64,000 nt of DNA, taken from Haliotis cracherodii. Taxonomy: Eukaryota. Under the pieces are notes generated by a model. It was given only the letters and a program-made list of their open reading frames with translations. It was not told the DNA's origin and did not search any database. The position numbers were made by a program, and so were the translations under genes. Where the stretch lies: contig NW_027266266.1 in NCBI RefSeq assembly GCF_022045235.1, positions 22,940,001 to 23,004,000 on the forward strand, read 5' to 3'. Numbering within the stretch: the first letter of the stretch is position 1; each line of letters begins with the position of its first letter. Of the stretch, positions 1 through 64,000 are shown piece after piece.

Positions 1-364
1 ATTCAATATCAAGCCTTGCACTACTTACGGACTGCAGAGGGGTCTAACATAGGAATGATTCAGCCTCAAGCCTTCCACTACTTAATTGTGGACTGCAGAG
101 GGGTTGAGCATAGGAATGATTCAGTCTCAAGCGTTTCACTACTTATGGACAGCAGAGCGGTTGAGCATAGGAATGATTTAGTCTCATCCTTCCACTACTT
201 ATTGACTGCAGAGGGGGTGGACATCAGAATGATTCAGTATTAAGCGTTCCACTACTCATGGACTGCAAAGCGGTTGAACATAGGAATGATTTAGTATCAA
301 GCCTTCTGCTACTCACGGACTGCAGAGCGGTTGAACATAGGAATGATTCAGTATCAAGCCTTCT
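1..364. repeat. ~57-bp tandem array made of arylsulfatase copy-1 exon-2 end plus donor (>=6 units, runs off edge)
   Basis: Unit GGACTGCAGAGCGGTTGAACATAGGAATGATTCAGTATCAAGCCTTCCACTACTCAC; the rightmost unit is the coding exon end. Confidence 0.92.
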
Positions 365-1691
365 GTTGCCAGCTTGTCGATGTTGGGTGTGATCATATCG
401 GGGTTATGAAAGCCAATATCGTTCCATCCTGAAAATCGTTTAAAAATAGGATTCATACGGACAACCTTCATACTGCTATAATTGATTTTACTTTCAAATT
501 TAAAGGCGTTAGGTATGAAGATGAAATGTGTAACACCTAAACCTAATTCGGCACGGATTATACCACATTAATGTTAGGACAAACTAGCCTCTTCGTGGGT
601 CTGACTGCACCCATCGTCTTCGTCAAAATGGCCGACATGATACACGTGACGGAAGTGATTTCCGAAGTTGTTAATGGACCTGTGGCGGTTACATGTGTTA
701 TTCATCATCGATCATTTGGCCGATCGTTGAAAGGTGATTATAAAGATGTGTCAAATAGATACTAAGGTAAATCATAGATTGCTGTCAGTCAACATACGGA
801 TCGAGTCGCTACTACGATAGTATGGATACATGTACATTTTTCGTTTTGTTCAAATGGATTGGTCGTAGCGAGGGCATTCGTGAATGATCACGCAGTCAAA
901 ACTCTCTGACGATTCCCAATGTATGCTAACACGCTGTGTTCAAGATTATAGGATAAAAGTGATCAGAAACAACGCTTCTGTATGTATTCGTGCCAGGGAA
1001 TTCCCAGGGATTCCCCGAGGAATGTGTAAGAAGTCCGTCAGTGCTTTAAGAATACGGTCTCGTGAAAAACGTATGAACTTCAAATTGTGTCGTCCATACA
1101 CATATGAACGTCAATTTCGCGGTCATTTGACCGACCTCTCGTCCAATGGAAAAGCCGTATACCGTACTTAAACAGTTTCCCTCCATAAAGCTGACACTGA
1201 TGTAACTGAATGCTGTCCAACGCGACCGTGAACCCATTAAGAAAGATCTGGCATTGTTACATTAATTTTACACGCACAATCATAATATAACAGTCCTGGA
1301 AGGAATATTCTGTACGGAAATCAATACGAGATTTCCTTGTTAAATGATGTTCATTTATAAACCATGTAATGTGCAAAATGGAATTTATAATTTATGCTTT
1401 TGAAATGTACAAATTATTACTGCAATGATTGCCCAACAACCAGCAACGATTTCCTTTTTGACAGTGTGGGGAAATTACATATATCGAAATCATACCAAAA
1501 GTATCGCACATGTTTCTTTTGTATTGACTATTAAAGATAGTATTTTTTTTATGGAAGCATATTTACAAGAAATCAAACATACCGAGATCATCCGCCACGA
1601 TGAAGACAATATGGCGTAGACGTCCTGCTGCAGAAACTTCATCACAGAGGTTGATGATGACCCAAACTGTGCATAATAACTGGACAAACAT
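317..1691 (-). CDS. Arylsulfatase B-like gene, copy 1 (exons 1-2 only; continues beyond left edge)
   Basis: Exon 1 at 1691-1583 encodes [37 protein letters not shown] (signal peptide plus sulfatase DDLG; donor G|GTATGT). Exon 2 at 428-317 encodes [37 protein letters not shown] (acceptor TTTCAG, donor CC|GTGAGT). Nearly identical to exons 1-2 of the paralogue at 14191-12889. Confidence 0.9.
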
Positions 1692-2418
1692 CTCTCCTTC
1701 CGTGGACAGGAATTACAACTTGGTGTCCTATCTCCCCTGGAAAGTATGCCAGAGGTTTTATTTTTATCTCAAACAAGTCGCCTGTGACAAACTATCCGCA
1801 GCGCCAGCTGTCTGACCTGACGCAGGTCGTGAGTTGAGCTTTTGTTCCATTTTCCACAATACCCCTACTACCGTAAATATTCTACCGTTTCAAAATTTAT
1901 TAGCAACCGTCTCGGAGGCTCGAAACACAGTAGCGGCCGGCGAGAAAAGGGTTCTTATATTGAACTGCGCAGTTTATATTTCACACTTGTAGATACAACT
2001 TGCAAGCTTTTAGCATAAATAATTAAAAATAATTTCAAAAAATTAAAAGGAGATAATAAAGGACCCAAAAATAAATCAGGTCAAAAACATATCTGAAATT
2101 AATAGACCCCGGGTTCCGTGAGCATTCATTTTTTAGATTTCCAGGGCTTTTTTGCATTCATTGTTGTCTGGAAAGTTTGAAGATGAGTGGAACTAGTGGT
2201 TGATATTGTGAGCATCAAGCGACACTGGCTTGGTACGAAACGATACTAACTCCGCCATTTTACAGCTGACAAGTCGACATACATGATCTGGATAGTTTCT
2301 GGCGTGCTCAAGGAAGGTAACTCTGTAGGGCGAATTGCAGGCATGACAACCGCGAGTAAGTCAATATAGTACATGTACATGCAGTAGATACAACCAGAAC
2401 TAACATTTATATAACGAC

Positions 2419-2424
2419 TTTATT
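2419..2424 (-). terminator. Putative polyadenylation signal of arylsulfatase copy 2
   Basis: AATAAA on the - strand about 25 nt downstream of the stop codon. Confidence 0.55.
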
Positions 2425-2448
2425 CCATGGTAGTACAACACGGAGCTA

Positions 2449-3725
2449 TCAGCACCAGCCGGGAGACCAGACATTGCCGTACAGTGCAGGGTTGCTCTTG
2501 GGGTCGGGGGTCTCAGGGAAGTTGGGTGGTACTGCCTGCTTCTCATACCAGGCCAGTCTGGCAGCAAGCTTCTTCACCATGTCCGGTTGAGAGTTGGAGA
2601 GGTCGTTGCGCTCATTGGGGTCATCTGTGAGCATTAAACACATGTAAAATGACACACGACAGCGAGTGTCGCACACATAACAACAGTGACTCACATGTGC
2701 ACACGCTCGTTCGCATGAAGTTATTGACGCTCATACATACAGATGGAGAGACAGAGAAGAAATAAGAGACAGAGAAAGAATGAGAGAAAGAAAGAGAATG
2801 AGAGAGAGAGAGAAACAGACACAGAGCGAATGGGAGTGAGAGTGAGTGAGAAGGCCGAGACAGACAGATCTAGACAGAGACTGGCAAAGATTCTCATTCC
2901 ACTTCACATTTACCTCGTCTGACAGAACCATAATTACAAGTCAGTGAATGCTTCTTGCCTTTCAAGTTGAACAGCTGATACTTGTTGGCCCAATCCCTGA
3001 TATGGGTGATGTTCAGCTCCGATGTGACTTGTTCAGGCTTGTACCAGCCAGGGTAGAGTCCCGGGTACCCATCGATCAGTTTGTAGTCACCCACTCTGCA
3101 GTTATCAATGTGATTAGATACGCTCTCGTGACTATGCTTGTCGTAAGAGGCTACTAACGGGATCGGGTGGTCAGGCTCGCTGGCTTGGTTGATGCATGTC
3201 ATCGTATCCCAATTGCGTGGATCGATGCTGATGTCAATCACTGGATTGTCTGGTCCAGACTCGATTATTTACAGACCGCCGTTATATAGCTGGAATATTG
3301 CTGAGTGCGGCGTTTAACAACAAACAACAACAACATTCGAACCCCTTCACACAATCTCAGACACACTAATTCGGCAGGCATTCGAAGAGAACGCACTATC
3401 CCCAGTGTTCAACTCGTTAAAAAGTTTGTGTTCGGATGGAGTAAGGTGATCACAGTGACTTCATCATTTTCGAGACCGCCGCCGTGGTCTAATGGTAGAG
3501 CGTCCACACGAAGAGCTGAAGGTCCGGGGGTCGATCCCCAGGCGCGTCATACCAAAAGACGTTAAAAAGTGTTACCCTGTCTGGCGCTCGGCATTAAGGG
3601 GCTAAAACAAGGAATGGTCGGCTCGGAGTCAGTATACTGTATCTGAGTGGGGTATTCATGTTAAACTGCGGCATGGTATCTCAGTGTGCTAGCACTATAA
3701 ATCGGCATCAGTCCGGACTAGTACA

Positions 3726-3790
<65 letters not shown>

Positions 3791-5906
3791 ATGCTAGTCG
3801 CTATATAACTGCAATAATCTTGGACGCGACGTTAAACCCCATTGTATCTCACATCACCTATCATTTTCGAATGCAAAAAACTTTAAATGGCATCCTTCCA
3901 TTTACGAATCTACCTGTCCGTTGAAACAATGTGTCTATACGTTTTACGAGTACTTGCCTCATCTTACACAATTTACAACTTGAACCCCCTACCTGATGGC
4001 TGCATGTCCCTCTTCCGGGAAGGGGTGCGAGTCGTAGTTGTAGACGACCTCAGTGCGGGGTGAAGGGGAGGCTCTGCTGAGACTAGGCCATAGGTTGATG
4101 CCGTCCCGGTCTGTCACTACACATAACATACAAAATGAAGGTGGAACATTTTCATATTCATGTTGACATTCCGAGGTTGACTATAATGAATACCCCTGGT
4201 TCTGAACTGTACACTAATTGAATAATGGGTTACAATATGCTTGGGCTTTCACGAAATCATAGCGATATGGCTGGCCCAGTCGTCTACGGCGCTGTATTTG
4301 GCTGTGCGGAGAATTGCCCCCTAGAAACCTTTGTTCTTGGTTCGAATCTCGATTCGCCCTTGTTATGTCTCTAGATTTGTCAGCACCATCCCCGTGCTTA
4401 TAGGTTTCACTAAATTGGTAAACGTCATTGACCTGCTTAACTTCGGGTTTTCCTCCCACATCAACCTGACATGCTGTGAAACGACTGAAATACTGTCCAG
4501 TTCGGCATTAAATAAGTTAAGAATTGACTTTCACTTTCATACTCCAAGGAACTCACACAAAATGAAAGTCACTTCGTTTAATATTGTCCCAGACTGTTTC
4601 ATTCAGACATAATTTCGTTTAGTACGCGTGACGTTGTCTTTGCACTGAGGGCCATACAGTCAAACACACAAGATTAAAGTGGACCTAAGTTATCAGAAAT
4701 AACGTTTCCGCAAGTGCTTGCGTCATTTCAAGAACACAGTCTCGGAAAAAAAGGTATGAACGTCAAAACATGTCGTTCATACGCTTAAGAACGTCAGGTT
4801 CGCGGTCATGTGACCGGCCTCTCGTCCAATGGATAATCTGTATATTGTGTAAATAACTTTCAGATTAAACACATATATATATACTATGAAGATTCAACAA
4901 GTAAATATAAAGACATTTTTCACAAAATATGAGTTTTCCTGGAATTCTGGGGCGGAGAATCCCAAAGCAATATTATCTTATTAGATTGTATCACATCACT
5001 CTGTAAAGGTAATCCGATGGCCACGCCCTACTGTACCTGGGGTCCCCCCGGCAGCTGCTGTCAGGGTGGGCAGCCAGTCTACGGCGTGGATCATCCTGCA
5101 ACGACAACACGACGTTGTCCAGAGACGTCATTTAACACCATCAACAAACAACGGGGGGTGGGTGGGTATATCCTCCTTTCTACAGAGTAGCCCCGGATAC
5201 GGGAACTCCAGTTTGATGGATCAATGCTCACGCCATAAACCACTGGTTCTACCTCGCCCCAAATAAGTCTTTGTCTAACCTGTATTGTATTTTATATGTA
5301 TTGAACATATATAAACCATTTCCCGATTCCATTCACTGGCACTAAATAACGTATTTGACGAAATATAAAAGATAGCATTATGTTTTACTTTTAGCGTTTT
5401 ATTCCAACTTTGAATATTCATATCGGGAAAATCAAGGTTACAAATTGTCGATTTTTGGAAAGTATCTTTGTTCGAAATATGTTCACCCAGCAGTAAATGT
5501 TTACCCGGTAGGATGCGATCTTGTGGGACTGTAAACCGTCTTAAGGCAGCTCGGGTAATATTAATTCATGTTCAGAATGAATAAAATTATTTATATGTTT
5601 ACTGACCGGGTGTTTTAGTAACAAAATTAGATTTGAGTAGAAATACTGAAGGAAGCGCCCCAGCAATCTACGATTAACCCCCATTCACTGACTTTGCAGA
5701 GACTCAAAAGCGATAGCCATTCTTGTTGCAAATGTCTTCAGCATTATGTATACTACCCTTGACGATCGGGGTTAGAATTAGTCTTCAGCTATAAAAATGT
5801 CGAGGCCGTGCGTGCGATTTTGAGTGCGTTTGTGCGTGCGTTTGTGCGTGTGTGTCACTCGGAGCCCGACATTGCTGCTTGTAGCTTTATTAGTTGTTAT
5901 TATTAG

Positions 5907-5947
<41 letters not shown>

Positions 5948-8900
5948 GCCACGCTGGTACTGCTCACCCGTCAAACACAGTTCCGGTTTTCTGGAGACCG
6001 GATCCGTGCATGAATGCTGCTGCCCTCGTTCCCCCCTCGTACACAGTCACCTTGCCTCCTCGCAGGGGGTAATTGTTGCCGTGTTCGGTGATCCAGCCAC
6101 CATTCTGAAAGAAGGGAGTGAGTGAGTATAGTCTTACGCCGCTTGTAGCAATACACCAGCAATATCAAGGCGTGGGACACCAGAAATGGGCTTCACATAT
6201 CGTACCCATGTGGGAAATCGAACCCGGGTCTTTGGCGTGACGAGCGATCGTTTTAACTACTAGGCTACCCCACCGCCCCCCAGATAGAAGTTTACAATTA
6301 ATGTTTATTGACAAATACAAACATTATCAATGTTATTCCGCCGCACTCTGTAAAACGTATACGTAAACCTGGAATGCTATGACATCATGGTACAATGGAA
6401 GACATATAAATATTGATCATGTTTGATATTTAATTTAGGCGATATCATTTCGCTTGGCCAAATGGCACGTTCTTCTTTCCATTTAGGATTAAGAATTAAA
6501 AAAATGTTTATCAAAAAAGTATTCATTTCCGACATAAAACGTTATCAGTGTCAAGATGTCTGTTCGTTCTTACGTACTGAATTACACATAGAATTACCAT
6601 CTCTACATATAGAAAAGTATCTCTCCTACACGACATGCTTCAAATTAAAAAAAGGCACTTCGTAGATTTAGATGTTGAAGTCATAATGTACACATAGAGA
6701 CGGGCAGGTGGGGAAATATTACAAGAGAAGAGCGTTAGTGTTATTCCATAGCAGATATCTCGAGTGTGGAAGATAAAAAATACATTTTTGGTTTGTTTGT
6801 CCAGTTAGAGAGAAGCATCTACAGCCATCTGATATCAATGCTGTATTCTGACAAGTCCTGACCTCCCGATCCCGTTAGTCGCCTTTTACGACAAGCATGG
6901 GTTGCTGAAGGCCTATTCTACCCCGGATCTTCACGGGTCTGGTTTATTGTTTGTCATCGTACTCATGCCATCGTGTCACCACCAACAAATCAGTGCTGGG
7001 TAGTATGACGAACGCCATGCATGTTCATAATATCAACCATTGTTCCAGATTAAATTATTTACCAGCCGCTTTCGTTCAGCTGGAATATTGCTGACTGCGG
7101 CGTTAAACAACCAACACACAAAGAAAAACTGAAGTTGTTTAACAAACACTGGAAGGTGTCAACATATGTCAGACCCTCCGTGTGTTAAGATAAACTTGTG
7201 TGTGCATGTTTCCGCCTCCCTTTTTTCAAATACAGTAAACTACGGTTATAACGAACACGCTTATAACGAACTGACGGATATAACGAACTTACTTTTTTGG
7301 TCCCGACTATTTGCTGTAGTTATGCTGTATATATGCTTATAACGAACTACGGTTATAACGAACTAAAATTAGTAGTCCTTTTCAGTTCGTTATAACCGTA
7401 GTTTACTGTACCTGCATCCGTTATTTCTGAACATAATCGGGGGCGGTCGGGTAGCCGGTAGTGGTCAAAGCGTTCGCTCGTCACGCTGAAGACCCGGGTT
7501 CGATTCCCGACATGGGTACAATGTGTGAAGCCCATTTCTGGTAGCGGCGTAAAACCATACTCACTCTGAACGTAATCTTCGTTTGACATTTCATTTCCGA
7601 GATACGCTTCTTGCACACCAGATAGAACCCCAGTGAATAAATAATGTAATGGAAATAGCAGGTACGCTTCTACATCATGGTGATTTCGCGCATTGAGTGA
7701 GTGAGTGAGTGAGTGAGTATGGTTTTACGCCGCTTTTAGCAATATTCCAGCCTTATCACGGCGGGGGACACCAGAAATGGGCTTCACACATTGTACCCAT
7801 GTCGGGAATCGAACCCGGTTATTCGGCGTGACAAGCGAACTCTTTAAACATTTGGCTACCCGACCGACCACGATTTTGCACATTGAGGAAGTTTAGTCGC
7901 TGTTGGCTGTTATAATGGCGTAATAGGTGTTCCTTGTAATGATTCGATTCTTCCATTACAGAAAGTGTGCTGCTATCATGCAGGTGGAGCCTATCACTGC
8001 GCCTACTGAATGACAGATGGTATAAACTGATACTCACATCGGCAGTAAACAGAATCAGTGTGTCTTCCATTAATCCACTGTTTGTCAAGGCTTTTGTAAT
8101 GTTACCAATTGCGTCGTCAAGAGCTGAGACCATTCCTTGAAGCATGGAAATACCTATGACAACTACTGTTTGTTTGTTTGTTGTTTATACGCCGAAATAT
8201 TCCAGCTTTATGACAGCAGTCTGTAAATAATCGAGTCTGGACCAGACCATCCAGTGATTGACATCATGAACATCGATCAACGCAATTTGGATACGATGAC
8301 ATGCATCAACCAAGTTAGCAAGCCTGACCACCCGATCCCGTTAGTCGCCTCTTTCGACAAGCAAAGTCGCCTTTTACGGCAAGCATGGGTTGCTGAAGAC
8401 TACTGAGACCATTCCTTGAAGCAAGGAAATCAAGAACTCCATGAAAATATTATTTCTGCAAAATAAACTTGATATGCATATTTGAGTAACTGATTTAAAA
8501 GTAATCCGACATTCATTTTTTTAAATAACATCAAAGTCAATTGCATAATATGTATAGCTGTTTCACAGTTTGAAACTCAGAGATTTACTTTTTCAAAGCC
8601 AATTGAATAATTTTCCGACCATAGCAACAACTGATAAATAAGAAATATGAACTTTCTTGAGATATCTATTTCATACATACCACAATATTTACGACGACCT
8701 TCCGTCTTTACGTTCGGATACATTGCTTCATATTTTTCGGGAACCTTTAAAAATATGAAAAACATATAACAGGTACAGATATAACTTTTTGTCAAAAGGC
8801 CAGAAACAATACGAGTTAATGTCAGTAAGGAAGTATTACCTCTATGGGGGCGTGGACGGCTTGAAACGGCAGGTACAGAAACAACGGCCGGCTCTTGTCA

Positions 8901-11900
8901 TGACGCTCGATGATGCCGATTGCTTCATCAGCAAACCGATACTGAAACAGTGATGCTGAAACTATGATGCTGAAACAGTGATGCTGAAATTGGGATGCTT
9001 AAACAGTGATGCTGAAACTGTGATGCTGAAACTGTGATACCAAAACTGTGATGCTGAAACAGTGATGCTGAAACTGTGATGCCAAAACTGTAAGGCTGAA
9101 ACAGTGATGCCGAAACAGTGATGCCAAAACTGTGATGCTGAAACTGTGATGATGAAACAGTGATGCTGAAACTCTGATGCTGAAAAAGTGATGCCAAAAC
9201 TGTGATGCTGAAACTGTGATGCTGAAACAGTGATGCCAAAACTGTGATGCTGAAACAGTGATGCCAAAACTGTGATGCTGAAACTGTGATGCTGAAACTG
9301 TGATGCTGAAACAGTGATGCCAAAACTATGATGTTGAAACTGTGATGCTGAAACAGTGATGCCAAAACTATGATGCTGAAACAGTGATGCTGAAACTGTG
9401 ATGATGAAACTGTGATGCCAAAACTGTGATGCTGAAACTGTGATGCCAAAACTGTGATGCTGAAACTGTGAAGTGAACAGTGATGCCAAAACTGTGATGC
9501 TGAAAAAGTAATGCCAAAACTGTGATGCTGAACAGTAATGCCAAAACTGTGATGCTGAAATTGTAATGCCAAAACTGTGAAGCTGAACAGTGATGCTGAA
9601 ACAGTGATGCTGAAACTGTGATGCTGAAACTGTGATGCCAAAACTGTGATACCAAAACTGTGATGCCAAAACTGTGAAGCTGAACAGTGATGCCAAAACT
9701 GTGATGCTGAAAAAGTAATGCCAAAACTGTGATGCTGAACAGTGATGCCAAAACTTTGATGCTGAAAGAGTGATGCCAAAACTGTGGTGCTGAAACAGTG
9801 ATGCCAAAACTGTGATGCTTAAAGAGTGATGTTTAAAGAGTTTTAATGCCGATTCCAACAATATGATATATTATGACATGCCAGCTGAAAGAGGAAGAAC
9901 ACACAACAACGCAAATCGTAAACGTTCAAAGATTACGATCAAAATGTAGATTCGAACCCATGACCAGTGGATACTGGTACACCTAAGGGAAGAAACCATT
10001 GCTTAAATCGAATTGCGAAGCCTCGGACACCAAATATTATAACATTACAGGCTCTACACACCACAAGCATCCACAAAGCCATCTAAAAATACCCATAACC
10101 ATGTGCCATTGTAACCACCCGATCCTGAATAGGTTCTTGGTCGATACGTTACCGTTGAGTATGTGCCGTTGTCGGTCTTCTCGGGACTGGTGTTGTTGCG
10201 GAAGTCCAGGTAATCGAGAGTTGTGTGCGTGTAGTAGTCTTCCTGGGCGTTGTAGTAGCCGAAGAAGCTGTCAAAGCCACGGTACGTCGGGGTGCAATTC
10301 CAACTACAGAACCCAGTGTGCCACCTGGATCACACGACAGGGACAATGTAGCCTTGATACAGGTGGGGGACTTCTGCTGCTACTGATGCTTCCACTACTA
10401 CTACTGCTGCTGTTGTTGTTGTTGATGCTCCTGCTGCTGCTGCTGCGCCTTCTACTGACACTTCTACTACATCTGCTACTGCTACTGCATGATTTTAATC
10501 GTCAATGTTAACACCTTAACTGCCGGGCAAAAGAAAGTATACACCATGTCTGATGGTGGCTAAAGATGAAACAAACAAGAAATGGTTACTGGATGGGGAT
10601 ATGTTTCATACCTTACATAGTTGTTTTTTGGACCATAAGTTTGCACTGTTTTCGGCGACAGTAATGTTTTGACGTTTGTAATGTTTTGGTCAAATCCAAT
10701 TTTCAAAATGTATACTTTTACACGGGAGCTTATTGGGAACGACTACTACTAAACTGAAGGCTGTGGCGTAGCCTAGTGGATCAAGTGGTCAATCGTCACG
10801 CCAAAGCCCCTCAGTCGGGTCTTCTCGGCATGGATGCAATGTTTGCAGCACACTGTGGTTCTGCCGCAATATTTTTTCCAAGCGGTGTAAAATCCTACTC
10901 CCCTACTAACTACTATTGACTTGTTTTCCTTGAGTAAATGCTCGTATACATACTTCCCTATGATGTGTGTGGCATAGCCCAGCTCCTTCAATTTCTGCGG
11001 CAGGATCGTAATGTTCAGGGGCAGACAGACGGGCTGGTAATTCACAATAACCAGATGCTGTAAAAGAGGATTGTTCCGTGACATATATTTTACAGATTAC
11101 ACTTATATCATTATTCATCCATTTTTCAGAACGTTGTAACGGGGCGGTCTGGAAGCCTAGTGGTTAAAGCGTTCGCTCGTCACGCTGAAGACCCGGGTTC
11201 GATTCCCGACATTGGTACAATGTGTGAAGCCCATTTCTGGTGTCCCCCGCCGTGATATTGCTGGAATATTGCTAAAAGCGGCGTAAAACCGTACTCCCTC
11301 ACTCACTCAGAACGTTGTAACAGTTTGAATTCACATTCGCTCCACACACTAAAGATCCGGGTTCGATCCGCACATCTGTAAAACGTGTGAATCGCATTTC
11401 TGGTGTCCCCCGCCGAGATATGTCTTGAATATTGTTAAAAGCGGCGTAAAACCATACTCACTCACTTACTCGACGTGGTCAATGCCTTCAATGACAAATA
11501 GAGATTGTCGTCGGTCAAAATGCCCCCGTGAGGGGTCGCTGGTGGAATATGTCGACAGAACCAAATGCTTGTCGTATGAGTCGACTGAAAAGGATAGAGC
11601 TGTTATGTTGTGTGTGCCCCTGGCTTCTTATGTGTCAATGTACACCGAACGTGTGGATCGTTGTTCAAGCTATCAACCCCTTGTTTGCCTGGGTGTCGTT
11701 GTACAAAACAACCTTAGCGCTACGAATGTCGCAAGTCCATGTTAAGGTATGGGAGTAACGATCACCTAAGCGGTAGGATGGATTTGTACAACGGCACCCA
11801 GGTACAAGGTGAGGTGAGGTGTGTGTGGATGCTTGTACTAGTCCGGACTGATGCCGATTTATAGAACAGTCTCACTGAGATACCATGCCGCAGTTTAACA

Positions 11901-14191
11901 TGAATACCCCACTCAGACACAGTAAACTGACTCCGAGCCGACCAGTCCCTATTTTAGACCCTTTATGCCGAGCGCCAGACAGGGTAACAACAAGTACCAT
12001 CTTTTAACGTCTTTTGGTATGACGCGGTCGGGGATCGAACCTCGGACCTTCCCCTCTCCGGGTAGACCACGGTGGCGGTCTCCCAAGTACAAACCTTGAT
12101 AATCGATATAACTGGAATATCGCTGACTGCGTAAAACAACATTCACTCTTTCGGCACCACTCACCTGTAACCCCGTCTTGAAAGGGTAATAGCCAGACAT
12201 GAACGCACTTCTCGACCTGCGTGTAGGACATGTATAAATATACCACACAAAATAAGTTAAGGAACACCCGATTTGTTCTATAGTTAATTTACCATGCCAT
12301 GACAGGTGAAGTACAGTATTAGGACTTGAATCGGGTGTTCTTTACCTTACATTAGCATACATTGTAAACTATCGTCGTAAATCGCGAAGGCATGGCCAAC
12401 ACTGGTAACCGTTATACAAAATATATTCACCGGAATAAATCTTCATATGCCATAGTGTATCACCATAACTAGGGACTTGCTGAGATTCTGTACACAAAAT
12501 TGTCACCAGGGTCGCCGTTCAACGGATGAGTGAGGTATCTTTTTCTTTGGTGTCGTATATTAGGCTAAAAAATAAAAGTCTTGGTTCTCAGGCCATGCCC
12601 ACATCAACATAAAGTTCATTGCACTTTTCGTTTTTGCTTCCAATTTATATTTATTTTTTCCTGCATTGTGTTTAAGTATGAGGATTTTTATATTTTTTGG
12701 AAAATGGAAATAAAAACAAAACGTGCTGCAGACTTTATGATGATACGGGTGGTGCCTGAGGACCAAGACTGCACGGACTGCAGAGGGGGTGGACATAAGA
12801 TTGTTTCAGTCTCAAGTCTTCCACTACTCACGGACTGCAGAGCGGTTGGACATAGGAATGATTCAGTATCAAGCCTTCCACTACTCACGGACTGCAGAGC
12901 GGTTGGACATAGGAATGATTCAGTATCAAGCCTTCTGTTGCCAGCTTGTCGATGTTGGGTGTGATCATATCGGGGTTATGAAAGCCAACATCGTTCCATC
13001 CTGAAAATCATTTCAAAAGCTGAAATCATCTGTTCAGACAGATGATAATATACCACACTGATATCAGTGAGGTGCGCGTTCAAATACAAAGGCATCAGTT
13101 AAAATGTCTGCAATCGCTGATGGTATGGTGAATTACACAATTCCAATATAATTTCTAATTCAGCACAGATTATACCATATCATTGTTGGCCAAACGCTTC
13201 TTCGTTAGGCTTAATACAGTATTGCGCGTAGGTTCGAGTCACAGATTCGTGCCATGTACGCTTCAGTCTTCTCTCGCCGCGCCAAATTAGTAAACTTCTA
13301 CTAACTGCATCACTACGGGCCTTCTCAGTATGGACCGCCTCCGTGGTCTAGTGGTAGAGCGTCGGCCCGGAGAGCGGTAGGTCCGGGGTTCGATCCACAG
13401 CCGCGTCATACCAAAAGACGTTAAAAGATTGTACTTGTTGTTACCCTGTCTGGCGCTCGGCATTAAGGGGCTCGGAGTCAGTATTCTGTGTCTGAGTGGG
13501 GTATTCATCTTAAACTGCGGCGTGGTATCTCAGTGTGCTAGCACTATAAATTGGCATGCAGCCACACAAACACACACACGTACATGCATGTCGCTATATG
13601 AGTGCAATAATCTTGGACGCAACGTTAAACCCCATTACACCTCAGCTCACCTCACCTTCTCAATATAAGGTTGACCTTGATGTAACTCACTTAATAATAA
13701 AACTCTGGCATTAAAGGGCAAATTTTACAGGATCAGTCATAAATTATTCAAAATGATATACGATACTGCACCGAAGATTAATGAACATGTGACAAATCAT
13801 TCACTTGCAGAATAGAATGAAGTAATTTTAACCTGTGAATATATGCTAATAACTGATGTCGTATTTTATCCTCTGACTACAAAAGGTTTCATACATAAAA
13901 CGACGTTTAACTACTAGTATGTGTACATAGTGAGTTCACTCAATGGTTTCAGTGAATTGTCCGTACAGGAACACATGATATCCAGAAAAATGAAAATTCT
14001 CTTTATGAAATAGTGTAACGCTTGTTGAACAGTTTCCCAAATTGCAGCTTGGGGAAATTAAATTTTCGAATTCAAATCATACCGAGATCATCCGCCACTA
14101 TGAAGACAATATGGCGTGGACGTCCTGCTGCAGAAACGTCATCACAGAGGTTGACGATGACCAAAACTGTGCACAATAACTGGACAAACAT
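2449..14191 (-). CDS. Arylsulfatase B-like (ARSB/ARSI/ARSJ family) gene, copy 2, complete, 13 exons, ~481 aa
   Basis: Phase-consistent exons: 14191-14083, 13000-12889, 12216-12165, 11057-10954, 10324-10153, 8941-8840, 8744-8681, 8135-8038, 6104-5968, 5095-5037, 4116-3993, 3095-2959, 2624-2449 (1446 nt). Motifs: ADDLG, CSP|SR (formylglycine motif), [48 protein letters not shown]-terminal WSPGWC. Confidence 0.93.
2742..2882. repeat. GA-rich low-complexity tract
   Basis: (GA)n/(GAGT)n-rich tract in the last arylsulfatase intron. Confidence 0.8.
5907..5948. repeat. (TTG)n microsatellite
   Basis: Pure TTG run in an intron, about 20 bp from the donor at 5967. Confidence 0.95.
7233..7408. mobile_element. 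Tc1/mariner-pogo-type MITE (CAGT termini, TA TSD)
   Basis: TA|CAGTAAACTACGGTTATAACGAAC...GTTCGTTATAACCGTAGTTTACTG|TA with internal TATAACGAAC repeats; second copy at 61157-61331. Confidence 0.88.
8942..9835. repeat. 14-bp minisatellite ending exactly at an arylsulfatase 3' splice site (~60+ units)
   Basis: Units on the - strand are CATCAC(A/T)GTTTCAG and CATCACAGTTTTGG; the last TTTCAG is the acceptor of exon 8941-8840. Confidence 0.93.
10370..10490. repeat. Compound (CTG/CTA/TTG)n microsatellite
   Basis: Trinucleotide runs that produce a spurious poly-Leu ORF. Confidence 0.85.
11141..11306 (+). mobile_element. Short tRNA-derived SINE, family A (~165 bp), representative copy with 15-bp TSD
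   Basis: A box TAGTGG, B box GGTTCGATTCCC, (CTCA)n tail; TSD TCAGAACGTTGTAAC at 11126-11140 and 11307-11321. Other copies at about 6114-6280(-), 7440-7567, 7695-7870(-), 11335-11468, 20977-21132, 22125-22290, 31938-32105, 36395-36520, 44705-44878(-), 57997-58160, 59275-59400(-). Confidence 0.9.
12775..12936. repeat. 57-bp tandem array (3 units) made of arylsulfatase copy-2 exon-2 end plus donor
   Basis: Units start at 12775, 12832 and 12889; same unit as at 1-364. Confidence 0.92.
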
Positions 14192-15859
14192 CACTTAGAC
14201 AAGTATTAAAAGTGATGTCTTATTTCCTCGGTAAGAACGCTAGAACTTAACCTTAGAAACAATTGCCTGTGATTAACCATATCACCTTCTGACCTGACAC
14301 CGTTCGTGCGTCAGTGTTGTATTCCACAATACTGCTACTACCGTAAATCCTCTACCGTTTCAACATTCTTTATCAACCAGATCAGAAGCTCTGGAGTACA
14401 CCTTAGAGGCCGTCGAAAAAGGGTTGCGTGACACCTTTTCCAGTACTTATATTCAACTGAGCACTTCAGTTGCAGGACCCGTGAAGATCAGGGTTAGAAT
14501 AGATCATCGGCAACCAACGCATGTATAAGAGGTGACTAACGGGATCGGGTGGTCAGGTTCGCTGACTTGTTTCATGCATGTCATCGTATCCCAATTGCGT
14601 AGATCGATGCTCATGTCACTCACTGGATTGTCTTGTCCAGACTCGATTATTTACATATCGCCTCATTTACCTGGAATATTTCCGAGTGCGGCGTTAAACA
14701 ACAAACAAACAAACAACTAAACATACTTGCAAGCACAACTTGCAAGCACAACTTTATGTTGGGCATAAATAATTAAAAATAACTAAAGGAGGATAAAAAA
14801 AAGAACCCAGACATACTTCAGGCCATACTATTATATGAAATACATTATTAGACGCAGCATTCTGTGAGCATTCATTTTTATTGTTTTTCCATTCATTGTT
14901 GTCTGCAAAGTTCATATCCAACCTGGATGAATGGAACCTATACTGAGTGTACATGACCACATAAATTACAGGAGTGCTTCAGACGGTTCTGTTATCTATG
15001 ATATCATCTTGAAAAACATATTTTTCATAAGCATGTCTGCACTATAGTATGTATGTTAAATTGCACTATATTCCTCTGTACCGACTGGAAGAAATGCTTC
15101 CAAACGTTCCAGAAAGTGTTTCCATACTTAATACACAAAAACCGTCGCAACCTTTTTCTGATATACGTTTTTGGTTGCGTGCATCAGATTAACCTCTGAT
15201 CTTTTCGCAGATATTCTTCTTTAGTTATTATTTGTATTTTTTATATATTGAAAGTATGATGAACTTTGATGCCATATGTTTCCTTTCTTATGTTGCCCTG
15301 GGTTGCATGTCAAAAGTAACTTGGTAGGATCGATATATCGGGGTAAAGATTTTCAAAGTGTGTTTTGCTTTGTTTTGCGGTACATGTCTTCGAAACCCTA
15401 CTCCTCTGAACAAACTTTAAGAATTAACTATATTTAATACCTCGTATCGTGTTAGCCGTTAACCGATATCGCCTTTTGTTGTATACATTTGGGATTCTCC
15501 TTCTGATTGATAAGTTTTCATATAATGTACTTTTCTAAATCGTAAGTGAAAGTCTATCTTTATCCAGAGCTTAACGTCGAAATATATGATGGAATTCATG
15601 AGATATTGACGGAGAGTGCACATAGACGTTGTTTTCTGGGTACATTATTCCAGGAGTCAGTCTCGATTGGAAATGTGTGGTTATTAATGCGAAATTTTAA
15701 GAGCGGATAATAAATTTAGTGAGGGAGATAGAGATAGTTTTCAAAAAATGACATTTCTTTACAGAATGGAAACCTTTTGAACTCGACAATATTGAACTTC
15801 TCAAGGAGTGTGAAACATTATCGGTCTTTCTACAGACGAGACTGGCCACTTGGTTTTGT

Positions 15860-16030
15860 ATTCACATAACATACATTGTATCATAAACAATCCCAACCAC
15901 TCCGTCTCCTGGCAGCATACTAAGTCCCTCTATACAAACACACGCAACTGGAGGAAGCGCAAGCTTCAAGAAGCTATCCACATCAGATGAGCCAAGCTAT
16001 TAATCGGGACCTGGGAGTTTCCCTCACCAT
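15860..16030 (+). mobile_element. Penelope-like GIY-YIG C-terminal remnant
   Basis: Translates NPNHSVSWQHTK..NWRKRKLQEAIHIR*..INRDLG, resembling the end of Penelope endonuclease domains. Confidence 0.55.
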
Positions 16031-16756
16031 TACAATACAATATATTGTATATACATAAATAACAGGCTAAGAGGGACTGACAAAGATGATTTGTATATAT
16101 GCATCGTGTAGAGTGAGTTAGTTCTGTTTTACGCCGCTTTTAGCAATATTTCAGCAAAATTAAGGAGTAGGACACCAGATGAGGCCACGTTCCTTCTCTA
16201 AATGTTTCATGAATTGATGAGAATTCAGCATAAGAGAAAATATTGCAAACTATCTTTAGAAATCATATTTTCATGTTGAAAAAATGATATTTTGAATTTG
16301 AAAAAATACTAAATACTTTACTTTTGGCTAAAATGTGTTTGAAACGCGAATTTGCCTGTGTAGATTTTACAAGCGCCTCACTTGTTTGTTATTGTGCTAC
16401 TTTAGAGTTATTTGCCCTTGAATAATTAAAAAGCAAACTGCCATGACTACTAAAAAAGATTGGCGGTTTTATTAAGTCAGTGATGAGTAATATTAAGAGC
16501 AAGATGGTATTCAAATGATATAACATCGAGTTAAAATGCCATTGACTCAGATATATATTTATTATCATACAAACTCTTGCAAACGCTACGAAAATAATAT
16601 GCAAGATTCGTATTGGTTTTCCGCTACATGTTTTATAATTGAATGTTTAAATCAATGGCGATAACGCACGCCATCGCAAGACGATGATGATTTAGGAAAC
16701 GGAATTAAACCTGGAGATAACAATTTGAGCTGTCACAGGTCGGCTAAACAACAATC

Positions 16757-19700
16757 ATGGGAGTGGCTGAAGACCTGAAAAGGACCAACAAGGGACTGCT
16801 TCGGTATAAGCGCGAGCTGAGCTCGGAGCTCGTGCAGGTGCGCTTAGCCTTTTAACAATATTAATATGTAACATATTTTTACCATATGGCTAGTAGTTAT
16901 TCATGATCATGTTACATGTTAACTGTCCAAGAATAGGGTTCAGTTCGCAAAATCGGTTCAACAACTGTTCAACTTGATACACGACTTGAAAGGATGAACG
17001 CACATTTTTTATCAATCTACTGTTGATTCGGTTGAAAAAATACCCTTCAAAGACTTTGTATTATTTTATCAGAATATATATTCCATTATCGAGTTATTTT
17101 GGTTGGAGCTTTTACTATATATATTTATCATTATAGCACTTTGATTCAACTGTTGTTATTGCTGCACATGTTTTATGTAGGAACAATGTGCTCAGTCACC
17201 GTTGAGGACTTCCGTATTCTTGCTACAGCAAATGAATGAAAGCAAAATGCTAATATCAGAATTAGAACCGACAAAAATTATATATATATATATTATCAGC
17301 AGTTATCAACATCAAGGAACAATATCCCAAATTCCCATGCATCTGAAGCTGTACACTGGTACAAACTTATATCACGGGTACGTCTTTGTAACAATCTAAT
17401 ACTGTAAACAGGGAATTTTTTGCGACCGTTTTATTATTGCGAGTTTAGCGAACGAGACTCAATCGCAAAAATTAAAAACGCAAAAATAAGTATAAATAAT
17501 ACATACATACTTTATTCATTGCAACACGTCATCAAATGTTGAAATCATCAACCAGAAACACAAGTTACTCAATAAGTTAAAAACACAAATGAATGCAGAA
17601 TGGTCACACAATACATCACAAATAACAGTGTAAACAGACCAATTAGTGTCACTGTTGCCTCACAGTAATCCTGCCTTCTTCCAACCTCGCTTGATTGCGT
17701 CAGTGTCCTTTGCAATTTTGTCCACACAGGAAACAAGTCATCTTGCGTGAATCGGTTTCATGACACTGGTCAACTTTCCGGCCAACTCAGATTAACTAGC
17801 TTCGGAGAGAAGCTGTCTATTGTTTGGTAATCAAGGTGTCATCTCAACACGGCAACTCGCAAAAATATCTCGTCGCAGTATTGTCTTTGGTGTGGTATTC
17901 ACAATATTTTAACGGCGCAGAAATAAAGCTGTTTACAGTATTTTAAAATATATGTAGCATTTCAGGATATTACACCCTGTGTTCGTTCGGGTAGATGACA
18001 CTAATTGGCATCTGGTGATTACTCAGGGTAATTAAACCAGCATCGGCGAGATGGCTACGAGTTGGAACATTGTTTCCCTTAAATCATTCTTACTTTCTCC
18101 TGTGATATTGATTAAGATTACCACTGTTTCAGAAACTGACAGAGGAGGTATCTGCCCCTCCTAAGTTGTATATCTACCACCCGGAAAACCAATCCTATAG
18201 AAGAGAAGGCAAGGTTGTTCCAAGTCTACAAAGTCCAGATGAGAAGCAAGACAAAGGGTAATTAAAAATCACTAAACATGTTATCCATAAAAAGTGTCTT
18301 GTATTCATGTTCTCCCAACTTATAAATGCAGATCAAAGACTTTAATTATGAACAAGACTAAAATGTTTCTATCTGACTGTTCCCAGCAAAGATGAAGCAG
18401 AGGACCTGGATGTGTCAGCATCCTCCAGTAAAACTGTTAATGGGGTGGGGGACAGCACCAAGCAGGACAGACCTCTGCCGGCCAGCGTCAAGCTGTATAC
18501 ATCACCTCCTGTGTCCCCAGACTATGGACGCACCAGTTTACAGATCCGCCACTACGAAGTCATGTGTGACAACAAGGCTAAGGTCTGATTGGTTGATTTT
18601 TTATATTTAGTTCGACCTATGTCCAACTTTATGTCCAAAAATTGGTTACCTGAACCTTGATTACAGAGCAGAAAGGGAAGTTTATTAGTTGATGATCTAT
18701 TAAATGTGAGCACTGAGCCTGGTGTTGTGGGTGTGTCTAATAGTTATTATCTATTTATCATTTTCATAAACATTTGATTAATACATGATTGATATAATAT
18801 ATAAACAATATGATGCTTTAGCATATGTTTGGATCATTTTGTTAAATCAAGTAAATGAGCCTGAAACATTTGTTCTACGAGTCTTCATATTTTTATTGAA
18901 CATGTTGAACTTGCTCCCCAACATCTTCCTGTTAACTAACTTTAAAAGTCCAGTTTCCACCCTTACCGAACTAGGCTGGAATTACTGGGCTCGATTGAAG
19001 CGCCACCAGTGGCTATTACCAGTTACATCCCTTCTAAGCCTCTCCTATGGACCAATCAGATTCCACCTTTCGTATCACTTGCGTTTGCTTCACACAAAAT
19101 GGTGGCGCCGAGTCAGGACGATCTGATCGATAATCAAGATCTACATTGTGATAAAACGGGTCTTACATCGCGAAGTGCATCAAATCACGTGAGCACCTTG
19201 ACGATGGTTGGCGATGCAAATGCTTTGCAAATCCTGCAATCGACCAAAATCTGCACGAAAGTTTACGAACCAGATTTCGGTGCGCGATTTTGATTCGACT
19301 ATGTAAAGACTCGTAAGTCCAGCCAAAATGTAACTCCATAATACCAGCCTAGTTCGGCAAGGATGGAAACTGGACTTTTATAGTCAGTTAACTCTCCTGC
19401 CTCGGGAAGATGGCTCCCCACCAGCCTATCCTGGGCGTGAGAGGAGACTATATACATTGGATGGTCAGATTCTGTGACATGGTTGACTGTACCCAGACGA
19501 CGTGAATCATTCTCACAGTATCAGTTGCCGGATTGTCTGGTCCAGAATTGATTAGACCTGTGAAGAATATTCACAGACCACTGTGGTATAGCTGGAACAT
19601 TGATGAGTTTATTGTTATTCAACAAACAAAACAAAAACAAACCTTTGGGGCTGTACTGTTTACAATGTGTGGTCCAAGTGTGCAGTTACACATGTGAGTA

Positions 19701-22700
19701 TTTCATCCCTCCGTGGTACAAATTCCAGGGTCTGATTGAAGCCAAGAGGAAGGAGTTTGAGAGGATGGACCAAGAGCTGCAGCTGATGGTGGAGGAGAAG
19801 GCCAACGAGCTGGAGGAGAAGCAGCGGGAGGAGATGAGGAAGCTGTACGAGCAGACATCCAGATTACAGCTGAAGGAGTGAGTCACACTGGACATTTCTA
19901 TAGTCAGGCCGGAGAGCTTTTATTTCTTGGTTAATTTTTGGGTGTGAACAATCCTCATCAGGGTGTGTGAGATATTTTGGAATTTTTTATCATCATGAAC
20001 ATATTTATTATTGTTCAAAATGTTCACTGAAAGTGTTGTACATTGTCTGTGTCCTGTTCCACAAAGTGATTGTTGATTACAACATGAAATTCCAACCAAT
20101 AATCTTGATTCTTTATTCTTTTCTCATTCTTTTGTCTCATGTAGAAACATTAGATTGACTGTAACAAATAGAAAGGATTTCATTGAGTATATGGCTTTTA
20201 AATTTGATTGATTTACACATTAACTTCATAATACAGCAGTAATACTAGGTTGGGCTAGTTTACTTTACAAAGGCATGAACTTTTAACAATAAGGTAAATT
20301 ACAACACAAACCTGGAAATTACTTTAAGTACATAATAGTCCAATAAAATGTACAGAAACAATGCCTTAACTGCACTAAATAAACAGGAAGCTTAATATAT
20401 CATATACCTTTCATAAATTTAGGCCATGAGAATATTATGAACTAAGAAGAAATCTCTAGGGCGTATTTCCATGAGCCAAGTCTAAACCAGCCACAAACCC
20501 TCAATTATGAAAAATTAAGTTACTATGTATGGTAGAAATTAAGAAGATAAATTTATAAACAAATTCCTATTTATGAATTTTCAAATGAGTGACTAAATGT
20601 GCCTTACCATTACTTTAGACCTCACTGGCTCCTAGCATGACTTCCTCATGCATGCTGCTTAAAACACATGGTCATATGACTTCACCAATCTTTGCTTATC
20701 TCCCTTCTTATTAAGGTTGATATAAAATTGGCACATGATCAAAAATGAAACATAACATTCAAAACCAGGAAATTAAATAAACATCCTAACCATAACAATT
20801 ATTTAATATTGTATGCTACTGTTGTTATATGCAATACATAATTTGTGGAAATTCTAGAAACCAGATTTCATACCTCCTGAACCAATTAAGCTATCATAAT
20901 CGATAGAAAATAACAATAAACATTTTGACCATTACAGCGCTGTTAGCACTAAGTTGATGGTAACTCACTAAATATGCGGGGTCGGTGGGGTAGCCTTAAG
21001 CGTTAGCTCGTCACGCCGAAGACCCGGATTCAATTCCCGACTTGGGTACAATGTATTAAGCCCATTTCTGGTGTCCCCCATCGTGATATTGTAGAATATT
21101 GCTAAAAGTTGCGTAAATCCATACTCACTCACATAGTATGCAATCTTCACTTCCTGTTACGATCGTCCGTCCATTACACAAAGCAGTCTGAACTAAGATA
21201 CTTGTAAGTTAAGCTCAAGTGCTAAGCTGCTCTGGACTAACTTAGAATTGCTAAAATAGATCTTTTGCCAAAGCAACAAAGATGGTGACATTCCTAATGA
21301 TGTTGGATGAAATGAATCGAGTATTTAAGAAAGAAAGGAGACACTACCCGACAGCTTGACATATTCTCCGATGATGAACTGCAGCCATGGTATTTCTATG
21401 CAATGACATGCCTCTTAAAGCTGCTAGAACTTAGAAGCAGTGTCTCCATTCCTTACATCAAGTTACTCCTAGTCAAGACTTGATTGTTTACAGGAACATG
21501 ATATGGCTGGAATATTGCTGACTGTCTCAACATTCACTCACTCACTTTACGTCAGTGCCTCACCTCACATTATCTGGGGGGCGGTCGGGTAGCCTAGTGG
21601 TTAAAGCGTTCGCTCGTCACGCCGAAGACACAGGTTCGATTCCCGACATGGGTACAATGTGTGAAGCCCATTTCTGGTGTCCCCTGCCGTGATATTGCTG
21701 GAATATTGCTAAAAGCGGCGTAAAACCATACTCACTCACTCACTCACATTATCTGACTTGTGCTGCAGGAAAGCCGAGACAAGCAAGAGGATTCAGCAGA
21801 TGAGAGACAGCCATCGAACGAGGAAAAAGGTCAGTGGTTTGGAAGTTGAATTGTTCTTGTATCGTATCAAATGTTGGAACTTGTATCGTATCAAAAGTTT
21901 GATCTTGTATTGTATCAAATGTTTGATCTTGTATTGTATCAATGTTTGATCTTGTATCGTATCAAAAGTTTTGATCTTATATCATATCAATCAGATGTTT
22001 GATCTTGTATCGTATCAAAAGTTTTGATATCGCATCAATCAGATGTTTGATCTTGTATCATATCAGAAGTTTTGATATTGTAATGTATCAAAAGTTTTGA
22101 TCTTGTATCGATCAAATGTTTGATGGGGCGGTCGGGTAGCCCAGTGGTTAAAGCGTTTGTCCATCAAACTGAGGACCCAGGTTCGATTCCCAACATTGAT
22201 ACAATATGTGAAGCCCATTTCTGGTGTAGCTCGCCATGATATTGCTGGAATATTGCTAAAAGCTGCGTAAAACCATACTCACTCACTCACTCAAATGTTT
22301 GATCTTGTATTGTATCAAAAGTTTTGATCTTGTATCGTATCAAATGTTTTGATCTTGTATCATATTCAAACCCTTTTTCTAGAGTTACTTCAGTGAATGA
22401 GATTACGAATCACATGTCTATTGATCAGGTTTTGTTGCTAAGATAATCTCCAAAAGTCAGTTAACATATGTTGTTTTGAGTCTCGGATGGCAGTGCATCA
22501 TTTGCATCTTGTGCATCTTGGGTTGTGACAACAACTCTACATAACATATGGGGACATAGTCACGTCACGTATCACAGAACTTAATTTGTCCTGGTTTTCA
22601 TGAATTCTCTTTTTTCAGGGTGACCTTGCTTACCAAAGGTTATCGCAATTAACAGGTTTGTGTTTCAGTCATGACTGGTTACATTAGGCTCTTTCTTATA

Positions 22701-25700
22701 GGATTATCACTGATTATACAATCTGATTTGACATTATATTTTCTGGTCAGTGTAACACTCATCTTCCCGAGGCAAGAGAGTTAACTGAATTTTAAAGTCC
22801 AGTTTCCACCCTTGCCGAACTAGGATGGAATTCCTCGGCTCGATCGTAGCGCCACCAGTGGCTGTTACAAGTTAAGTCCCTTCTCTGCCTGTCCTATGGA
22901 CCAATCAGATTCCACCTCTTGTATCACTTGCATTTGCTTCAAACAAAATGGCGGCGCACAGTCAAGAGGATCGGATCGACCATCAAGATCTATTTTGTGA
23001 TAAAACGGTTCTTACTTCAGGAAGTACATCAAATCACGTGAGCACCTTGATTAAAAACATGAAAAGATTTGGAAAATATCTGTTGACAACAAGTTGGCGA
23101 TGCACATGCTGTGCAAATCCTGCAATCGACCGAAATCAGCACGACAGTTTACGAACCGGATTTCGATTTCGGGGCGCGATTTTGATTGGACTATGCATAG
23201 ACTCGTTAGTTCAGCCAAAATCTAACTCCATAATACCAGCCTAGTTCGGCAAGGGTGGAAACTGGACTTTTATAGTCAGTTAACGTCCTTGCCTCGGGAA
23301 GATGTATAACACTAGTCGGTGTAGTTCTCAGGCCAGGTTATGCAAAAGTACATGTACTACTTTTGAAAATAGATACATGGGAAGGCATTACATCTGTAAA
23401 TCCTTATCCTGTTTTTTGCATCAATTTTCAATTTGAGTAATGTGTGGGATATTTTGCTTCTTAGTAAAGTTACTAAAATTCTGATTTTTTAACTTATCCT
23501 ATCTTACACTGCACAATTCTTCCCTCTTCCTTCGATCCTATGTGGAAACATGCTAAAACAAAGTTTCCAATCTCATTAAAATCAGAACTTAGTTCTCGCT
23601 ACCGTTAAACAAAGATCTGAGAACACCAAATTACGGGTCACGTCAGACCAACCTTTAGCGAACTTTGACCGACAATTGGAATGACTGACAAGAAGTCGAC
23701 ATTAGCCAATCAGAAGGCAGCTTTCGTGCTTTACAGCACTAATTTCAAAATGGCAACGACGCTTCAAAATATAGTTTGACAAATTCTCGATTAAAAACAT
23801 TAAACCTGAACGAAAGAACACTCTTGAATGGCTTATTGATGGCCTAGATTGTATGAATTCAGTCGTTAAGACTGTAACTATCGTTCAGAATCCCTTTTGT
23901 TAAAGTTTTAGAGGTTGCATGATTAGAAATCACATTCTGTCACTTTCATGGTCTGGTAAGCAACACTCTGATTGGGCAGATGAAAGGTCGTTCTGACGTG
24001 ACCCCTAATGGGATGTCCTCAGATCTTTGTTTAGCGGTAGCGAGAACTTAGATCTGATTTAAATGAGATTGCAAAGTTTCCAGCTTCTAAAAACATTTCA
24101 CCCGAACACATCCCAGCATCACCAATTAAATTAGCTCATGCACTGTAATCCTGTGTGTTGTGACCTTAGTCGAATTGATCTCCTGATTACCCGTGACTAC
24201 CTCTGCCACACCTCAAGGCTGTGGCGCCACTCAGACGCTCTTGGAAGAGACTCTTCATCCACGGCAGCCACCGCGGAAGACTCCTGTACAACAGCCTACT
24301 TCTGGTGCCAATACTTGTCGTAAAAGGCGACTAACAGGATTGGGTGGTCAGGTTCACTGACTTGGTTGATGCATGTCATTAATCCCAATTGCGTGGATCG
24401 ATGCTCATGATATTAATCACTGGATTGTCTGGGCCAGACTCGATCATTTACAGACCGTGGTCATATAGCTGGAATATTGCTGAGTGCGGCATTAAACAAC
24501 AAACTAACCAACCAACCATCTGGTGGTGCTCGACTATCCTTCGCGTCCACGTCTTCGCTGGGTTGCCACAAGGAAGGCCGTTTCAGCAGTGTCCTGAGCC
24601 CTCACCTGCTCACCTCTGCCCAGTGCATGTTATGTCTTAGTATTGGTTTAATGATCCTCTTCTGGATGTTGTCGTTCCCTCTTTTCATCTAAGCATACTT
24701 CAATCCCACAAACATGATTGATGACTTTGACGAAGTTTTAAAAGATATGCCAAGTGGGCTCACCCTATTGTCCGTAGGAGATAGTGGGGTGGTCTGTCTT
24801 GTAGAACTGATTGACTGGAGACCACTTTCGGATTGGTTATGACTATGAGTCGTTGCTGAATAGGCCCCTATTCTTGGCTATGCAGTTGTTCATGTAACAA
24901 TGTCGTAGGGGTGTCACGATAAATCGAAATATCGATATAGTACTGTTGGTAAGTCAATAAATCGATCTTTAAATCAGTTTCCGATCAATAGTGTCGATTT
25001 CAGATAAGAATATTGTTACCGAAACACGCTTGTGAACGCAGCTGAGTGAGGATTATAGTTAACTGCACTTGATGCTTAGAAACCGGTCTTACTTAAAGTA
25101 AAAAAATAGGGTAAAGAAACAACAAATCAGTCATATCTCAAACTTTACTTTTTGTTTGTTGTTATGGTTATCACATTCAAAGGAAACTTCAGTTCCAAGG
25201 TTTGATTCAACTCTAAAATCCATCTGAAATGATACACTGAAAACTATCGATATTTATCGCAATAGTTGCTTGTGATATCAATAAATAGCTATCACAATAG
25301 TTTCTTTCAATATCCAGGGATGTGAAATCTCCGCGGAAACGCGGAAAATCGCGTTTTTTAAAACAGTAGTCCTCGGAAAAAATCATCTTCAGCGTAAAAA
25401 TTAGATAATATAAAAAAAAACAAAAAAACTCCGAAAAGTATGATCGAAAACCGGACAATTGCCGCGGATTGTCCTGTTTTCGATCAGAGCTTTCACAAGC
25501 ATAGGTTTTCGGACATCATACGTTTTTTGTCACGAATACTTGCACTATAACGTGGGGTGTGGCGTCACACAGGTTTGTTTTTCAGATAAAGTTGTCTTTT
25601 AGCCTGTAAGTGAATGAGATGTTTTACAGTTGTTCATGTGATAAGCGAGAAAACTATGAATGTTTCTTCAGGGTCCAAAACCCCATGTCATGGGGATATA

Positions 25701-28700
25701 TGTTGTATTAATGTCTTATGTTTGCAATGGAGTTTTGTTTTTTTCATCAAAAGGTAAGTACAAGGTAGGTTTTTTTCAATATGTTTCAACATGGGGAAGG
25801 GGTCAGACATTGCATGCTTGTGACAGTTGTCCTTGTGTCTGGGGGTTGAAGTTTATGGCAGTATTGCTCCCAGACCTGGCGGGTAGCCAAGTGTGCGAAA
25901 GCTATGCCCAAATTTTTAAAAGTACTCAATTAACTTCGAAATTTTACTGCATCTGCCATCTTGTTTATTTGACTTACTGACTTTTGCCATTGACTTATTA
26001 CATTTCTTGGTGTGAATGTTGTCCAAACTGCACGAAATTGCTTTCCTCATTTTTCGGGAAAACCTGCTCACATCCTCGAAAAATCAATAGTTATCACAAA
26101 AGTGATTTCCAGACCAATAGTTACTCCGACAATGTCCTACATGTAACACATGTACCTGATGTTATGTCTGACTAGCGTAAAGGGTGTTACATCACCTGTT
26201 ATGGTGTTTTTACCCATTCACGAGTCCCTGTCTTTATGACACTAGACAGTGTAATAACTAATGGTTTATATCACTGTTTAGCACAAGCTTCCTCGGGTAT
26301 GTCTCACGGCATCTTCCCGAGGCCAGTTTCCACCCTTGCTGAACTAGGATGGAATTCCTGGGTTCGATCGTAGCGCCACCAGTGGGTATTACGAGTTATG
26401 TCCATTCTATGCCTCTCCCATATGGACCAATCAGATTCCACCTCTCGTATCACATGCATTTGCTTCAAACAAAATGGTGGCGCCCAGTCAAGACAATCGG
26501 ATCGACCATCAGGATCTATTTTGTGATGAAACGGTTCTTACTTCAGGAAGTACATCAAATCACGTGAGCACCTTGATTAAAAACATGAAAAGATTTGGAA
26601 AATATCTGTTGACAACAAGTTGGTGATGCACATGCTTTGCAAATCCTGCATGACAGTTTACGAACCAGATTTCGATTTCAGTTCGCGAATTTGATTGGAC
26701 AATGCATAGACACGTTAGTCCAGCCAAAATCTAACTCCATAATCCCAGCCTAGTTCGGCAAGGGTGGAAACTGGACTTTTATAGTCACTTAACTCACTTG
26801 CCTCGGGAAGATGGTCTCACGGTTGTAGTCCCATACAGGTTATGGTACTGAACCCCACAGTCCAACCAATAAATGCATAGTGTGAGATACGATAAGTTTA
26901 AAAATTTGAAAATTTGACAATAAATTGTATATTGACTTATCCTATCTCACACACTATATGCCCTCCCAATGATCCCCACATCACAGCTACTCTAGCCTGT
27001 CCATTCTAAGAAAGAGAATGATGTGGCAGGGCTAGTCAGGTGATTAAGTCGTGTAAGGTCACAGAGCACAGGATGATGGTGTGTGATCCTTTTGTTTGGG
27101 TGGTAAATGTGGTGATGGAGGGACGTTTTCGAGATCGAAAGAAGAAGGAAGAAATGCAGTGTGAGATAGGATAAGTATATCAACATACAATTTATATGTT
27201 AATTTTCAGTTTATTTTCATGTATTCCCTTTTAAGATCCAAGATGACAAACTGCTTGAAGGAGAGAGGAAGAAGCTGCAACTGCAGGAAGAAGAAAGGAG
27301 AAGGTAGACCTTTAGGGACTTGATATAACTAAACCATTTATCATATCAGACCCGTGGATATCCAGGGTAGAATAGGTCTTCAGCAACCCATGCTTGTCGT
27401 AACAGGCGACTATGCTTTTCATAAGAGGCGACTAACGGGATTGGGTGGTCAGACTCGCTGACTTGCATGTCATTGTATCCAAATTGTGTGGATCGGTGCT
27501 CATGATGTCAATCACTGGATTGTCTGTTCCAGACTCGATTACTTACAGACCATCGTCATATAGCTGGAATATTGGTGAGTGCGGCGTTAAACAACAAACA
27601 AATAAAAAAACAAATATTATTACAGGGACACAGGTGGCCAAGGCATAACAATTCACTTGCAGAGTTCAGTTATTACAACCTGATTTGAAATTTCTTGAGG
27701 AATTGATTGTTTCAAGTTTTGACTAATAATTAGTGGTTCTAGAAGCAAACGTTGTGCATCGGGTGTCAGAATTAGTCAAACGGTAGACTGCGTGTCATCG
27801 TAACTCAAAGTCATGGATCATTGCTTACATGTATGTATATATAGATTTCAGAATGGAACTCTTTGTCAATTTCTTAAAAAATGTGTGGTGTTTTTTCAGG
27901 AATGAACAAGAAAAGAAGCATGCAGTGTTGCAGTTTTATTCAAGGATTAAACAAACCCATGACAACCTGACAAGCTTGTTCGACAACTGTAAGTACAAGC
28001 AGCACCTGCCTGAGTCAGCCCACACCCCCAAGCAGGTGTGTGTGCAGATCCTAGCCAAGGCCGACGCCATGATGAAGAAGGGGGGCCTGGCGCCGGAGGA
28101 CCTGCAGGGGATGAAGAACTTGATGGAGTACTCAAAGAACACTTACGACTTCATGGTGAAGCACCTAGGTATGGCAAGAGCATGTGTGGCTGAGTGGTGA
28201 AGCACCTAGGTGTGGCAAGATCATGTGTGGCTGAGTGGTGAAGCACCTAGGTGTGGCAAGAGCATGTGTGGCTGAGTGGTGAAGCACCTAGGTGTGGCAA
28301 GAGCATGTGTGGCTGAGTGGTGAAGCACCTATGTATGGCAAGAGCATGTGTGACTTCATGGTGAAGCACCTATGTATGGCAAGATCATGTGTGGCTGAGT
28401 GGTGAAGCACCTAGGTGTGGCAAGAGCATGTGTGACTGAATGGTGAAGCACCTAGGTGGGGCAAAAGCATGTGTGACTTCATGGTGCACATCAATATGTG
28501 GCAAGAGCATGTGTGGCTGAGTGGTGAAGCACCTAGGTGTGGCAAGAGCATGTGTGGCTGAGTGGTGAAGCACCTAGGTGTGACAAGAGCATGTGTGGCT
28601 GAGTGTTGAAACATCAATATGTGGCAAGAGCATGTGTGACTTCATGGTGAACATCAATATGTGGCAAGAGCATGTGTGGCTGAGTGGTGAACATCAATGT

Positions 28701-31059
28701 GTGGCAAGAGTATGTGTGGCTGAGTGGTGAATCACCTAGGTGTGGCAAGAGCATGTGTGGCTGAATGGTGAACATCAATATGTGGCAAAAGTATGTGTGA
28801 GTGAGTGGTGAACATCAATATGTGGCAAGAGCATGTGTGACTTCATGGTGAACATCAATATGTGGCAAGAGTATGTGTGGCTGAGTGGTGAATCACCTAG
28901 GTGTGACAAGAGCATGTGTGGCTGAATGGTGAACATCAATATGTGGCAAGAGTATGTGTGAGTGAGTGGTGAATCACCTAGGTGTGACAAGAGCATGTGT
29001 GGCTGAATGGTGAACATCAATATGTGGCAAGAGCATGTGTGGCTGAGTGGTGAATCACCTAGGTGTGACAAGAGCATGTGTGGCTGAATGGTGAATCACC
29101 TAGGTGTGGCAAGAGCATGTGTGTCTGAATGGTGAACATCAATATGTGGCAAGAGCATGTGTGGCTGAGTGGTGAATCACCTAGGTGTGACAAGAGCATG
29201 TGTGGCTGAGTGGTGAATCACCTAGGTGTGGCAAGAGCATGTGTGGCTGAATGGTGAACATCAATATGTGGCAAGAGCATGTGTGGCTGAGTGGTGAATC
29301 ACCTAGGTGTGACAAGAGCATGTGTGGCTGAGTGGTGAAGCACCTAGGTGTGGCAAGAGCATGTGTGGCTGAATGGTGAACATCAATATGTGGCAAGAGC
29401 ATGTGTGGCTGAGTGGTGAATCACCTAGGTGTGACAAGAGCATGTGTGGCTGAGTGGTGAATCATCTAGGTGTGGCAAGAGCATGTGTGACTTCATTGTG
29501 AACATCAATATGTGGCAAGAGCACGTGTGAGTGAGTGGTGAACATCAATGTGTGGCAAGAGCATGTATGAGTGAGTGGTGAAACATCTAGGTATGGCAAG
29601 AGCATGTATGAGTGAGTGGTGAAACATCTAGGTGTGGCAAGAGCATGTGTGACTTCATGGTGAACATCAATGTGTGGCAAGAGCATGTGTGACTGAATGG
29701 TGAACATCAATATGTGGCAAGAGCATGTGTGGCTGAGTGGTGAAGCACCTAGGTGTGACAAGAGCATGTGTGAGTGTGTGTTGAAACATCAATGTGTGAC
29801 AAGAGCATGTGTGGCTGAGTGGTGAATCACCTAGGTGTGGCAAGAGCATGTGTGGCTGAATGGTGAACATCAATATGTGGCAAGAGCATGTGTGGCTGAG
29901 TGGTGAAACATCTAGGTATGGCAAGAGCATGTGTGGCTGAGTGGTGAAACATCTAGGTATGGCAAGAGCATGTGTGGCTGAGTGGTGAAACATCAATGTG
30001 TGACAAGAGCATGTGTGGCTGAGTGCTGAAATATCAATGTGTGACAAGAGCATGTGTGGCTGAGTGGTGAAAAATGTAGGTGTGACAAGAGCATGTATGA
30101 GTGAGTGCTGAAATATCTAGGTATGGCAAGAGCATGTGTGGCTGAGTGGTAAAACATGTAGGTGTGACAAGAGCATGTATGAGTAAGTGCTGAAATATCT
30201 AGGTGTGACAAGAGCATGTGTGGCTGAGTGGTGAAACATCAATGTGTGACAAGAGCATGTGTGTGGTGAAACATGTATGATGTAGGTTTGGCAAGAGCAT
30301 GTGTGATTTCATGATGAGGTGAGGTGAGGTGAAATTGGGTTTAACGTCGTGTCCAAGATTATTGCACTTATATAGCGACGTGCATTCACGTGTGTGTGTG
30401 TGTGTGGCTGCGCTGCGGCTGCTTGTACTAGTCCGGCCTGATGCGGATTTAAAGTGCTAGCTCACTGAGATACCATGCCGCAGTTCAACATGAATACCCC
30501 ACTCAGACACAGTATACTGACTCCGAGCCGACCCGTACTTGTTTTAGCCCCTTAATGCCGAGCGCCAGAAAGGGTAACAACAAGTACCATCTTTTAACGT
30601 CTTTTGGTATGACGCGGCCGGGGATCAAACCCCGGACCTTCCGCTCTCTGGGCGGATGCTCTACCACTAGACCACAGAGGCGGTCTGATTTCATGATGAA
30701 ACATCTAGCTGTGGCATTTTGACTCTATATTAAGACAGTTAAGTTTGCTATCATCACCAATGTATTAACATATGCCAATAAGTTGAAAGTATGTCATGAA
30801 TATGTTGTGAGACCTATGGCTTAAAATTAAGATGAAATAGACATCCATGACTTGGTGTACTTGCTGAGAACATGCCAAACTGTCATGAATATATTTTTCT
30901 GCATACAAGTATTGGACAATTGTGTCAGTAACATTGAATCAAGGTCAGTATATTGTGTGCTACAAATTGTTTAGGTTTTAGAGAAGTACATCTTTCTTTT
31001 TATTGTTCTTTCAGAGGAGGCCACAAGGAAAGGCAAGGCAGAGGAAGTCGAGCTGGCCA

Positions 31060-31091
<32 letters not shown>

Positions 31092-34000
31092 GCACAGCAT
31101 AAGGCAGCGGCCGAAGCAGCTCAGGTAGGAGACATGAGTTAATTAGTGACAATTGTTGAGGAGCCTTAAAAACTGTATAGAACTTTGGCCACTGAAAAAT
31201 GATCTGAATGATTTCTGAAAAACAACTTTGAAGAAAAGGTTATGCAGCTAATTGTTTTCGGAAGGGTTGCGAACATTGTCTGTCGCCATAACACATTAAT
31301 TATTAGATTTTCATCAAGTTCACCTCAGATCCCTACCAACAGCACATCATTTTATTGGCCCAAAGTAACTACCAACAATGAAACTTTCTCTGTGTGTTAT
31401 GTTCTTTCTTTACTTGATACAATATGTCATATATGTACAGGTCTGTCAAACCTGGATGCCAGGATTGGGTTGTCAATAAAAGAATGAAACAAAAGCCTCC
31501 TGCCTCCAAATTTTGAATTTGTATGAAAATCTAGAAATTAATTGTGCTCTGATATTAAGAAAACAATTGTTTTACCTTACCTGATGCTGCACAGTGCTTT
31601 AGCTTCCTACCTTATACAAACAGACAGTACTGGAACAGAGACACAGCTGAAACAGACCAATAGCCCATGCCCCAATAGGTAGGGAAGCAAAACCACTGTG
31701 TAGCATCAGGTACCTATAACAACATTGCATTATACCGAAATGCTCATATCAGTGCACATAATCTTGATAATGAAGATTGGGATGCGTATCTGTTGTTAGC
31801 TGTGTTGTTTGAAAGGATAAGGTTTTTATTGTTATTTTAGAACTAAATATAAGCCATTCTGTTTCGGATAGTGTGAGGTTTTCCATAACATGTGTACAGG
31901 CACATAGAGACACAATTGTTAGTTCTTCCCAACAGAGGGAAGGTTGGGTAGCATGTGGTTAGAGCGTTTGCTCGTCACGGCAAAGACCTGGGTTTGATTC
32001 CCGACATAGGTACAATGTGTGAAGCCCATTTCTGGTTTTCCCCGCCGTCATATTGCTGGAATATGGCAAAAAGCGGCATAAAACCAAACATGCTCAGACT
32101 CACTCTTCCCAAGAGACAGCATCAGTTTATTATCTGCCTCTGAGACATGGAACAAGTTGCATGTATGGATACATGTGTCTTGTGTACCTGTTGTAGGCAG
32201 CGGCTGCACCAACGCCCGGTGTTCCAGCAACTCCAGGCACTCCATCAGCAGGTAGGTTGGAACGAGGGATCTTGAGTAGAGATTACCGAGCAGCTTGATC
32301 ACCCCGGAGTGAGAACTGACCAGATAACTTCAAGAGTCAGTCAGGGTCATGGATGGCCTAGTTGTCAAACATGTCTAAGGCGCCGCAATTCACTGTGCAG
32401 ATTTTCATCCCTGGATGTCAGAAAAACTGTTTGACCTGTGGTGATTCCTTGTTAGAATAGGTCCCCAGCAACCTATGCTGGTCGTAAGAGCCGACAAAAC
32501 GGATCGGGTGGTCAGGCTCAGTGACTTGGTTCGTTGTGTATTATCATACCCCGATGATGTAGATCATTGCTCACAATCTTGATCACTGGGTTATCAGGTC
32601 CATACTCGAATATTTGTGGCCTTAAAAAAGCAAATTAGTGTCCATAGAGGTTTTATACCAACTCACTCCCTGTTCCTGCATACACTGTAGCTATTACTGC
32701 TAGTGATGACTTGTCACAACTTGGATCAGAAAAATCTACAGCTTCCTGTAACTACATGTTTTGAATAAGGGCTGGTTCATCTCAGCTGGTAAATGTTTCT
32801 GACTTGTAGCCACATCAATGCCTTCATATAAATTTCCAACCTCACTTGACCCGTGAAGATCTGGGGTAGAATAGGTCTTCAGTAACCCATGCTTGCCGTA
32901 AAAGGCAACCTTTCGTGTCGTAAGGCACGACTGACAGGATGGGGTGGTCAGGCTCACTTACTTGGTTGATGCTTGTCATCGTATTTCAAATGCGTGGAAC
33001 AATGCTCATGATGTCAATGACTTGATTATTTAGATACCGATGTTATATAAGCCGGAATATTGCTGAGTACGAAGTTAAACAACAAAACAAGCATCCAACC
33101 TCACTTGTCTCGAAAATGATTTCTGTTCTACAATCATTGATATTTTGAAATCTAGAAATCTAACGAAACCTAGGACTTGCCAGTTTTTTGTGCATAAATT
33201 CCTCTAGAGAAAAACAAACTTGTGTTGAGGACAGAAATAAATGTGTTTCATGTGTGTTTCAGTTGCCCGGAGACAGAGTGTTATTGATGAGGTGGTGACA
33301 GAGTATGAGCTGTACAAGGCCAAGCTAGATGATGTGCTGAAGTCCCTTGCTGCATTTACAGCTAATACACAGGTAAGGCCAAGCTAGATGATGTGCTGAA
33401 GTCCCTTGCTGCGTTTACAGCTAATACACAGGTAAGGCCAAGCTAGATGATGTGCTGAAGTCCCTTGCTGCGAATACAGCTAATACACAGGTAAGGCCAA
33501 GCTAGATGATGTGCTGAAGTCCCTTGCTGCGTTTACAGCTAATACACAGGTAAGGCCAAGCTAGATGATGTGCTGAAGTCCCTTGCTGCGTTTACAGCTA
33601 ATACACAGGTAAGGCCAAGCTAGATGATGTGCTGAAGTCCCTTGCTGTGTTAACAGCTAATACACAGGTAAGGCCAAGCTAGATGATGTGCTGAAGTCCC
33701 TTGCTGCGTTTACAGCTAATACACAGGTAAGGCCAAGCTAGATGATGTGCTGAAGTCCCTTGCTGTGTTAACAGCTAATACACAGGTAAGGCCAAGCTAG
33801 ATGATGTGCTGAAGTCCCTTGCTGCGTTAACAGCTAATACACAGGTAAGGTCAAGCTAGATGATGTGCTGAAGTCCCTTGCTGTGTTAACAGCTAATACA
33901 CAGGTAAGGCCAAGCTAGATGATGTGCTGAAGTCCCTTGCTGCGTTAACAGCTAATACACAGGTAAGGCCAAGCTAGATGATGTGCTGAAGTCCCTTGCT

Positions 34001-37000
34001 GCGTTTACAGCTAATACACAGGCAAGGCCAAGCTAGATGATGTGCTGAAGTCGCTTGCTGCGTTTACAGCTAATACACAGGTAAGGCCAAGCTAGATGAC
34101 ATGTTGAAGTCCCTTGCTGCGTTAACAGCTAATACACAGGTAAGGCCAAGCTAGATGATGTGCTGAAGTCCCTTGCTGCGTTTACAGCTAATACACAGGT
34201 GAGGCCAAGCTAGATGATGTGCTGAAGTCCCTTGCTGCGTTTACAGCTAATACACAGGTAAGGCCAAGCTAGATGATGTGCTGAAGTCCCTTGCTGCGAA
34301 TACAGCTAATACACAGGTAAGGCCAAGCTAGATGATGTGCTGAAGTCCCTTGCTGCGTTAACAGCTAATACACAGGTAAGGCCAAGCTAGATGATGTGCT
34401 GAAGTCCCTTGCTGCGTTTACAGCTAATACACAGGTAAGGCCAAGCTAGATGATGTGCTGAAGTCCCTTGCTGTGTTAACAGATAATACACAGGTAAGGC
34501 CAAGCTAGATGATGTGCTGAAGTCCCTTGCTGCGTTTACAGCTAATACACAGGTAAGGCCAAGCTAGATGATGTGCTGAAGTCCCTTGCTGCGTTTACAG
34601 CTAATACACAGGTAAGGCCAAGCTAGATGATGTGCTGAAGTCCCTTGCTGCGTTAACAGCTAATACACAGGTAAGGCCAAGCTAGATGATGTGCTGAAGT
34701 CCCTTGCTGCGTTAACAGCTAATACACAGGTAAGGCCAAGCTAGATGATGTGCTGAAGTCCCTTGCTGCGTTTACAGCTAATACACAGGTAAGGCCAAGC
34801 TAGATGATGTGCTGAAGTCCCTTGCTGCGTTTACAGCTAATACACAGGTAAGGCCAAGCTAGATGACATGTTGAAGTCCCTTGCTGCGTTAACAGCTAAT
34901 ACACAGGTAAGGCCAAGCTAGATGATGTGCTGAAGTCCCTTGCTGCGTTTACAGCTAATACACAGGTAAGGCCAAGCTAGATGATGTGCTGAAGTCCCTT
35001 GCTGCGTTTACAGCTAATACACAGGTAAGGCCAAGCTAGATGATGTGCTGAAGTCGCTTGCTGCGTTTACAGCTAATACACAGGTAAGGCCAAGCTAGAT
35101 GATGTGCTGAAGTCCCTTGCTGCGTTTACAGCTAATACACAGGTATCCAGGTGCGACCCAGACTTCATCAACATTGAAGTTACCTGACAGTCAAATAGGG
35201 GAGCTAACTCTTGTCAGTTCACTAAGTGATTCACATATCCGAAAAGTTCACATATCATGATCAATCACTGGTTTGTCTGGTCCAGACTCAGTTATTTACA
35301 GGCTGCTGTTACCCTATGTTAATTTTATTATGTTTGTAATTGAAACAACAGGAAGGATTCCTGGTTGTATGTCTTTAAAAAGTTGACACTGTAACAAGTC
35401 CAATTGTCTGTCTTCCCCAGATGAAGAAGTATCGGTTTGAGCTGCAGAAATCCGTGAACACCCCCATCAATTCCATCGCCCCGGTCGATGGCTCCAACCT
35501 GAGGGACAAGCTGCAGAAACTCATCCACCTGCTCGGGGGACATCAGATCGAGGGCAAACATGTCTCTGCTAAAGATACACCAGAGGGAATCTCCTTCTGT
35601 AAAAACCTCATAGCCAAAATGTTTGTGGTAAGACCTTGTTTTTCAGATATAGATTTATATTACTTATACTTTTACCTGCCGTGATATTGCTGGAATATTG
35701 CTAAAAGCGGCGTAAAACCATACTCACTCACTCACTTATACTTAGTTACAAGACCCGTGAAGATCCGGGGTAGAATAGGTCTTCAGCAACCCATGCTTGC
35801 CATAAGCGACTATGCTTGTCGTAAGAGGCGGCTAACGGGATCGGGTGGTCAGGCTCGCTGACTTGGTTGATGCATGTCATCGATCCGATTTGCGTGGATC
35901 GATGCTCATGAAATTAATCACTGGATTGTCTGGTCCAGACTCGATTATTTACAGACCGCCGTCAAATAGCTGGAATATTGCTGAGTGCGGCATTAAACAA
36001 CACCCTAACCAACCAACCAACTTAGTTATAATACCGGGTCACAGGTAGCCGTCATCCAAGGCACCATAATTCGCTGTGAAGAATTACCTCCCTTGGGCAT
36101 GCCAGAAGCAATTTCTTTGTAAAGGGTATATTGCATGTATCAGTGCTTTAACATTATCTTGCAGAAAAAGGGAGAAGAGCAGGTCTCTTCTAAACATGAA
36201 TCAGCATTTGCGATCGCCATGGTAGCAGCAGGACTGTGGTTAGAACACAGTGATGTTGGGGACCTGATGTTGGCCCACTTCCACAGCTTCTGTCCCTACA
36301 TTGTGCCGCTCTACATACCCAAAGACAGCAGCATGTCGTCCCAGGACTACCACAGGTAGGACCATCGTATAGCTCCCATATACTAACTGGAAAAGGGGTG
36401 GTCAGGTAGCCCAGTGGTCAAAAGCGTTTGTCATCATGCAATAGGTCTGGGTTTGATTCCCCATTTGGGTACAATGTGTCCCATTTCTGGTGTTCCCTGC
36501 TTGATCACTATACTGGAATGGATGTAGATGTGTTGACATCTTCCTCAGATTTAACGAAAGTCTTTGTTGTTTCTGCAGACCACTTCGGGGATTTGAGGGA
36601 AGAATAGATCCCCAGTAATAGCCTACTAAAGTGTAGATTGGGTGGTCTAGATCTGTGATTTTGCAAGGACTGTTTCAGTCACTGACTAGATAATTGTTTG
36701 GGAATCCTGAAATTTAATGCAGATATTTAGGTGATTTCCTCACATCCACTGTCAACTCTGTTGCAAGTACAAATCCACAGGAATGTTTTGTGTGGGTTCT
36801 CTTGGTTTAGTATTTCTTAGAAAATATTTGCTATTTCTGAATTGGATTTTGTAAGCTTCACATTTTATGAACTTCTTTTCTTTTCTTTTCAGAATGCTAG
36901 GTTACAAAGTTGATTCCAACGGAACCATAGAAGCTCAGGACAAGTTCCTGAAGAGGATGTCTGGCATTATGCGACTGTATGCCGCGATTCTTGTCTCGTC

Positions 37001-37346
37001 TCCACCAAGATCAAATGCTGTTCACCCCCACGGCATAGAGCACGCCTGGATCTGGTTATCGCGAGTTCTGAACATGGACCCTCAGCCTGACATTACAGCG
37101 ACCTTGACCTATGACATGCTGCAGGTGGCAGGTCATACACTGTTCAGTGCGTACAAGGTTCAGTTTGTGAAGCTGCTGTTCCTTCTCTACAAAGAGTTCT
37201 TGCCCAAGTTGAAAAGTGTATCCGTTGCTGGTGGGCCAGTAGCAAGGCTGGAGCAGTTCCTTGAACAAACATTGAACAAGTTTAAGATGAAGCAGATAAT
37301 GCCACATCCAGATGGGTATCTTGCACAAAACTTTTGGTTTTCTTGA
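16757..37346 (+). CDS. GLE1: mRNA export factor / nucleoporin GLE1, 13 exons, ~691 aa
   Basis: Phase-consistent exons: 16757-16837, 18133-18257, 18387-18582, 19729-19877, 21769-21829, 27236-27303, 27900-28168, 31015-31124, 32197-32251, 33263-33372, 35421-35627, 36165-36355, 36893-37346 (2076 nt). N-terminal LKRTNKGLLRYKRE, coiled-coil middle, and the GLE1 C-terminal domain (LQKSVNTPINSI, KGEEQVSSKHESAF, FLKRMSGIMRLYAAI, HGIEHAWIWL, GGPVARLEQFL). The 5' exons are less certain than the 3' ones. Confidence 0.9.
17402..17938. mobile_element. TA-flanked MITE (CTGTAAACAG termini)
   Basis: TA|CTGTAAACAG...CTGTTTACAG|TA with imperfect extended TIRs. Confidence 0.75.
18922..19412. mobile_element. MITE family D (internally deleted)
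   Basis: CATCTTCC.../...GGAAGATG long TIRs; TSD GCTCCCCAA/GCTCCCCAC. Confidence 0.88.
21576..21741 (+). mobile_element. Family A SINE inserted just upstream of the GLE1 exon-5 acceptor
   Basis: Full-length copy with TSD CTCACATTATCTG on both sides. Confidence 0.9.
21853..22365. repeat. ~24-bp minisatellite in GLE1 intron 5, interrupted by a SINE
   Basis: GATCTTGTATCGTATCAAA(A/T)GTTT units starting about 25 bp after the donor at 21830. Confidence 0.85.
22760..23304. mobile_element. MITE family D, ~545 bp, ~70-bp TIRs, 9-bp TSD
   Basis: TIR CATCTTCCCGAGGCAAG..GTTAACTGA..AAAGTCCAGTTTCCACCCTTGCCGAACTAGG; TSD TGTAACACT/TATAACACT. Confidence 0.92.
23568..24071. mobile_element. MITE family E, ~500 bp, long TIRs, 9-bp TSD
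   Basis: TIR CAATCTCATT(A/T)AAATCAGA.CT.AGTTCTCGCTACCG.TAAACAAAGATCTGAG; TSD CAAAGTTTC. Confidence 0.92.
26310..26813. mobile_element. MITE family D
   Basis: Perfect 9-bp TSD GTCTCACGG. Confidence 0.92.
28147..30716. repeat. 40/41-bp tandem array made of GLE1 exon-7 end plus donor (~50 units), with a V-SINE inserted near its distal end
   Basis: Unit GT(A/G)TGGCAAGAGCATGTGTGGCTGAGTGGTGAAGCACCTAG; the real donor is CTAG|GTATGG at 28168/28169. Confidence 0.93.
30318..30685 (-). mobile_element. tRNA-derived SINE with a V-domain-like body, family C, 14-bp TSD
   Basis: tRNA head, body GTCATACCAAAAGACGTTAAAAGATGGTAC..CTGGCGCTCGGCATTAAGGG, internal (CA)n, (CCTCA)n tail; TSD TGATTTCATGATGA at 30304-30317 and 30686-30699. 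Other copies at about 3472-3858, 11808-12081(-), 13333-13657, 51450-51820(-), 60212-60602(-). The V-domain assignment is from recall and was not searched. Confidence 0.85.
31579..31712. mobile_element. Palindromic MITE-like inverted repeat
   Basis: TACCTGATGCTGCACAGTG..GCTTCCTACC / GGTAGGGAAGC..CACTGTGTAGCATCAGGTA. Confidence 0.65.
33317..35145. repeat. 59-bp tandem array, exactly 30 extra copies of GLE1 exon-10 end plus donor
   Basis: Unit GTAAGGCCAAGCTAGATGATGTGCTGAAGTCCCTTGCTGCGTTTACAGCTAATACACAG. First donor at 33373, last at 35143; 1770 = 30 x 59. Confidence 0.97.
35752..36020 (+). mobile_element. Non-tRNA SINE-like retroposon, family B (~270 bp), representative copy
   Basis: Head GACCCGTGAAGATCCGGGGTAGAATAGGTCTTCAGCAACCC; tail ATAGCTGGAATATTGCTGAGTGCGGC.TTAAAC+(AAC)n, similar to the family A tail. 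Other copies at about 3130-3335, 6856-6939(-), 8166-8402(-), 14476-14720, 19420-19640, 24313-24517, 27349-27608, 32430-32620, 32848-33090, 38785-39023(-), 45565-45765, 56375-56575. Confidence 0.85.
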
Positions 37347-39429
37347 TGACAGAATATAGGTGTCACTGGCCGTCTCTCCATACTTTGAGCTTCATGCATG
37401 CAGGTGTGCTGGCTAAAGAGGTGCAAGTTTGATACTAGATTGTGGAAAATTTACAAGCGTGGCGACTATTTCAATGACATTTTATAAATTAACTCTTGAA
37501 CATGACGATCACAGAGATATATCTAAGCCTGCTAAGAGACCAATATTCGGCCCCAGGTCTGAAGTAAATGTCGGTAAAAATTCCCGAATTGGAATAACAT
37601 ATTTCCCAATTCAAGTTATATATTAATAACTGATGTTATGGCTTTGTTCAGGTGACGTGTATATTACACAAAATACAGAAATTACCCTAATTGCCTACCA
37701 AGTGTACCTATCTTAGAATCCGGGGTAAGACTCTCCTTACTGAAATACTTCCGTTTAGCCCAGTTTTTTAACATCTAGATGAGTCTGTTTGTACTCTCAA
37801 GTGATTGAGCAAGATATTTTCACATGAACTGGAGTTTTCCCCTAGTAATTAGGCAGGTAGGTAATGACTAATCAAAGTACAGTCTATGGGCCGATGAAAA
37901 TACATGTATGACCAATTGAAATATCACTAGTTGAAATTGATACAGCTACACTATTGACAAAATGAAATGAAAAAGGCCTGATACTTATTGCCTCTGCATA
38001 TTTTTGTTCTATAGTATCTATTGTTTGTTCTATAGTATCTATTGTTTGTTTTATCCGAAATACGCCTGAACAGACATGGTACCCATTCTTAATGTTGGGA
38101 GTAGACACTCCCTATTAGCCCACTGTAAAGGGGAGGGAGGCAGGCATGCATAGCCCAGTCATCTAAGGCGTCACAATTCGCTGCACAGAGTTGCCTCCCT
38201 TGGCACGCCAGAAACCTATTATATGGGTTCAAATCCCTAGTCGCCCTGATAATGTTTCCAGGTTTCCTAGCACACACCCGTGCTTGTGGGTTTCACCAAA
38301 GTGGTAAAGGTCTGAGACCTGCAATACGTCAGGCTTTCCTCCCTCATTAAGCTGACACAGTGTGTTTTAACTGGAATACTGTTCATTTCACGCTGTACAC
38401 AGAGGAAATGGCTTTTGACAATATCATGATTATGTATGAATAAAACTAAAACATCAATCCCCCGTAATGGTTTCCAGTAAGGGACTGAATGTTACGTTAA
38501 ATTGTCTATAGCTTGTAAATAATGAATGGAATGCAAATGTTCCAACAGAATGTATTATGATGAACTCCATGGTCAAGATTAATTCACAATACTTTTCGTG
38601 TGCTACCATCAATAGATATTGTGCTTAATGTGAGTGTAAAGGCAATTTGTGCAGGATCATGATGTAAATATGTGTTGATTTGTAAATATAAATTGATTTT
38701 TAAAAAGTTCTGTGCTTATTTGTTGTCAGCAGTGCAATCTGTTACAGATTTGAAAGACCGCTGCATTATTATCCACGGCACAAAGTTTGTTTGTTTGTTT
38801 GTTGTTAAACGCTGCACTCTGCAATATTCCAGCTGTCTGACGGCGGTCTGTAAATAATAAAGTCTGGACCAGACATTAACATCACGAGCATTGATCCATG
38901 CAATTGGGACACGATGACATGCATCAACCAAGTCATCGAGTCTGACCACCCGATCCCATTAGTTGCCTCTTACGGCAAGCATGGGTTGCTGAAGACCTAT
39001 ACTAACCCGGATCTTCAGGGGTCTCTAAAAACAATAGCAATTAAAAACAATAGCAATCAGCAGTAGCACAATTGACAGTGTGTTTTTTATTTTCATTATT
39101 TGCATCACATTTTATCACGTAAACTCAAAGACTGCACCCAGTCTCATCACAAACTAAAACAAGTAATAATTAATTGATGAATCATTGGGTGAATATCCAA
39201 AGTTGCATGGTCAAAAACTAGTTTATAGCATTTCGGCTGATTTTGGTGCAAAATATCGTTATGATTTTGCCAAAATCATACTTGTTCATGTCATTGGACA
39301 CCCATTGTCTCTCGGTCAGTAGGAAATATCAATATAAATCTTATTCACATATATTGTAAAAGTAGTGAACAATTGGCTGTAGATAAATCATCTTTGTTGT
39401 CCCATAAATATGTCTTGCCCTGAGAAATA

Positions 39430-40020
39430 AAACTGTTTTGCTCAGAACAGATGAAAAATATTCCACTTTCCAACTTTTTTAAAGTGGCTACAACTAACTT
39501 TCCTCTGATGTGTGATAAATGGGAAAATGAACTTAATCGAAGTATTTTATGGAATAATGTTTTCTCTAATTGTAGAATGTGTACAATGATGTTAAAGTAA
39601 TAGATTTCCAGTACAGATTCATAAATTGGAGCTCTATAGGAATTATTGAAAATGAAGTTAATGGATGATGATATATGCTCTTTTTGTGTCTCTGAATCTG
39701 AAAGCTTATATCATGTGTATGTAGAATGCATTTTTGTAAAGGAATTTTGGTGTGAAATCGAAATGCGTATGATATTCGTATTACCATTCTGGATAAGTTA
39801 TTTTGCTACAACAAAAACAACTATCTTTTCAACCATATAATTCTTCTTGCAAAAAAATACATTCACCAGTCAAGCATTAAGAAAACTCCATTATGCTCTC
39901 CTTTCTTCATAAAAATACTGAAAGATGTACATGTAAAATATAAAATATTATCGCAATGAAAAATAGTAGTATTAATAGATTCAACAGAAAATGGAAGGAA
40001 TTATCAGCCTACTTATAATT
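39430..40020 (+). mobile_element. Decayed L1/Tx1-type LINE 3' fragment
   Basis: C-terminal CCHC motif DDICSFCVSESESLYHVYVEC..VKEFW, with stops and frameshifts around it. Confidence 0.7.
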
Positions 40021-40869
40021 TCTCAGTCAATCAATATATGTACATACCCATATCTGATCATGTTTTAAGATTCTGTGAATTGCTACACTTAAATACCTCA
40101 TGTACCAATGTTAGATTAATGTCTACTGATAAAAATAATTTAAATTTAAAATGAGATGTTTGTGACTAATTTGGCTGTCACCATCTTTAAACAATCACAT
40201 GTCTACCAGTCAGAACCACATTCCTCAAGCAGACCATTTATGCGTGAAATCAAATTGCCCACCATGAAGTACAAAAGGGAGCATCCTTTTGATAAGGGGG
40301 TTGGTGGGGATTTTTTTCTAAAATAATCAAGCTCCTGTATTTACAAAAATATACTATTTGCACACATTTTTTTATGTTGGGGGAAAAATTGGGCTCCTGA
40401 ACATTAAGACAAAAAATGCTGATCTCATACCAAAATCCCAGCCTCGATCCCCCGATTGAGAATCAAATGGTTGCTCATTTATGCTTATTAAAGTGCAAGC
40501 AGTAGGGGAAAAGATGTTTCAAAGAAGATCTTTTGTTTCTCCTTAATTCAAATATATTTTAGAGACACTCATGTAGATTTTCACAAATATCAAGTTCTCT
40601 GACAAAGTCAAATATTTCACAAGTACCCCCTAACAGAAATCAAATACTTTCCCAGGACAAAAGTCATAATGTTTAAATTCAAGTAATACCCTGTAAAATA
40701 TACTCTTTTCATAGTTTTGCTTTTAAATTTCAAATTACCTGCCCTTGATGATCACTTACATTTTACCGACCAATCCAACGTCGAGATACTGGAATTGGTA
40801 AGGAATAGTCTAGAAACCAAAGCCACTGCCATTTTTCATGTACATGAAGACATCCTTTCCAGCAGAAAG

Positions 40870-41385
40870 CATCTTCCTGAGGCAAGGGAGTTAACTGACT
40901 ACAAAAGTCCAGTGTTCACCCTTGCGAAACTTGGCTGGAATTATGGAGTTATATTTTGGCTGGACTAATGAGTCTATGCATAGTCCAGTCAAAATCGCGT
41001 AACGAAATCGACATCTGATTCATAAATTCGGTCAATTGCAGGATTTGCAAAGCATGTACGCTGTCAGTTTAGCGTCAACATATATGTTCCACATCTTTTC
41101 ATGTTTTTAAACAAGGTGCTCATGTGATTTGATGCAATTCGCAATGTAAGACCCGTTTAGTTTCAATAAAGATGTTAATTATTGATCAGATCATCATCAG
41201 TGGGCGCCACCATTTTTTTTTAAGCAAATGCAAGTGATATGAGAGGTGGAATCTGATTGGTCAATAGGAGGGACTCAAAATAGCCACTGGGGGTGCTACG
41301 ATCATGCCCAGAAATTCCAGCCAAGTTTGGCAAGAGTGGAAGCTAGACTTTTAAAGTCTGTTAACTCTCTTGCCTCCGGAAGATG
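40870..41385. mobile_element. MITE family D (opposite orientation)
   Basis: Same TIRs; TSD not recognisable. Confidence 0.85.
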
Positions 41386-41659
41386 ATCAAACAAATGTTT
41401 GAGGATTTTCTTTTGCATGTTGGTCAGTTCTTCTATGTTGAATTTTTTCACAAACTCATCTTAATCAATGGGACTGGCCGCCATGTTGATATCACCAACC
41501 CAACATTGAGGCTGGTTTGGAACTTGCACTGTGTTAGACTGAGGAGCATAGTAAATAAAATTGGCAAACGAGTGTAGGGCAGGTAATTTGAGATCCCCAG
41601 AACCACCGGAATGGATCCAGGAGGATGTTTCCGAAGATTTCCAACATTACTTTAGTATC

Positions 41660-44600
41660 TCATTGCCAGCATTCACTGAAAGGCACAAGCTTTATCTGTT
41701 CCTGTGTGTAAAATGCCTGCAGAGCCTTATCATTCAGAACATGGATCTCATGTTCTCTTGCCTCTGATTGTGAGAAATCATCGGGCCCTGTGCCACACCC
41801 TCCCACCTCCCCATTCATGTACCCTGGGTGGGCCATCAACTCACACACAGCGTCGCCTGCTCCTGAGGCCACAGACTCATATGCCCTACTAATGCCTGTC
41901 TTGAGTCTGTCCACTGTCATGTCGTATCCCATGGTGCACAGTCCAAAGAAACAGTCACTCACTCTGAAATAAAAAAGATGACAAGTCTGTTACCTTAACT
42001 TCGGAGGATGGAGTTCCCGACTAAAGTACTCATGGAAATAAAAAAACAACTTTTCCGGGATTTAATAATCACCACAAAGCATTACGTAGATGTAAATCCG
42101 AAGTAACAAAACAACTGGAAAAGTACCAGTCTGGATTTGCTAGTTTTATCTCAGTGCTCAATACAAAATGTACTTTACAGGAGGTAATTTGTAGGCACTT
42201 TCAACATTCAAAAAAAAAACTAAGTCCAAATTGACATGGAAGAAACAGGCTATAGGCATTTTGCAAATTAGCCTGGAAAAAAGTTATCAAAACAACAATA
42301 AAAATAACAGCTATGTTTATGTACATAATAATAATGACATGTAAGTTGTTGTTTGAGAAGGGAATATGTTACTTTTACATTCTGATATTTTGACGATGCT
42401 TCACTATCCCACAATGCCACTCACAAATCACTAACCACTGACAAATCACATGCACGTGGGTTTCAAACACCTGTTTTCACCTGTCGTCAAGGTGTCATAG
42501 GTCATGGACATTCACCTCGATCTACTAACACCTGGTTATGCTCAGTTTCACAATAGTCTGTTTTTTGTTCATATTTTTACACACTTTTACGTGTAAAAAG
42601 ACATAAAAACCTTTGATACGCTGTATTTGTGCCAAGGCCCAATTAGTACTAATTGAGTTGTTTGAATATTTATATATTTTGTATATTAACTGCATTTATT
42701 TAAAATCTGAGATCGAAAAAACAGTTTTTTTTCATTAATGAGTACTTTAGTGTATTATCTTTATGTTAGTATCAGTATATACATGTACCCAGATGTTCCT
42801 CCATCACTGCAAATCAGAGTCAAGGGTAAGTTTAAAGACCTGATTAAACCTTGTTTCGGGGGTCCATATTGAAAATCATATTTGAACCTCATGAACACAT
42901 GTTGGCTTTACCCTTTGTGGGAATAATCATGTCAAATCAAGATCAAAATTTTTATTTTTGAAAAAAATGGAGCATTAATGTTGAGCAACTACATGTACTG
43001 CATTTTGTGACATTTTGAGTGAGTGAGTGTGTGAGTTGGGTTTTACGCCGCTTTTAACAATATTCAAGTTATATCACGGTGTGTCAGCTTAATGTGGGAG
43101 GAAAGACCAAAGTGATGCAGGTCTCAGACGTTTACCACTTCAGTGAAACCCACGAGCACGGGTATGGTGCTGACAAACCTAGAAACATAATCTGGGCGAA
43201 CCGGGATTCGAACCCACAATCATAGGTTTCTGGCGTGCCCAAAGGATGCAACTCTGCACAGTGAATCGCGGCGCCTTAGATGACTGGGCCACCCGTGCCC
43301 CCTCTGACATTTTGAACCAGCGTGATTGAGCATGCCTTCAAATGGATATGAACAGGTGTTTCAATGTGGTCGCTGTGGTGGCCATATTGAAAATTGCATT
43401 CAAACCTTTTCAATAAACTAGGGTGTCTTCATCAAGAGGGAACATGAAGTTTCAGCTTCATTGGCTCTGGTCTCTGGGAGGAATGTTTATGACAGACGAT
43501 GCACGACACATGACAGATGGCGGGCATTCATGCCACTTACAGTCATGTGAGCTAAATATGTGAAAGTTCAAGATGGGTCCGTGAATGTTGTTTTAATGCG
43601 ACAGACCAATATTCCTGCTGTCGTAGTGGCCACATTGAAATGTAGGATTCAAACATCTTTAACAAATTTAAGTATCATTGTTCAATGGAAAAGTAACTGA
43701 AGTTTCAGCTTCCTTGGTCCAGTGGTTGATGAGAAGATGTTTACAGAGCCAAGATTGTTTTTTAAAGAATTAAGTGTATTTATTAGCATATATGCTGAGG
43801 TCAAATCAAGGGCAAAACAAAAAACTAAATAAAACAAAATCTGAAACATGTATGTCGATCCCTAATAGTAACTACACATGACTTATTTATTTACAGACTG
43901 CCATCATATCACTGGAATATTGCTGAGTGCAGCATTAAACAACAAACAAACAAACTACACATGTACCAAGTGTAAATGACATGGGAAATGTAAGTGAGAA
44001 ATGGACATAAAAAGGTGCGGCGGCCATATTGTTTATGAATTTTCACACCCACTGGTTTATTTCGGGTTATTTATTTGCGGGAACATAGCCCTCCTTTCAC
44101 TTAAGCTAAATGCTTTTTTGAAGCAAACAGAGAGCAAACATAGTCAGAATGGCAATTTAACTGTTAAATTTTAGACAGAAGTTAACTCGTCTATTTTTTT
44201 TTAAAAAAGAGTAAAATATGACACACAATCTGTGAAACAAATGATAAATTTTGTCTGGACTAATAACAAATCAAATCTCCAAGGTAACATGCTGCAACCC
44301 ACCTGATGCCATTCTCCTGGAACACTGGCAGGCTCTGACGAGACAACTCGATGATCACCTTGAAGGAATCCAAGTAGTCGCTTGGGATCCAGTCTCCGGA
44401 CAGGATGACAGGATCGATCGGCAGTCTGGTGCTCCTGATACCCCGAGAGCCCAGCACCTCAGCGAAGGCTTTTCTCACACCTTCACATGGGAGGACAAAA
44501 TAGCAGGTTAACTGTGATCTGCATCCGCAATTGTTTTATGAGAGACTGCATCTTACACCCCATTCTCCGACCCCAAGTTTCCTGTAGCCAGCCTAGTACC

Positions 44601-47600
44601 ACTACCACTGGCCCTGAGATGTGATGATTCATCACATCTTACACTGTCCATTCTACAAATTATACATGTTTTCATCTTATTCATTTTTGAAAAAGTCTAC
44701 ATTTAGTGAGTGAGTGAGCTAGTATGTTTTTTTACGCTGCTTTTAGCAATATTCCAGCAATATCATGGTAGGCAACACCAGGAATGGGCTTCACACAGTG
44801 TACCCATGGGGGGAATCGAAACCCGGGTCTTCAGCATGATGATCTAACGCTTTAACCACTAGACTACCCCATTGCCCCTCTACATTTTGATAAACATTTG
44901 TCATAAAATGATCAACTGTCCAAAAGTATGAAAAACTACATCTTCCCGAGGCAAGGGTGTTAACTGACTTCAAAAGTCCAGCTTCCACCCTCGCCAAACT
45001 AAACTGGAATTCCTGGGCTCGATCGTAGCACCACCAGGGGTTATTACAAGCTATGTCCCTTCTACGGACCAATCCGATTCCATCATATGCATTTCTTTAA
45101 AACAAAATGGCGGCGCCCAGTCAAGACGATCTGATCGATAATCAAGATCTATATTGTGATAAAACGGGTCTTACATCGCGAAGTGCATCAAATCAGGCTA
45201 GCACCTTGATTAAAAACATGAAATGGTTTGGAAAATATCTGTTGACAAGTTGGCGGTGCACATGCTTTTCAAATCCTGCAATCGACCGAAATCTGTGCAA
45301 CAGTTTACGAACCGGATTTCAATTTCGTTGCTCGATTTTGATTGGAAAATGCATAGACTCATTAGTCCAGCCAAAATGTAACTCCATAATACCAGCCTAG
45401 TTCGGCAAGGGTGGAAACTGGACTTTAATAGTCAGTAAACGCCCTTGCATCGGGAAGATGGAAAAAACTATTTCCATTTGCACATCTATCCTTTGTCTAC
45501 ATTAGTTGTATTTGAGGCAACACACAAAGAGATACAAATTAAAAGTAGCCCATCAAGCCCTGGCCATGCTTGTTGTAAGAGGCGACTAACGGGATCGTGT
45601 GGTCAGGCTCGCTGACTTGGTTTGCTGCATGTCATCGTATCCCAATTGCGTCGATCGATGCTCATGATGTGAATCACTGGATTGTCTGGTCCAGACTTGA
45701 TTATTTACAGACCGCCATCATATAGGTGGGATATTGCTGAGTGTGGCAACAAACAAGCAAACAAACATTAAACACCAATAAAACAGTTCTAAATGACGTG
45801 TGGAGACCTACCAGGAAAGATGTGGGCATGCTGGTGTCCGTCTACGTGTATGGGGGGATGTCCAACTAGTGCCTCAAACCTTGTCAGCTGTGCCTCCAAC
45901 TCTACTTTCACCTCAAAGAAGATGCACATGTATGGTCATAACATCAGCATCCTATGTCATTGACATCAGATCTTTTACTCCAATCTCACACCACTCAGTC
46001 CTTCCGAGAGGCAGGAGGTTAAAACAAGTAATGTGAGGGATCATTTGAGGCTTGTAAGCACAGATATGAAAAGAAAGTAAACCTGTATATTATATTAAAC
46101 ATATTGTTTGACTGTAGCACAATATTATGATGATGACAAGACAAGAAAATAATTTGGTCTGGTTTACGTTGTGATTTTTGCTAATAAATGCTCCTGTGAT
46201 TATATGATAATGAAAGACATTCTTATGCCTGGCCAATTTATTTTCTTGTTGCACAGTTCCTCTTGGTCAGTATCAAGAATGCCATCTTCCTGAGGCAAGG
46301 GCTATAATTGACTATAAAAGTCCAGCCCCAGTTAGGATACAACACCCTCTAATCTTGCAACGCCCCGACACGGTGATCACATAAAACACGTGTTTATTTC
46401 AGGAGGAGGGCAACAGGAAGAGTGAAGAAATGCACTAAACACGCAGAGTGATGGAAGGGAGAGAACTCTGCCCCTATCTAACCCATGCATACCTGTTATG
46501 GTGAAAATTCCAGAGTTACCTTTTGGTTGGACTAATGAGTCTATGCATTATCAAAATCGCGTATTGAACTAGACACCCAGTTCGTAAACAACATGGATTT
46601 AAACGTGATATTTCAATCGACTGATGGATTTGCAAAACATGTGTATCGCTAACTGGGCGTCAACAGATATTTGCAGTCTTTCAAATTTTTTTATTATGAT
46701 GCTCAAGTGATTTCGATGCTCTTCGCAATGTTAGTCCTGTTTTATTACGATATAGATCTTTATTATTGATAAAATCATCTTGACTGGGTGCCGTCATTTT
46801 GTTTGAAGCAATGGCAAGTGATATAAGAGGTGGAATCTGATTGGTCAATAGAAGGGACATAATTCGTGATAGCTGCTGGTGGCGCTATGATTGAGCCTGG
46901 AAATTTCAGCCTATTTAGGCAAGACTGGAAACTGGACTTTTATAGTTGGTTCATGCCCTTGCTTCAGTTAGATACAAGTGTGGATATATAACATTGTTGT
47001 GAGAATAAATCACCAAAAGTCCTTACATCTTTAATGTCTAAATGTCCACCTTTTGCTGCTTCCCAAAATCTTTCTTTTTCCAAGAATAATGCCTCTTTAT
47101 CGACAAGACTGCTGGACTTCGTTGCCTCAGAAACTGGAACTCCCTCAGAGATGTTGAAATGCAGTCCTGAAATTAATCATAAATCACACACTCCGGCGCA
47201 CTGGTGACTCAGCATAACACCACTGCCACAGGCTAATTTGCATATCACGTGACTGGACTTTTCTCTTGTTTGTAAACAAACAAGCTTTTTCAGAAATGAG
47301 AATAAAACGAATGATGCAATTATTTGGGGGCACTATACATATTGGTTTGCATAATTTTATAAATATGCTACTACAACTGCAACAGTGAGTTGCATGACAA
47401 TACATATTTACGCATCAAAGTGATCGTATCGCTAGCTCGCCGTTGGGCTTCGATGACAGCACGTGGAGCTGTACAGCCAATGTCAACAAAGGATAACTAC
47501 GCAAAAACAAGTAGATTTTCACATATTAGGATACTTTCTTAATGAACCATAAACATTCTTTGACATTTGTTTATGAAAATGTTTAGATTTGTCAAACATG

Positions 47601-49577
47601 AAACGGATGAAAAGCATATGCAATATCTTGAATGGACTGTGACAGATGTGCCAAATCGTCCTGTGGCAGAGGTACTATGCTGGCTGGCTGCCGGCCACAT
47701 GGAACTCTGGGTAGGAGAGTGCATAAATTACTCCTGATTCATAAGCCATGAAACTTAAAAAAATAATTTTCATGACTGTCCGACAACAAGCAAGGACTCA
47801 CCATCAGCATCATAGTCAGAACAAATCTGGCATTTGAACCTAAAATATATGGATCCTTGCATAGAGTGGGAAATGGAGGACTGACTATGACCTACATCTT
47901 TTTTTTCTAAATGGTTTTGGATATCAACAACAATTTGAATGTCATGGCATATTGATAGTAACACAGCTCTGACAGGTGCTTGAGTACCTGACCAGGGGCA
48001 TCTTCCCGAGGCAAGGGAGTTAACTGACTACAAAAGTCCAGTTTCCACCCTTGTCGAACTAGGCTAGTATTATGGAGTAACATTTTGGCTGGACTAACGA
48101 GTCTATGCATAATCCAATCAAAATCGCACACCGAAAACGAAATCTGGTTCGTAAAGTGTCATACAGATTTCGGTCGACTGCAGGATTTGCAAAGCATGTG
48201 CACCGCTAACTTGTTGTCAACAGATATTTTCTAAATCTTTTCATGCTTTTAATCAAGGTGTTCACATGATTTGATGCACTTCGCGATGTAAGACTCGTTT
48301 TATCACAATATAGATATTGATTATCAATCAGATCGTCTTGACTGGACTGTTTGAAGCAAATGCAAGTGATACGAAAGGTTGAATCTGATTGGTCAATAGG
48401 CGAGGCATTGAAAGGACATAACTCGTAATAGCCACTGGTGGCGCTACGATCGAGCCCAGGAATTCCAGCCTAGTTCGGCAAGGGTGGAAACTGGACTTTT
48501 ATAGTCAGTTAACTCACTTGCCTCCGGAAGATGAACCAGGGGAGATAACTTACATCTCCATTTATCAAACAATCCATTTGCAGACACTGAAGAAGAAATG
48601 ACACAGTGTCTAGACACATTTTCACTTTGATGAGGTGAATGAAAAAAAAAGTTTATTGTGTGTCTTATTATCATGGAGATCTCAAACCAGAATCCGGGTC
48701 GGGAATGGAGACAGATGTACTTGGGTTCATTTTACTCTACTCGTAAAAAAAACTGTATGGAACAAGTTGAAAAGTGAATAGATAATCATATTGCACACTT
48801 ATCACTTTGTTATCTGCAAAGGAGGTTGTCAGTGTCATTTCTAGAACATCACTCTCCATGATATCATGATAGAATGGAGATAAAACTAATCTGTAATAAA
48901 TTGAGATATATATCATCATGATACGCTGCAAATGATATTTTAAATACAAATATAAAATACAATAGTGATTGAGTTAGTTTTATCATGTTAATTTAATACT
49001 TCTTTGAGACATATTTCAGCAAAGGGTGCGAATTTTGTGTGTGAGGAAAGCCCATAGCGATGCAGGTCTTAGATGTGAACCACTTTTAAAAAACCATGAG
49101 CATAGGTATGGTGCAGACAAACCAAGCAACATAATCAAGATAAATCTGGGATTCAAACCCACAACTCAACTCTGCCAGCTAATCGTAGCAAACCAGATGG
49201 CTGAGACACCCATACCCAAAAATCTGCAAGAATAAACATTTAACTAAATGTGCGATTTAATCTTAAAATGAAGATAATCAGATATACTGTTCTAAATATT
49301 GAAATAAAAATATATATTTGACACTTGAGTTTGCCATTTCAAAATACCATATGGTTCTCTTTAGCTAAGTAAGCTTGCTTCGACAATGGCCATGACTAAG
49401 TTGTTTACCTATTGGTACGGAGTGTTTCTTGCACAACGTGACGCCATGCTCTGCAGCAATTCCATTCACCATCAAGGATGTGTGTGTGATGACACCTTTT
49501 CTGAAGCAGTCCACAAGTCCTTCATTCCTCTCTTTGCTGTAGCCTAAGTCGTCACCAGTTATCACGAGAAGCTTCAT
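41660..49577 (-). CDS. YDJC: YdjC-family carbohydrate deacetylase, 5 exons, ~296 aa
   Basis: Exons 49577-49409, 47166-47027, 45911-45812, 44480-44303, 41963-41660 (891 nt). Motifs LVITGDDLGY, TSLMVNG, GLHFNISEG, HVDGHQHAHIFPG, ELMAHPGY, GPDDFSQSEAREHE. Confidence 0.92.
43018..43302 (-). mobile_element. tRNA-derived SINE family G (expanded head)
   Basis: TGGCCCAGTCATCTAAGGCG..GGGTTCGAATCCC head and (CTCA)n tail. Diverged copies at about 4265-4530, 38145-38390, 49030-49210(-); head fragments near 32350 and 36040. Confidence 0.7.
44939..45460. mobile_element. MITE family D
   Basis: TSD GAAAAACTA / GAAAAAACTA. Confidence 0.9.
46284..46975. mobile_element. MITE family D, diverged, with internal insertion
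   Basis: Degenerate TIRs and recognisable internal sequence. Confidence 0.7.
47999..48533. mobile_element. MITE family D
   Basis: TSD GACCAGGGG/AACCAGGGG. Confidence 0.92.
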
Positions 49578-50017
49578 AGTGTATGTTTTCGCTTCAATTT
49601 ACTGTTTTATATATTCGTTTAACAAAATGTCGTCTTTGAAACATTGGCCTTGACCTGTTAACTGATAAGCAAGATAATGCCCTCATTTAGATACCTTTAG
49701 TTATTAGTTTTAGAGTTAATTCCCCTGTTCACTCTCCAGTATGCGAAAGTAGAAAAATACTTCCGGTAAAAATACAGATTGAATAACGAATTTCAGCATT
49801 TGAAAAGTATTTTTCGTACAATGTAGCAAGGAAGCATCAACGTCCACATCTGATCAAGAAAATTTGCGTTGTCACCTTTAGAATGTTGTATTGGTACTAC
49901 TATTCCATGCAATTATCAATACAACTGCAAGATCGAGAAACCTCAATTTTCAGTTTAAGCACAAATTTTGGTGATTTCCAATTTTGAATGAACCCACGCA
50001 CATTGTAGGTTTTCAAA
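49578..50017. promoter_or_regulatory. Probable bidirectional promoter YDJC/BCAS2
   Basis: Divergent ATGs 440 bp apart with no TE insertion. ETS-type ACTTCCGG at 49759-49766; YY1-like AAAATGGC overlapping the BCAS2 ATG. Confidence 0.7.
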
Positions 50018-51532
50018 ATGGCTGGAGAAGTTGTTGTCGATGCTTTGCCGTATTTCGACCACGGTTATGATGAGCCTGGCGTAAGAGAAGCCGCGATTGC
50101 TTTGGTAGAAGAAGAGACAAGGCGATACAGACCAACAAAAAATTATCTTGACTATCTCCCGCCTCCAATTTACAACTCATTTGAAACAGAAATGATGAAA
50201 AATGAAGTCGAACGTTTGCAGGTGGGTATCAATTCCTAAATAGTGTTTCTAGGGCAACAAAACACTTTACCGGGCGCAGATTATGGTGTTAATTAGCTGG
50301 CGGCTATGGCTCTCGCTGATCTCGCTTCCTCTTTGATGTCATCCCGGTCGCATATATAAACAAGAATAAGAAAAAGTTGGTCGACCGATCGGCACTGCAT
50401 CAGAAAATCAGAAAACAAAGCAGCTCACTACTAATCAAGTACGGATGTTAAGACAAATAATGATAGTTTGTTGATGTCAGCACTGGGCAACAATGCAGTT
50501 TACCGGGCGCAGTCTGAGCTCTACCATCCACTCAATTACCACGCTATAGTGTTACCGCTGTCTCGCTATACCATTACCGTGCCTCACGCTCAAGTGACTC
50601 TCGCTTCACTATCCAACACCTGTTTTCAGTCTTAGGTAAACTTACACATCTTTACGATCCAACACCCGTTTTTGGTCTTAGGGAAACTTACACAACTTTA
50701 CGATCCAACACCCGTTTTCGGTCCTTAGTGTTAGCTTGGTTTGGGCAAGGGTTAGCCATAATTTCTTACCTTTTCATTTTAAATCGTTAATCCAGTTAAT
50801 CCGATTGGTCTGTCATGTTGACATTAACAGTGGTGGGTGTGGTTTCAAGAAAAGATTAATGGTAGAGCGGACAGTGACGTCAAACGGATGCGCAATTCAC
50901 TGTTTTCTGAATTACGCATGCTTGTTTATAGGGTGCTAATCACCCGTTAATTGAACACTGATTACATGTGATAGCACTTGAGGTCCAGTGGTAGAGTGTC
51001 GGCTAATTAACGCATTGATTTTAATGAGATTGCTCTCAATGCTGTCCTTAACTCTTGGATCCCCTTTTAGATTAAGCACTCTTTTATAATCAATAGGATT
51101 AGTAACCCCTTTCTGATCAAACACCATTTACAATCCTTGGGGTTGGGTACCCCTTGCCAGTCATACACACCTGTTTGGTCCTTAGTAATAGTATTAGTTG
51201 TGAGGTAGGGTACGGGTTAGCTATTGTTTTTGACAAATGAACCCAATGTAATTTGAGGAAATTATTGACCACTTGGTAAATGAGCACTAATTATTTGTGA
51301 TAGTGCCCAGGGTAGAGTGTTGACTGATAAGATTAACACGTTAAGCCAGCTCGGCTGATTGAATTCCCAATAGGTGTAGATGAACATGATGAAGTGCAAT
51401 ACTCCAATCTGTAGGCCTGTGTTTCTCTGGTATTGTCATATGCCAATTGGAGGTGAGGTGAGGTGAAATGAGGTTTAACATCGCGTCCAAGATTATTACA
51501 CTTAATAATATAGCGACGTGCATACACGTGTA

Positions 51533-51564
<32 letters not shown>

Positions 51565-54500
51565 GCTGCTTGTACTAGTCCTGACTTATGCCGATTTATA
51601 GTGCTAGCCCACTGAGATACCATGCCGCATGATTATCTCACTCAGACACAGTAAGGACTCCGAGCCGACCAGTCCTTGTTTTAGCCCCTTAATGCCGAGC
51701 GCCAGACAGGGTAACAACAAGTACCATCTTTTTACGTCTTTTGGTATGATGCGGCCAGGGATCGAACCCCAGACCTTCCGCTCTGGGCGGACGCTCTACC
51801 ATGAGACCACAGAGGCGGTCTACGCCAATTGGAATATGATAGTCTCTCTGATGGAACTTTTGAGTTTCTGGAGACAAAATTAGGTACAAGAATTAGCACT
51901 TTAGTGTGACATAACTAGTTTTATATGTGCACAGGGTAAACTGCACACTTACATTCTCTTTGTAGATTTCTCTCATGTTTCCTGCACTATTGTATTGCCA
52001 CACACCCATTTAATATTGTAGTAACCACAAATTTACATTTTGTAGTTCAGATGTCGCGATATAGGTGTATATCGATACAGAAGCCACGATACAATACATA
52101 TATCGATATTGCATATTTGACATTTTGTGCAGAAAACCCAGTCGTTTGACTGAAAATAGAGTCCATAGACTCGCTCATACAGGTAAAGAGGGACAACTGA
52201 CTAGTACTTATCAACATGGCACATAAGTCAAGTCAACTATTGTGTCTGAGAAAATAATAAGAAACAAACAAGTTAGCATACTGTATTATGACCGGCAGCA
52301 TGGAAAAGCTGGCCAGTCTTCTTTCAAATACGAAACCAGTATTTAGGAATTACAAAATAGTTTGTACTTGCTTATTGATATCAGCGTGAGATATGGGGTG
52401 AAATGTGAATGCCAAATTAAATGTATCGGTTATCGTATCGTGCAAACTTTGCAGGTTATGCACCAGTGAATCGTGACATCACTATTTTGTAGTCTATAAT
52501 TATTTAGCCTATGGACAATGACTATAAAAGAAGTTCTATTCCAAAAATTAGGGGTGAAACTAAATGTCAGTGCACCGATGCATCATGAGTTGATCCTTTT
52601 TTTTGTGTATCAATACAAGATGATAATCTTGCTGAATAAATTACTTACTACTTATCACTCACTTAATAACACCACCCCCTCCCCTTAAGCATTTTCGTCA
52701 GTCAAATATTGCAAAATTTGTTGTAGTTAACATTTTAAGTTCACAACTAAAACAAACGCTGCAGACATGTGTCTACAGATAGCTTTTCCTTTTGAACCTG
52801 CTCTGAAATATTTATAGTCATGGAGTTTCCACAGGATTGCCGATTGACCAATCAGAATCGAATATTTCCCTAATTCATTCATTCCCTAATGGTTAACCAC
52901 AAGAAGACTAATCTGTCATCCTCTCTATAATCAGTACTATTTAGTCATGGTGAACATTATGGTTGCTAGACATGGTTAGACTTGCAGTGTTAGATTATGA
53001 CATGAAGGTCAATGGGTCCTTGTCATTATGGTCATTACCCTAATATTTGAAATGCTTAGATTCCCTAGATTCAAATACTATAGCTCAGCTTAGTTCCTTG
53101 GTTCTAGGTTAGTCAGCACCACGACATCTTAAGATCTGCAACATTTTGGGCTTTCCTCCCTTCAAACTGACCCACTGTGTTATAACTGAAATACTTTTCA
53201 AAACAGTATTACAAACTCACACCCTCAAAGACCCCAGGACCCCTATCAACACTGTAACACTGGAAATGTTGAAAAAAGTTTTGATGTTGTAGGCTCGTCT
53301 TCCAATGGAAATGATGAACATGAAGCGGTATGAACTACCAACACCAGCAGCCGGCAAGATGACGGACATCTCTGCGTGGACGGAGTGTCTGGAGAACTCC
53401 CAGGCTCAGCTGGAGCACCAGGCTCTGAGGATCCTGAACCTCGACCTCATGCAGGAGTATGGCTCCAGCGCCTGGAAGATGTACAATGGTGTGCTGTCAC
53501 ACATGTTGGAGCAGGCTCAGAAGCAACTCCAGGTGAGCACAGCTTGAATCAATAGAGGGATAGTTCAGAAATGGACATGATATAACTAATGTATAAACAT
53601 GATACCCATGATCAAGATATTATGTAACTATTAATCACTGCTAAGTGGCATTGTTTAAAGTTGATTTATATTTCTTTAGAAAGTTTTCTGAGGGAATTTC
53701 TTTTTCTGTGGCACTGGTGCTGTTGACTTCCTGAACAATTTACAGTTTCAGTGTTAAACAATATACACTCCACTATAACTGGGTTAATCAGTGTGTGTTA
53801 TAACAGTTTCAGTGTTAGACTGCTGTGTCAGTGTGTGTTAGACAATATACACTACACTGTAACTGGGTTAATCAGTGTGAGTTACTACAGTTGTAGTGTT
53901 AAACAATATACACTACACTATAACTGGGTTAATCAGTGTGTGTTACTACATTTTCAGTGTTTAACAATATACACTTCACTATGACGTGGTTAATCAATGT
54001 AAGTTACTACAGTCGTAGTGTTAGACAATATACACTACACTATAACTGGGTTAATCAGTGTGAGTTACTACAGCATTGTACAGTTGTAGTGTTAAACAAT
54101 ATGCACTACACCATAACTGGGTTAATCAATGTGAGTTACTACAGTTGTAGTGTTAGACAATATACACTATGACTGTATGCACGTTGCTATATGAGTGCAA
54201 TAATCTTGGACACAACGTTAAACCCAATTTCACCTCACCTCACCTCTGTGTATGTTTAATATTTTTAATTGGAGCATCTCGGTAGAAAGACAACCGGCCA
54301 CCATTTTGTAATGATGTGTAATGTTGTGTACAACAACTTCTTTACTTGCTCATAAATCGCCGTGAAAGCCAAGATTTAATCATAGGAAAGAAGGTTTTCT
54401 TGGTGAGAAGTTCTAAAATTTTCAGAGCCCTGCTCAGTGGCTACATGACCTCAACCATTTAGTCGTAGGCCAATTAGTTGGAGACGAGCCATTAACTTTA

Positions 54501-54776
54501 AAAGGAGCAAGCCTTGCTGGCTACATACAAATTTATTGTTCAGTCTAACCCTGGTTATTGAGACCTTTTTCTTACTGTACGCTCTAGGACCTGCGCAAGA
54601 AGATCCAGGAGATCAACTGGCAGCGCAAGAATGAGCAGAGTGTTGCCGGGAGCAAGCTTGAGCAGCTCGAGTCTAGCTGGGTGGGGCTGGTCAGTAAGAA
54701 CTACGAGATTGAGCGAGCGTGTGCCGAGGTCGAGAAGGAGATCCAGGAGATACAGCAGAGGCAGGGCAAGAGATGA
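50018..54776 (+). CDS. BCAS2: Pre-mRNA splicing factor SPF27/BCAS2, 3 exons, ~210 aa
   Basis: Exons 50018-50221, 53293-53532, 54588-54776, all phase 0. [78 protein letters not shown]. Confidence 0.95.
50611..50730. repeat. ~46-bp direct repeat, ~2.5 units, BCAS2 intron 1
   Basis: ATCCAACACC(C/T)GTTTT..GTCTTAGG.AAACTTACACA.CTTTACG repeated. Confidence 0.75.
53740..54172. repeat. 61-bp minisatellite (~7 units), BCAS2 intron 2
   Basis: GTGTTAGACAATATACACTACACTATAACTGGGTTAATCAGTGTGAGTTACTACAGTTGTA; 61-bp spacing at 53845/53906/53967/54028. Confidence 0.85.
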
Positions 54777-55637
54777 TGACCTCAACGTTGCGGAGGCTGG
54801 CCATGGAGGTGGTAGACGAAATGTGTGCAACTGAGAGAGGACAACAATTACAGAAACCGAGTCGGAAACTTCATCTGGTCACAGTGCCAAAACACACACG
54901 ATGGTTGGAACAATGTGTATTAAAAAGAGGAGAATTTCTGAAGTTGAAAGTCTCTAGACTGTTTACTCCAATACTTGTAACATGGCCTTATGAATGTCTT
55001 ATGGCTATTGTTGATGGAACCTATTCATCAGTTTCATTCTGATCAAAGGCATGGAACAGTTTTCATGTGTAACAATGCATGAGGATGACAGAGGTATTGT
55101 CATGATTGTAGCAGTTTTGATTGTTTATGGCTTCACTGTTCTGTTAGCAATTCCAGATGGAGGTATTCTTTTTGAACACATTTCCATTAGGCTCATTCAT
55201 CCTTTGTATGTACATTTAATACATGTCATGTCATCCTGGATCAAACCCATGGTTAACATTGTCTCAGAATTCTTTTTGTAAAATCTGCTTTTGTACAACT
55301 TGTCATGAAAGAAACCCCAATAAAATGAAGGATCTAGTTGCCACAATGGCAGCTATGTATGGGTTGTACTCACAGGGGAAGTACTTAAAACTATCATCAT
55401 TATGGGAATTTGGGAGATGGATGTCATCAGGACACAAGTATTATAGATTCGACTTCTTTGTGATACATAGACAACCTTTCAGGGGCAAGAAGCCTTGAAA
55501 TGTTGTGTATGTACTGCAAAGCTGTTGTCCTGATATCATCATTACACAATACACATTGAGTTGATTGTACACAATTACATATGAACAAGTTAAAACACAA
55601 TAGAATAAGAACACTGGGCTTAAATGTGACAAATACC

Positions 55638-56131
55638 CAATCTCATTAAAATCAGACACTAGTTCTCACTACTGCTATACAAAGATCTGAGAACATCCCA
55701 TTAGGGGTCACGTCAGAACGGCCTTTCATCCAGCCCATCAGAGCGTCACTTACCAGATCAGGATTGTGACAGTCGGAATGTGATTTCTAATCATGCAGCC
55801 TCGAAAACTTTTACACAGGGTATTCCGAACATTACGGGCATAACGACTGACTCCATAAATCTAGACCATTTATCAGCCATTTCAGAATGTTCTTTTGTTC
55901 GGGTTTCAAATTTTTAATCAAGAATTTGTCAATAATATTTCAACACATAGCCGCCTATTTGAAATTAGTGCCGTAAAACACGAGAAAGCTGCCTTCTGAT
56001 TGGCTAATGTCATCTTCTTGTCAGTCAATTCATTGGTCTGTCAAAGTTCGGTCTGACGTGACCCTTAATTGGGTGTTTTCAGATCTATGTTTAGTGGTAG
56101 CGAGAGCTAAGATCTGATTTTAATGAGATTG
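55638..56131. mobile_element. MITE family E, second copy (inverted), 10-bp TSD
   Basis: Same TIRs; TSD GACAAATACC. Confidence 0.9.
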
Positions 56132-56757
56132 GACAAATACCCAAAGTAGCCTAATTCGCTTGCCTATCTGTATTTCTTGCAGATCTTTGTTGACACACTG
56201 GGGCAGCATATCTACAGATGCATATAACCATCTCATTTGAAACAGCATTTTAAACAAAAATATTTTTGTAATAGGTCTATATTTTTGTTTATGAATATTC
56301 TATAGACTGGACGCAAGGGAATATGCATATAATTTTATATATTGTTTCTGATCTCCATGGCATCTACAACCAACTATGCTTGTCTTAAAAGGCAACTAAC
56401 AGGATCGGGTGGTCAGGCTCACTGACCTGGTTGATGCATGTCATCCAGCCCAAGTGGGTGGATCGATGCTCATGATATTAATCTCTGGATTGTCTGGTCC
56501 AGACTTGATTATTTACAGACCGCCGTCATATAGCTGGAATATTGCTGAGGGTGGCGTTAAACAACAAACCAACCATGGCTTCTGCATCCAAAAGGGTTGT
56601 ACTATTGAAGGTATATTTGTGTTCTGTGGCAGTTGTTTTTGCTGACATTGAAATATTCAAACCGAGATGGTGAAGAAATGAAGCAAAGTCATTTTAGAAA
56701 GTTGTCATCTGATTTGTTCCAAGAACCCATGCATCCTTCATTTTGGGTTCACCTGAC

Positions 56758-56870
56758 CAGGGCCCACTTGCACAAAGCGATCTTAGCGCTACGACTATTG
56801 TAAGCCTATGTTAAAGCATGGGAGTTACGATCATTTTAGCACTAAGATCACTTTGTGCAAGTGGGTCCTG
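56758..56870. mobile_element. Small palindromic MITE (~110 bp)
   Basis: CAGGGCCCACTTGCACAAAGCGATCTTAG...CTAAGATCACTTTGTGCAAGTGGGTCCTG; related copy at 11688-11803. Confidence 0.7.
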
Positions 56871-57439
56871 ATCTCCGATTATGGAGATGTTAAATCTTCA
56901 AGCTGGAAGGATATGGTATCAGAGTAAAACATATAATTTTCATGATATGGCTGTGAAGTAGCTGTAATAATGCTGATCAGTCATAAAATCTAAAGGGCCT
57001 TACGCTGTTGCTATGGTGTTGGATGTTTCAGTATTACAAGCTATGAGAAAGTGGAATTATTATAGGTGTAACATGGGTTTGATGGATTTCATTCATCATA
57101 TTTTTCATTGATTAAACTGCTATTAAGAATATTTGCATTTGTTCATTTTGGTGAGAAATGATAATAAAATATAATTTTCAATGTATCTGTACTTTAGTTT
57201 TTGTTTCATCAGACAATAAATACTGGGACTTCCCGTATTTAAGCCCGGACCTAATTAAGGAAAATAGCACTTTCTATCTTGAAATATTTTATTCGAAATT
57301 AAGCCCAGGGCCCTTCGCTGAAAAGATTAAAAACTATTAAGTTGTTTTAACTGAGAAAATATGATACATGGGTTTTTCTTTTGAACAGATTCAATAAATA
57401 CTGAACTGCTTCAAACCATTCTGTATCAACGGAATCCTA

Positions 57440-58786
57440 AACTAATGTCAGTAGATGCACCAAACACAGTTCTCGTCAATACTTGGTGTAACCACCCTGC
57501 TGACGAACAACTACCGCCAGACGCCTCGTCATATCAATCAGACGTTGCACTTGGCGTTGAGGTAGGCGGGTCTCTGACGACCTTGCCGGCCTACAATGCC
57601 CCACATATATTCTGTTGGATTAATATATGTACTTCTTGATAGCAAAGGAATGTCTCGATCGCATTATGACGTAAGCCAACGCGAGTGTCAAAATGGGGGA
57701 CAAATGCTGTCACAAGGATGTCATGCTGTCCATCGAGGTCCGTTCAGATTACCCTGCACTAGTCACAAGTCATTTGAATGAAACACATCCCCATACCATT
57801 ACCGACACTCCACCAAATGGATGGGTGATTATAGAATGTCGTGGGCAGCTATGGCTGAATTTGCCGGCTTCCGGACCCATGTACGGCCTTCTGCCGTGTG
57901 TAACTTTCATCAGAAAAGGGATACTCTGTCGTGATGCAATATTCAAGTTTAGACCATACCAAACGAGCAGCTTCATGTCCCTGAGTTAACAAGGGACGGG
58001 GGAGGTCGGGTAGCCGAGTGGTTAAAACGTTAGCTCGTCACGAAGACCCGGGTTCGATTCCTGACATGGGTACAATGTGTGAAGCCCATTTCTGGTATCC
58101 CCCGCCGTGATATTGCAGGAATATTGCTAAAAACGGCGTAAACGCATACTCACTCACTCAGTCACAAACACGTTAAGTGATTGCTCTTCTGGTTCTATGT
58201 CCAGCTGTTTTCAGACGATTTCGGATGGTTTGGGTTGAAATCCCTCTGCTTGGTAGCCACGAGCTGTGCCTTCACAACTGTACTCTTGTCAAATGGACGT
58301 CGTCTAATAATCCTGCATCTTCTCTCCTGGCTTCACGATATGACTGAAATATTGCCGACGTGACGTAAAGCATAAAGTTACTCTTCTCTCCTGTATGTCT
58401 TGCGAGACTGATTTCATTTGTCGTCGGTATTCTTGTACCAATCTTGAAATTACTTTATGGTGACGCCCAAGTTGACCAATTTCCCTACAAGGCATTCCTG
58501 CATTTTCATTCCAATATCTGCCATCGTAACGCTTCAGATGTGTGATTAAACTGCTCTGTGGTGAGAAATTAGTACCTGCAATGTTCACGACCAATTTGAA
58601 TGTGTTTTTAGACATTTCATGAGCTTTGTCCTTCATGTGCAGTGTGGGCAACATGAAGGTCGTTGACAGATGTATTGGCAATGGAAGGGTGGGGAAAAGG
58701 GCCATATTATTTAATATATGGATACAACTAACTCATTATCAAAACTTTTCATTTTGGTGGTGCTTAACTAATTTCTAGGGGTGTAC
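57440..58786 (-). mobile_element. Decayed Tc1-family transposon
   Basis: ORF remnants include HPFGGVSVMVWGCVS (Tc1 DDE-domain motif) and the HTH-like AGMPCREIGQLGRHHKVISRLV. Terminus TACACCCCTAGAAATTAGTTAAGCACC; SINE inserted; frameshifted. Confidence 0.75.
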
Positions 58787-59763
58787 ATGGATGTCTGAAA
58801 GAAGTTTCTCCACACTGTCAAGAATAATTTACTTCGTTGATATCAGGTTATCTAATAGAAGTGACACAATTCGCTTACGTCATTCTTGATACATACATGT
58901 AATCAAAGTGTTAAATGACACATTGATGTGTCCGATTCTGTATTAATTTTAATAGACGCCCCGGTGTGTAGATTGTAGCACACTAAATATGATAACCCAG
59001 CTCTGTTGCAGGTCCGGCTCTATTGTTGTCACATGTCTACTAGAATTCCACCACTTTTTGCCATGGACGTCCGAAGTGCGTTGGAGGTCCGTCTTTTAAT
59101 GGCGTGGCATCTATTGAAGGCCGGGTATATATTTGGGCCCTCCGTCTTGTTTGGGCCCTGACATATATTGAAGGTTCGGCGTCTATTAGATGTCTAGAGT
59201 CTGTTCGGACCCTGGTGTTTGTTCGCGTTTCGGCTTCTATTGGAAGTGCGGCATCGATTGGGGTCCGAGTCCATGGAGTGAGTGAGTGAGTGAGTATAGT
59301 TTTACGCCGCTTTTAGCAATATTCCAGCAATATCACGGTGGGGGACACCAGAAATGGGCTTCACACATTGTACCCATGTCGGGAGGCGAATCCGGGTCTT
59401 GGAGGTGTCGTGGAGGTGCAGCGTATATTGAGGATCCGGCGTCTATTGTAGGTTAAGCTTGGATTGGAGTTCCGGCTCATATATGAGACCCTGATTCTAC
59501 TGCCATGGAGGTCCAGCGTATGTTGGTAACCCGGAGTCTATTGAATGTACCGCGTTTATTAGAGGAAGTATGGTATATGAATCATATACTTTTATCAACC
59601 TGAAGACCTTGACCTTTCCTGAAGATGACAAAACATTGTTGTATCCTTCATCAAGTGACCTACATAAATCACGATAGACATACAGAGGTATGCTGATCAA
59701 TATGGATATTGTAGATAACGCGCGCGTCTGTGCTGCCTGTATCACTACAGTGTGCCCAGCAAC

Positions 59764-60274
59764 ATGGCGAGGAGTGTTTCAGTATTCTGTCTCTGTGTTG
59801 CGCTTATCGTTTGTCACGTCAGTGGACAGATACGTCGCAATGTACTTCTTATTTATGGTGAGTACCTTGTCATCGTGCTCAGATTGACAGTAATCGTATG
59901 ATCCGGGACGAATCTAGCATTCAAAGAGACGACCAGCGGATCCTGGTACGATTAAGGGAAGCAACTCTGTACACTGAATTGCTTGGTTTTGGTCATTGGA
60001 TCACCCGTAGAGGAAATTCCGAAACAACACGGGTACATGAATTAGGTAGTGTGTGTGATAGTCGTGGTATAATTAGTGGTAGTTGTTGAGGTATTAATAT
60101 TGAGTGAGTACATTGTGCAAAACCCTCTTAGCAACATATTTTAGTGATATCACAGGGTGTAAGGGGAAAGTAGTAGTAGTAGTAGTAATAGTAAATAGTA
60201 ATAGTAGTAGTAGTGAGGTGAAATTGGGTTTAACGTCGCGTCCAAGATTATTGCACTTATATAGCGACGTGAAT

Positions 60275-60340
<66 letters not shown>

Positions 60341-62495
60341 CTGCTTGTACTAGTCCCGATGCCGATTTATTGTGCTAGCTCACTGATAAACCATACCGCA
60401 GTTTAACATGAATACCCCACTCAGACACAGCATACTGACTCCGAGCCGACCCGTACTTGTTTTAGCCCCTTAATGCCGAGCGCCAGACAGGTAACAACAA
60501 GTACCACCTTTTAACGTCTTTTGGTATGACGCGGCCGGGAACCGAACCCCGGACCTTAAGCTTTCCGGGCGGACGCTCTACCACTAGATCACAGAGGCGG
60601 TCTACTACTACTACTACTACTACTACTAGTAGTAGTAGTAGTAGTAGCAGCTGATACAACATACAAACTATGGTATGGCTATTTGCAAGTTTAACTGCAG
60701 GTGACGATGCCGGCTTCCAGATGGGCGCCTACAACAACACGGCCTGCAAGACGCCAAACTTCGACAAGCTGGCCGCCAGGAGCGTCGTCTTCAAACATGG
60801 CTACACCTCCGTCAGCAGCTGCTCGCCAAGCAGGTGAAGGCAGGATTTCCTTTCCGCAGTCATGGCTGTTATAATTTGCAAATGTCCCTTGGTGTAGCAA
60901 TGGAACTTGCCAGTGTCCAGGCTCGTGTATTTACAGGTATTTTCCTGAGTGCGGCAAACAGAACAGAAGGTTCATCTTACCACGTAATGTGGGAGTGTCT
61001 CAAACATGTCTACACCTCCGCCAGTAGTTGTTCGTACAGCAGATGACCTCATCTCTCTTCATATATATCCTTGGCAATAAGCTGCATAACGCGCCTTTGT
61101 ATGGATTATGCCGTGTCAACATTAACCATCAGTCAATAACGATATACATGTATGCACAGTAAACTACGGTTATAACGAACTCAAATAGACCACTAGTTTT
61201 AGTTCGTTATAACGGTAGTTCGTAATGGGCATATATACAACATCTATACAGCAAATGGCCGGAACCAAAAATTATGTCCGTAATATCCGTCAGTTCGTTA
61301 TAAGCGTGTTCGTTATAAACTGATTTTACTGTACTCTCCCATTTGTGGTGAGGTGAGTTGAAATGGGGTTTAAAAATCAAGTAAAGTGAAAAAAAAATGA
61401 TTGCGATCTTGTAGCGAATGTCAATTGTGCCAGATATATTAAGTCAATTCCCGAAAGATAAAATATCTAAATATTCGTAGAAAGTATTTACATGTGCAAG
61501 TGCTGAAGTCACACGCTCCGTAATTGGATTCAAAAACAAAATATTACTTTATATTTATATATATTTATATATTTATATTTGGGGCGTGGCCTCACATTGC
61601 TCAGTCTTTGAAATGACCTTGATCTTGACATTGTGAATAATTTAAATAACAATTGATTGCCGTAACGAGCTTTTTACGACTAACATCCGTGTTGTCCTTA
61701 CATACATGGCATACATCTCTGCCTCATGGCATTCATTCACCTGTTGAAGGAGCATGTACTCCGAAACGTTGTGTTCCTCATAATAGTGAGTGTTTATGGT
61801 TTTACGCCGCTTTTAGCAATATTCCAGCATTATCTGGCTGTCTGATACTACAATAGTTACGTGTATGTGATATGGGAGCGTAATCAAAATTCGCCGTCAT
61901 TCGTTTGAAGTTCAAACATGGCAGAAATAGGTCGAGAAGCGCGGTAACCACTTCACTAATCTAGCCATATTTCGCAATGTACACCGAGATACACGATGTT
62001 ACAGCTGAGATGATGAGGAGATGATGGCTATAATTTTGATTTTGCGCACTCAATGTTTCACATCTTAGATCACAGTTGAAAAGGGTATCTCTATGGCCCC
62101 GTGGCACTCAGGGAGTGTGAAATGTCAGGGACCATCTAGAGGGTTAATGTAGAATCGACTAAAATGAACCCAAAGTGAAGACAATGCGTGAGTTATCCTT
62201 CCTTCCATGACTTGGAAGATGCTGATTCTATCATCTACTGGTTTGCCTGACCAAGACGCGATTATACACTGGCCGCCGGGATATAGCTGGATTATTGCTG
62301 ACGAAGGCGTGAAACAGTATTCACTCATTCACATGTTAGAGCTCATGTTTGTTTCTTCTAGGTCCGTGTTGCTGACTGGCCTTCCCCAGCACCAGAATGG
62401 GATGTTTGGTTTGCATCAGGACCCGCATCATTTTAACAGCATGGACTCGGTCCGGGCACTTCCTACTATCCTAAGCAATGCCGGGATCAGAACAG
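59764..62495 (+). CDS. SGSH: N-sulphoglucosamine sulphohydrolase (sulfamidase), exons 1-3; continues beyond right edge
   Basis: Exons 59764-59857 (signal peptide, RNVLLIYG), 60701-60833 ([31 protein letters not shown]) and 62362-62495 ([26 protein letters not shown]). These are typical SGSH motifs. Confidence 0.9.
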
Positions 62496-63535
62496 GTACA
62501 CACAGAGACAAAAACACACACGGACATATACGTTACCTTAGTAACGCAACGGGTACACATACGGACAAATACGTCACCTAAGTAACGCAACGGTACACAC
62601 ACGGACAAAGACGTTACCTTAGTAACGCAACAGATACACACACGTACAAAGACGTCACCTTAGTAACGCAACAGATACACACACGTACAAAGACGTCACC
62701 TTAGTAACGCAACAGGTACACACACGTACAAAGACGTCACCTTAGTAACGCAACAGATGCACACACGTACAAAGACGTCAACTTAGTAACGCAACAGGTA
62801 CACACACGTACAAAGACGTCACCTTAGTAACGCAACAGATACACACACGGACAAAGACGTCACCTTAGTAACGCAACAGGTACACTCACGTACAAAGACG
62901 TCACCTTAGTAACGCAACAGATGCACACACGTACAAAGACGTCACCTTAGTAACGCAACAGATGCACACACGTACAAAGACGTCACCTTAGTAACGCAAC
63001 AGATACACACACGTACAAAGACGTCACCTTAGTAACGCAACAGGTACACACACGTACAAAGACGTCACCTTAGTAACGCAACAGATACACACACGGACAA
63101 AGACGTCACCTTAGTAACGCAACAGGTACACTCACGGACAAATACGTCAACTTAGTAACGCAACAGATACACACACGTACAAAGACGTCAACTTAGTAAC
63201 GCAACAGATACACACACGTACAAAGACGTCACCATATTAACGCAACAGATGCACACACGTACAAAGACGTCACCTTAGTAACGCAACAGATGCACACACG
63301 TACAAAGACGTCACCTTAGTAACGCAACAGATGCACACACGTACAAAGACGTCACCTTAGTAACGCAACAGATGCACACACGTACAAAGACGTCACCTTA
63401 GTAACGCAACAGATACACACACGTACAAAGACGTCACCTTAGTAACGCAACAGATACACACACGTACAAAGACGTCACCTTAGTAACGCAACAGATACAC
63501 ACACGTACAAAGACGTTATCTTCGTAACGGAACAA
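62470..63535. repeat. 41-bp tandem array (~24 units) derived from SGSH exon-3 end plus donor
   Basis: Unit CCTTAGTAACGCAACAG(A/G)TACACACACGTACAAAGACGTCA resembles the junction CCTAAGCAATGC[CGGGATCAG]AACAG|GTACACACAGAGACAAA. Confidence 0.88.
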
Positions 63536-64000
63536 GTAGGCATAGATCAATGAAACCCGTCATTCGCTGCTTGTTAATAACAGGTATTTTTCTATGTATC
63601 ACTTCAGGGAGCTATGGATCGACCCTAACAAAGGTCTACCGACCATTGTACGCTCTAGGCTTTTCAGTGCTCTTCTCCAGTTTGCTAAAATCATACAATA
63701 TTTTCAAAAATCTTCAGACTTAAGCGATATATTCCTTAACCAGTCACCTTCAAATACGTATGCTTTATCTTACCGAAAGTGAACCTTAAATAAGGATTCA
63801 AAAACAGGTACGGACTTTGCACACAAAAACATTACGGCCCCCCAAAAAACTTTTTTTGTTTGGATCTGGAATGTTTTCATATTCAAAGTAAAAATGATAT
63901 CATACAATAAACGGATGAGGGGATACGGTAACGTCAGCTTGTACAGAAATATGTTGAAGAACAGGTGTTACTATGATGCCTTTGGTTTTACGTGTTATCA

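Follow-up and report, generated by a model that had tools for sequence, protein, structure and literature searches.

The window analysed here is the whole 64,000-nt stretch at NW_027266266.1:22,940,001-23,004,000 (forward strand) of the Haliotis cracherodii assembly GCF_022045235.1. Its arrays at exon ends lie in two tandem arylsulfatase paralogues and in the GLE1 and SGSH genes. Tandem arrays were called with Tandem Repeats Finder (TRF), and their units were then read in register. In addition, every mapped junction was compared with its own intron (junction scan), with 47 wrong-side controls. The features at exon ends are as follows.

1-363, minus strand: 57-bp donor array in arylsulfatase paralogue 1, with no fewer than 6.3 copies inside the window (TRF)
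8403-8430, minus strand: single acceptor relic of arylsulfatase-2 exon 8 (junction scan, z = 12)
8938-9831, minus strand: acceptor array 5' of arylsulfatase-2 exon 6 (exon 8840-8941), 14 bp, ~64 copies (TRF)
12772-12935, minus strand: donor array of arylsulfatase paralogue 2, 57 bp, 2.9 copies (TRF)
21851-22370, plus strand: 24-bp minisatellite of GLE1, ~20 nt 3' of the donor of exon 21770-21829 (TRF)
28150-30716, plus strand: 41-bp donor array of GLE1, at least 53 copies (TRF 28154-30305, 53 copies, and register)
33316-35145, plus strand: 59-bp donor array of GLE1, 31 exact 59-nt units without indels (TRF and register)
60997-61046, plus strand: single-copy donor relic of SGSH exon 2 (exon tail 60787-60833 plus GTGA)
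62493-63535, plus strand: 41-bp array of SGSH, ~25 copies (TRF 62514-63534), right after the donor of exon 3 (exon 62362-62492)

TRF confirmed the six arrays at the positions given in a preliminary description of this DNA, and the four longest arrays of the window are indeed among them. Five are donor arrays and one is an acceptor array, both boundary types thus being affected; their periods are 14, 41, 41, 57, 57 and 59 bp, with 2.9-64 copies. In each of the six, the first or last copy is a real splice junction. The junction scan detected junction copies at seven junctions (z = 12-50), and none of the 47 wrong-side controls rose above z = 3.5. That the unit contains the junction, as first claimed, holds for five arrays or relics, whose unit carries either the last 23-57 nt of an exon with a GT donor or an acceptor with the start of an exon. 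The claim is weaker for the 41-bp array of SGSH: its match to the junction is limited to ~15 nt centred on the donor, and the exon share is not significant on its own. The arrays derive from the junctions that they adjoin. The coding exon is left intact and the expansion is confined to the intron, as had been described, and TRF found no exon-internal arrays in the window. The genes had also been attributed to three unrelated families; this needs correction, as arylsulfatase and SGSH both belong to Pfam Sulfatase (PF00884), and the tally is two families plus GLE1.

In the arylsulfatase paralogues, the 57-bp unit comprises 47-49 nt of exon 2 and 8-10 nt of intron (register reading, minus strand). 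The tail of exon 2, located at about 318-428 in paralogue 1 and about 12889-12999 in paralogue 2, is the first unit of the respective array, and the junction scans gave z = 41 with a copy span of -47..+9 for the former and z = 38 with a span of -47..+10 for the latter. In paralogue 2, the end of exon 2 coincides with the point at which the Pfam Sulfatase match stops (HMM position 51). The genome search showed that the paralogue 1 array continues ~300 bp past the left edge of the window, with copies to contig position 22939699. It also restricted the 57-bp array to the two tandem paralogues, other sulfatase paralogues matching the exon only. The arrays at 1-363 and 12772-12935 are present in diverged form and with different copy numbers, and their proposed single origin is upheld. 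In the acceptor array, the last 14-bp unit ends exactly at the exon 6 acceptor (TTTCAG/), and the array is a mixture of TTTCAG units (n = 31) and TTTTGG units (n = 22); the junction scan gave z = 19 with a copy span of -30..+4. The exon 8 relic spans -18..+10 of its junction, the real acceptor of which is at 8133.

The 59-bp unit of GLE1 is made of the final 57 nt of exon 33265-33372 plus GT, and the original intron picks up again after the final GT (junction scan, z = 50). The units are 96% alike, with variant units recurring in blocks spaced 13-17 units apart. At one synonymous site the exon copy reads GCA, and all 30 intronic copies read GCG or GTG. The GLE1 41-bp array starts with the tail of exon 27898-28169 as its first unit, and its unit takes in the donor and no fewer than the 23 nt of exon before it (z = 20, copy span -23..+10). 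Decayed copies and a SINE inserted at about 30318-30682, with a 14-nt target duplication, extend the TRF call to about 30716, and the array terminates 8 nt past a donor-like site. A seventh junction array, the 24-bp minisatellite at 21851-22370, was absent from the earlier list. It begins close behind a short exon of GLE1 (21770-21829), which we located by tblastn with H. asinina GLE1, and its unit is intron sequence only. It is interrupted by a SINE with target duplication at about 22126-22293.

The SGSH 41-bp unit includes the donor motif and matches ~5 nt of exon and ~9 nt of intron; in the junction scan, the exon-tail query stayed below z = 6 for this array. The unit could plausibly have arisen from the junction via a 9-bp deletion. 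The single decayed junction copy that had been noticed near 60991-61046 is genuine by two measures. Local alignment found 41 of 51 positions identical, with a score of 50 against 17 +/- 2 for shuffles, and the junction scan gave z = 15 with a copy span of -47..+4. This relic sits 163 nt inside the intron, and its donor has changed from GT to AT.

In DNA-level searches of the 1.18-Gb, 80-contig, chromosome-level assembly, a single haploid one, each tested unit matched its own locus only. These searches bear out the view that the units are mutually unrelated, locus-private and the products of independent events. They also leave virtually no credence for a dispersed satellite or transposable element inserted beside exons by chance: SINEs are abundant in these introns, but the units are confined to single loci and carry the exon sequence of their own gene. 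It is scarcely credible that mis-assembly, by collapse or expansion of repetitive reads, produced these arrays. They measure 0.16-2.6 kb, far below long-read length, in an assembly of 80 contigs, and the substitutions between units show higher-order structure. Moreover, SINEs with target duplications have inserted into two of them, the 57-bp array is common to diverged paralogues in different copy numbers, and the same pattern recurs at unrelated loci.

The GLE1 protein of H. asinina (XP_067685527.1) runs uninterrupted over both GLE1 array junctions, the exons being joined precisely at the first donor, and the 19-residue segment of the 59-bp unit is present once, joined straight to the next exon. 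This joining at the first donor indicates that the GLE1 arrays are intronic, and on such protein continuity they are predicted to be spliced out from the first donor. Similarly, the sulfatase catalytic motif C-S-P/S-R is continuous only with the first donor used. Read-through stops within 1-10 codons, and every donor array has an in-frame stop as early as its first unit. Thus, splice-site choice in this animal would appear to fall on the exon-proximal site. Experiments on intron 7 of human F7 showed that, where donors are identical, 5'-to-3' scanning selects the one farthest upstream (PMC1557585), a rule that would explain the tolerance of the 59-bp array with its 30 further donors.

The arrays form long rows of decoy splice sites, as originally described, and these are retained to different extents. 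The donor is kept in 30 of 31 units of the 59-bp array. The GLE1 41-bp array has two unit subfamilies, 27 units with the donor kept (CTAGGT) versus 21 with the donor lost (CAATAT/CAATGT). In SGSH, five units have GT (ACAGGT) versus 17 with AT (ACAGAT), and in arylsulfatase paralogue 1 only one of the five visible downstream donors survives, the other four having changed from GT to AT at a CpG. Decoy donors disappear as arrays age. This bears on the idea that decoy arrays help the gene, in which case their retention, not their birth, would be biased to junctions. By attracting U1 or U2AF, the decoys could strengthen the definition of a weak exon; they could also block premature polyadenylation or tune expression via unproductive splicing/NMD. 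In line with such a function, the GLE1 donor used at the 59-bp array is now CAG/GTAAGG instead of CAG/GTATCC, nearer the consensus after duplication, arrays last long enough to be common to paralogues, and in C. elegans intronic minisatellites have been tied to alternative splicing (PMC4039745). Nevertheless, the loss of donors from older arrays, which is partly plain CpG decay, resembles neutral decay or selection against decoys, and unit sequences and lengths are idiosyncratic. We therefore regard a selected function as unlikely.

In the window, seven of 11 arrays lie at junctions, corresponding to six of 10 independent events. For comparison, we used nine Cpn60/TCP1 chaperonin genes chosen beforehand, in which 7-8 of 14 arrays adjoin a junction, within about 20 nt, a threshold fixed after data inspection. 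Three of these are donor-side and 4-5 acceptor-side, with the 41-bp array of the HSP60-like chaperonin counted via a decayed-copy argument and flanked by an exon without Pfam confirmation. The density of arrays amounts to ~5-12% of examined junctions. Under a null of uniform seeds plus survival, the expected junction share is 9-14% (~12%), giving P values of 3e-4 to 3e-3 for the window and 8e-8 to 1e-4 for the chaperonin genes. The combined P is about 1e-6 to 2e-5, based on 25 arrays in 191 kb with partial exon maps and a simple uniform-seed null.

The preliminary description had offered strong survival bias as one of two explanations. In its pure form, duplications would arise uniformly, without junction preference, those straddling a junction being the sole harmless kind that contains exon sequence. 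It is true that every array spares the exon and is predicted to be spliced out, and that exon-internal arrays are absent. However, a survival filter removes exon-internal duplications and cannot enrich junction arrays over deep-intron or intergenic ones, since these do no more harm and present a far larger target. As the observed shares are 6/10 and 7-8/14, with the same excess in genes chosen beforehand, against ~12% expected, survival bias alone fails, and we hold it to be very unlikely. The other possibility raised at the outset, a junction-favoured process, with R-loops, co-transcriptional breaks and RNA-templated repair as candidate mechanisms, is itself supported statistically by the excess over the uniform-seed null: junctions are favoured for the birth or retention of arrays in this genome.

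Taken as a whole, we consider it probable that the window arrays are 'mirage' minisatellites, involving junction duplication, intronic growth and a preference for junctions. The founding event of such an array would be a short tandem duplication, 14-59 bp in length, that has one of its breakpoints no more than about 10 nt from a splice junction. What was copied would be the end of an exon with its donor, an acceptor with the start of its exon, or intron sequence beginning directly behind the donor motif. Growth of the array inside the intron would follow, probably by unequal exchange, or by slippage, while the exon-side copy would be held by purifying selection, outside homogenisation. Gene function would be kept through use of the exon-proximal site (first donor or last acceptor) and removal of the entire array as intron; use of a decoy donor would lead to the in-frame stop within the first unit.

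The seed breakpoints are close to the junctions. Exon-tail copies end at +2, +4, +8, +8, about +7 and +10, intron-only arrays begin at -3, +7 and about +10 to +20, and acceptor units end at -5..+10. One seed breakpoint lies at -3..+10 in every junction array examined (about eight arrays, the clustering having been noticed post hoc), and we infer a break-prone zone at junctions. On the basis of this clustering, we tentatively propose, as a possibility that we ourselves doubt, that the abalone germ line has mutational hotspots at its splice junctions, where a lesion coupled to transcription or splicing would form no more than about 10 nt from the 5' or 3' splice site. Repair of the lesion, through templated fill-in or end-joining, would duplicate the adjacent 14-60 nt; the lesion might come from processing of an R-loop that stops at the footprint of U1 or U2AF, or be a nick made where the polymerase has paused. 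If correct, the hotspot proposal would reveal a DNA-level footprint of the splicing machinery and a general source of intron growth, perhaps also of intron sliding or gain, common to abalone and amphioxus.

Mirages had until now been regarded as an oddity of a few genes in amphioxus. Their presence in a mollusc, at about 5-12% of the junctions examined, shows that the process is not cephalochordate-specific. With the survival of harmless duplications insufficient, the finding points to a junction-linked mutational or retention bias, which can be measured genome-wide in a chromosome-level assembly. Abalone introns are swollen by kilobases of private repeats, and tens of perfect decoy splice sites per gene offer a natural system in which to study the rules of splice-site choice. 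Software for gene prediction and short-read mapping is expected to stumble at array-bearing exon ends, and the arrays are likely hypervariable markers for abalone genetics.

The novelty implied in the preliminary description does not hold for the kind of array, already named 'mirage' in amphioxus (PMC3087553, PMC3902484). Mirages are known there from the globin genes BflGb6/BflGb9 (PMC3087553), from PGBD5 and troponin C (PMC3902484) and from Adh3 (Canestro et al. 2002, as cited in PMC3087553), whose mirage has, by the cited account, demonstrated length polymorphism and somatic instability. We found no earlier report of mirages in molluscs in the literature searched. The two sets share a tandem unit that spans the exon-intron boundary, with 5' and 3' boundaries both affected, and many units that retain AG/GT signals. 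The abalone periods of 14-59 bp fall within the 10-160 bp of amphioxus. Splicing stays normal in amphioxus and is predicted to do so in abalone from protein continuity, and the boundary copy is outside homogenisation in amphioxus (PMC3087553) and in the abalone 59-bp array alike. The mechanism is stated as unclear in the amphioxus literature.

A further, well-studied precedent is the 37-bp VNTR of human F7 intron 7 (PMC1557585), in which the first unit spans the exon 7 donor, an arrangement like that of the abalone donor arrays, and is followed by identical pseudo-donors that stay silent in F7. It is a single locus with 6-8 units, versus tens in abalone, and such arrays are not reported to be frequent in human. 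A polymorphic 27-bp intron minisatellite whose copy number varies between individuals is known from an abalone TSSK1-like gene (PMC6905558). Like the window arrays, this minisatellite and those of C. elegans (PMC4039745) are gene-private and intronic, but they are not described as splice-junction-derived.

Intron gain by tandem duplication has been modelled (Rogers 1989; Zhuo et al. 2007; Gao and Lynch 2009; all as cited in PMC3087553), and an intron of potato RdRp is a case of it (PMC4974935). In these models, duplication of an AG/GT segment yields extra usable splice sites, as in the abalone arrays; however, a duplication within an exon creates an intron, whereas the abalone arrays enlarge a pre-existing one. 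We rejected Rogers-type intron gain for the window: no exon is split by an array, and the flanking exons are joined at the same residues in the H. asinina protein. By analogy, the arrays could still provide raw material for intron gain or sliding. From the amphioxus mirages, the abalone arrays differ in their host, a vetigastropod mollusc rather than a cephalochordate, in their greater length of up to 53 copies and 2.6 kb, and in their density among the examined junctions.

Six genes were called in the window by ORF reading, Pfam searches and a tblastn search using the GLE1 protein of a relative, exons being queried singly by reference rather than as joined spliced models. Of the GLE1 relatives, the Haliotis asinina protein XP_067685527.1 matched best, with 95% identity in the last exon, so the sequence comes from another abalone.

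Genes called in the 64-kb window
About 1581-1691 and 318-428, minus strand: exons of arylsulfatase paralogue 1, in tandem with paralogue 2
14191 down to 2452, minus strand: arylsulfatase paralogue 2, 13 exons, in tandem with paralogue 1
16757-37346, plus strand: GLE1, at least 11 exons
41663-49598, minus strand: YdjC-like gene
50009-54773, plus strand: BCAS2
59719 to past the window end, plus strand: SGSH

The preliminary description had placed six tandem arrays, including the four longest in the window, at exon boundaries of these genes. TRF recovered them all: the 57-bp arrays of the two arylsulfatase paralogues (1-363 and 12772-12935), a 14-bp acceptor array in arylsulfatase-2 (8938-9831), the 41-bp and 59-bp arrays of GLE1 (28150-30716 and 33316-35145) and the 41-bp array of SGSH (62493-63535). 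Each mapped donor (-50 to +10, negative positions being exonic) was then compared with its downstream intron, and each acceptor (-30 to +40) with its upstream intron, using shuffles as controls. This junction scan detected copies at z = 12-50 for seven junctions, namely those of arylsulfatase-1 exon 2, arylsulfatase-2 exons 2, 6 and 8, two GLE1 exons and SGSH exon 2. Identical queries against the wrong-side introns yielded 0/47 above z = 3.5. The proposal that the units hold the splice site together with exon-terminal sequence is borne out with minor corrections: the six arrays and an SGSH relic are anchored to junctions, but the exon share of the SGSH 41-bp unit is not significant.

The 59-bp, GLE1 41-bp and SGSH 41-bp units each match their own locus only in a whole-genome DNA search. 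The 57-bp array is found in the genome only in the two tandem arylsulfatase paralogues, whose arrays have one common origin, as had been claimed; approximately 18 further sulfatase loci match only the exon portion of its unit. Because the units are private to their loci, a dispersed satellite or transposable element is excluded, in agreement with the initial reading. An assembly artefact was rejected because of the SINEs inserted within arrays and the arrays common to the paralogues, and a coding repeat because of the stops in every first unit.

In GLE1, register reading of the 59-bp array showed 31 exact 59-nt units with zero indels, the unit corresponding to the exon's last 57 nt followed by GT. 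As the original intron resumes past the final GT, the seed duplication spanned -57 to +2. It altered the working donor at 33372-33378 from CAG/GTATCC to CAG/GTAAGG, closer to consensus, and the former donor context is kept solely past the last unit (35143-35151). The GLE1 41-bp array is older, with 85% unit similarity and two unit subfamilies, with and without the donor, and it ends 8 nt past a donor-like site. A further, 24-bp array at 21851-22370 starts some 20 nt downstream of a short GLE1 exon (21770-21829) that was revealed only by the H. asinina protein. tRNA-derived SINEs lie within two of these minisatellites, at 30318-30682 and 22126-22293; the former, inserted in the 41-bp array, lies between the two copies of a 14-nt target duplication that consists of array sequence. 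In relative terms, these arrays are thus older than the SINE insertions.

The arylsulfatase 57-bp unit comprises 47-49 nt from exon 2, with the codon of the catalytic Cys among them, and 8-10 nt of intron, and the paralogue-1 array extends approximately 300 bp beyond the left window edge. The terminus of the 14-bp array coincides exactly with the TTTCAG/ acceptor of arylsulfatase-2 exon 6, and its units carry TTTCAG (n=31) or TTTTGG (n=22). The SGSH 41-bp array begins at the exon 3 donor and includes the donor motif and a short exon share. Its exon-tail query fell below significance in the junction scan; it is therefore junction-anchored, with a putative, unproven exon origin. The single decayed junction copy reported earlier in SGSH was recovered at 60997-61046. 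It consists of the exon 2 tail plus GTGA, is 41/51 identical and has its donor GT changed to AT. Another relic, at 8403-8430 on the minus strand, is one copy (-18 to +10) of the arylsulfatase-2 exon 8 acceptor; it precedes the real acceptor (8133) by 270 nt, with SINE-like sequence in between. The preliminary description had separately read this region as a SINE insertion that was rescued when the acceptor was duplicated. The arylsulfatase donor bearing the 57-bp array (318 and 12889 in the two paralogues) maps to Sulfatase HMM position 51 and the SGSH donor bearing the relic (60833) to position 53. They are nearly homologous junctions beside the C-x-P-x-R motif, in distant members of one family.

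Protein comparison indicated that in H. asinina GLE1 the exon ending at 28169 is directly joined to that starting at about 31012, and the exon ending at 33372 to that starting at 35421, a 19-residue segment being present once. Read-through of any first unit meets a stop after 1-10 codons, and the sulfatase motif C-S-P/S-R is unbroken only via the first donor. This indirect, sequence-based evidence suggests that the arrays are intronic and that productive splicing uses the first donor. A tested precedent for how 30 extra identical donors can be ignored is a 37-bp VNTR in human F7 intron 7: its first unit spans the donor, and the most upstream donor is selected through 5'-to-3' scanning (PMC1557585). 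The arrays form an age series with the following donor states.

Donor states in the arrays
59-bp array (youngest): 30/31 GT
SGSH array: 5 GT versus 17 AT
GLE1 41-bp array: 27 versus 21
Arylsulfatase paralogue 1: 1/5 downstream donors kept, the rest GT>AT at CpG

Among window arrays of at least 60 bp with a period of at least 8 (n=11), 7/11 are junction-anchored, counting the 24-bp array, and represent six independent events. The remaining four comprise one low-complexity run, one SINE dimer and a pair of arrays in BCAS2 introns. The BCAS2 minisatellites, of 46 bp (50604-50728) and 61 bp (53835-54169), are 300-400 nt from any exon and are the clearest non-junction arrays in the window. As an independent sample, the genome's nine multi-exon Cpn60/TCP1 chaperonin genes were picked before inspection. 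TRF found 14 arrays in their 127 kb, of which 7/14 lie within 20 nt of a junction, the genuine splice site forming the terminal copy. If decayed copies are included, the number rises to eight. Except for that of the eighth array, the flanking exons are backed by HMM matches or Pfam. The seven units, from CCT/HSP60 genes on six other chromosomes, are private, with periods of 41, 25 and 22 bp at donors and 46, 22, 33 and 16 bp at acceptors. A rough exon-end scan of the chaperonin genes detected nothing beyond the known arrays, one of its matches being a SINE.

Junction arrays in chaperonin loci (coordinates within each locus)
L040: 5075-5500 and 9675-10907
L042: 7419-8042 and 8470-8927
L044: 4144-4566
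L050: 6621-7238
L038: 4789-4877

Under a null in which seeds fall uniformly in non-exonic DNA, a seed has a 9-14% chance of straddling or abutting a junction. With a small sample, partial exon maps, this simple null and a threshold picked after inspection, P values were 3e-4 to 3e-3 for the window, 8e-8 to 1e-4 for the chaperonin genes and about 1e-6 to 2e-5 for both combined. The preliminary description had offered strong survival bias as one of two explanations, the other being a junction-targeted duplication mechanism. Such a filter drops exon-internal duplications, but it cannot favour junction over deep-intron arrays, and the junction share exceeds the null in both samples. Survival bias alone is therefore rejected.

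All junction arrays have one seed breakpoint at -3 to +10 relative to the junction, an observation made post hoc and at small n. The exon-tail copies terminate at +2, +4, +8, +8, about +7 and +10, three intron-only arrays start at -3, +7 and about +10 to +20, and the acceptor units terminate at -5 to +10. With the same reservations, this pattern is compatible with breaks that arise preferentially at the splice-site footprint and then lead to a templated duplication on either side.

Two unrelated observations concern other contigs of the assembly (1.18 Gb, 80 contigs), in which a search for mitochondrial COX1 found no match. On contig C74, positions 4486-5433 (minus strand) encode an entire kinesin motor HMM (1-327, E = 9.6e-93) in a single frame with 18 TAA and 2 TAG codons, which looks like an intronless gene with a ciliate-type code and hence a small contaminant or symbiont contig. 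On contig C12, 64.58-64.96 Mb holds at least 14 tandem repeats of one myosin-head exon set (HMM 229-379, 376-436 and 430-531), a sizeable cluster in which either myosin heavy-chain genes or alternative exon sets are repeated in tandem.

Boundary-spanning tandem repeats were named 'mirages' in amphioxus Adh3 (as cited in PMC3087553), with further cases in the amphioxus globin, troponin C and PGBD5 genes (PMC3087553, PMC3902484). They affect both boundaries, splice normally and are of unstable length, and their mechanism is unclear (PMC3087553, PMC3902484). The literature searched contained no genome-wide mirage study or mollusc report; a polymorphic 27-bp intron minisatellite is described in abalone, not tied to a junction (PMC6905558). 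In the GLE1 59-bp array, the exon copy is set apart from every intronic copy by one synonymous site, and variant units reappear 13-17 units apart, the signature of block-duplication growth from which the boundary copy is excluded, as in amphioxus mirages (PMC3087553). The abalone arrays thus extend an established class of repeat to a new lineage, where their density is high enough to make the junction preference measurable.

Follow-up and report, generated by a model that had tools for sequence, protein, structure and literature searches.

A 59-nt minisatellite anchored at the exon 10 donor of abalone GLE1, whose most upstream donor is probably the one in use

GLE1 and the array at the end of exon 10

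The stretch of Haliotis cracherodii DNA analysed here (the window, 64,000 nt of contig NW_027266266.1) contains the GLE1 gene, and comparison of the GLE1 proteins of H. asinina and H. rubra with the window finds all 13 exons present and open (Table 1). GLE1 is single-copy, since a search of the whole H. cracherodii assembly has revealed one locus only. The translation of exon 11 matches the Pfam GLE1 family PF07817 (1.8e-8) and human GLE1 structures (4e-6). Exons 10 and 11 are now separated by an intron of 2,048 nt (33373-35420), into which a tandem array of exon-like units extends.

Table 1. Features of the GLE1 locus, in window positions
Feature	Position	Strand	Remarks
Intact GLE1 gene of 13 coding exons, from start codon to stop	16757..37343	+	tblastn with H. 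asinina and H. rubra GLE1
GLE1 exon 10, 110 nt, phase 1 entry, phase 0 exit	33263..33372	+	last 57 nt are repeat copy 1
59-nt x 31.0 tandem array	33316..35145	+	unit: final 57 nt of exon 10, then GT
First donor GTAAGG, made by the copy 1/copy 2 junction, probably in use	33373..33378	+	contiguity of orthologue proteins
30 intronic copies	33375..35144	+	29 further repeat-made pseudo-donors (27 GTAAGG, GCAAGG, GTGAGG); no ORF on either strand
Variant pseudo-donor GCAAGG	34022..34027	+	predicted U1 pairing -6.8 kcal/mol
Variant pseudo-donor GTGAGG	34199..34204	+	predicted U1 pairing -11.6 kcal/mol
Terminal donor GTATCC, putative ancestral donor of the intron	35143..35148	+	follows the last copy and runs into unique intron
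Unique intron remainder, 275 nt	35146..35420	+	pyrimidine-rich acceptor (15/20) ending in cag
GLE1 exon 11, where the conserved C-terminal GLE1 domain starts	35421..35627	+	begins MKKYRFELQ..

Tandem Repeats Finder describes the array as 31.0 copies of a 59-nt unit with 96% matches, no indels and a score of 3436. A separate count of the junction ACACAG/G likewise gives 31, spaced exactly 59 nt apart, with the last exon-like bases at 33372, 33431 and so on to 35142; 28 of these junctions continue as GTAAGG, one as GCAAGG, one as GTGAGG and the terminal one as GTATCC. A preliminary description, made by reading the sequence, had listed the same 31 donor sites, unit length and variants at the same positions, and had taken the units for copies of the end of exon 10 together with its donor. 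Both statements are borne out, as copy 1 is the true coding end of exon 10 (33265-33372 translates to ..ELYKAKLDDVLKSLAAFTANTQ). The possibility that the array as a whole is coding sequence was rejected, its longest open stretches being 26 codons on the plus strand and 58 on the minus strand. No other occurrence of the unit was found across the 1.18-Gb genome.

The array is seen in one haplotype, the only one in the assembly, and its copy number is that of the assembly. Nevertheless, an assembly artefact, whether in the array itself or in its copy number, is very improbable. There are about 11-13 distinct unit variants, scattered in a non-periodic order, which argues for real sequence and against assembler copy-paste. 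Furthermore, the length of 1.8 kb is modest, and such arrays abound in this genome, making up 12.7% of a 200-kb sample taken at even spacing. It was also considered whether some units are fossils of an older exon state, given that units 14 and 27 encode D-M-L where the exon encodes D-V-L and two other abalones have D-M-T. This idea was given little weight, because many other molluscs have V at the aligned column, leaving the polarity ambiguous.

The exon 10/11 junction and its competing donors

Both H. asinina and H. rubra GLE1 have the sequence ..AAFT(T/A)NTQ/MKKYRFELQ.., with zero residues between the parts encoded by exons 10 and 11, and the GLE1 proteins of Aplysia (P0158) and P0161 are also contiguous at this point. 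Because the orthologues are contiguous, the working mRNA should join 33372 to 35421, which requires the first donor. As the gene is intact and single-copy, with contiguous orthologues, the cell must reach precisely this junction. The claim of the preliminary description that any later donor leads to an immediate stop stands: read-through of the first donor adds VRPS and then terminates. Among transcript-derived protein fragments, none spanning the junction was found with exon 11 alone as the query, a blank that length filters make weak; the queries were the exons taken separately. With residues 360-490 of H. asinina GLE1, the only matches were the two RefSeq abalone models; truncated forms with ..TQVRPS were absent, a result that length filters likewise weaken.

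The donors at the two ends of the array differ markedly in predicted strength. The first, GTAAGG, has a predicted U1 pairing of -11.5 kcal/mol and agrees with the consensus at 8/9 positions, while the terminal GTATCC is weak (-7.2 kcal/mol; 6/9). By this prediction, the duplication junction, at which GT meets AAGG, turned a weak donor into a near-consensus and much stronger one, a change that the preliminary description overlooked. Within GLE1 as a whole, GTATCC would be the weakest donor; real donors of this gene often match at only 5-7/9 positions.

As many as 27 pseudo-donors match the first donor, having the same CAG/GTAAGG and an identical 57 nt upstream. No RNA structure hiding the later donors was found, three units folding worse than shuffled sequence (z = +2.2). 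In addition, the exons produced from donors 1 to about 4 would be 110, 169, 228 and 287 nt, and exon definition alone cannot tell these donors apart.

Enlargement of the intron and comparison with known systems

It was suggested in the preliminary description that the intron itself had been gained when an exon segment containing AGGT was duplicated in tandem. In this model of Rogers, applied to ATP2A1 (PMC3265369) and to potato RdRp (PMC4974935), the two copies supply both splice sites. The GLE1 array shares with it a duplicated segment that contains AG/GT and creates a new functional donor, the first donor being a product of the duplication. However, the acceptor in use (at 35420) lies, with 275 nt of unique intron sequence, outside the repeat, the old CAG/GTATCC is kept at the far end of the array, and the AG within the repeat would make a poor acceptor. 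Thus, donor and acceptor do not both derive from duplicated copies, and a pre-existing intron of about 278 nt would have been expanded rather than a new one gained, a gain being extremely improbable. The AAGG microhomology proposed to have seeded the first duplication has also not survived, as the comparison of TACAAGGCC with GTAAGGCC merely sets copy 1 against later copies. The actual breakpoints, with ..GTAC on the left flank, AAGG..AGGT as the unit and ATCC.. on the right flank, have just one A (1 nt) in common.

The same description likened each unit to a mini-intron or ratchet site. In ratchet (recursive) splicing, the units would be removed stepwise, from a donor to the AG at the end of the unit, with CAG/GTAAGG regenerated at each step. 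The AG/GTAAGG half of such a site is present at every unit boundary and, as in the recursive sites of long Drosophila and vertebrate introns, this motif could regenerate a donor after the first step. Furthermore, a T-to-A change that 11 units carry at position 42 can be read as creating TTAAC, a branch-point-like sequence 15 nt before the unit-end AG. Yet the unit end has 11/20 pyrimidines versus 15/20 at the real acceptor, and an AG 11 nt upstream (tttacag) competes from behind a slightly better tract; its use would leave an 11-nt, frameshifting insert. Thus, no strong 3' splice site is fused to the 5' splice site, the sole branch-like CTAAT lying 8 nt from the AG, and the poor acceptor at the 3' end of the unit makes ratchet splicing unlikely. 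The recursive sites known so far belong to very long introns, whereas this one spans just 2 kb; each step would remove 59 nt, which is very short by the standards of animal introns. The resemblance is confined to the AG/GT core, and overall this route is highly unlikely.

Two systems in the literature are much closer. The first is the "mirage" minisatellites of amphioxus (Adh3, troponin C, globin BflGb6/BflGb9 and PGBD5), in which splice sites are duplicated and splicing is undisturbed (PMC3087553, PMC3902484). In these genes, as in GLE1, a minisatellite unit spans the exon-intron boundary of its host, the edge copy is the authentic junction, and the copies carry splice signals. The abalone array is minisatellite-like (59 nt x 31.0, 96% identity), and its edge copy comprises GT and the 57 nt of exon 10 before it. 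There are also differences. The host is a mollusc rather than a cephalochordate; the 31 copies are near-perfect, with near-consensus donors; and the unit takes 2 nt of the intron, so that the repeat junction makes a new, stronger donor. In addition, the amphioxus genes make normal mRNA, whereas normal splicing of abalone GLE1 is deduced from sequence.

The second system is the 37-bp VNTR in intron 7 of human F7 (PMC1557585). It has 5-9 identical donors, of which splicing employs only the most upstream, whereas the pseudo-sites, although functional, stay silent. This rule was established in mammalian cells with 50 minigene constructs (Borensztajn et al. 2006, PMC1557585). As in F7, the first GLE1 repeat spans the exon-intron boundary and identical pseudo-donors, 27 of them with CAG/GTAAGG and a like 57 nt upstream, compete for one acceptor. 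GLE1 has 31 copies versus the 5-9 of F7, and the most-upstream rule comes from mammals, whereas first-donor use in the abalone is a prediction. The GLE1 array therefore belongs to a class already known from lancelets and humans; no prior report of abalone splice-junction minisatellites was found in the literature searched.

Taken together, these comparisons have led to the following model, which we consider probable: the array is a donor-anchored mirage minisatellite that has enlarged an existing intron, with the most upstream donor used and the 30 others silent. A 59-nt segment, comprising the last 57 nt of exon 10 and the GT of the intron, would have been duplicated in tandem, placing GT directly before AAGG, the bases that open the unit, and giving exon 10 the near-consensus end CAG/GTAAGG. 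Unequal exchange or slippage would then have amplified the unit to 31 copies, stretching the intron from about 278 nt to its present 2,048 nt and displacing the old, weak CAG/GTATCC 1.77 kb downstream. The spliceosome would take the most upstream of the identical donors, and the other 30 would leave within the intron as silent pseudo-sites. Homology, together with the precedents from a chordate and a mammal, suggests exclusive or near-exclusive use of this donor; GLE1 is thus most likely still spliced from the first copy.

Silence or leakage of the later donors

The precedents have a counterweight, in that 30 strong pseudo-donors far exceed the 5-9 tested in F7. Furthermore, when strong donors are duplicated in vitro, the site nearest the acceptor is reportedly sometimes preferred. 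This leads to another hypothesis, in which the first donor is dominant but some transcripts, in a measurable proportion, are spliced from later donors, acquire the extension VRPS-stop and are removed by NMD. The identity of 27 pseudo-donors with the real one, extending through the 57-nt upstream context, and the lack of masking RNA structure would both be expected to permit such leakage. In addition, GLE1 has a second donor-anchored array, at exon 7, which is older and in which about 1/3 of the units have no GT at the homologous place, as would fit mild selection against pseudo-donors. However, the loss of GT in that older array can be plain neutral decay. In the young array there is no excess of donor-killing changes: of the 13 distinct changes, 2 affect the six bases of the donor, and both changed donors remain donor-like (GC weakened, GTG unchanged). 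Moreover, F7 pseudo-sites are silent even at 91% consensus (PMC1557585), and amphioxus mirages yield no aberrant mRNA (PMC3087553, PMC3902484). Leakage is unlikely overall. If it did occur, the length of the array would tune or burden GLE1 expression, providing a heritable dial on GLE1 dosage.

A further idea is that junction-anchored arrays in abalone genes arise or persist preferentially at splice sites, the first duplication having been favoured for its donor upgrade and the 30 U1-binding sites then acting in cis or feeding variants back. Such feedback into the exon end would go via unequal exchange. Two of the three intronic minisatellites of GLE1 span a donor, versus about 0.2 expected from uniform births, by a rough, small-number estimate. 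However, the 200-kb genome sample gives no support for an association of minisatellites with donors across the genome. Among its 26 arrays with a period of at least 20, donor-like 9-mers are no commoner than in random segments: at 8/9 matches there is 1 versus 0.9 expected, and at 7/9 there are 8 versus 6.3 (P = 0.27), a comparison of low power given that real GLE1 donors often match at 5-7/9. Preferential origin or persistence is doubtful.

Whatever the behavior of its later donors, the array serves as a natural experiment on how 5' splice sites are chosen, more extreme than the classic F7 case, as an essential, single-copy gene must select one among 28 identical near-consensus donors across 1.7 kb. 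Should the first junction alone be present in abalone RNA, the rule that the most upstream donor wins would reach molluscs and 30 competitors. The array also illustrates how a weak donor may be upgraded by one tandem duplication and how an intron may grow sevenfold without transposons.

The GLE1 gene and its 59-nt array

Copy 1 of the array is coding. Positions 33265-33372 translate to a stretch ending in VIDEVVTEYELYKAKLDDVLKSLAAFTANTQ, and the sequence from 35421 on translates to one beginning MKKYRFELQKSVNTP, which matches the Pfam GLE1 domain (PF07817, 1.8e-8) and solved human GLE1 structures (4e-6). Among 1.8 billion representative proteins, a search identified P0001, a Haliotis asinina protein of 696 aa named at its source as mRNA export factor GLE1-like (94% identity over exon 11), and a second protein search recovered the H. 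rubra protein, P0155; alignment of these two to the window gives 13 coding exons, all open. On these matches the window is abalone DNA, an assignment made at genus level. The H. rubra protein matches the whole genome at this locus only, and this is therefore the animal's only GLE1. The gene had been called essential in the preliminary description: the analysis itself establishes that it is single-copy, while its essentiality is prior knowledge, established in yeast and vertebrates. A CAG/CAA codon repeat in exon 8 encodes polyglutamine, and a long run of it is found in the H. rubra protein too.

A tandem-repeat search finds the unit head-to-tail in 31.0 copies, with 96% matches and no indels, and a search of the 1.18-Gb genome finds it at this locus only. 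Split in register, the array yields 31 ACACAG/G junctions spaced by exactly 59 nt, and this recount reproduces the list of junctions drawn up earlier without a change.

Features of the window (window positions)
Feature	Position	Strand	Basis or detail
GLE1, 13 coding exons	16757 to 37343	+	P0001 and P0155 alignment
Exon 10	33263-33372	+	H. asinina/H. rubra protein alignment
Exon 11	35421-35627	+	H. asinina/H. rubra protein alignment
Exon 8 CAG/CAA repeat	31062-31099		
59-nt array	33316-35145		tandem-repeat search
Array junctions GTAAGG			28
Array junction GCAAGG	34022		1
Array junction GTGAGG	34199		1
Array junction GTATCC	35143		terminal
Array units 14 and 27	34083-34141; 34850-34908		
Exon 7 array	28154-30305		41-nt unit, 53 units
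24/25-nt minisatellite	21851-22124 and 22291-22370		near exon 5 donor
Other minisatellites	62514-63534; 12772-12935; 1-363; 8938-9831		
SINE-like element, tRNA-derived	30330-30690	-	directly after exon 7 array
Similar 163-nt element, duplicated	11172-11471		

The array holds 11 different unit sequences in non-periodic order, and its 30 intronic copies differ pairwise by a mean of 1.76 per 59 nt (~3%). Copies that lie 13-14 units apart are slightly more alike (1.35-1.38 differences), a weak hint that a block of ~14 units was once duplicated. Five of the 13 distinct changes fall at unit positions 38-42 (GCGTTT just before ACAG; binomial P = 0.003), two of the five being CpG transitions; this clustering may be fortuitous. 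In addition, GCA is unique to the exon copy, every other copy having GCG or GTG (CpG decay). Units 14 and 27 share three linked transitions, giving D-M-L for D-V-L; this Met is the residue in H. rubra and H. asinina, and Val occupies the column in many other molluscs. With the polarity ambiguous, these units are weak candidates for fossils of an earlier form of the exon.

Choice among the donors

In the H. asinina and H. rubra proteins, the residues at the end of exon 10 and the start of exon 11 are adjacent (TNTQ/MKKYRF), and exon-wise alignments show the Aplysia GLE1 (P0158) and another GLE1 protein (P0161) to be likewise contiguous. Furthermore, read-through past the first donor (33373) yields VRPS and then a stop, as had been claimed for every donor but the first. 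Together, these protein comparisons argue that a functional GLE1 mRNA must carry the junction 33372^35421. The exons served as separate queries; no transcript-derived protein fragments were found across the junction, a blank that says little given that the searches were length-filtered.

The closest precedents are direct. Mirages, minisatellites named in amphioxus whose unit spans an exon-intron boundary, carry AG/GT signals and leave mRNA splicing undisturbed (PMC3087553, PMC3902484). In the human F7 gene, a 37-bp VNTR begins at the exon 7 boundary and creates 5-9 identical donors; in fifty minigene constructs the pseudo-sites were functional yet silent, and the most upstream donor was always chosen, even against pseudo-sites raised to 91% consensus (PMC1557585). 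These precedents lead one to expect that in GLE1, too, the first donor is used, and it is probable that the others are removed with the intron. The claim of many equal donors is borne out by the 28 identical junctions, and a leaky array, in which later donors give some NMD-bound product, is unlikely in the light of F7. Neither RNA structure nor exon length accounts for the choice: three units together form a less stable fold than shuffled sequence (z = +2.2), and donors 1-4 would all end exons of moderate size, 110-287 nt. Position must decide.

Recursive splicing needs a strong 3' splice site fused to a donor. It had been proposed that each unit resembles a mini-intron or ratchet site; however, the unit's 3' end has pyrimidines at only 11 of 20 positions, and the one branch-like word it contains, CTAAT, sits 8 nt before the AG. 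A second AG (tttacag) stands 11 nt upstream behind a slightly better tract, and its use would leave an 11-nt frameshifting insert; the host intron, moreover, is only 2 kb. Stepwise removal of the units is thus unlikely, although the most frequent change, a T-to-A at unit position 42 shared by 11 units, creates a branch-like TTAAC 15 nt ahead of the unit-end AG. The changes at positions 38-42 (T to A in 13 of the 30 intronic copies) also weaken the cryptic tttacag acceptor, that at 42 by shortening its U-run.

Origin of the array

The unit comprises the final 57 nt of exon 10 and the first two intron bases, GT. Beyond the last copy, ATCCAGGTGCG leads into 275 nt of unique intron, which ends at 35420 in a pyrimidine-rich acceptor (15/20). 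In the simplest history, an intron of ~278 nt with the donor CAG/GTATCC would already have been present, and tandem duplication of the 59-nt segment would have set GT before AAGG, creating CAG/GTAAGG. The new donor is predicted to pair with the U1 5' end at -11.5 kcal/mol (8/9 consensus positions) and the old one at -7.2 kcal/mol (6/9); among the twelve GLE1 donors, only that of exon 9 matches the new donor in this respect. Duplication would thus have upgraded the donor at the end of exon 10 and left its weak predecessor 1.77 kb downstream, a consequence that the preliminary description missed.

That description instead invoked intron gain by tandem duplication. Where an intron arises by the Rogers model, which has been reproduced for ATP2A1, the duplicated copies supply its donor and its acceptor alike (PMC3265369). 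In contrast, the GLE1 acceptor is old, unique sequence outside the repeat, and intron gain of this kind was rejected. Nor did AAGG microhomology seed the duplication: the breakpoints proper have a single base in common (A; array length 31.02 units). The AAGG likeness arises between copy 1 and the copies that follow it, and is thus a product of the duplication itself.

Other arrays and significance

At exon 7, GLE1 carries another donor-anchored array, which is older (~85% identity) and whose copy 1 is the real junction CCTAG/GTATGG; 16 of its 53 units lack GT at the homologous place and read CAAT/ATGTGG (GT and one base lost). The third array starts 19 nt past the exon 5 donor (AAAAAG/GTCAGT) and does not include the junction. 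The genome is exceptionally minisatellite-rich: in an evenly spaced 200-kb sample (L011-L030, 20 pieces of 10 kb from contigs C1, C2, C4, C5 and C6), 26 arrays with a period of 20 or more make up 12.7% of bases and tandem arrays of any kind 15.4%, several exceeding 2 kb (e.g., L027 4335-8327, 53 nt x 75; L028 6094-10000, 53 nt x 74). At this density, ~2.5 arrays are expected per GLE1-sized gene and ~0.2 spanning a junction; the two observed hint, in small numbers, at enrichment at junctions. An annotation-free motif test on the 200 kb, a weak test, showed no enrichment of donor-like words within the units of the arrays.

For other minisatellites in the window, a link to exon junctions in genes nearby had been drawn earlier (SGSH, two arylsulfatase paralogues and an acceptor array). 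On inspection by eye, CAGAACAG/GTACACAC directly precedes the SGSH array, and CCGTGAGT is present in the arylsulfatase units on the - strand. The SINE-like element after the exon 7 array ends, in reverse reading, in a tRNA-like GGTTCGATCCC-type arm.

Taken together, the original observation is confirmed, and its interpretation is partly right and partly wrong. The literature searched held no description of such arrays in this phylum; the GLE1 array is a large, clean instance of an already known kind of repeat. It is of value chiefly because it puts 5' splice-site choice to a natural test, with 30 identical sites in competition.
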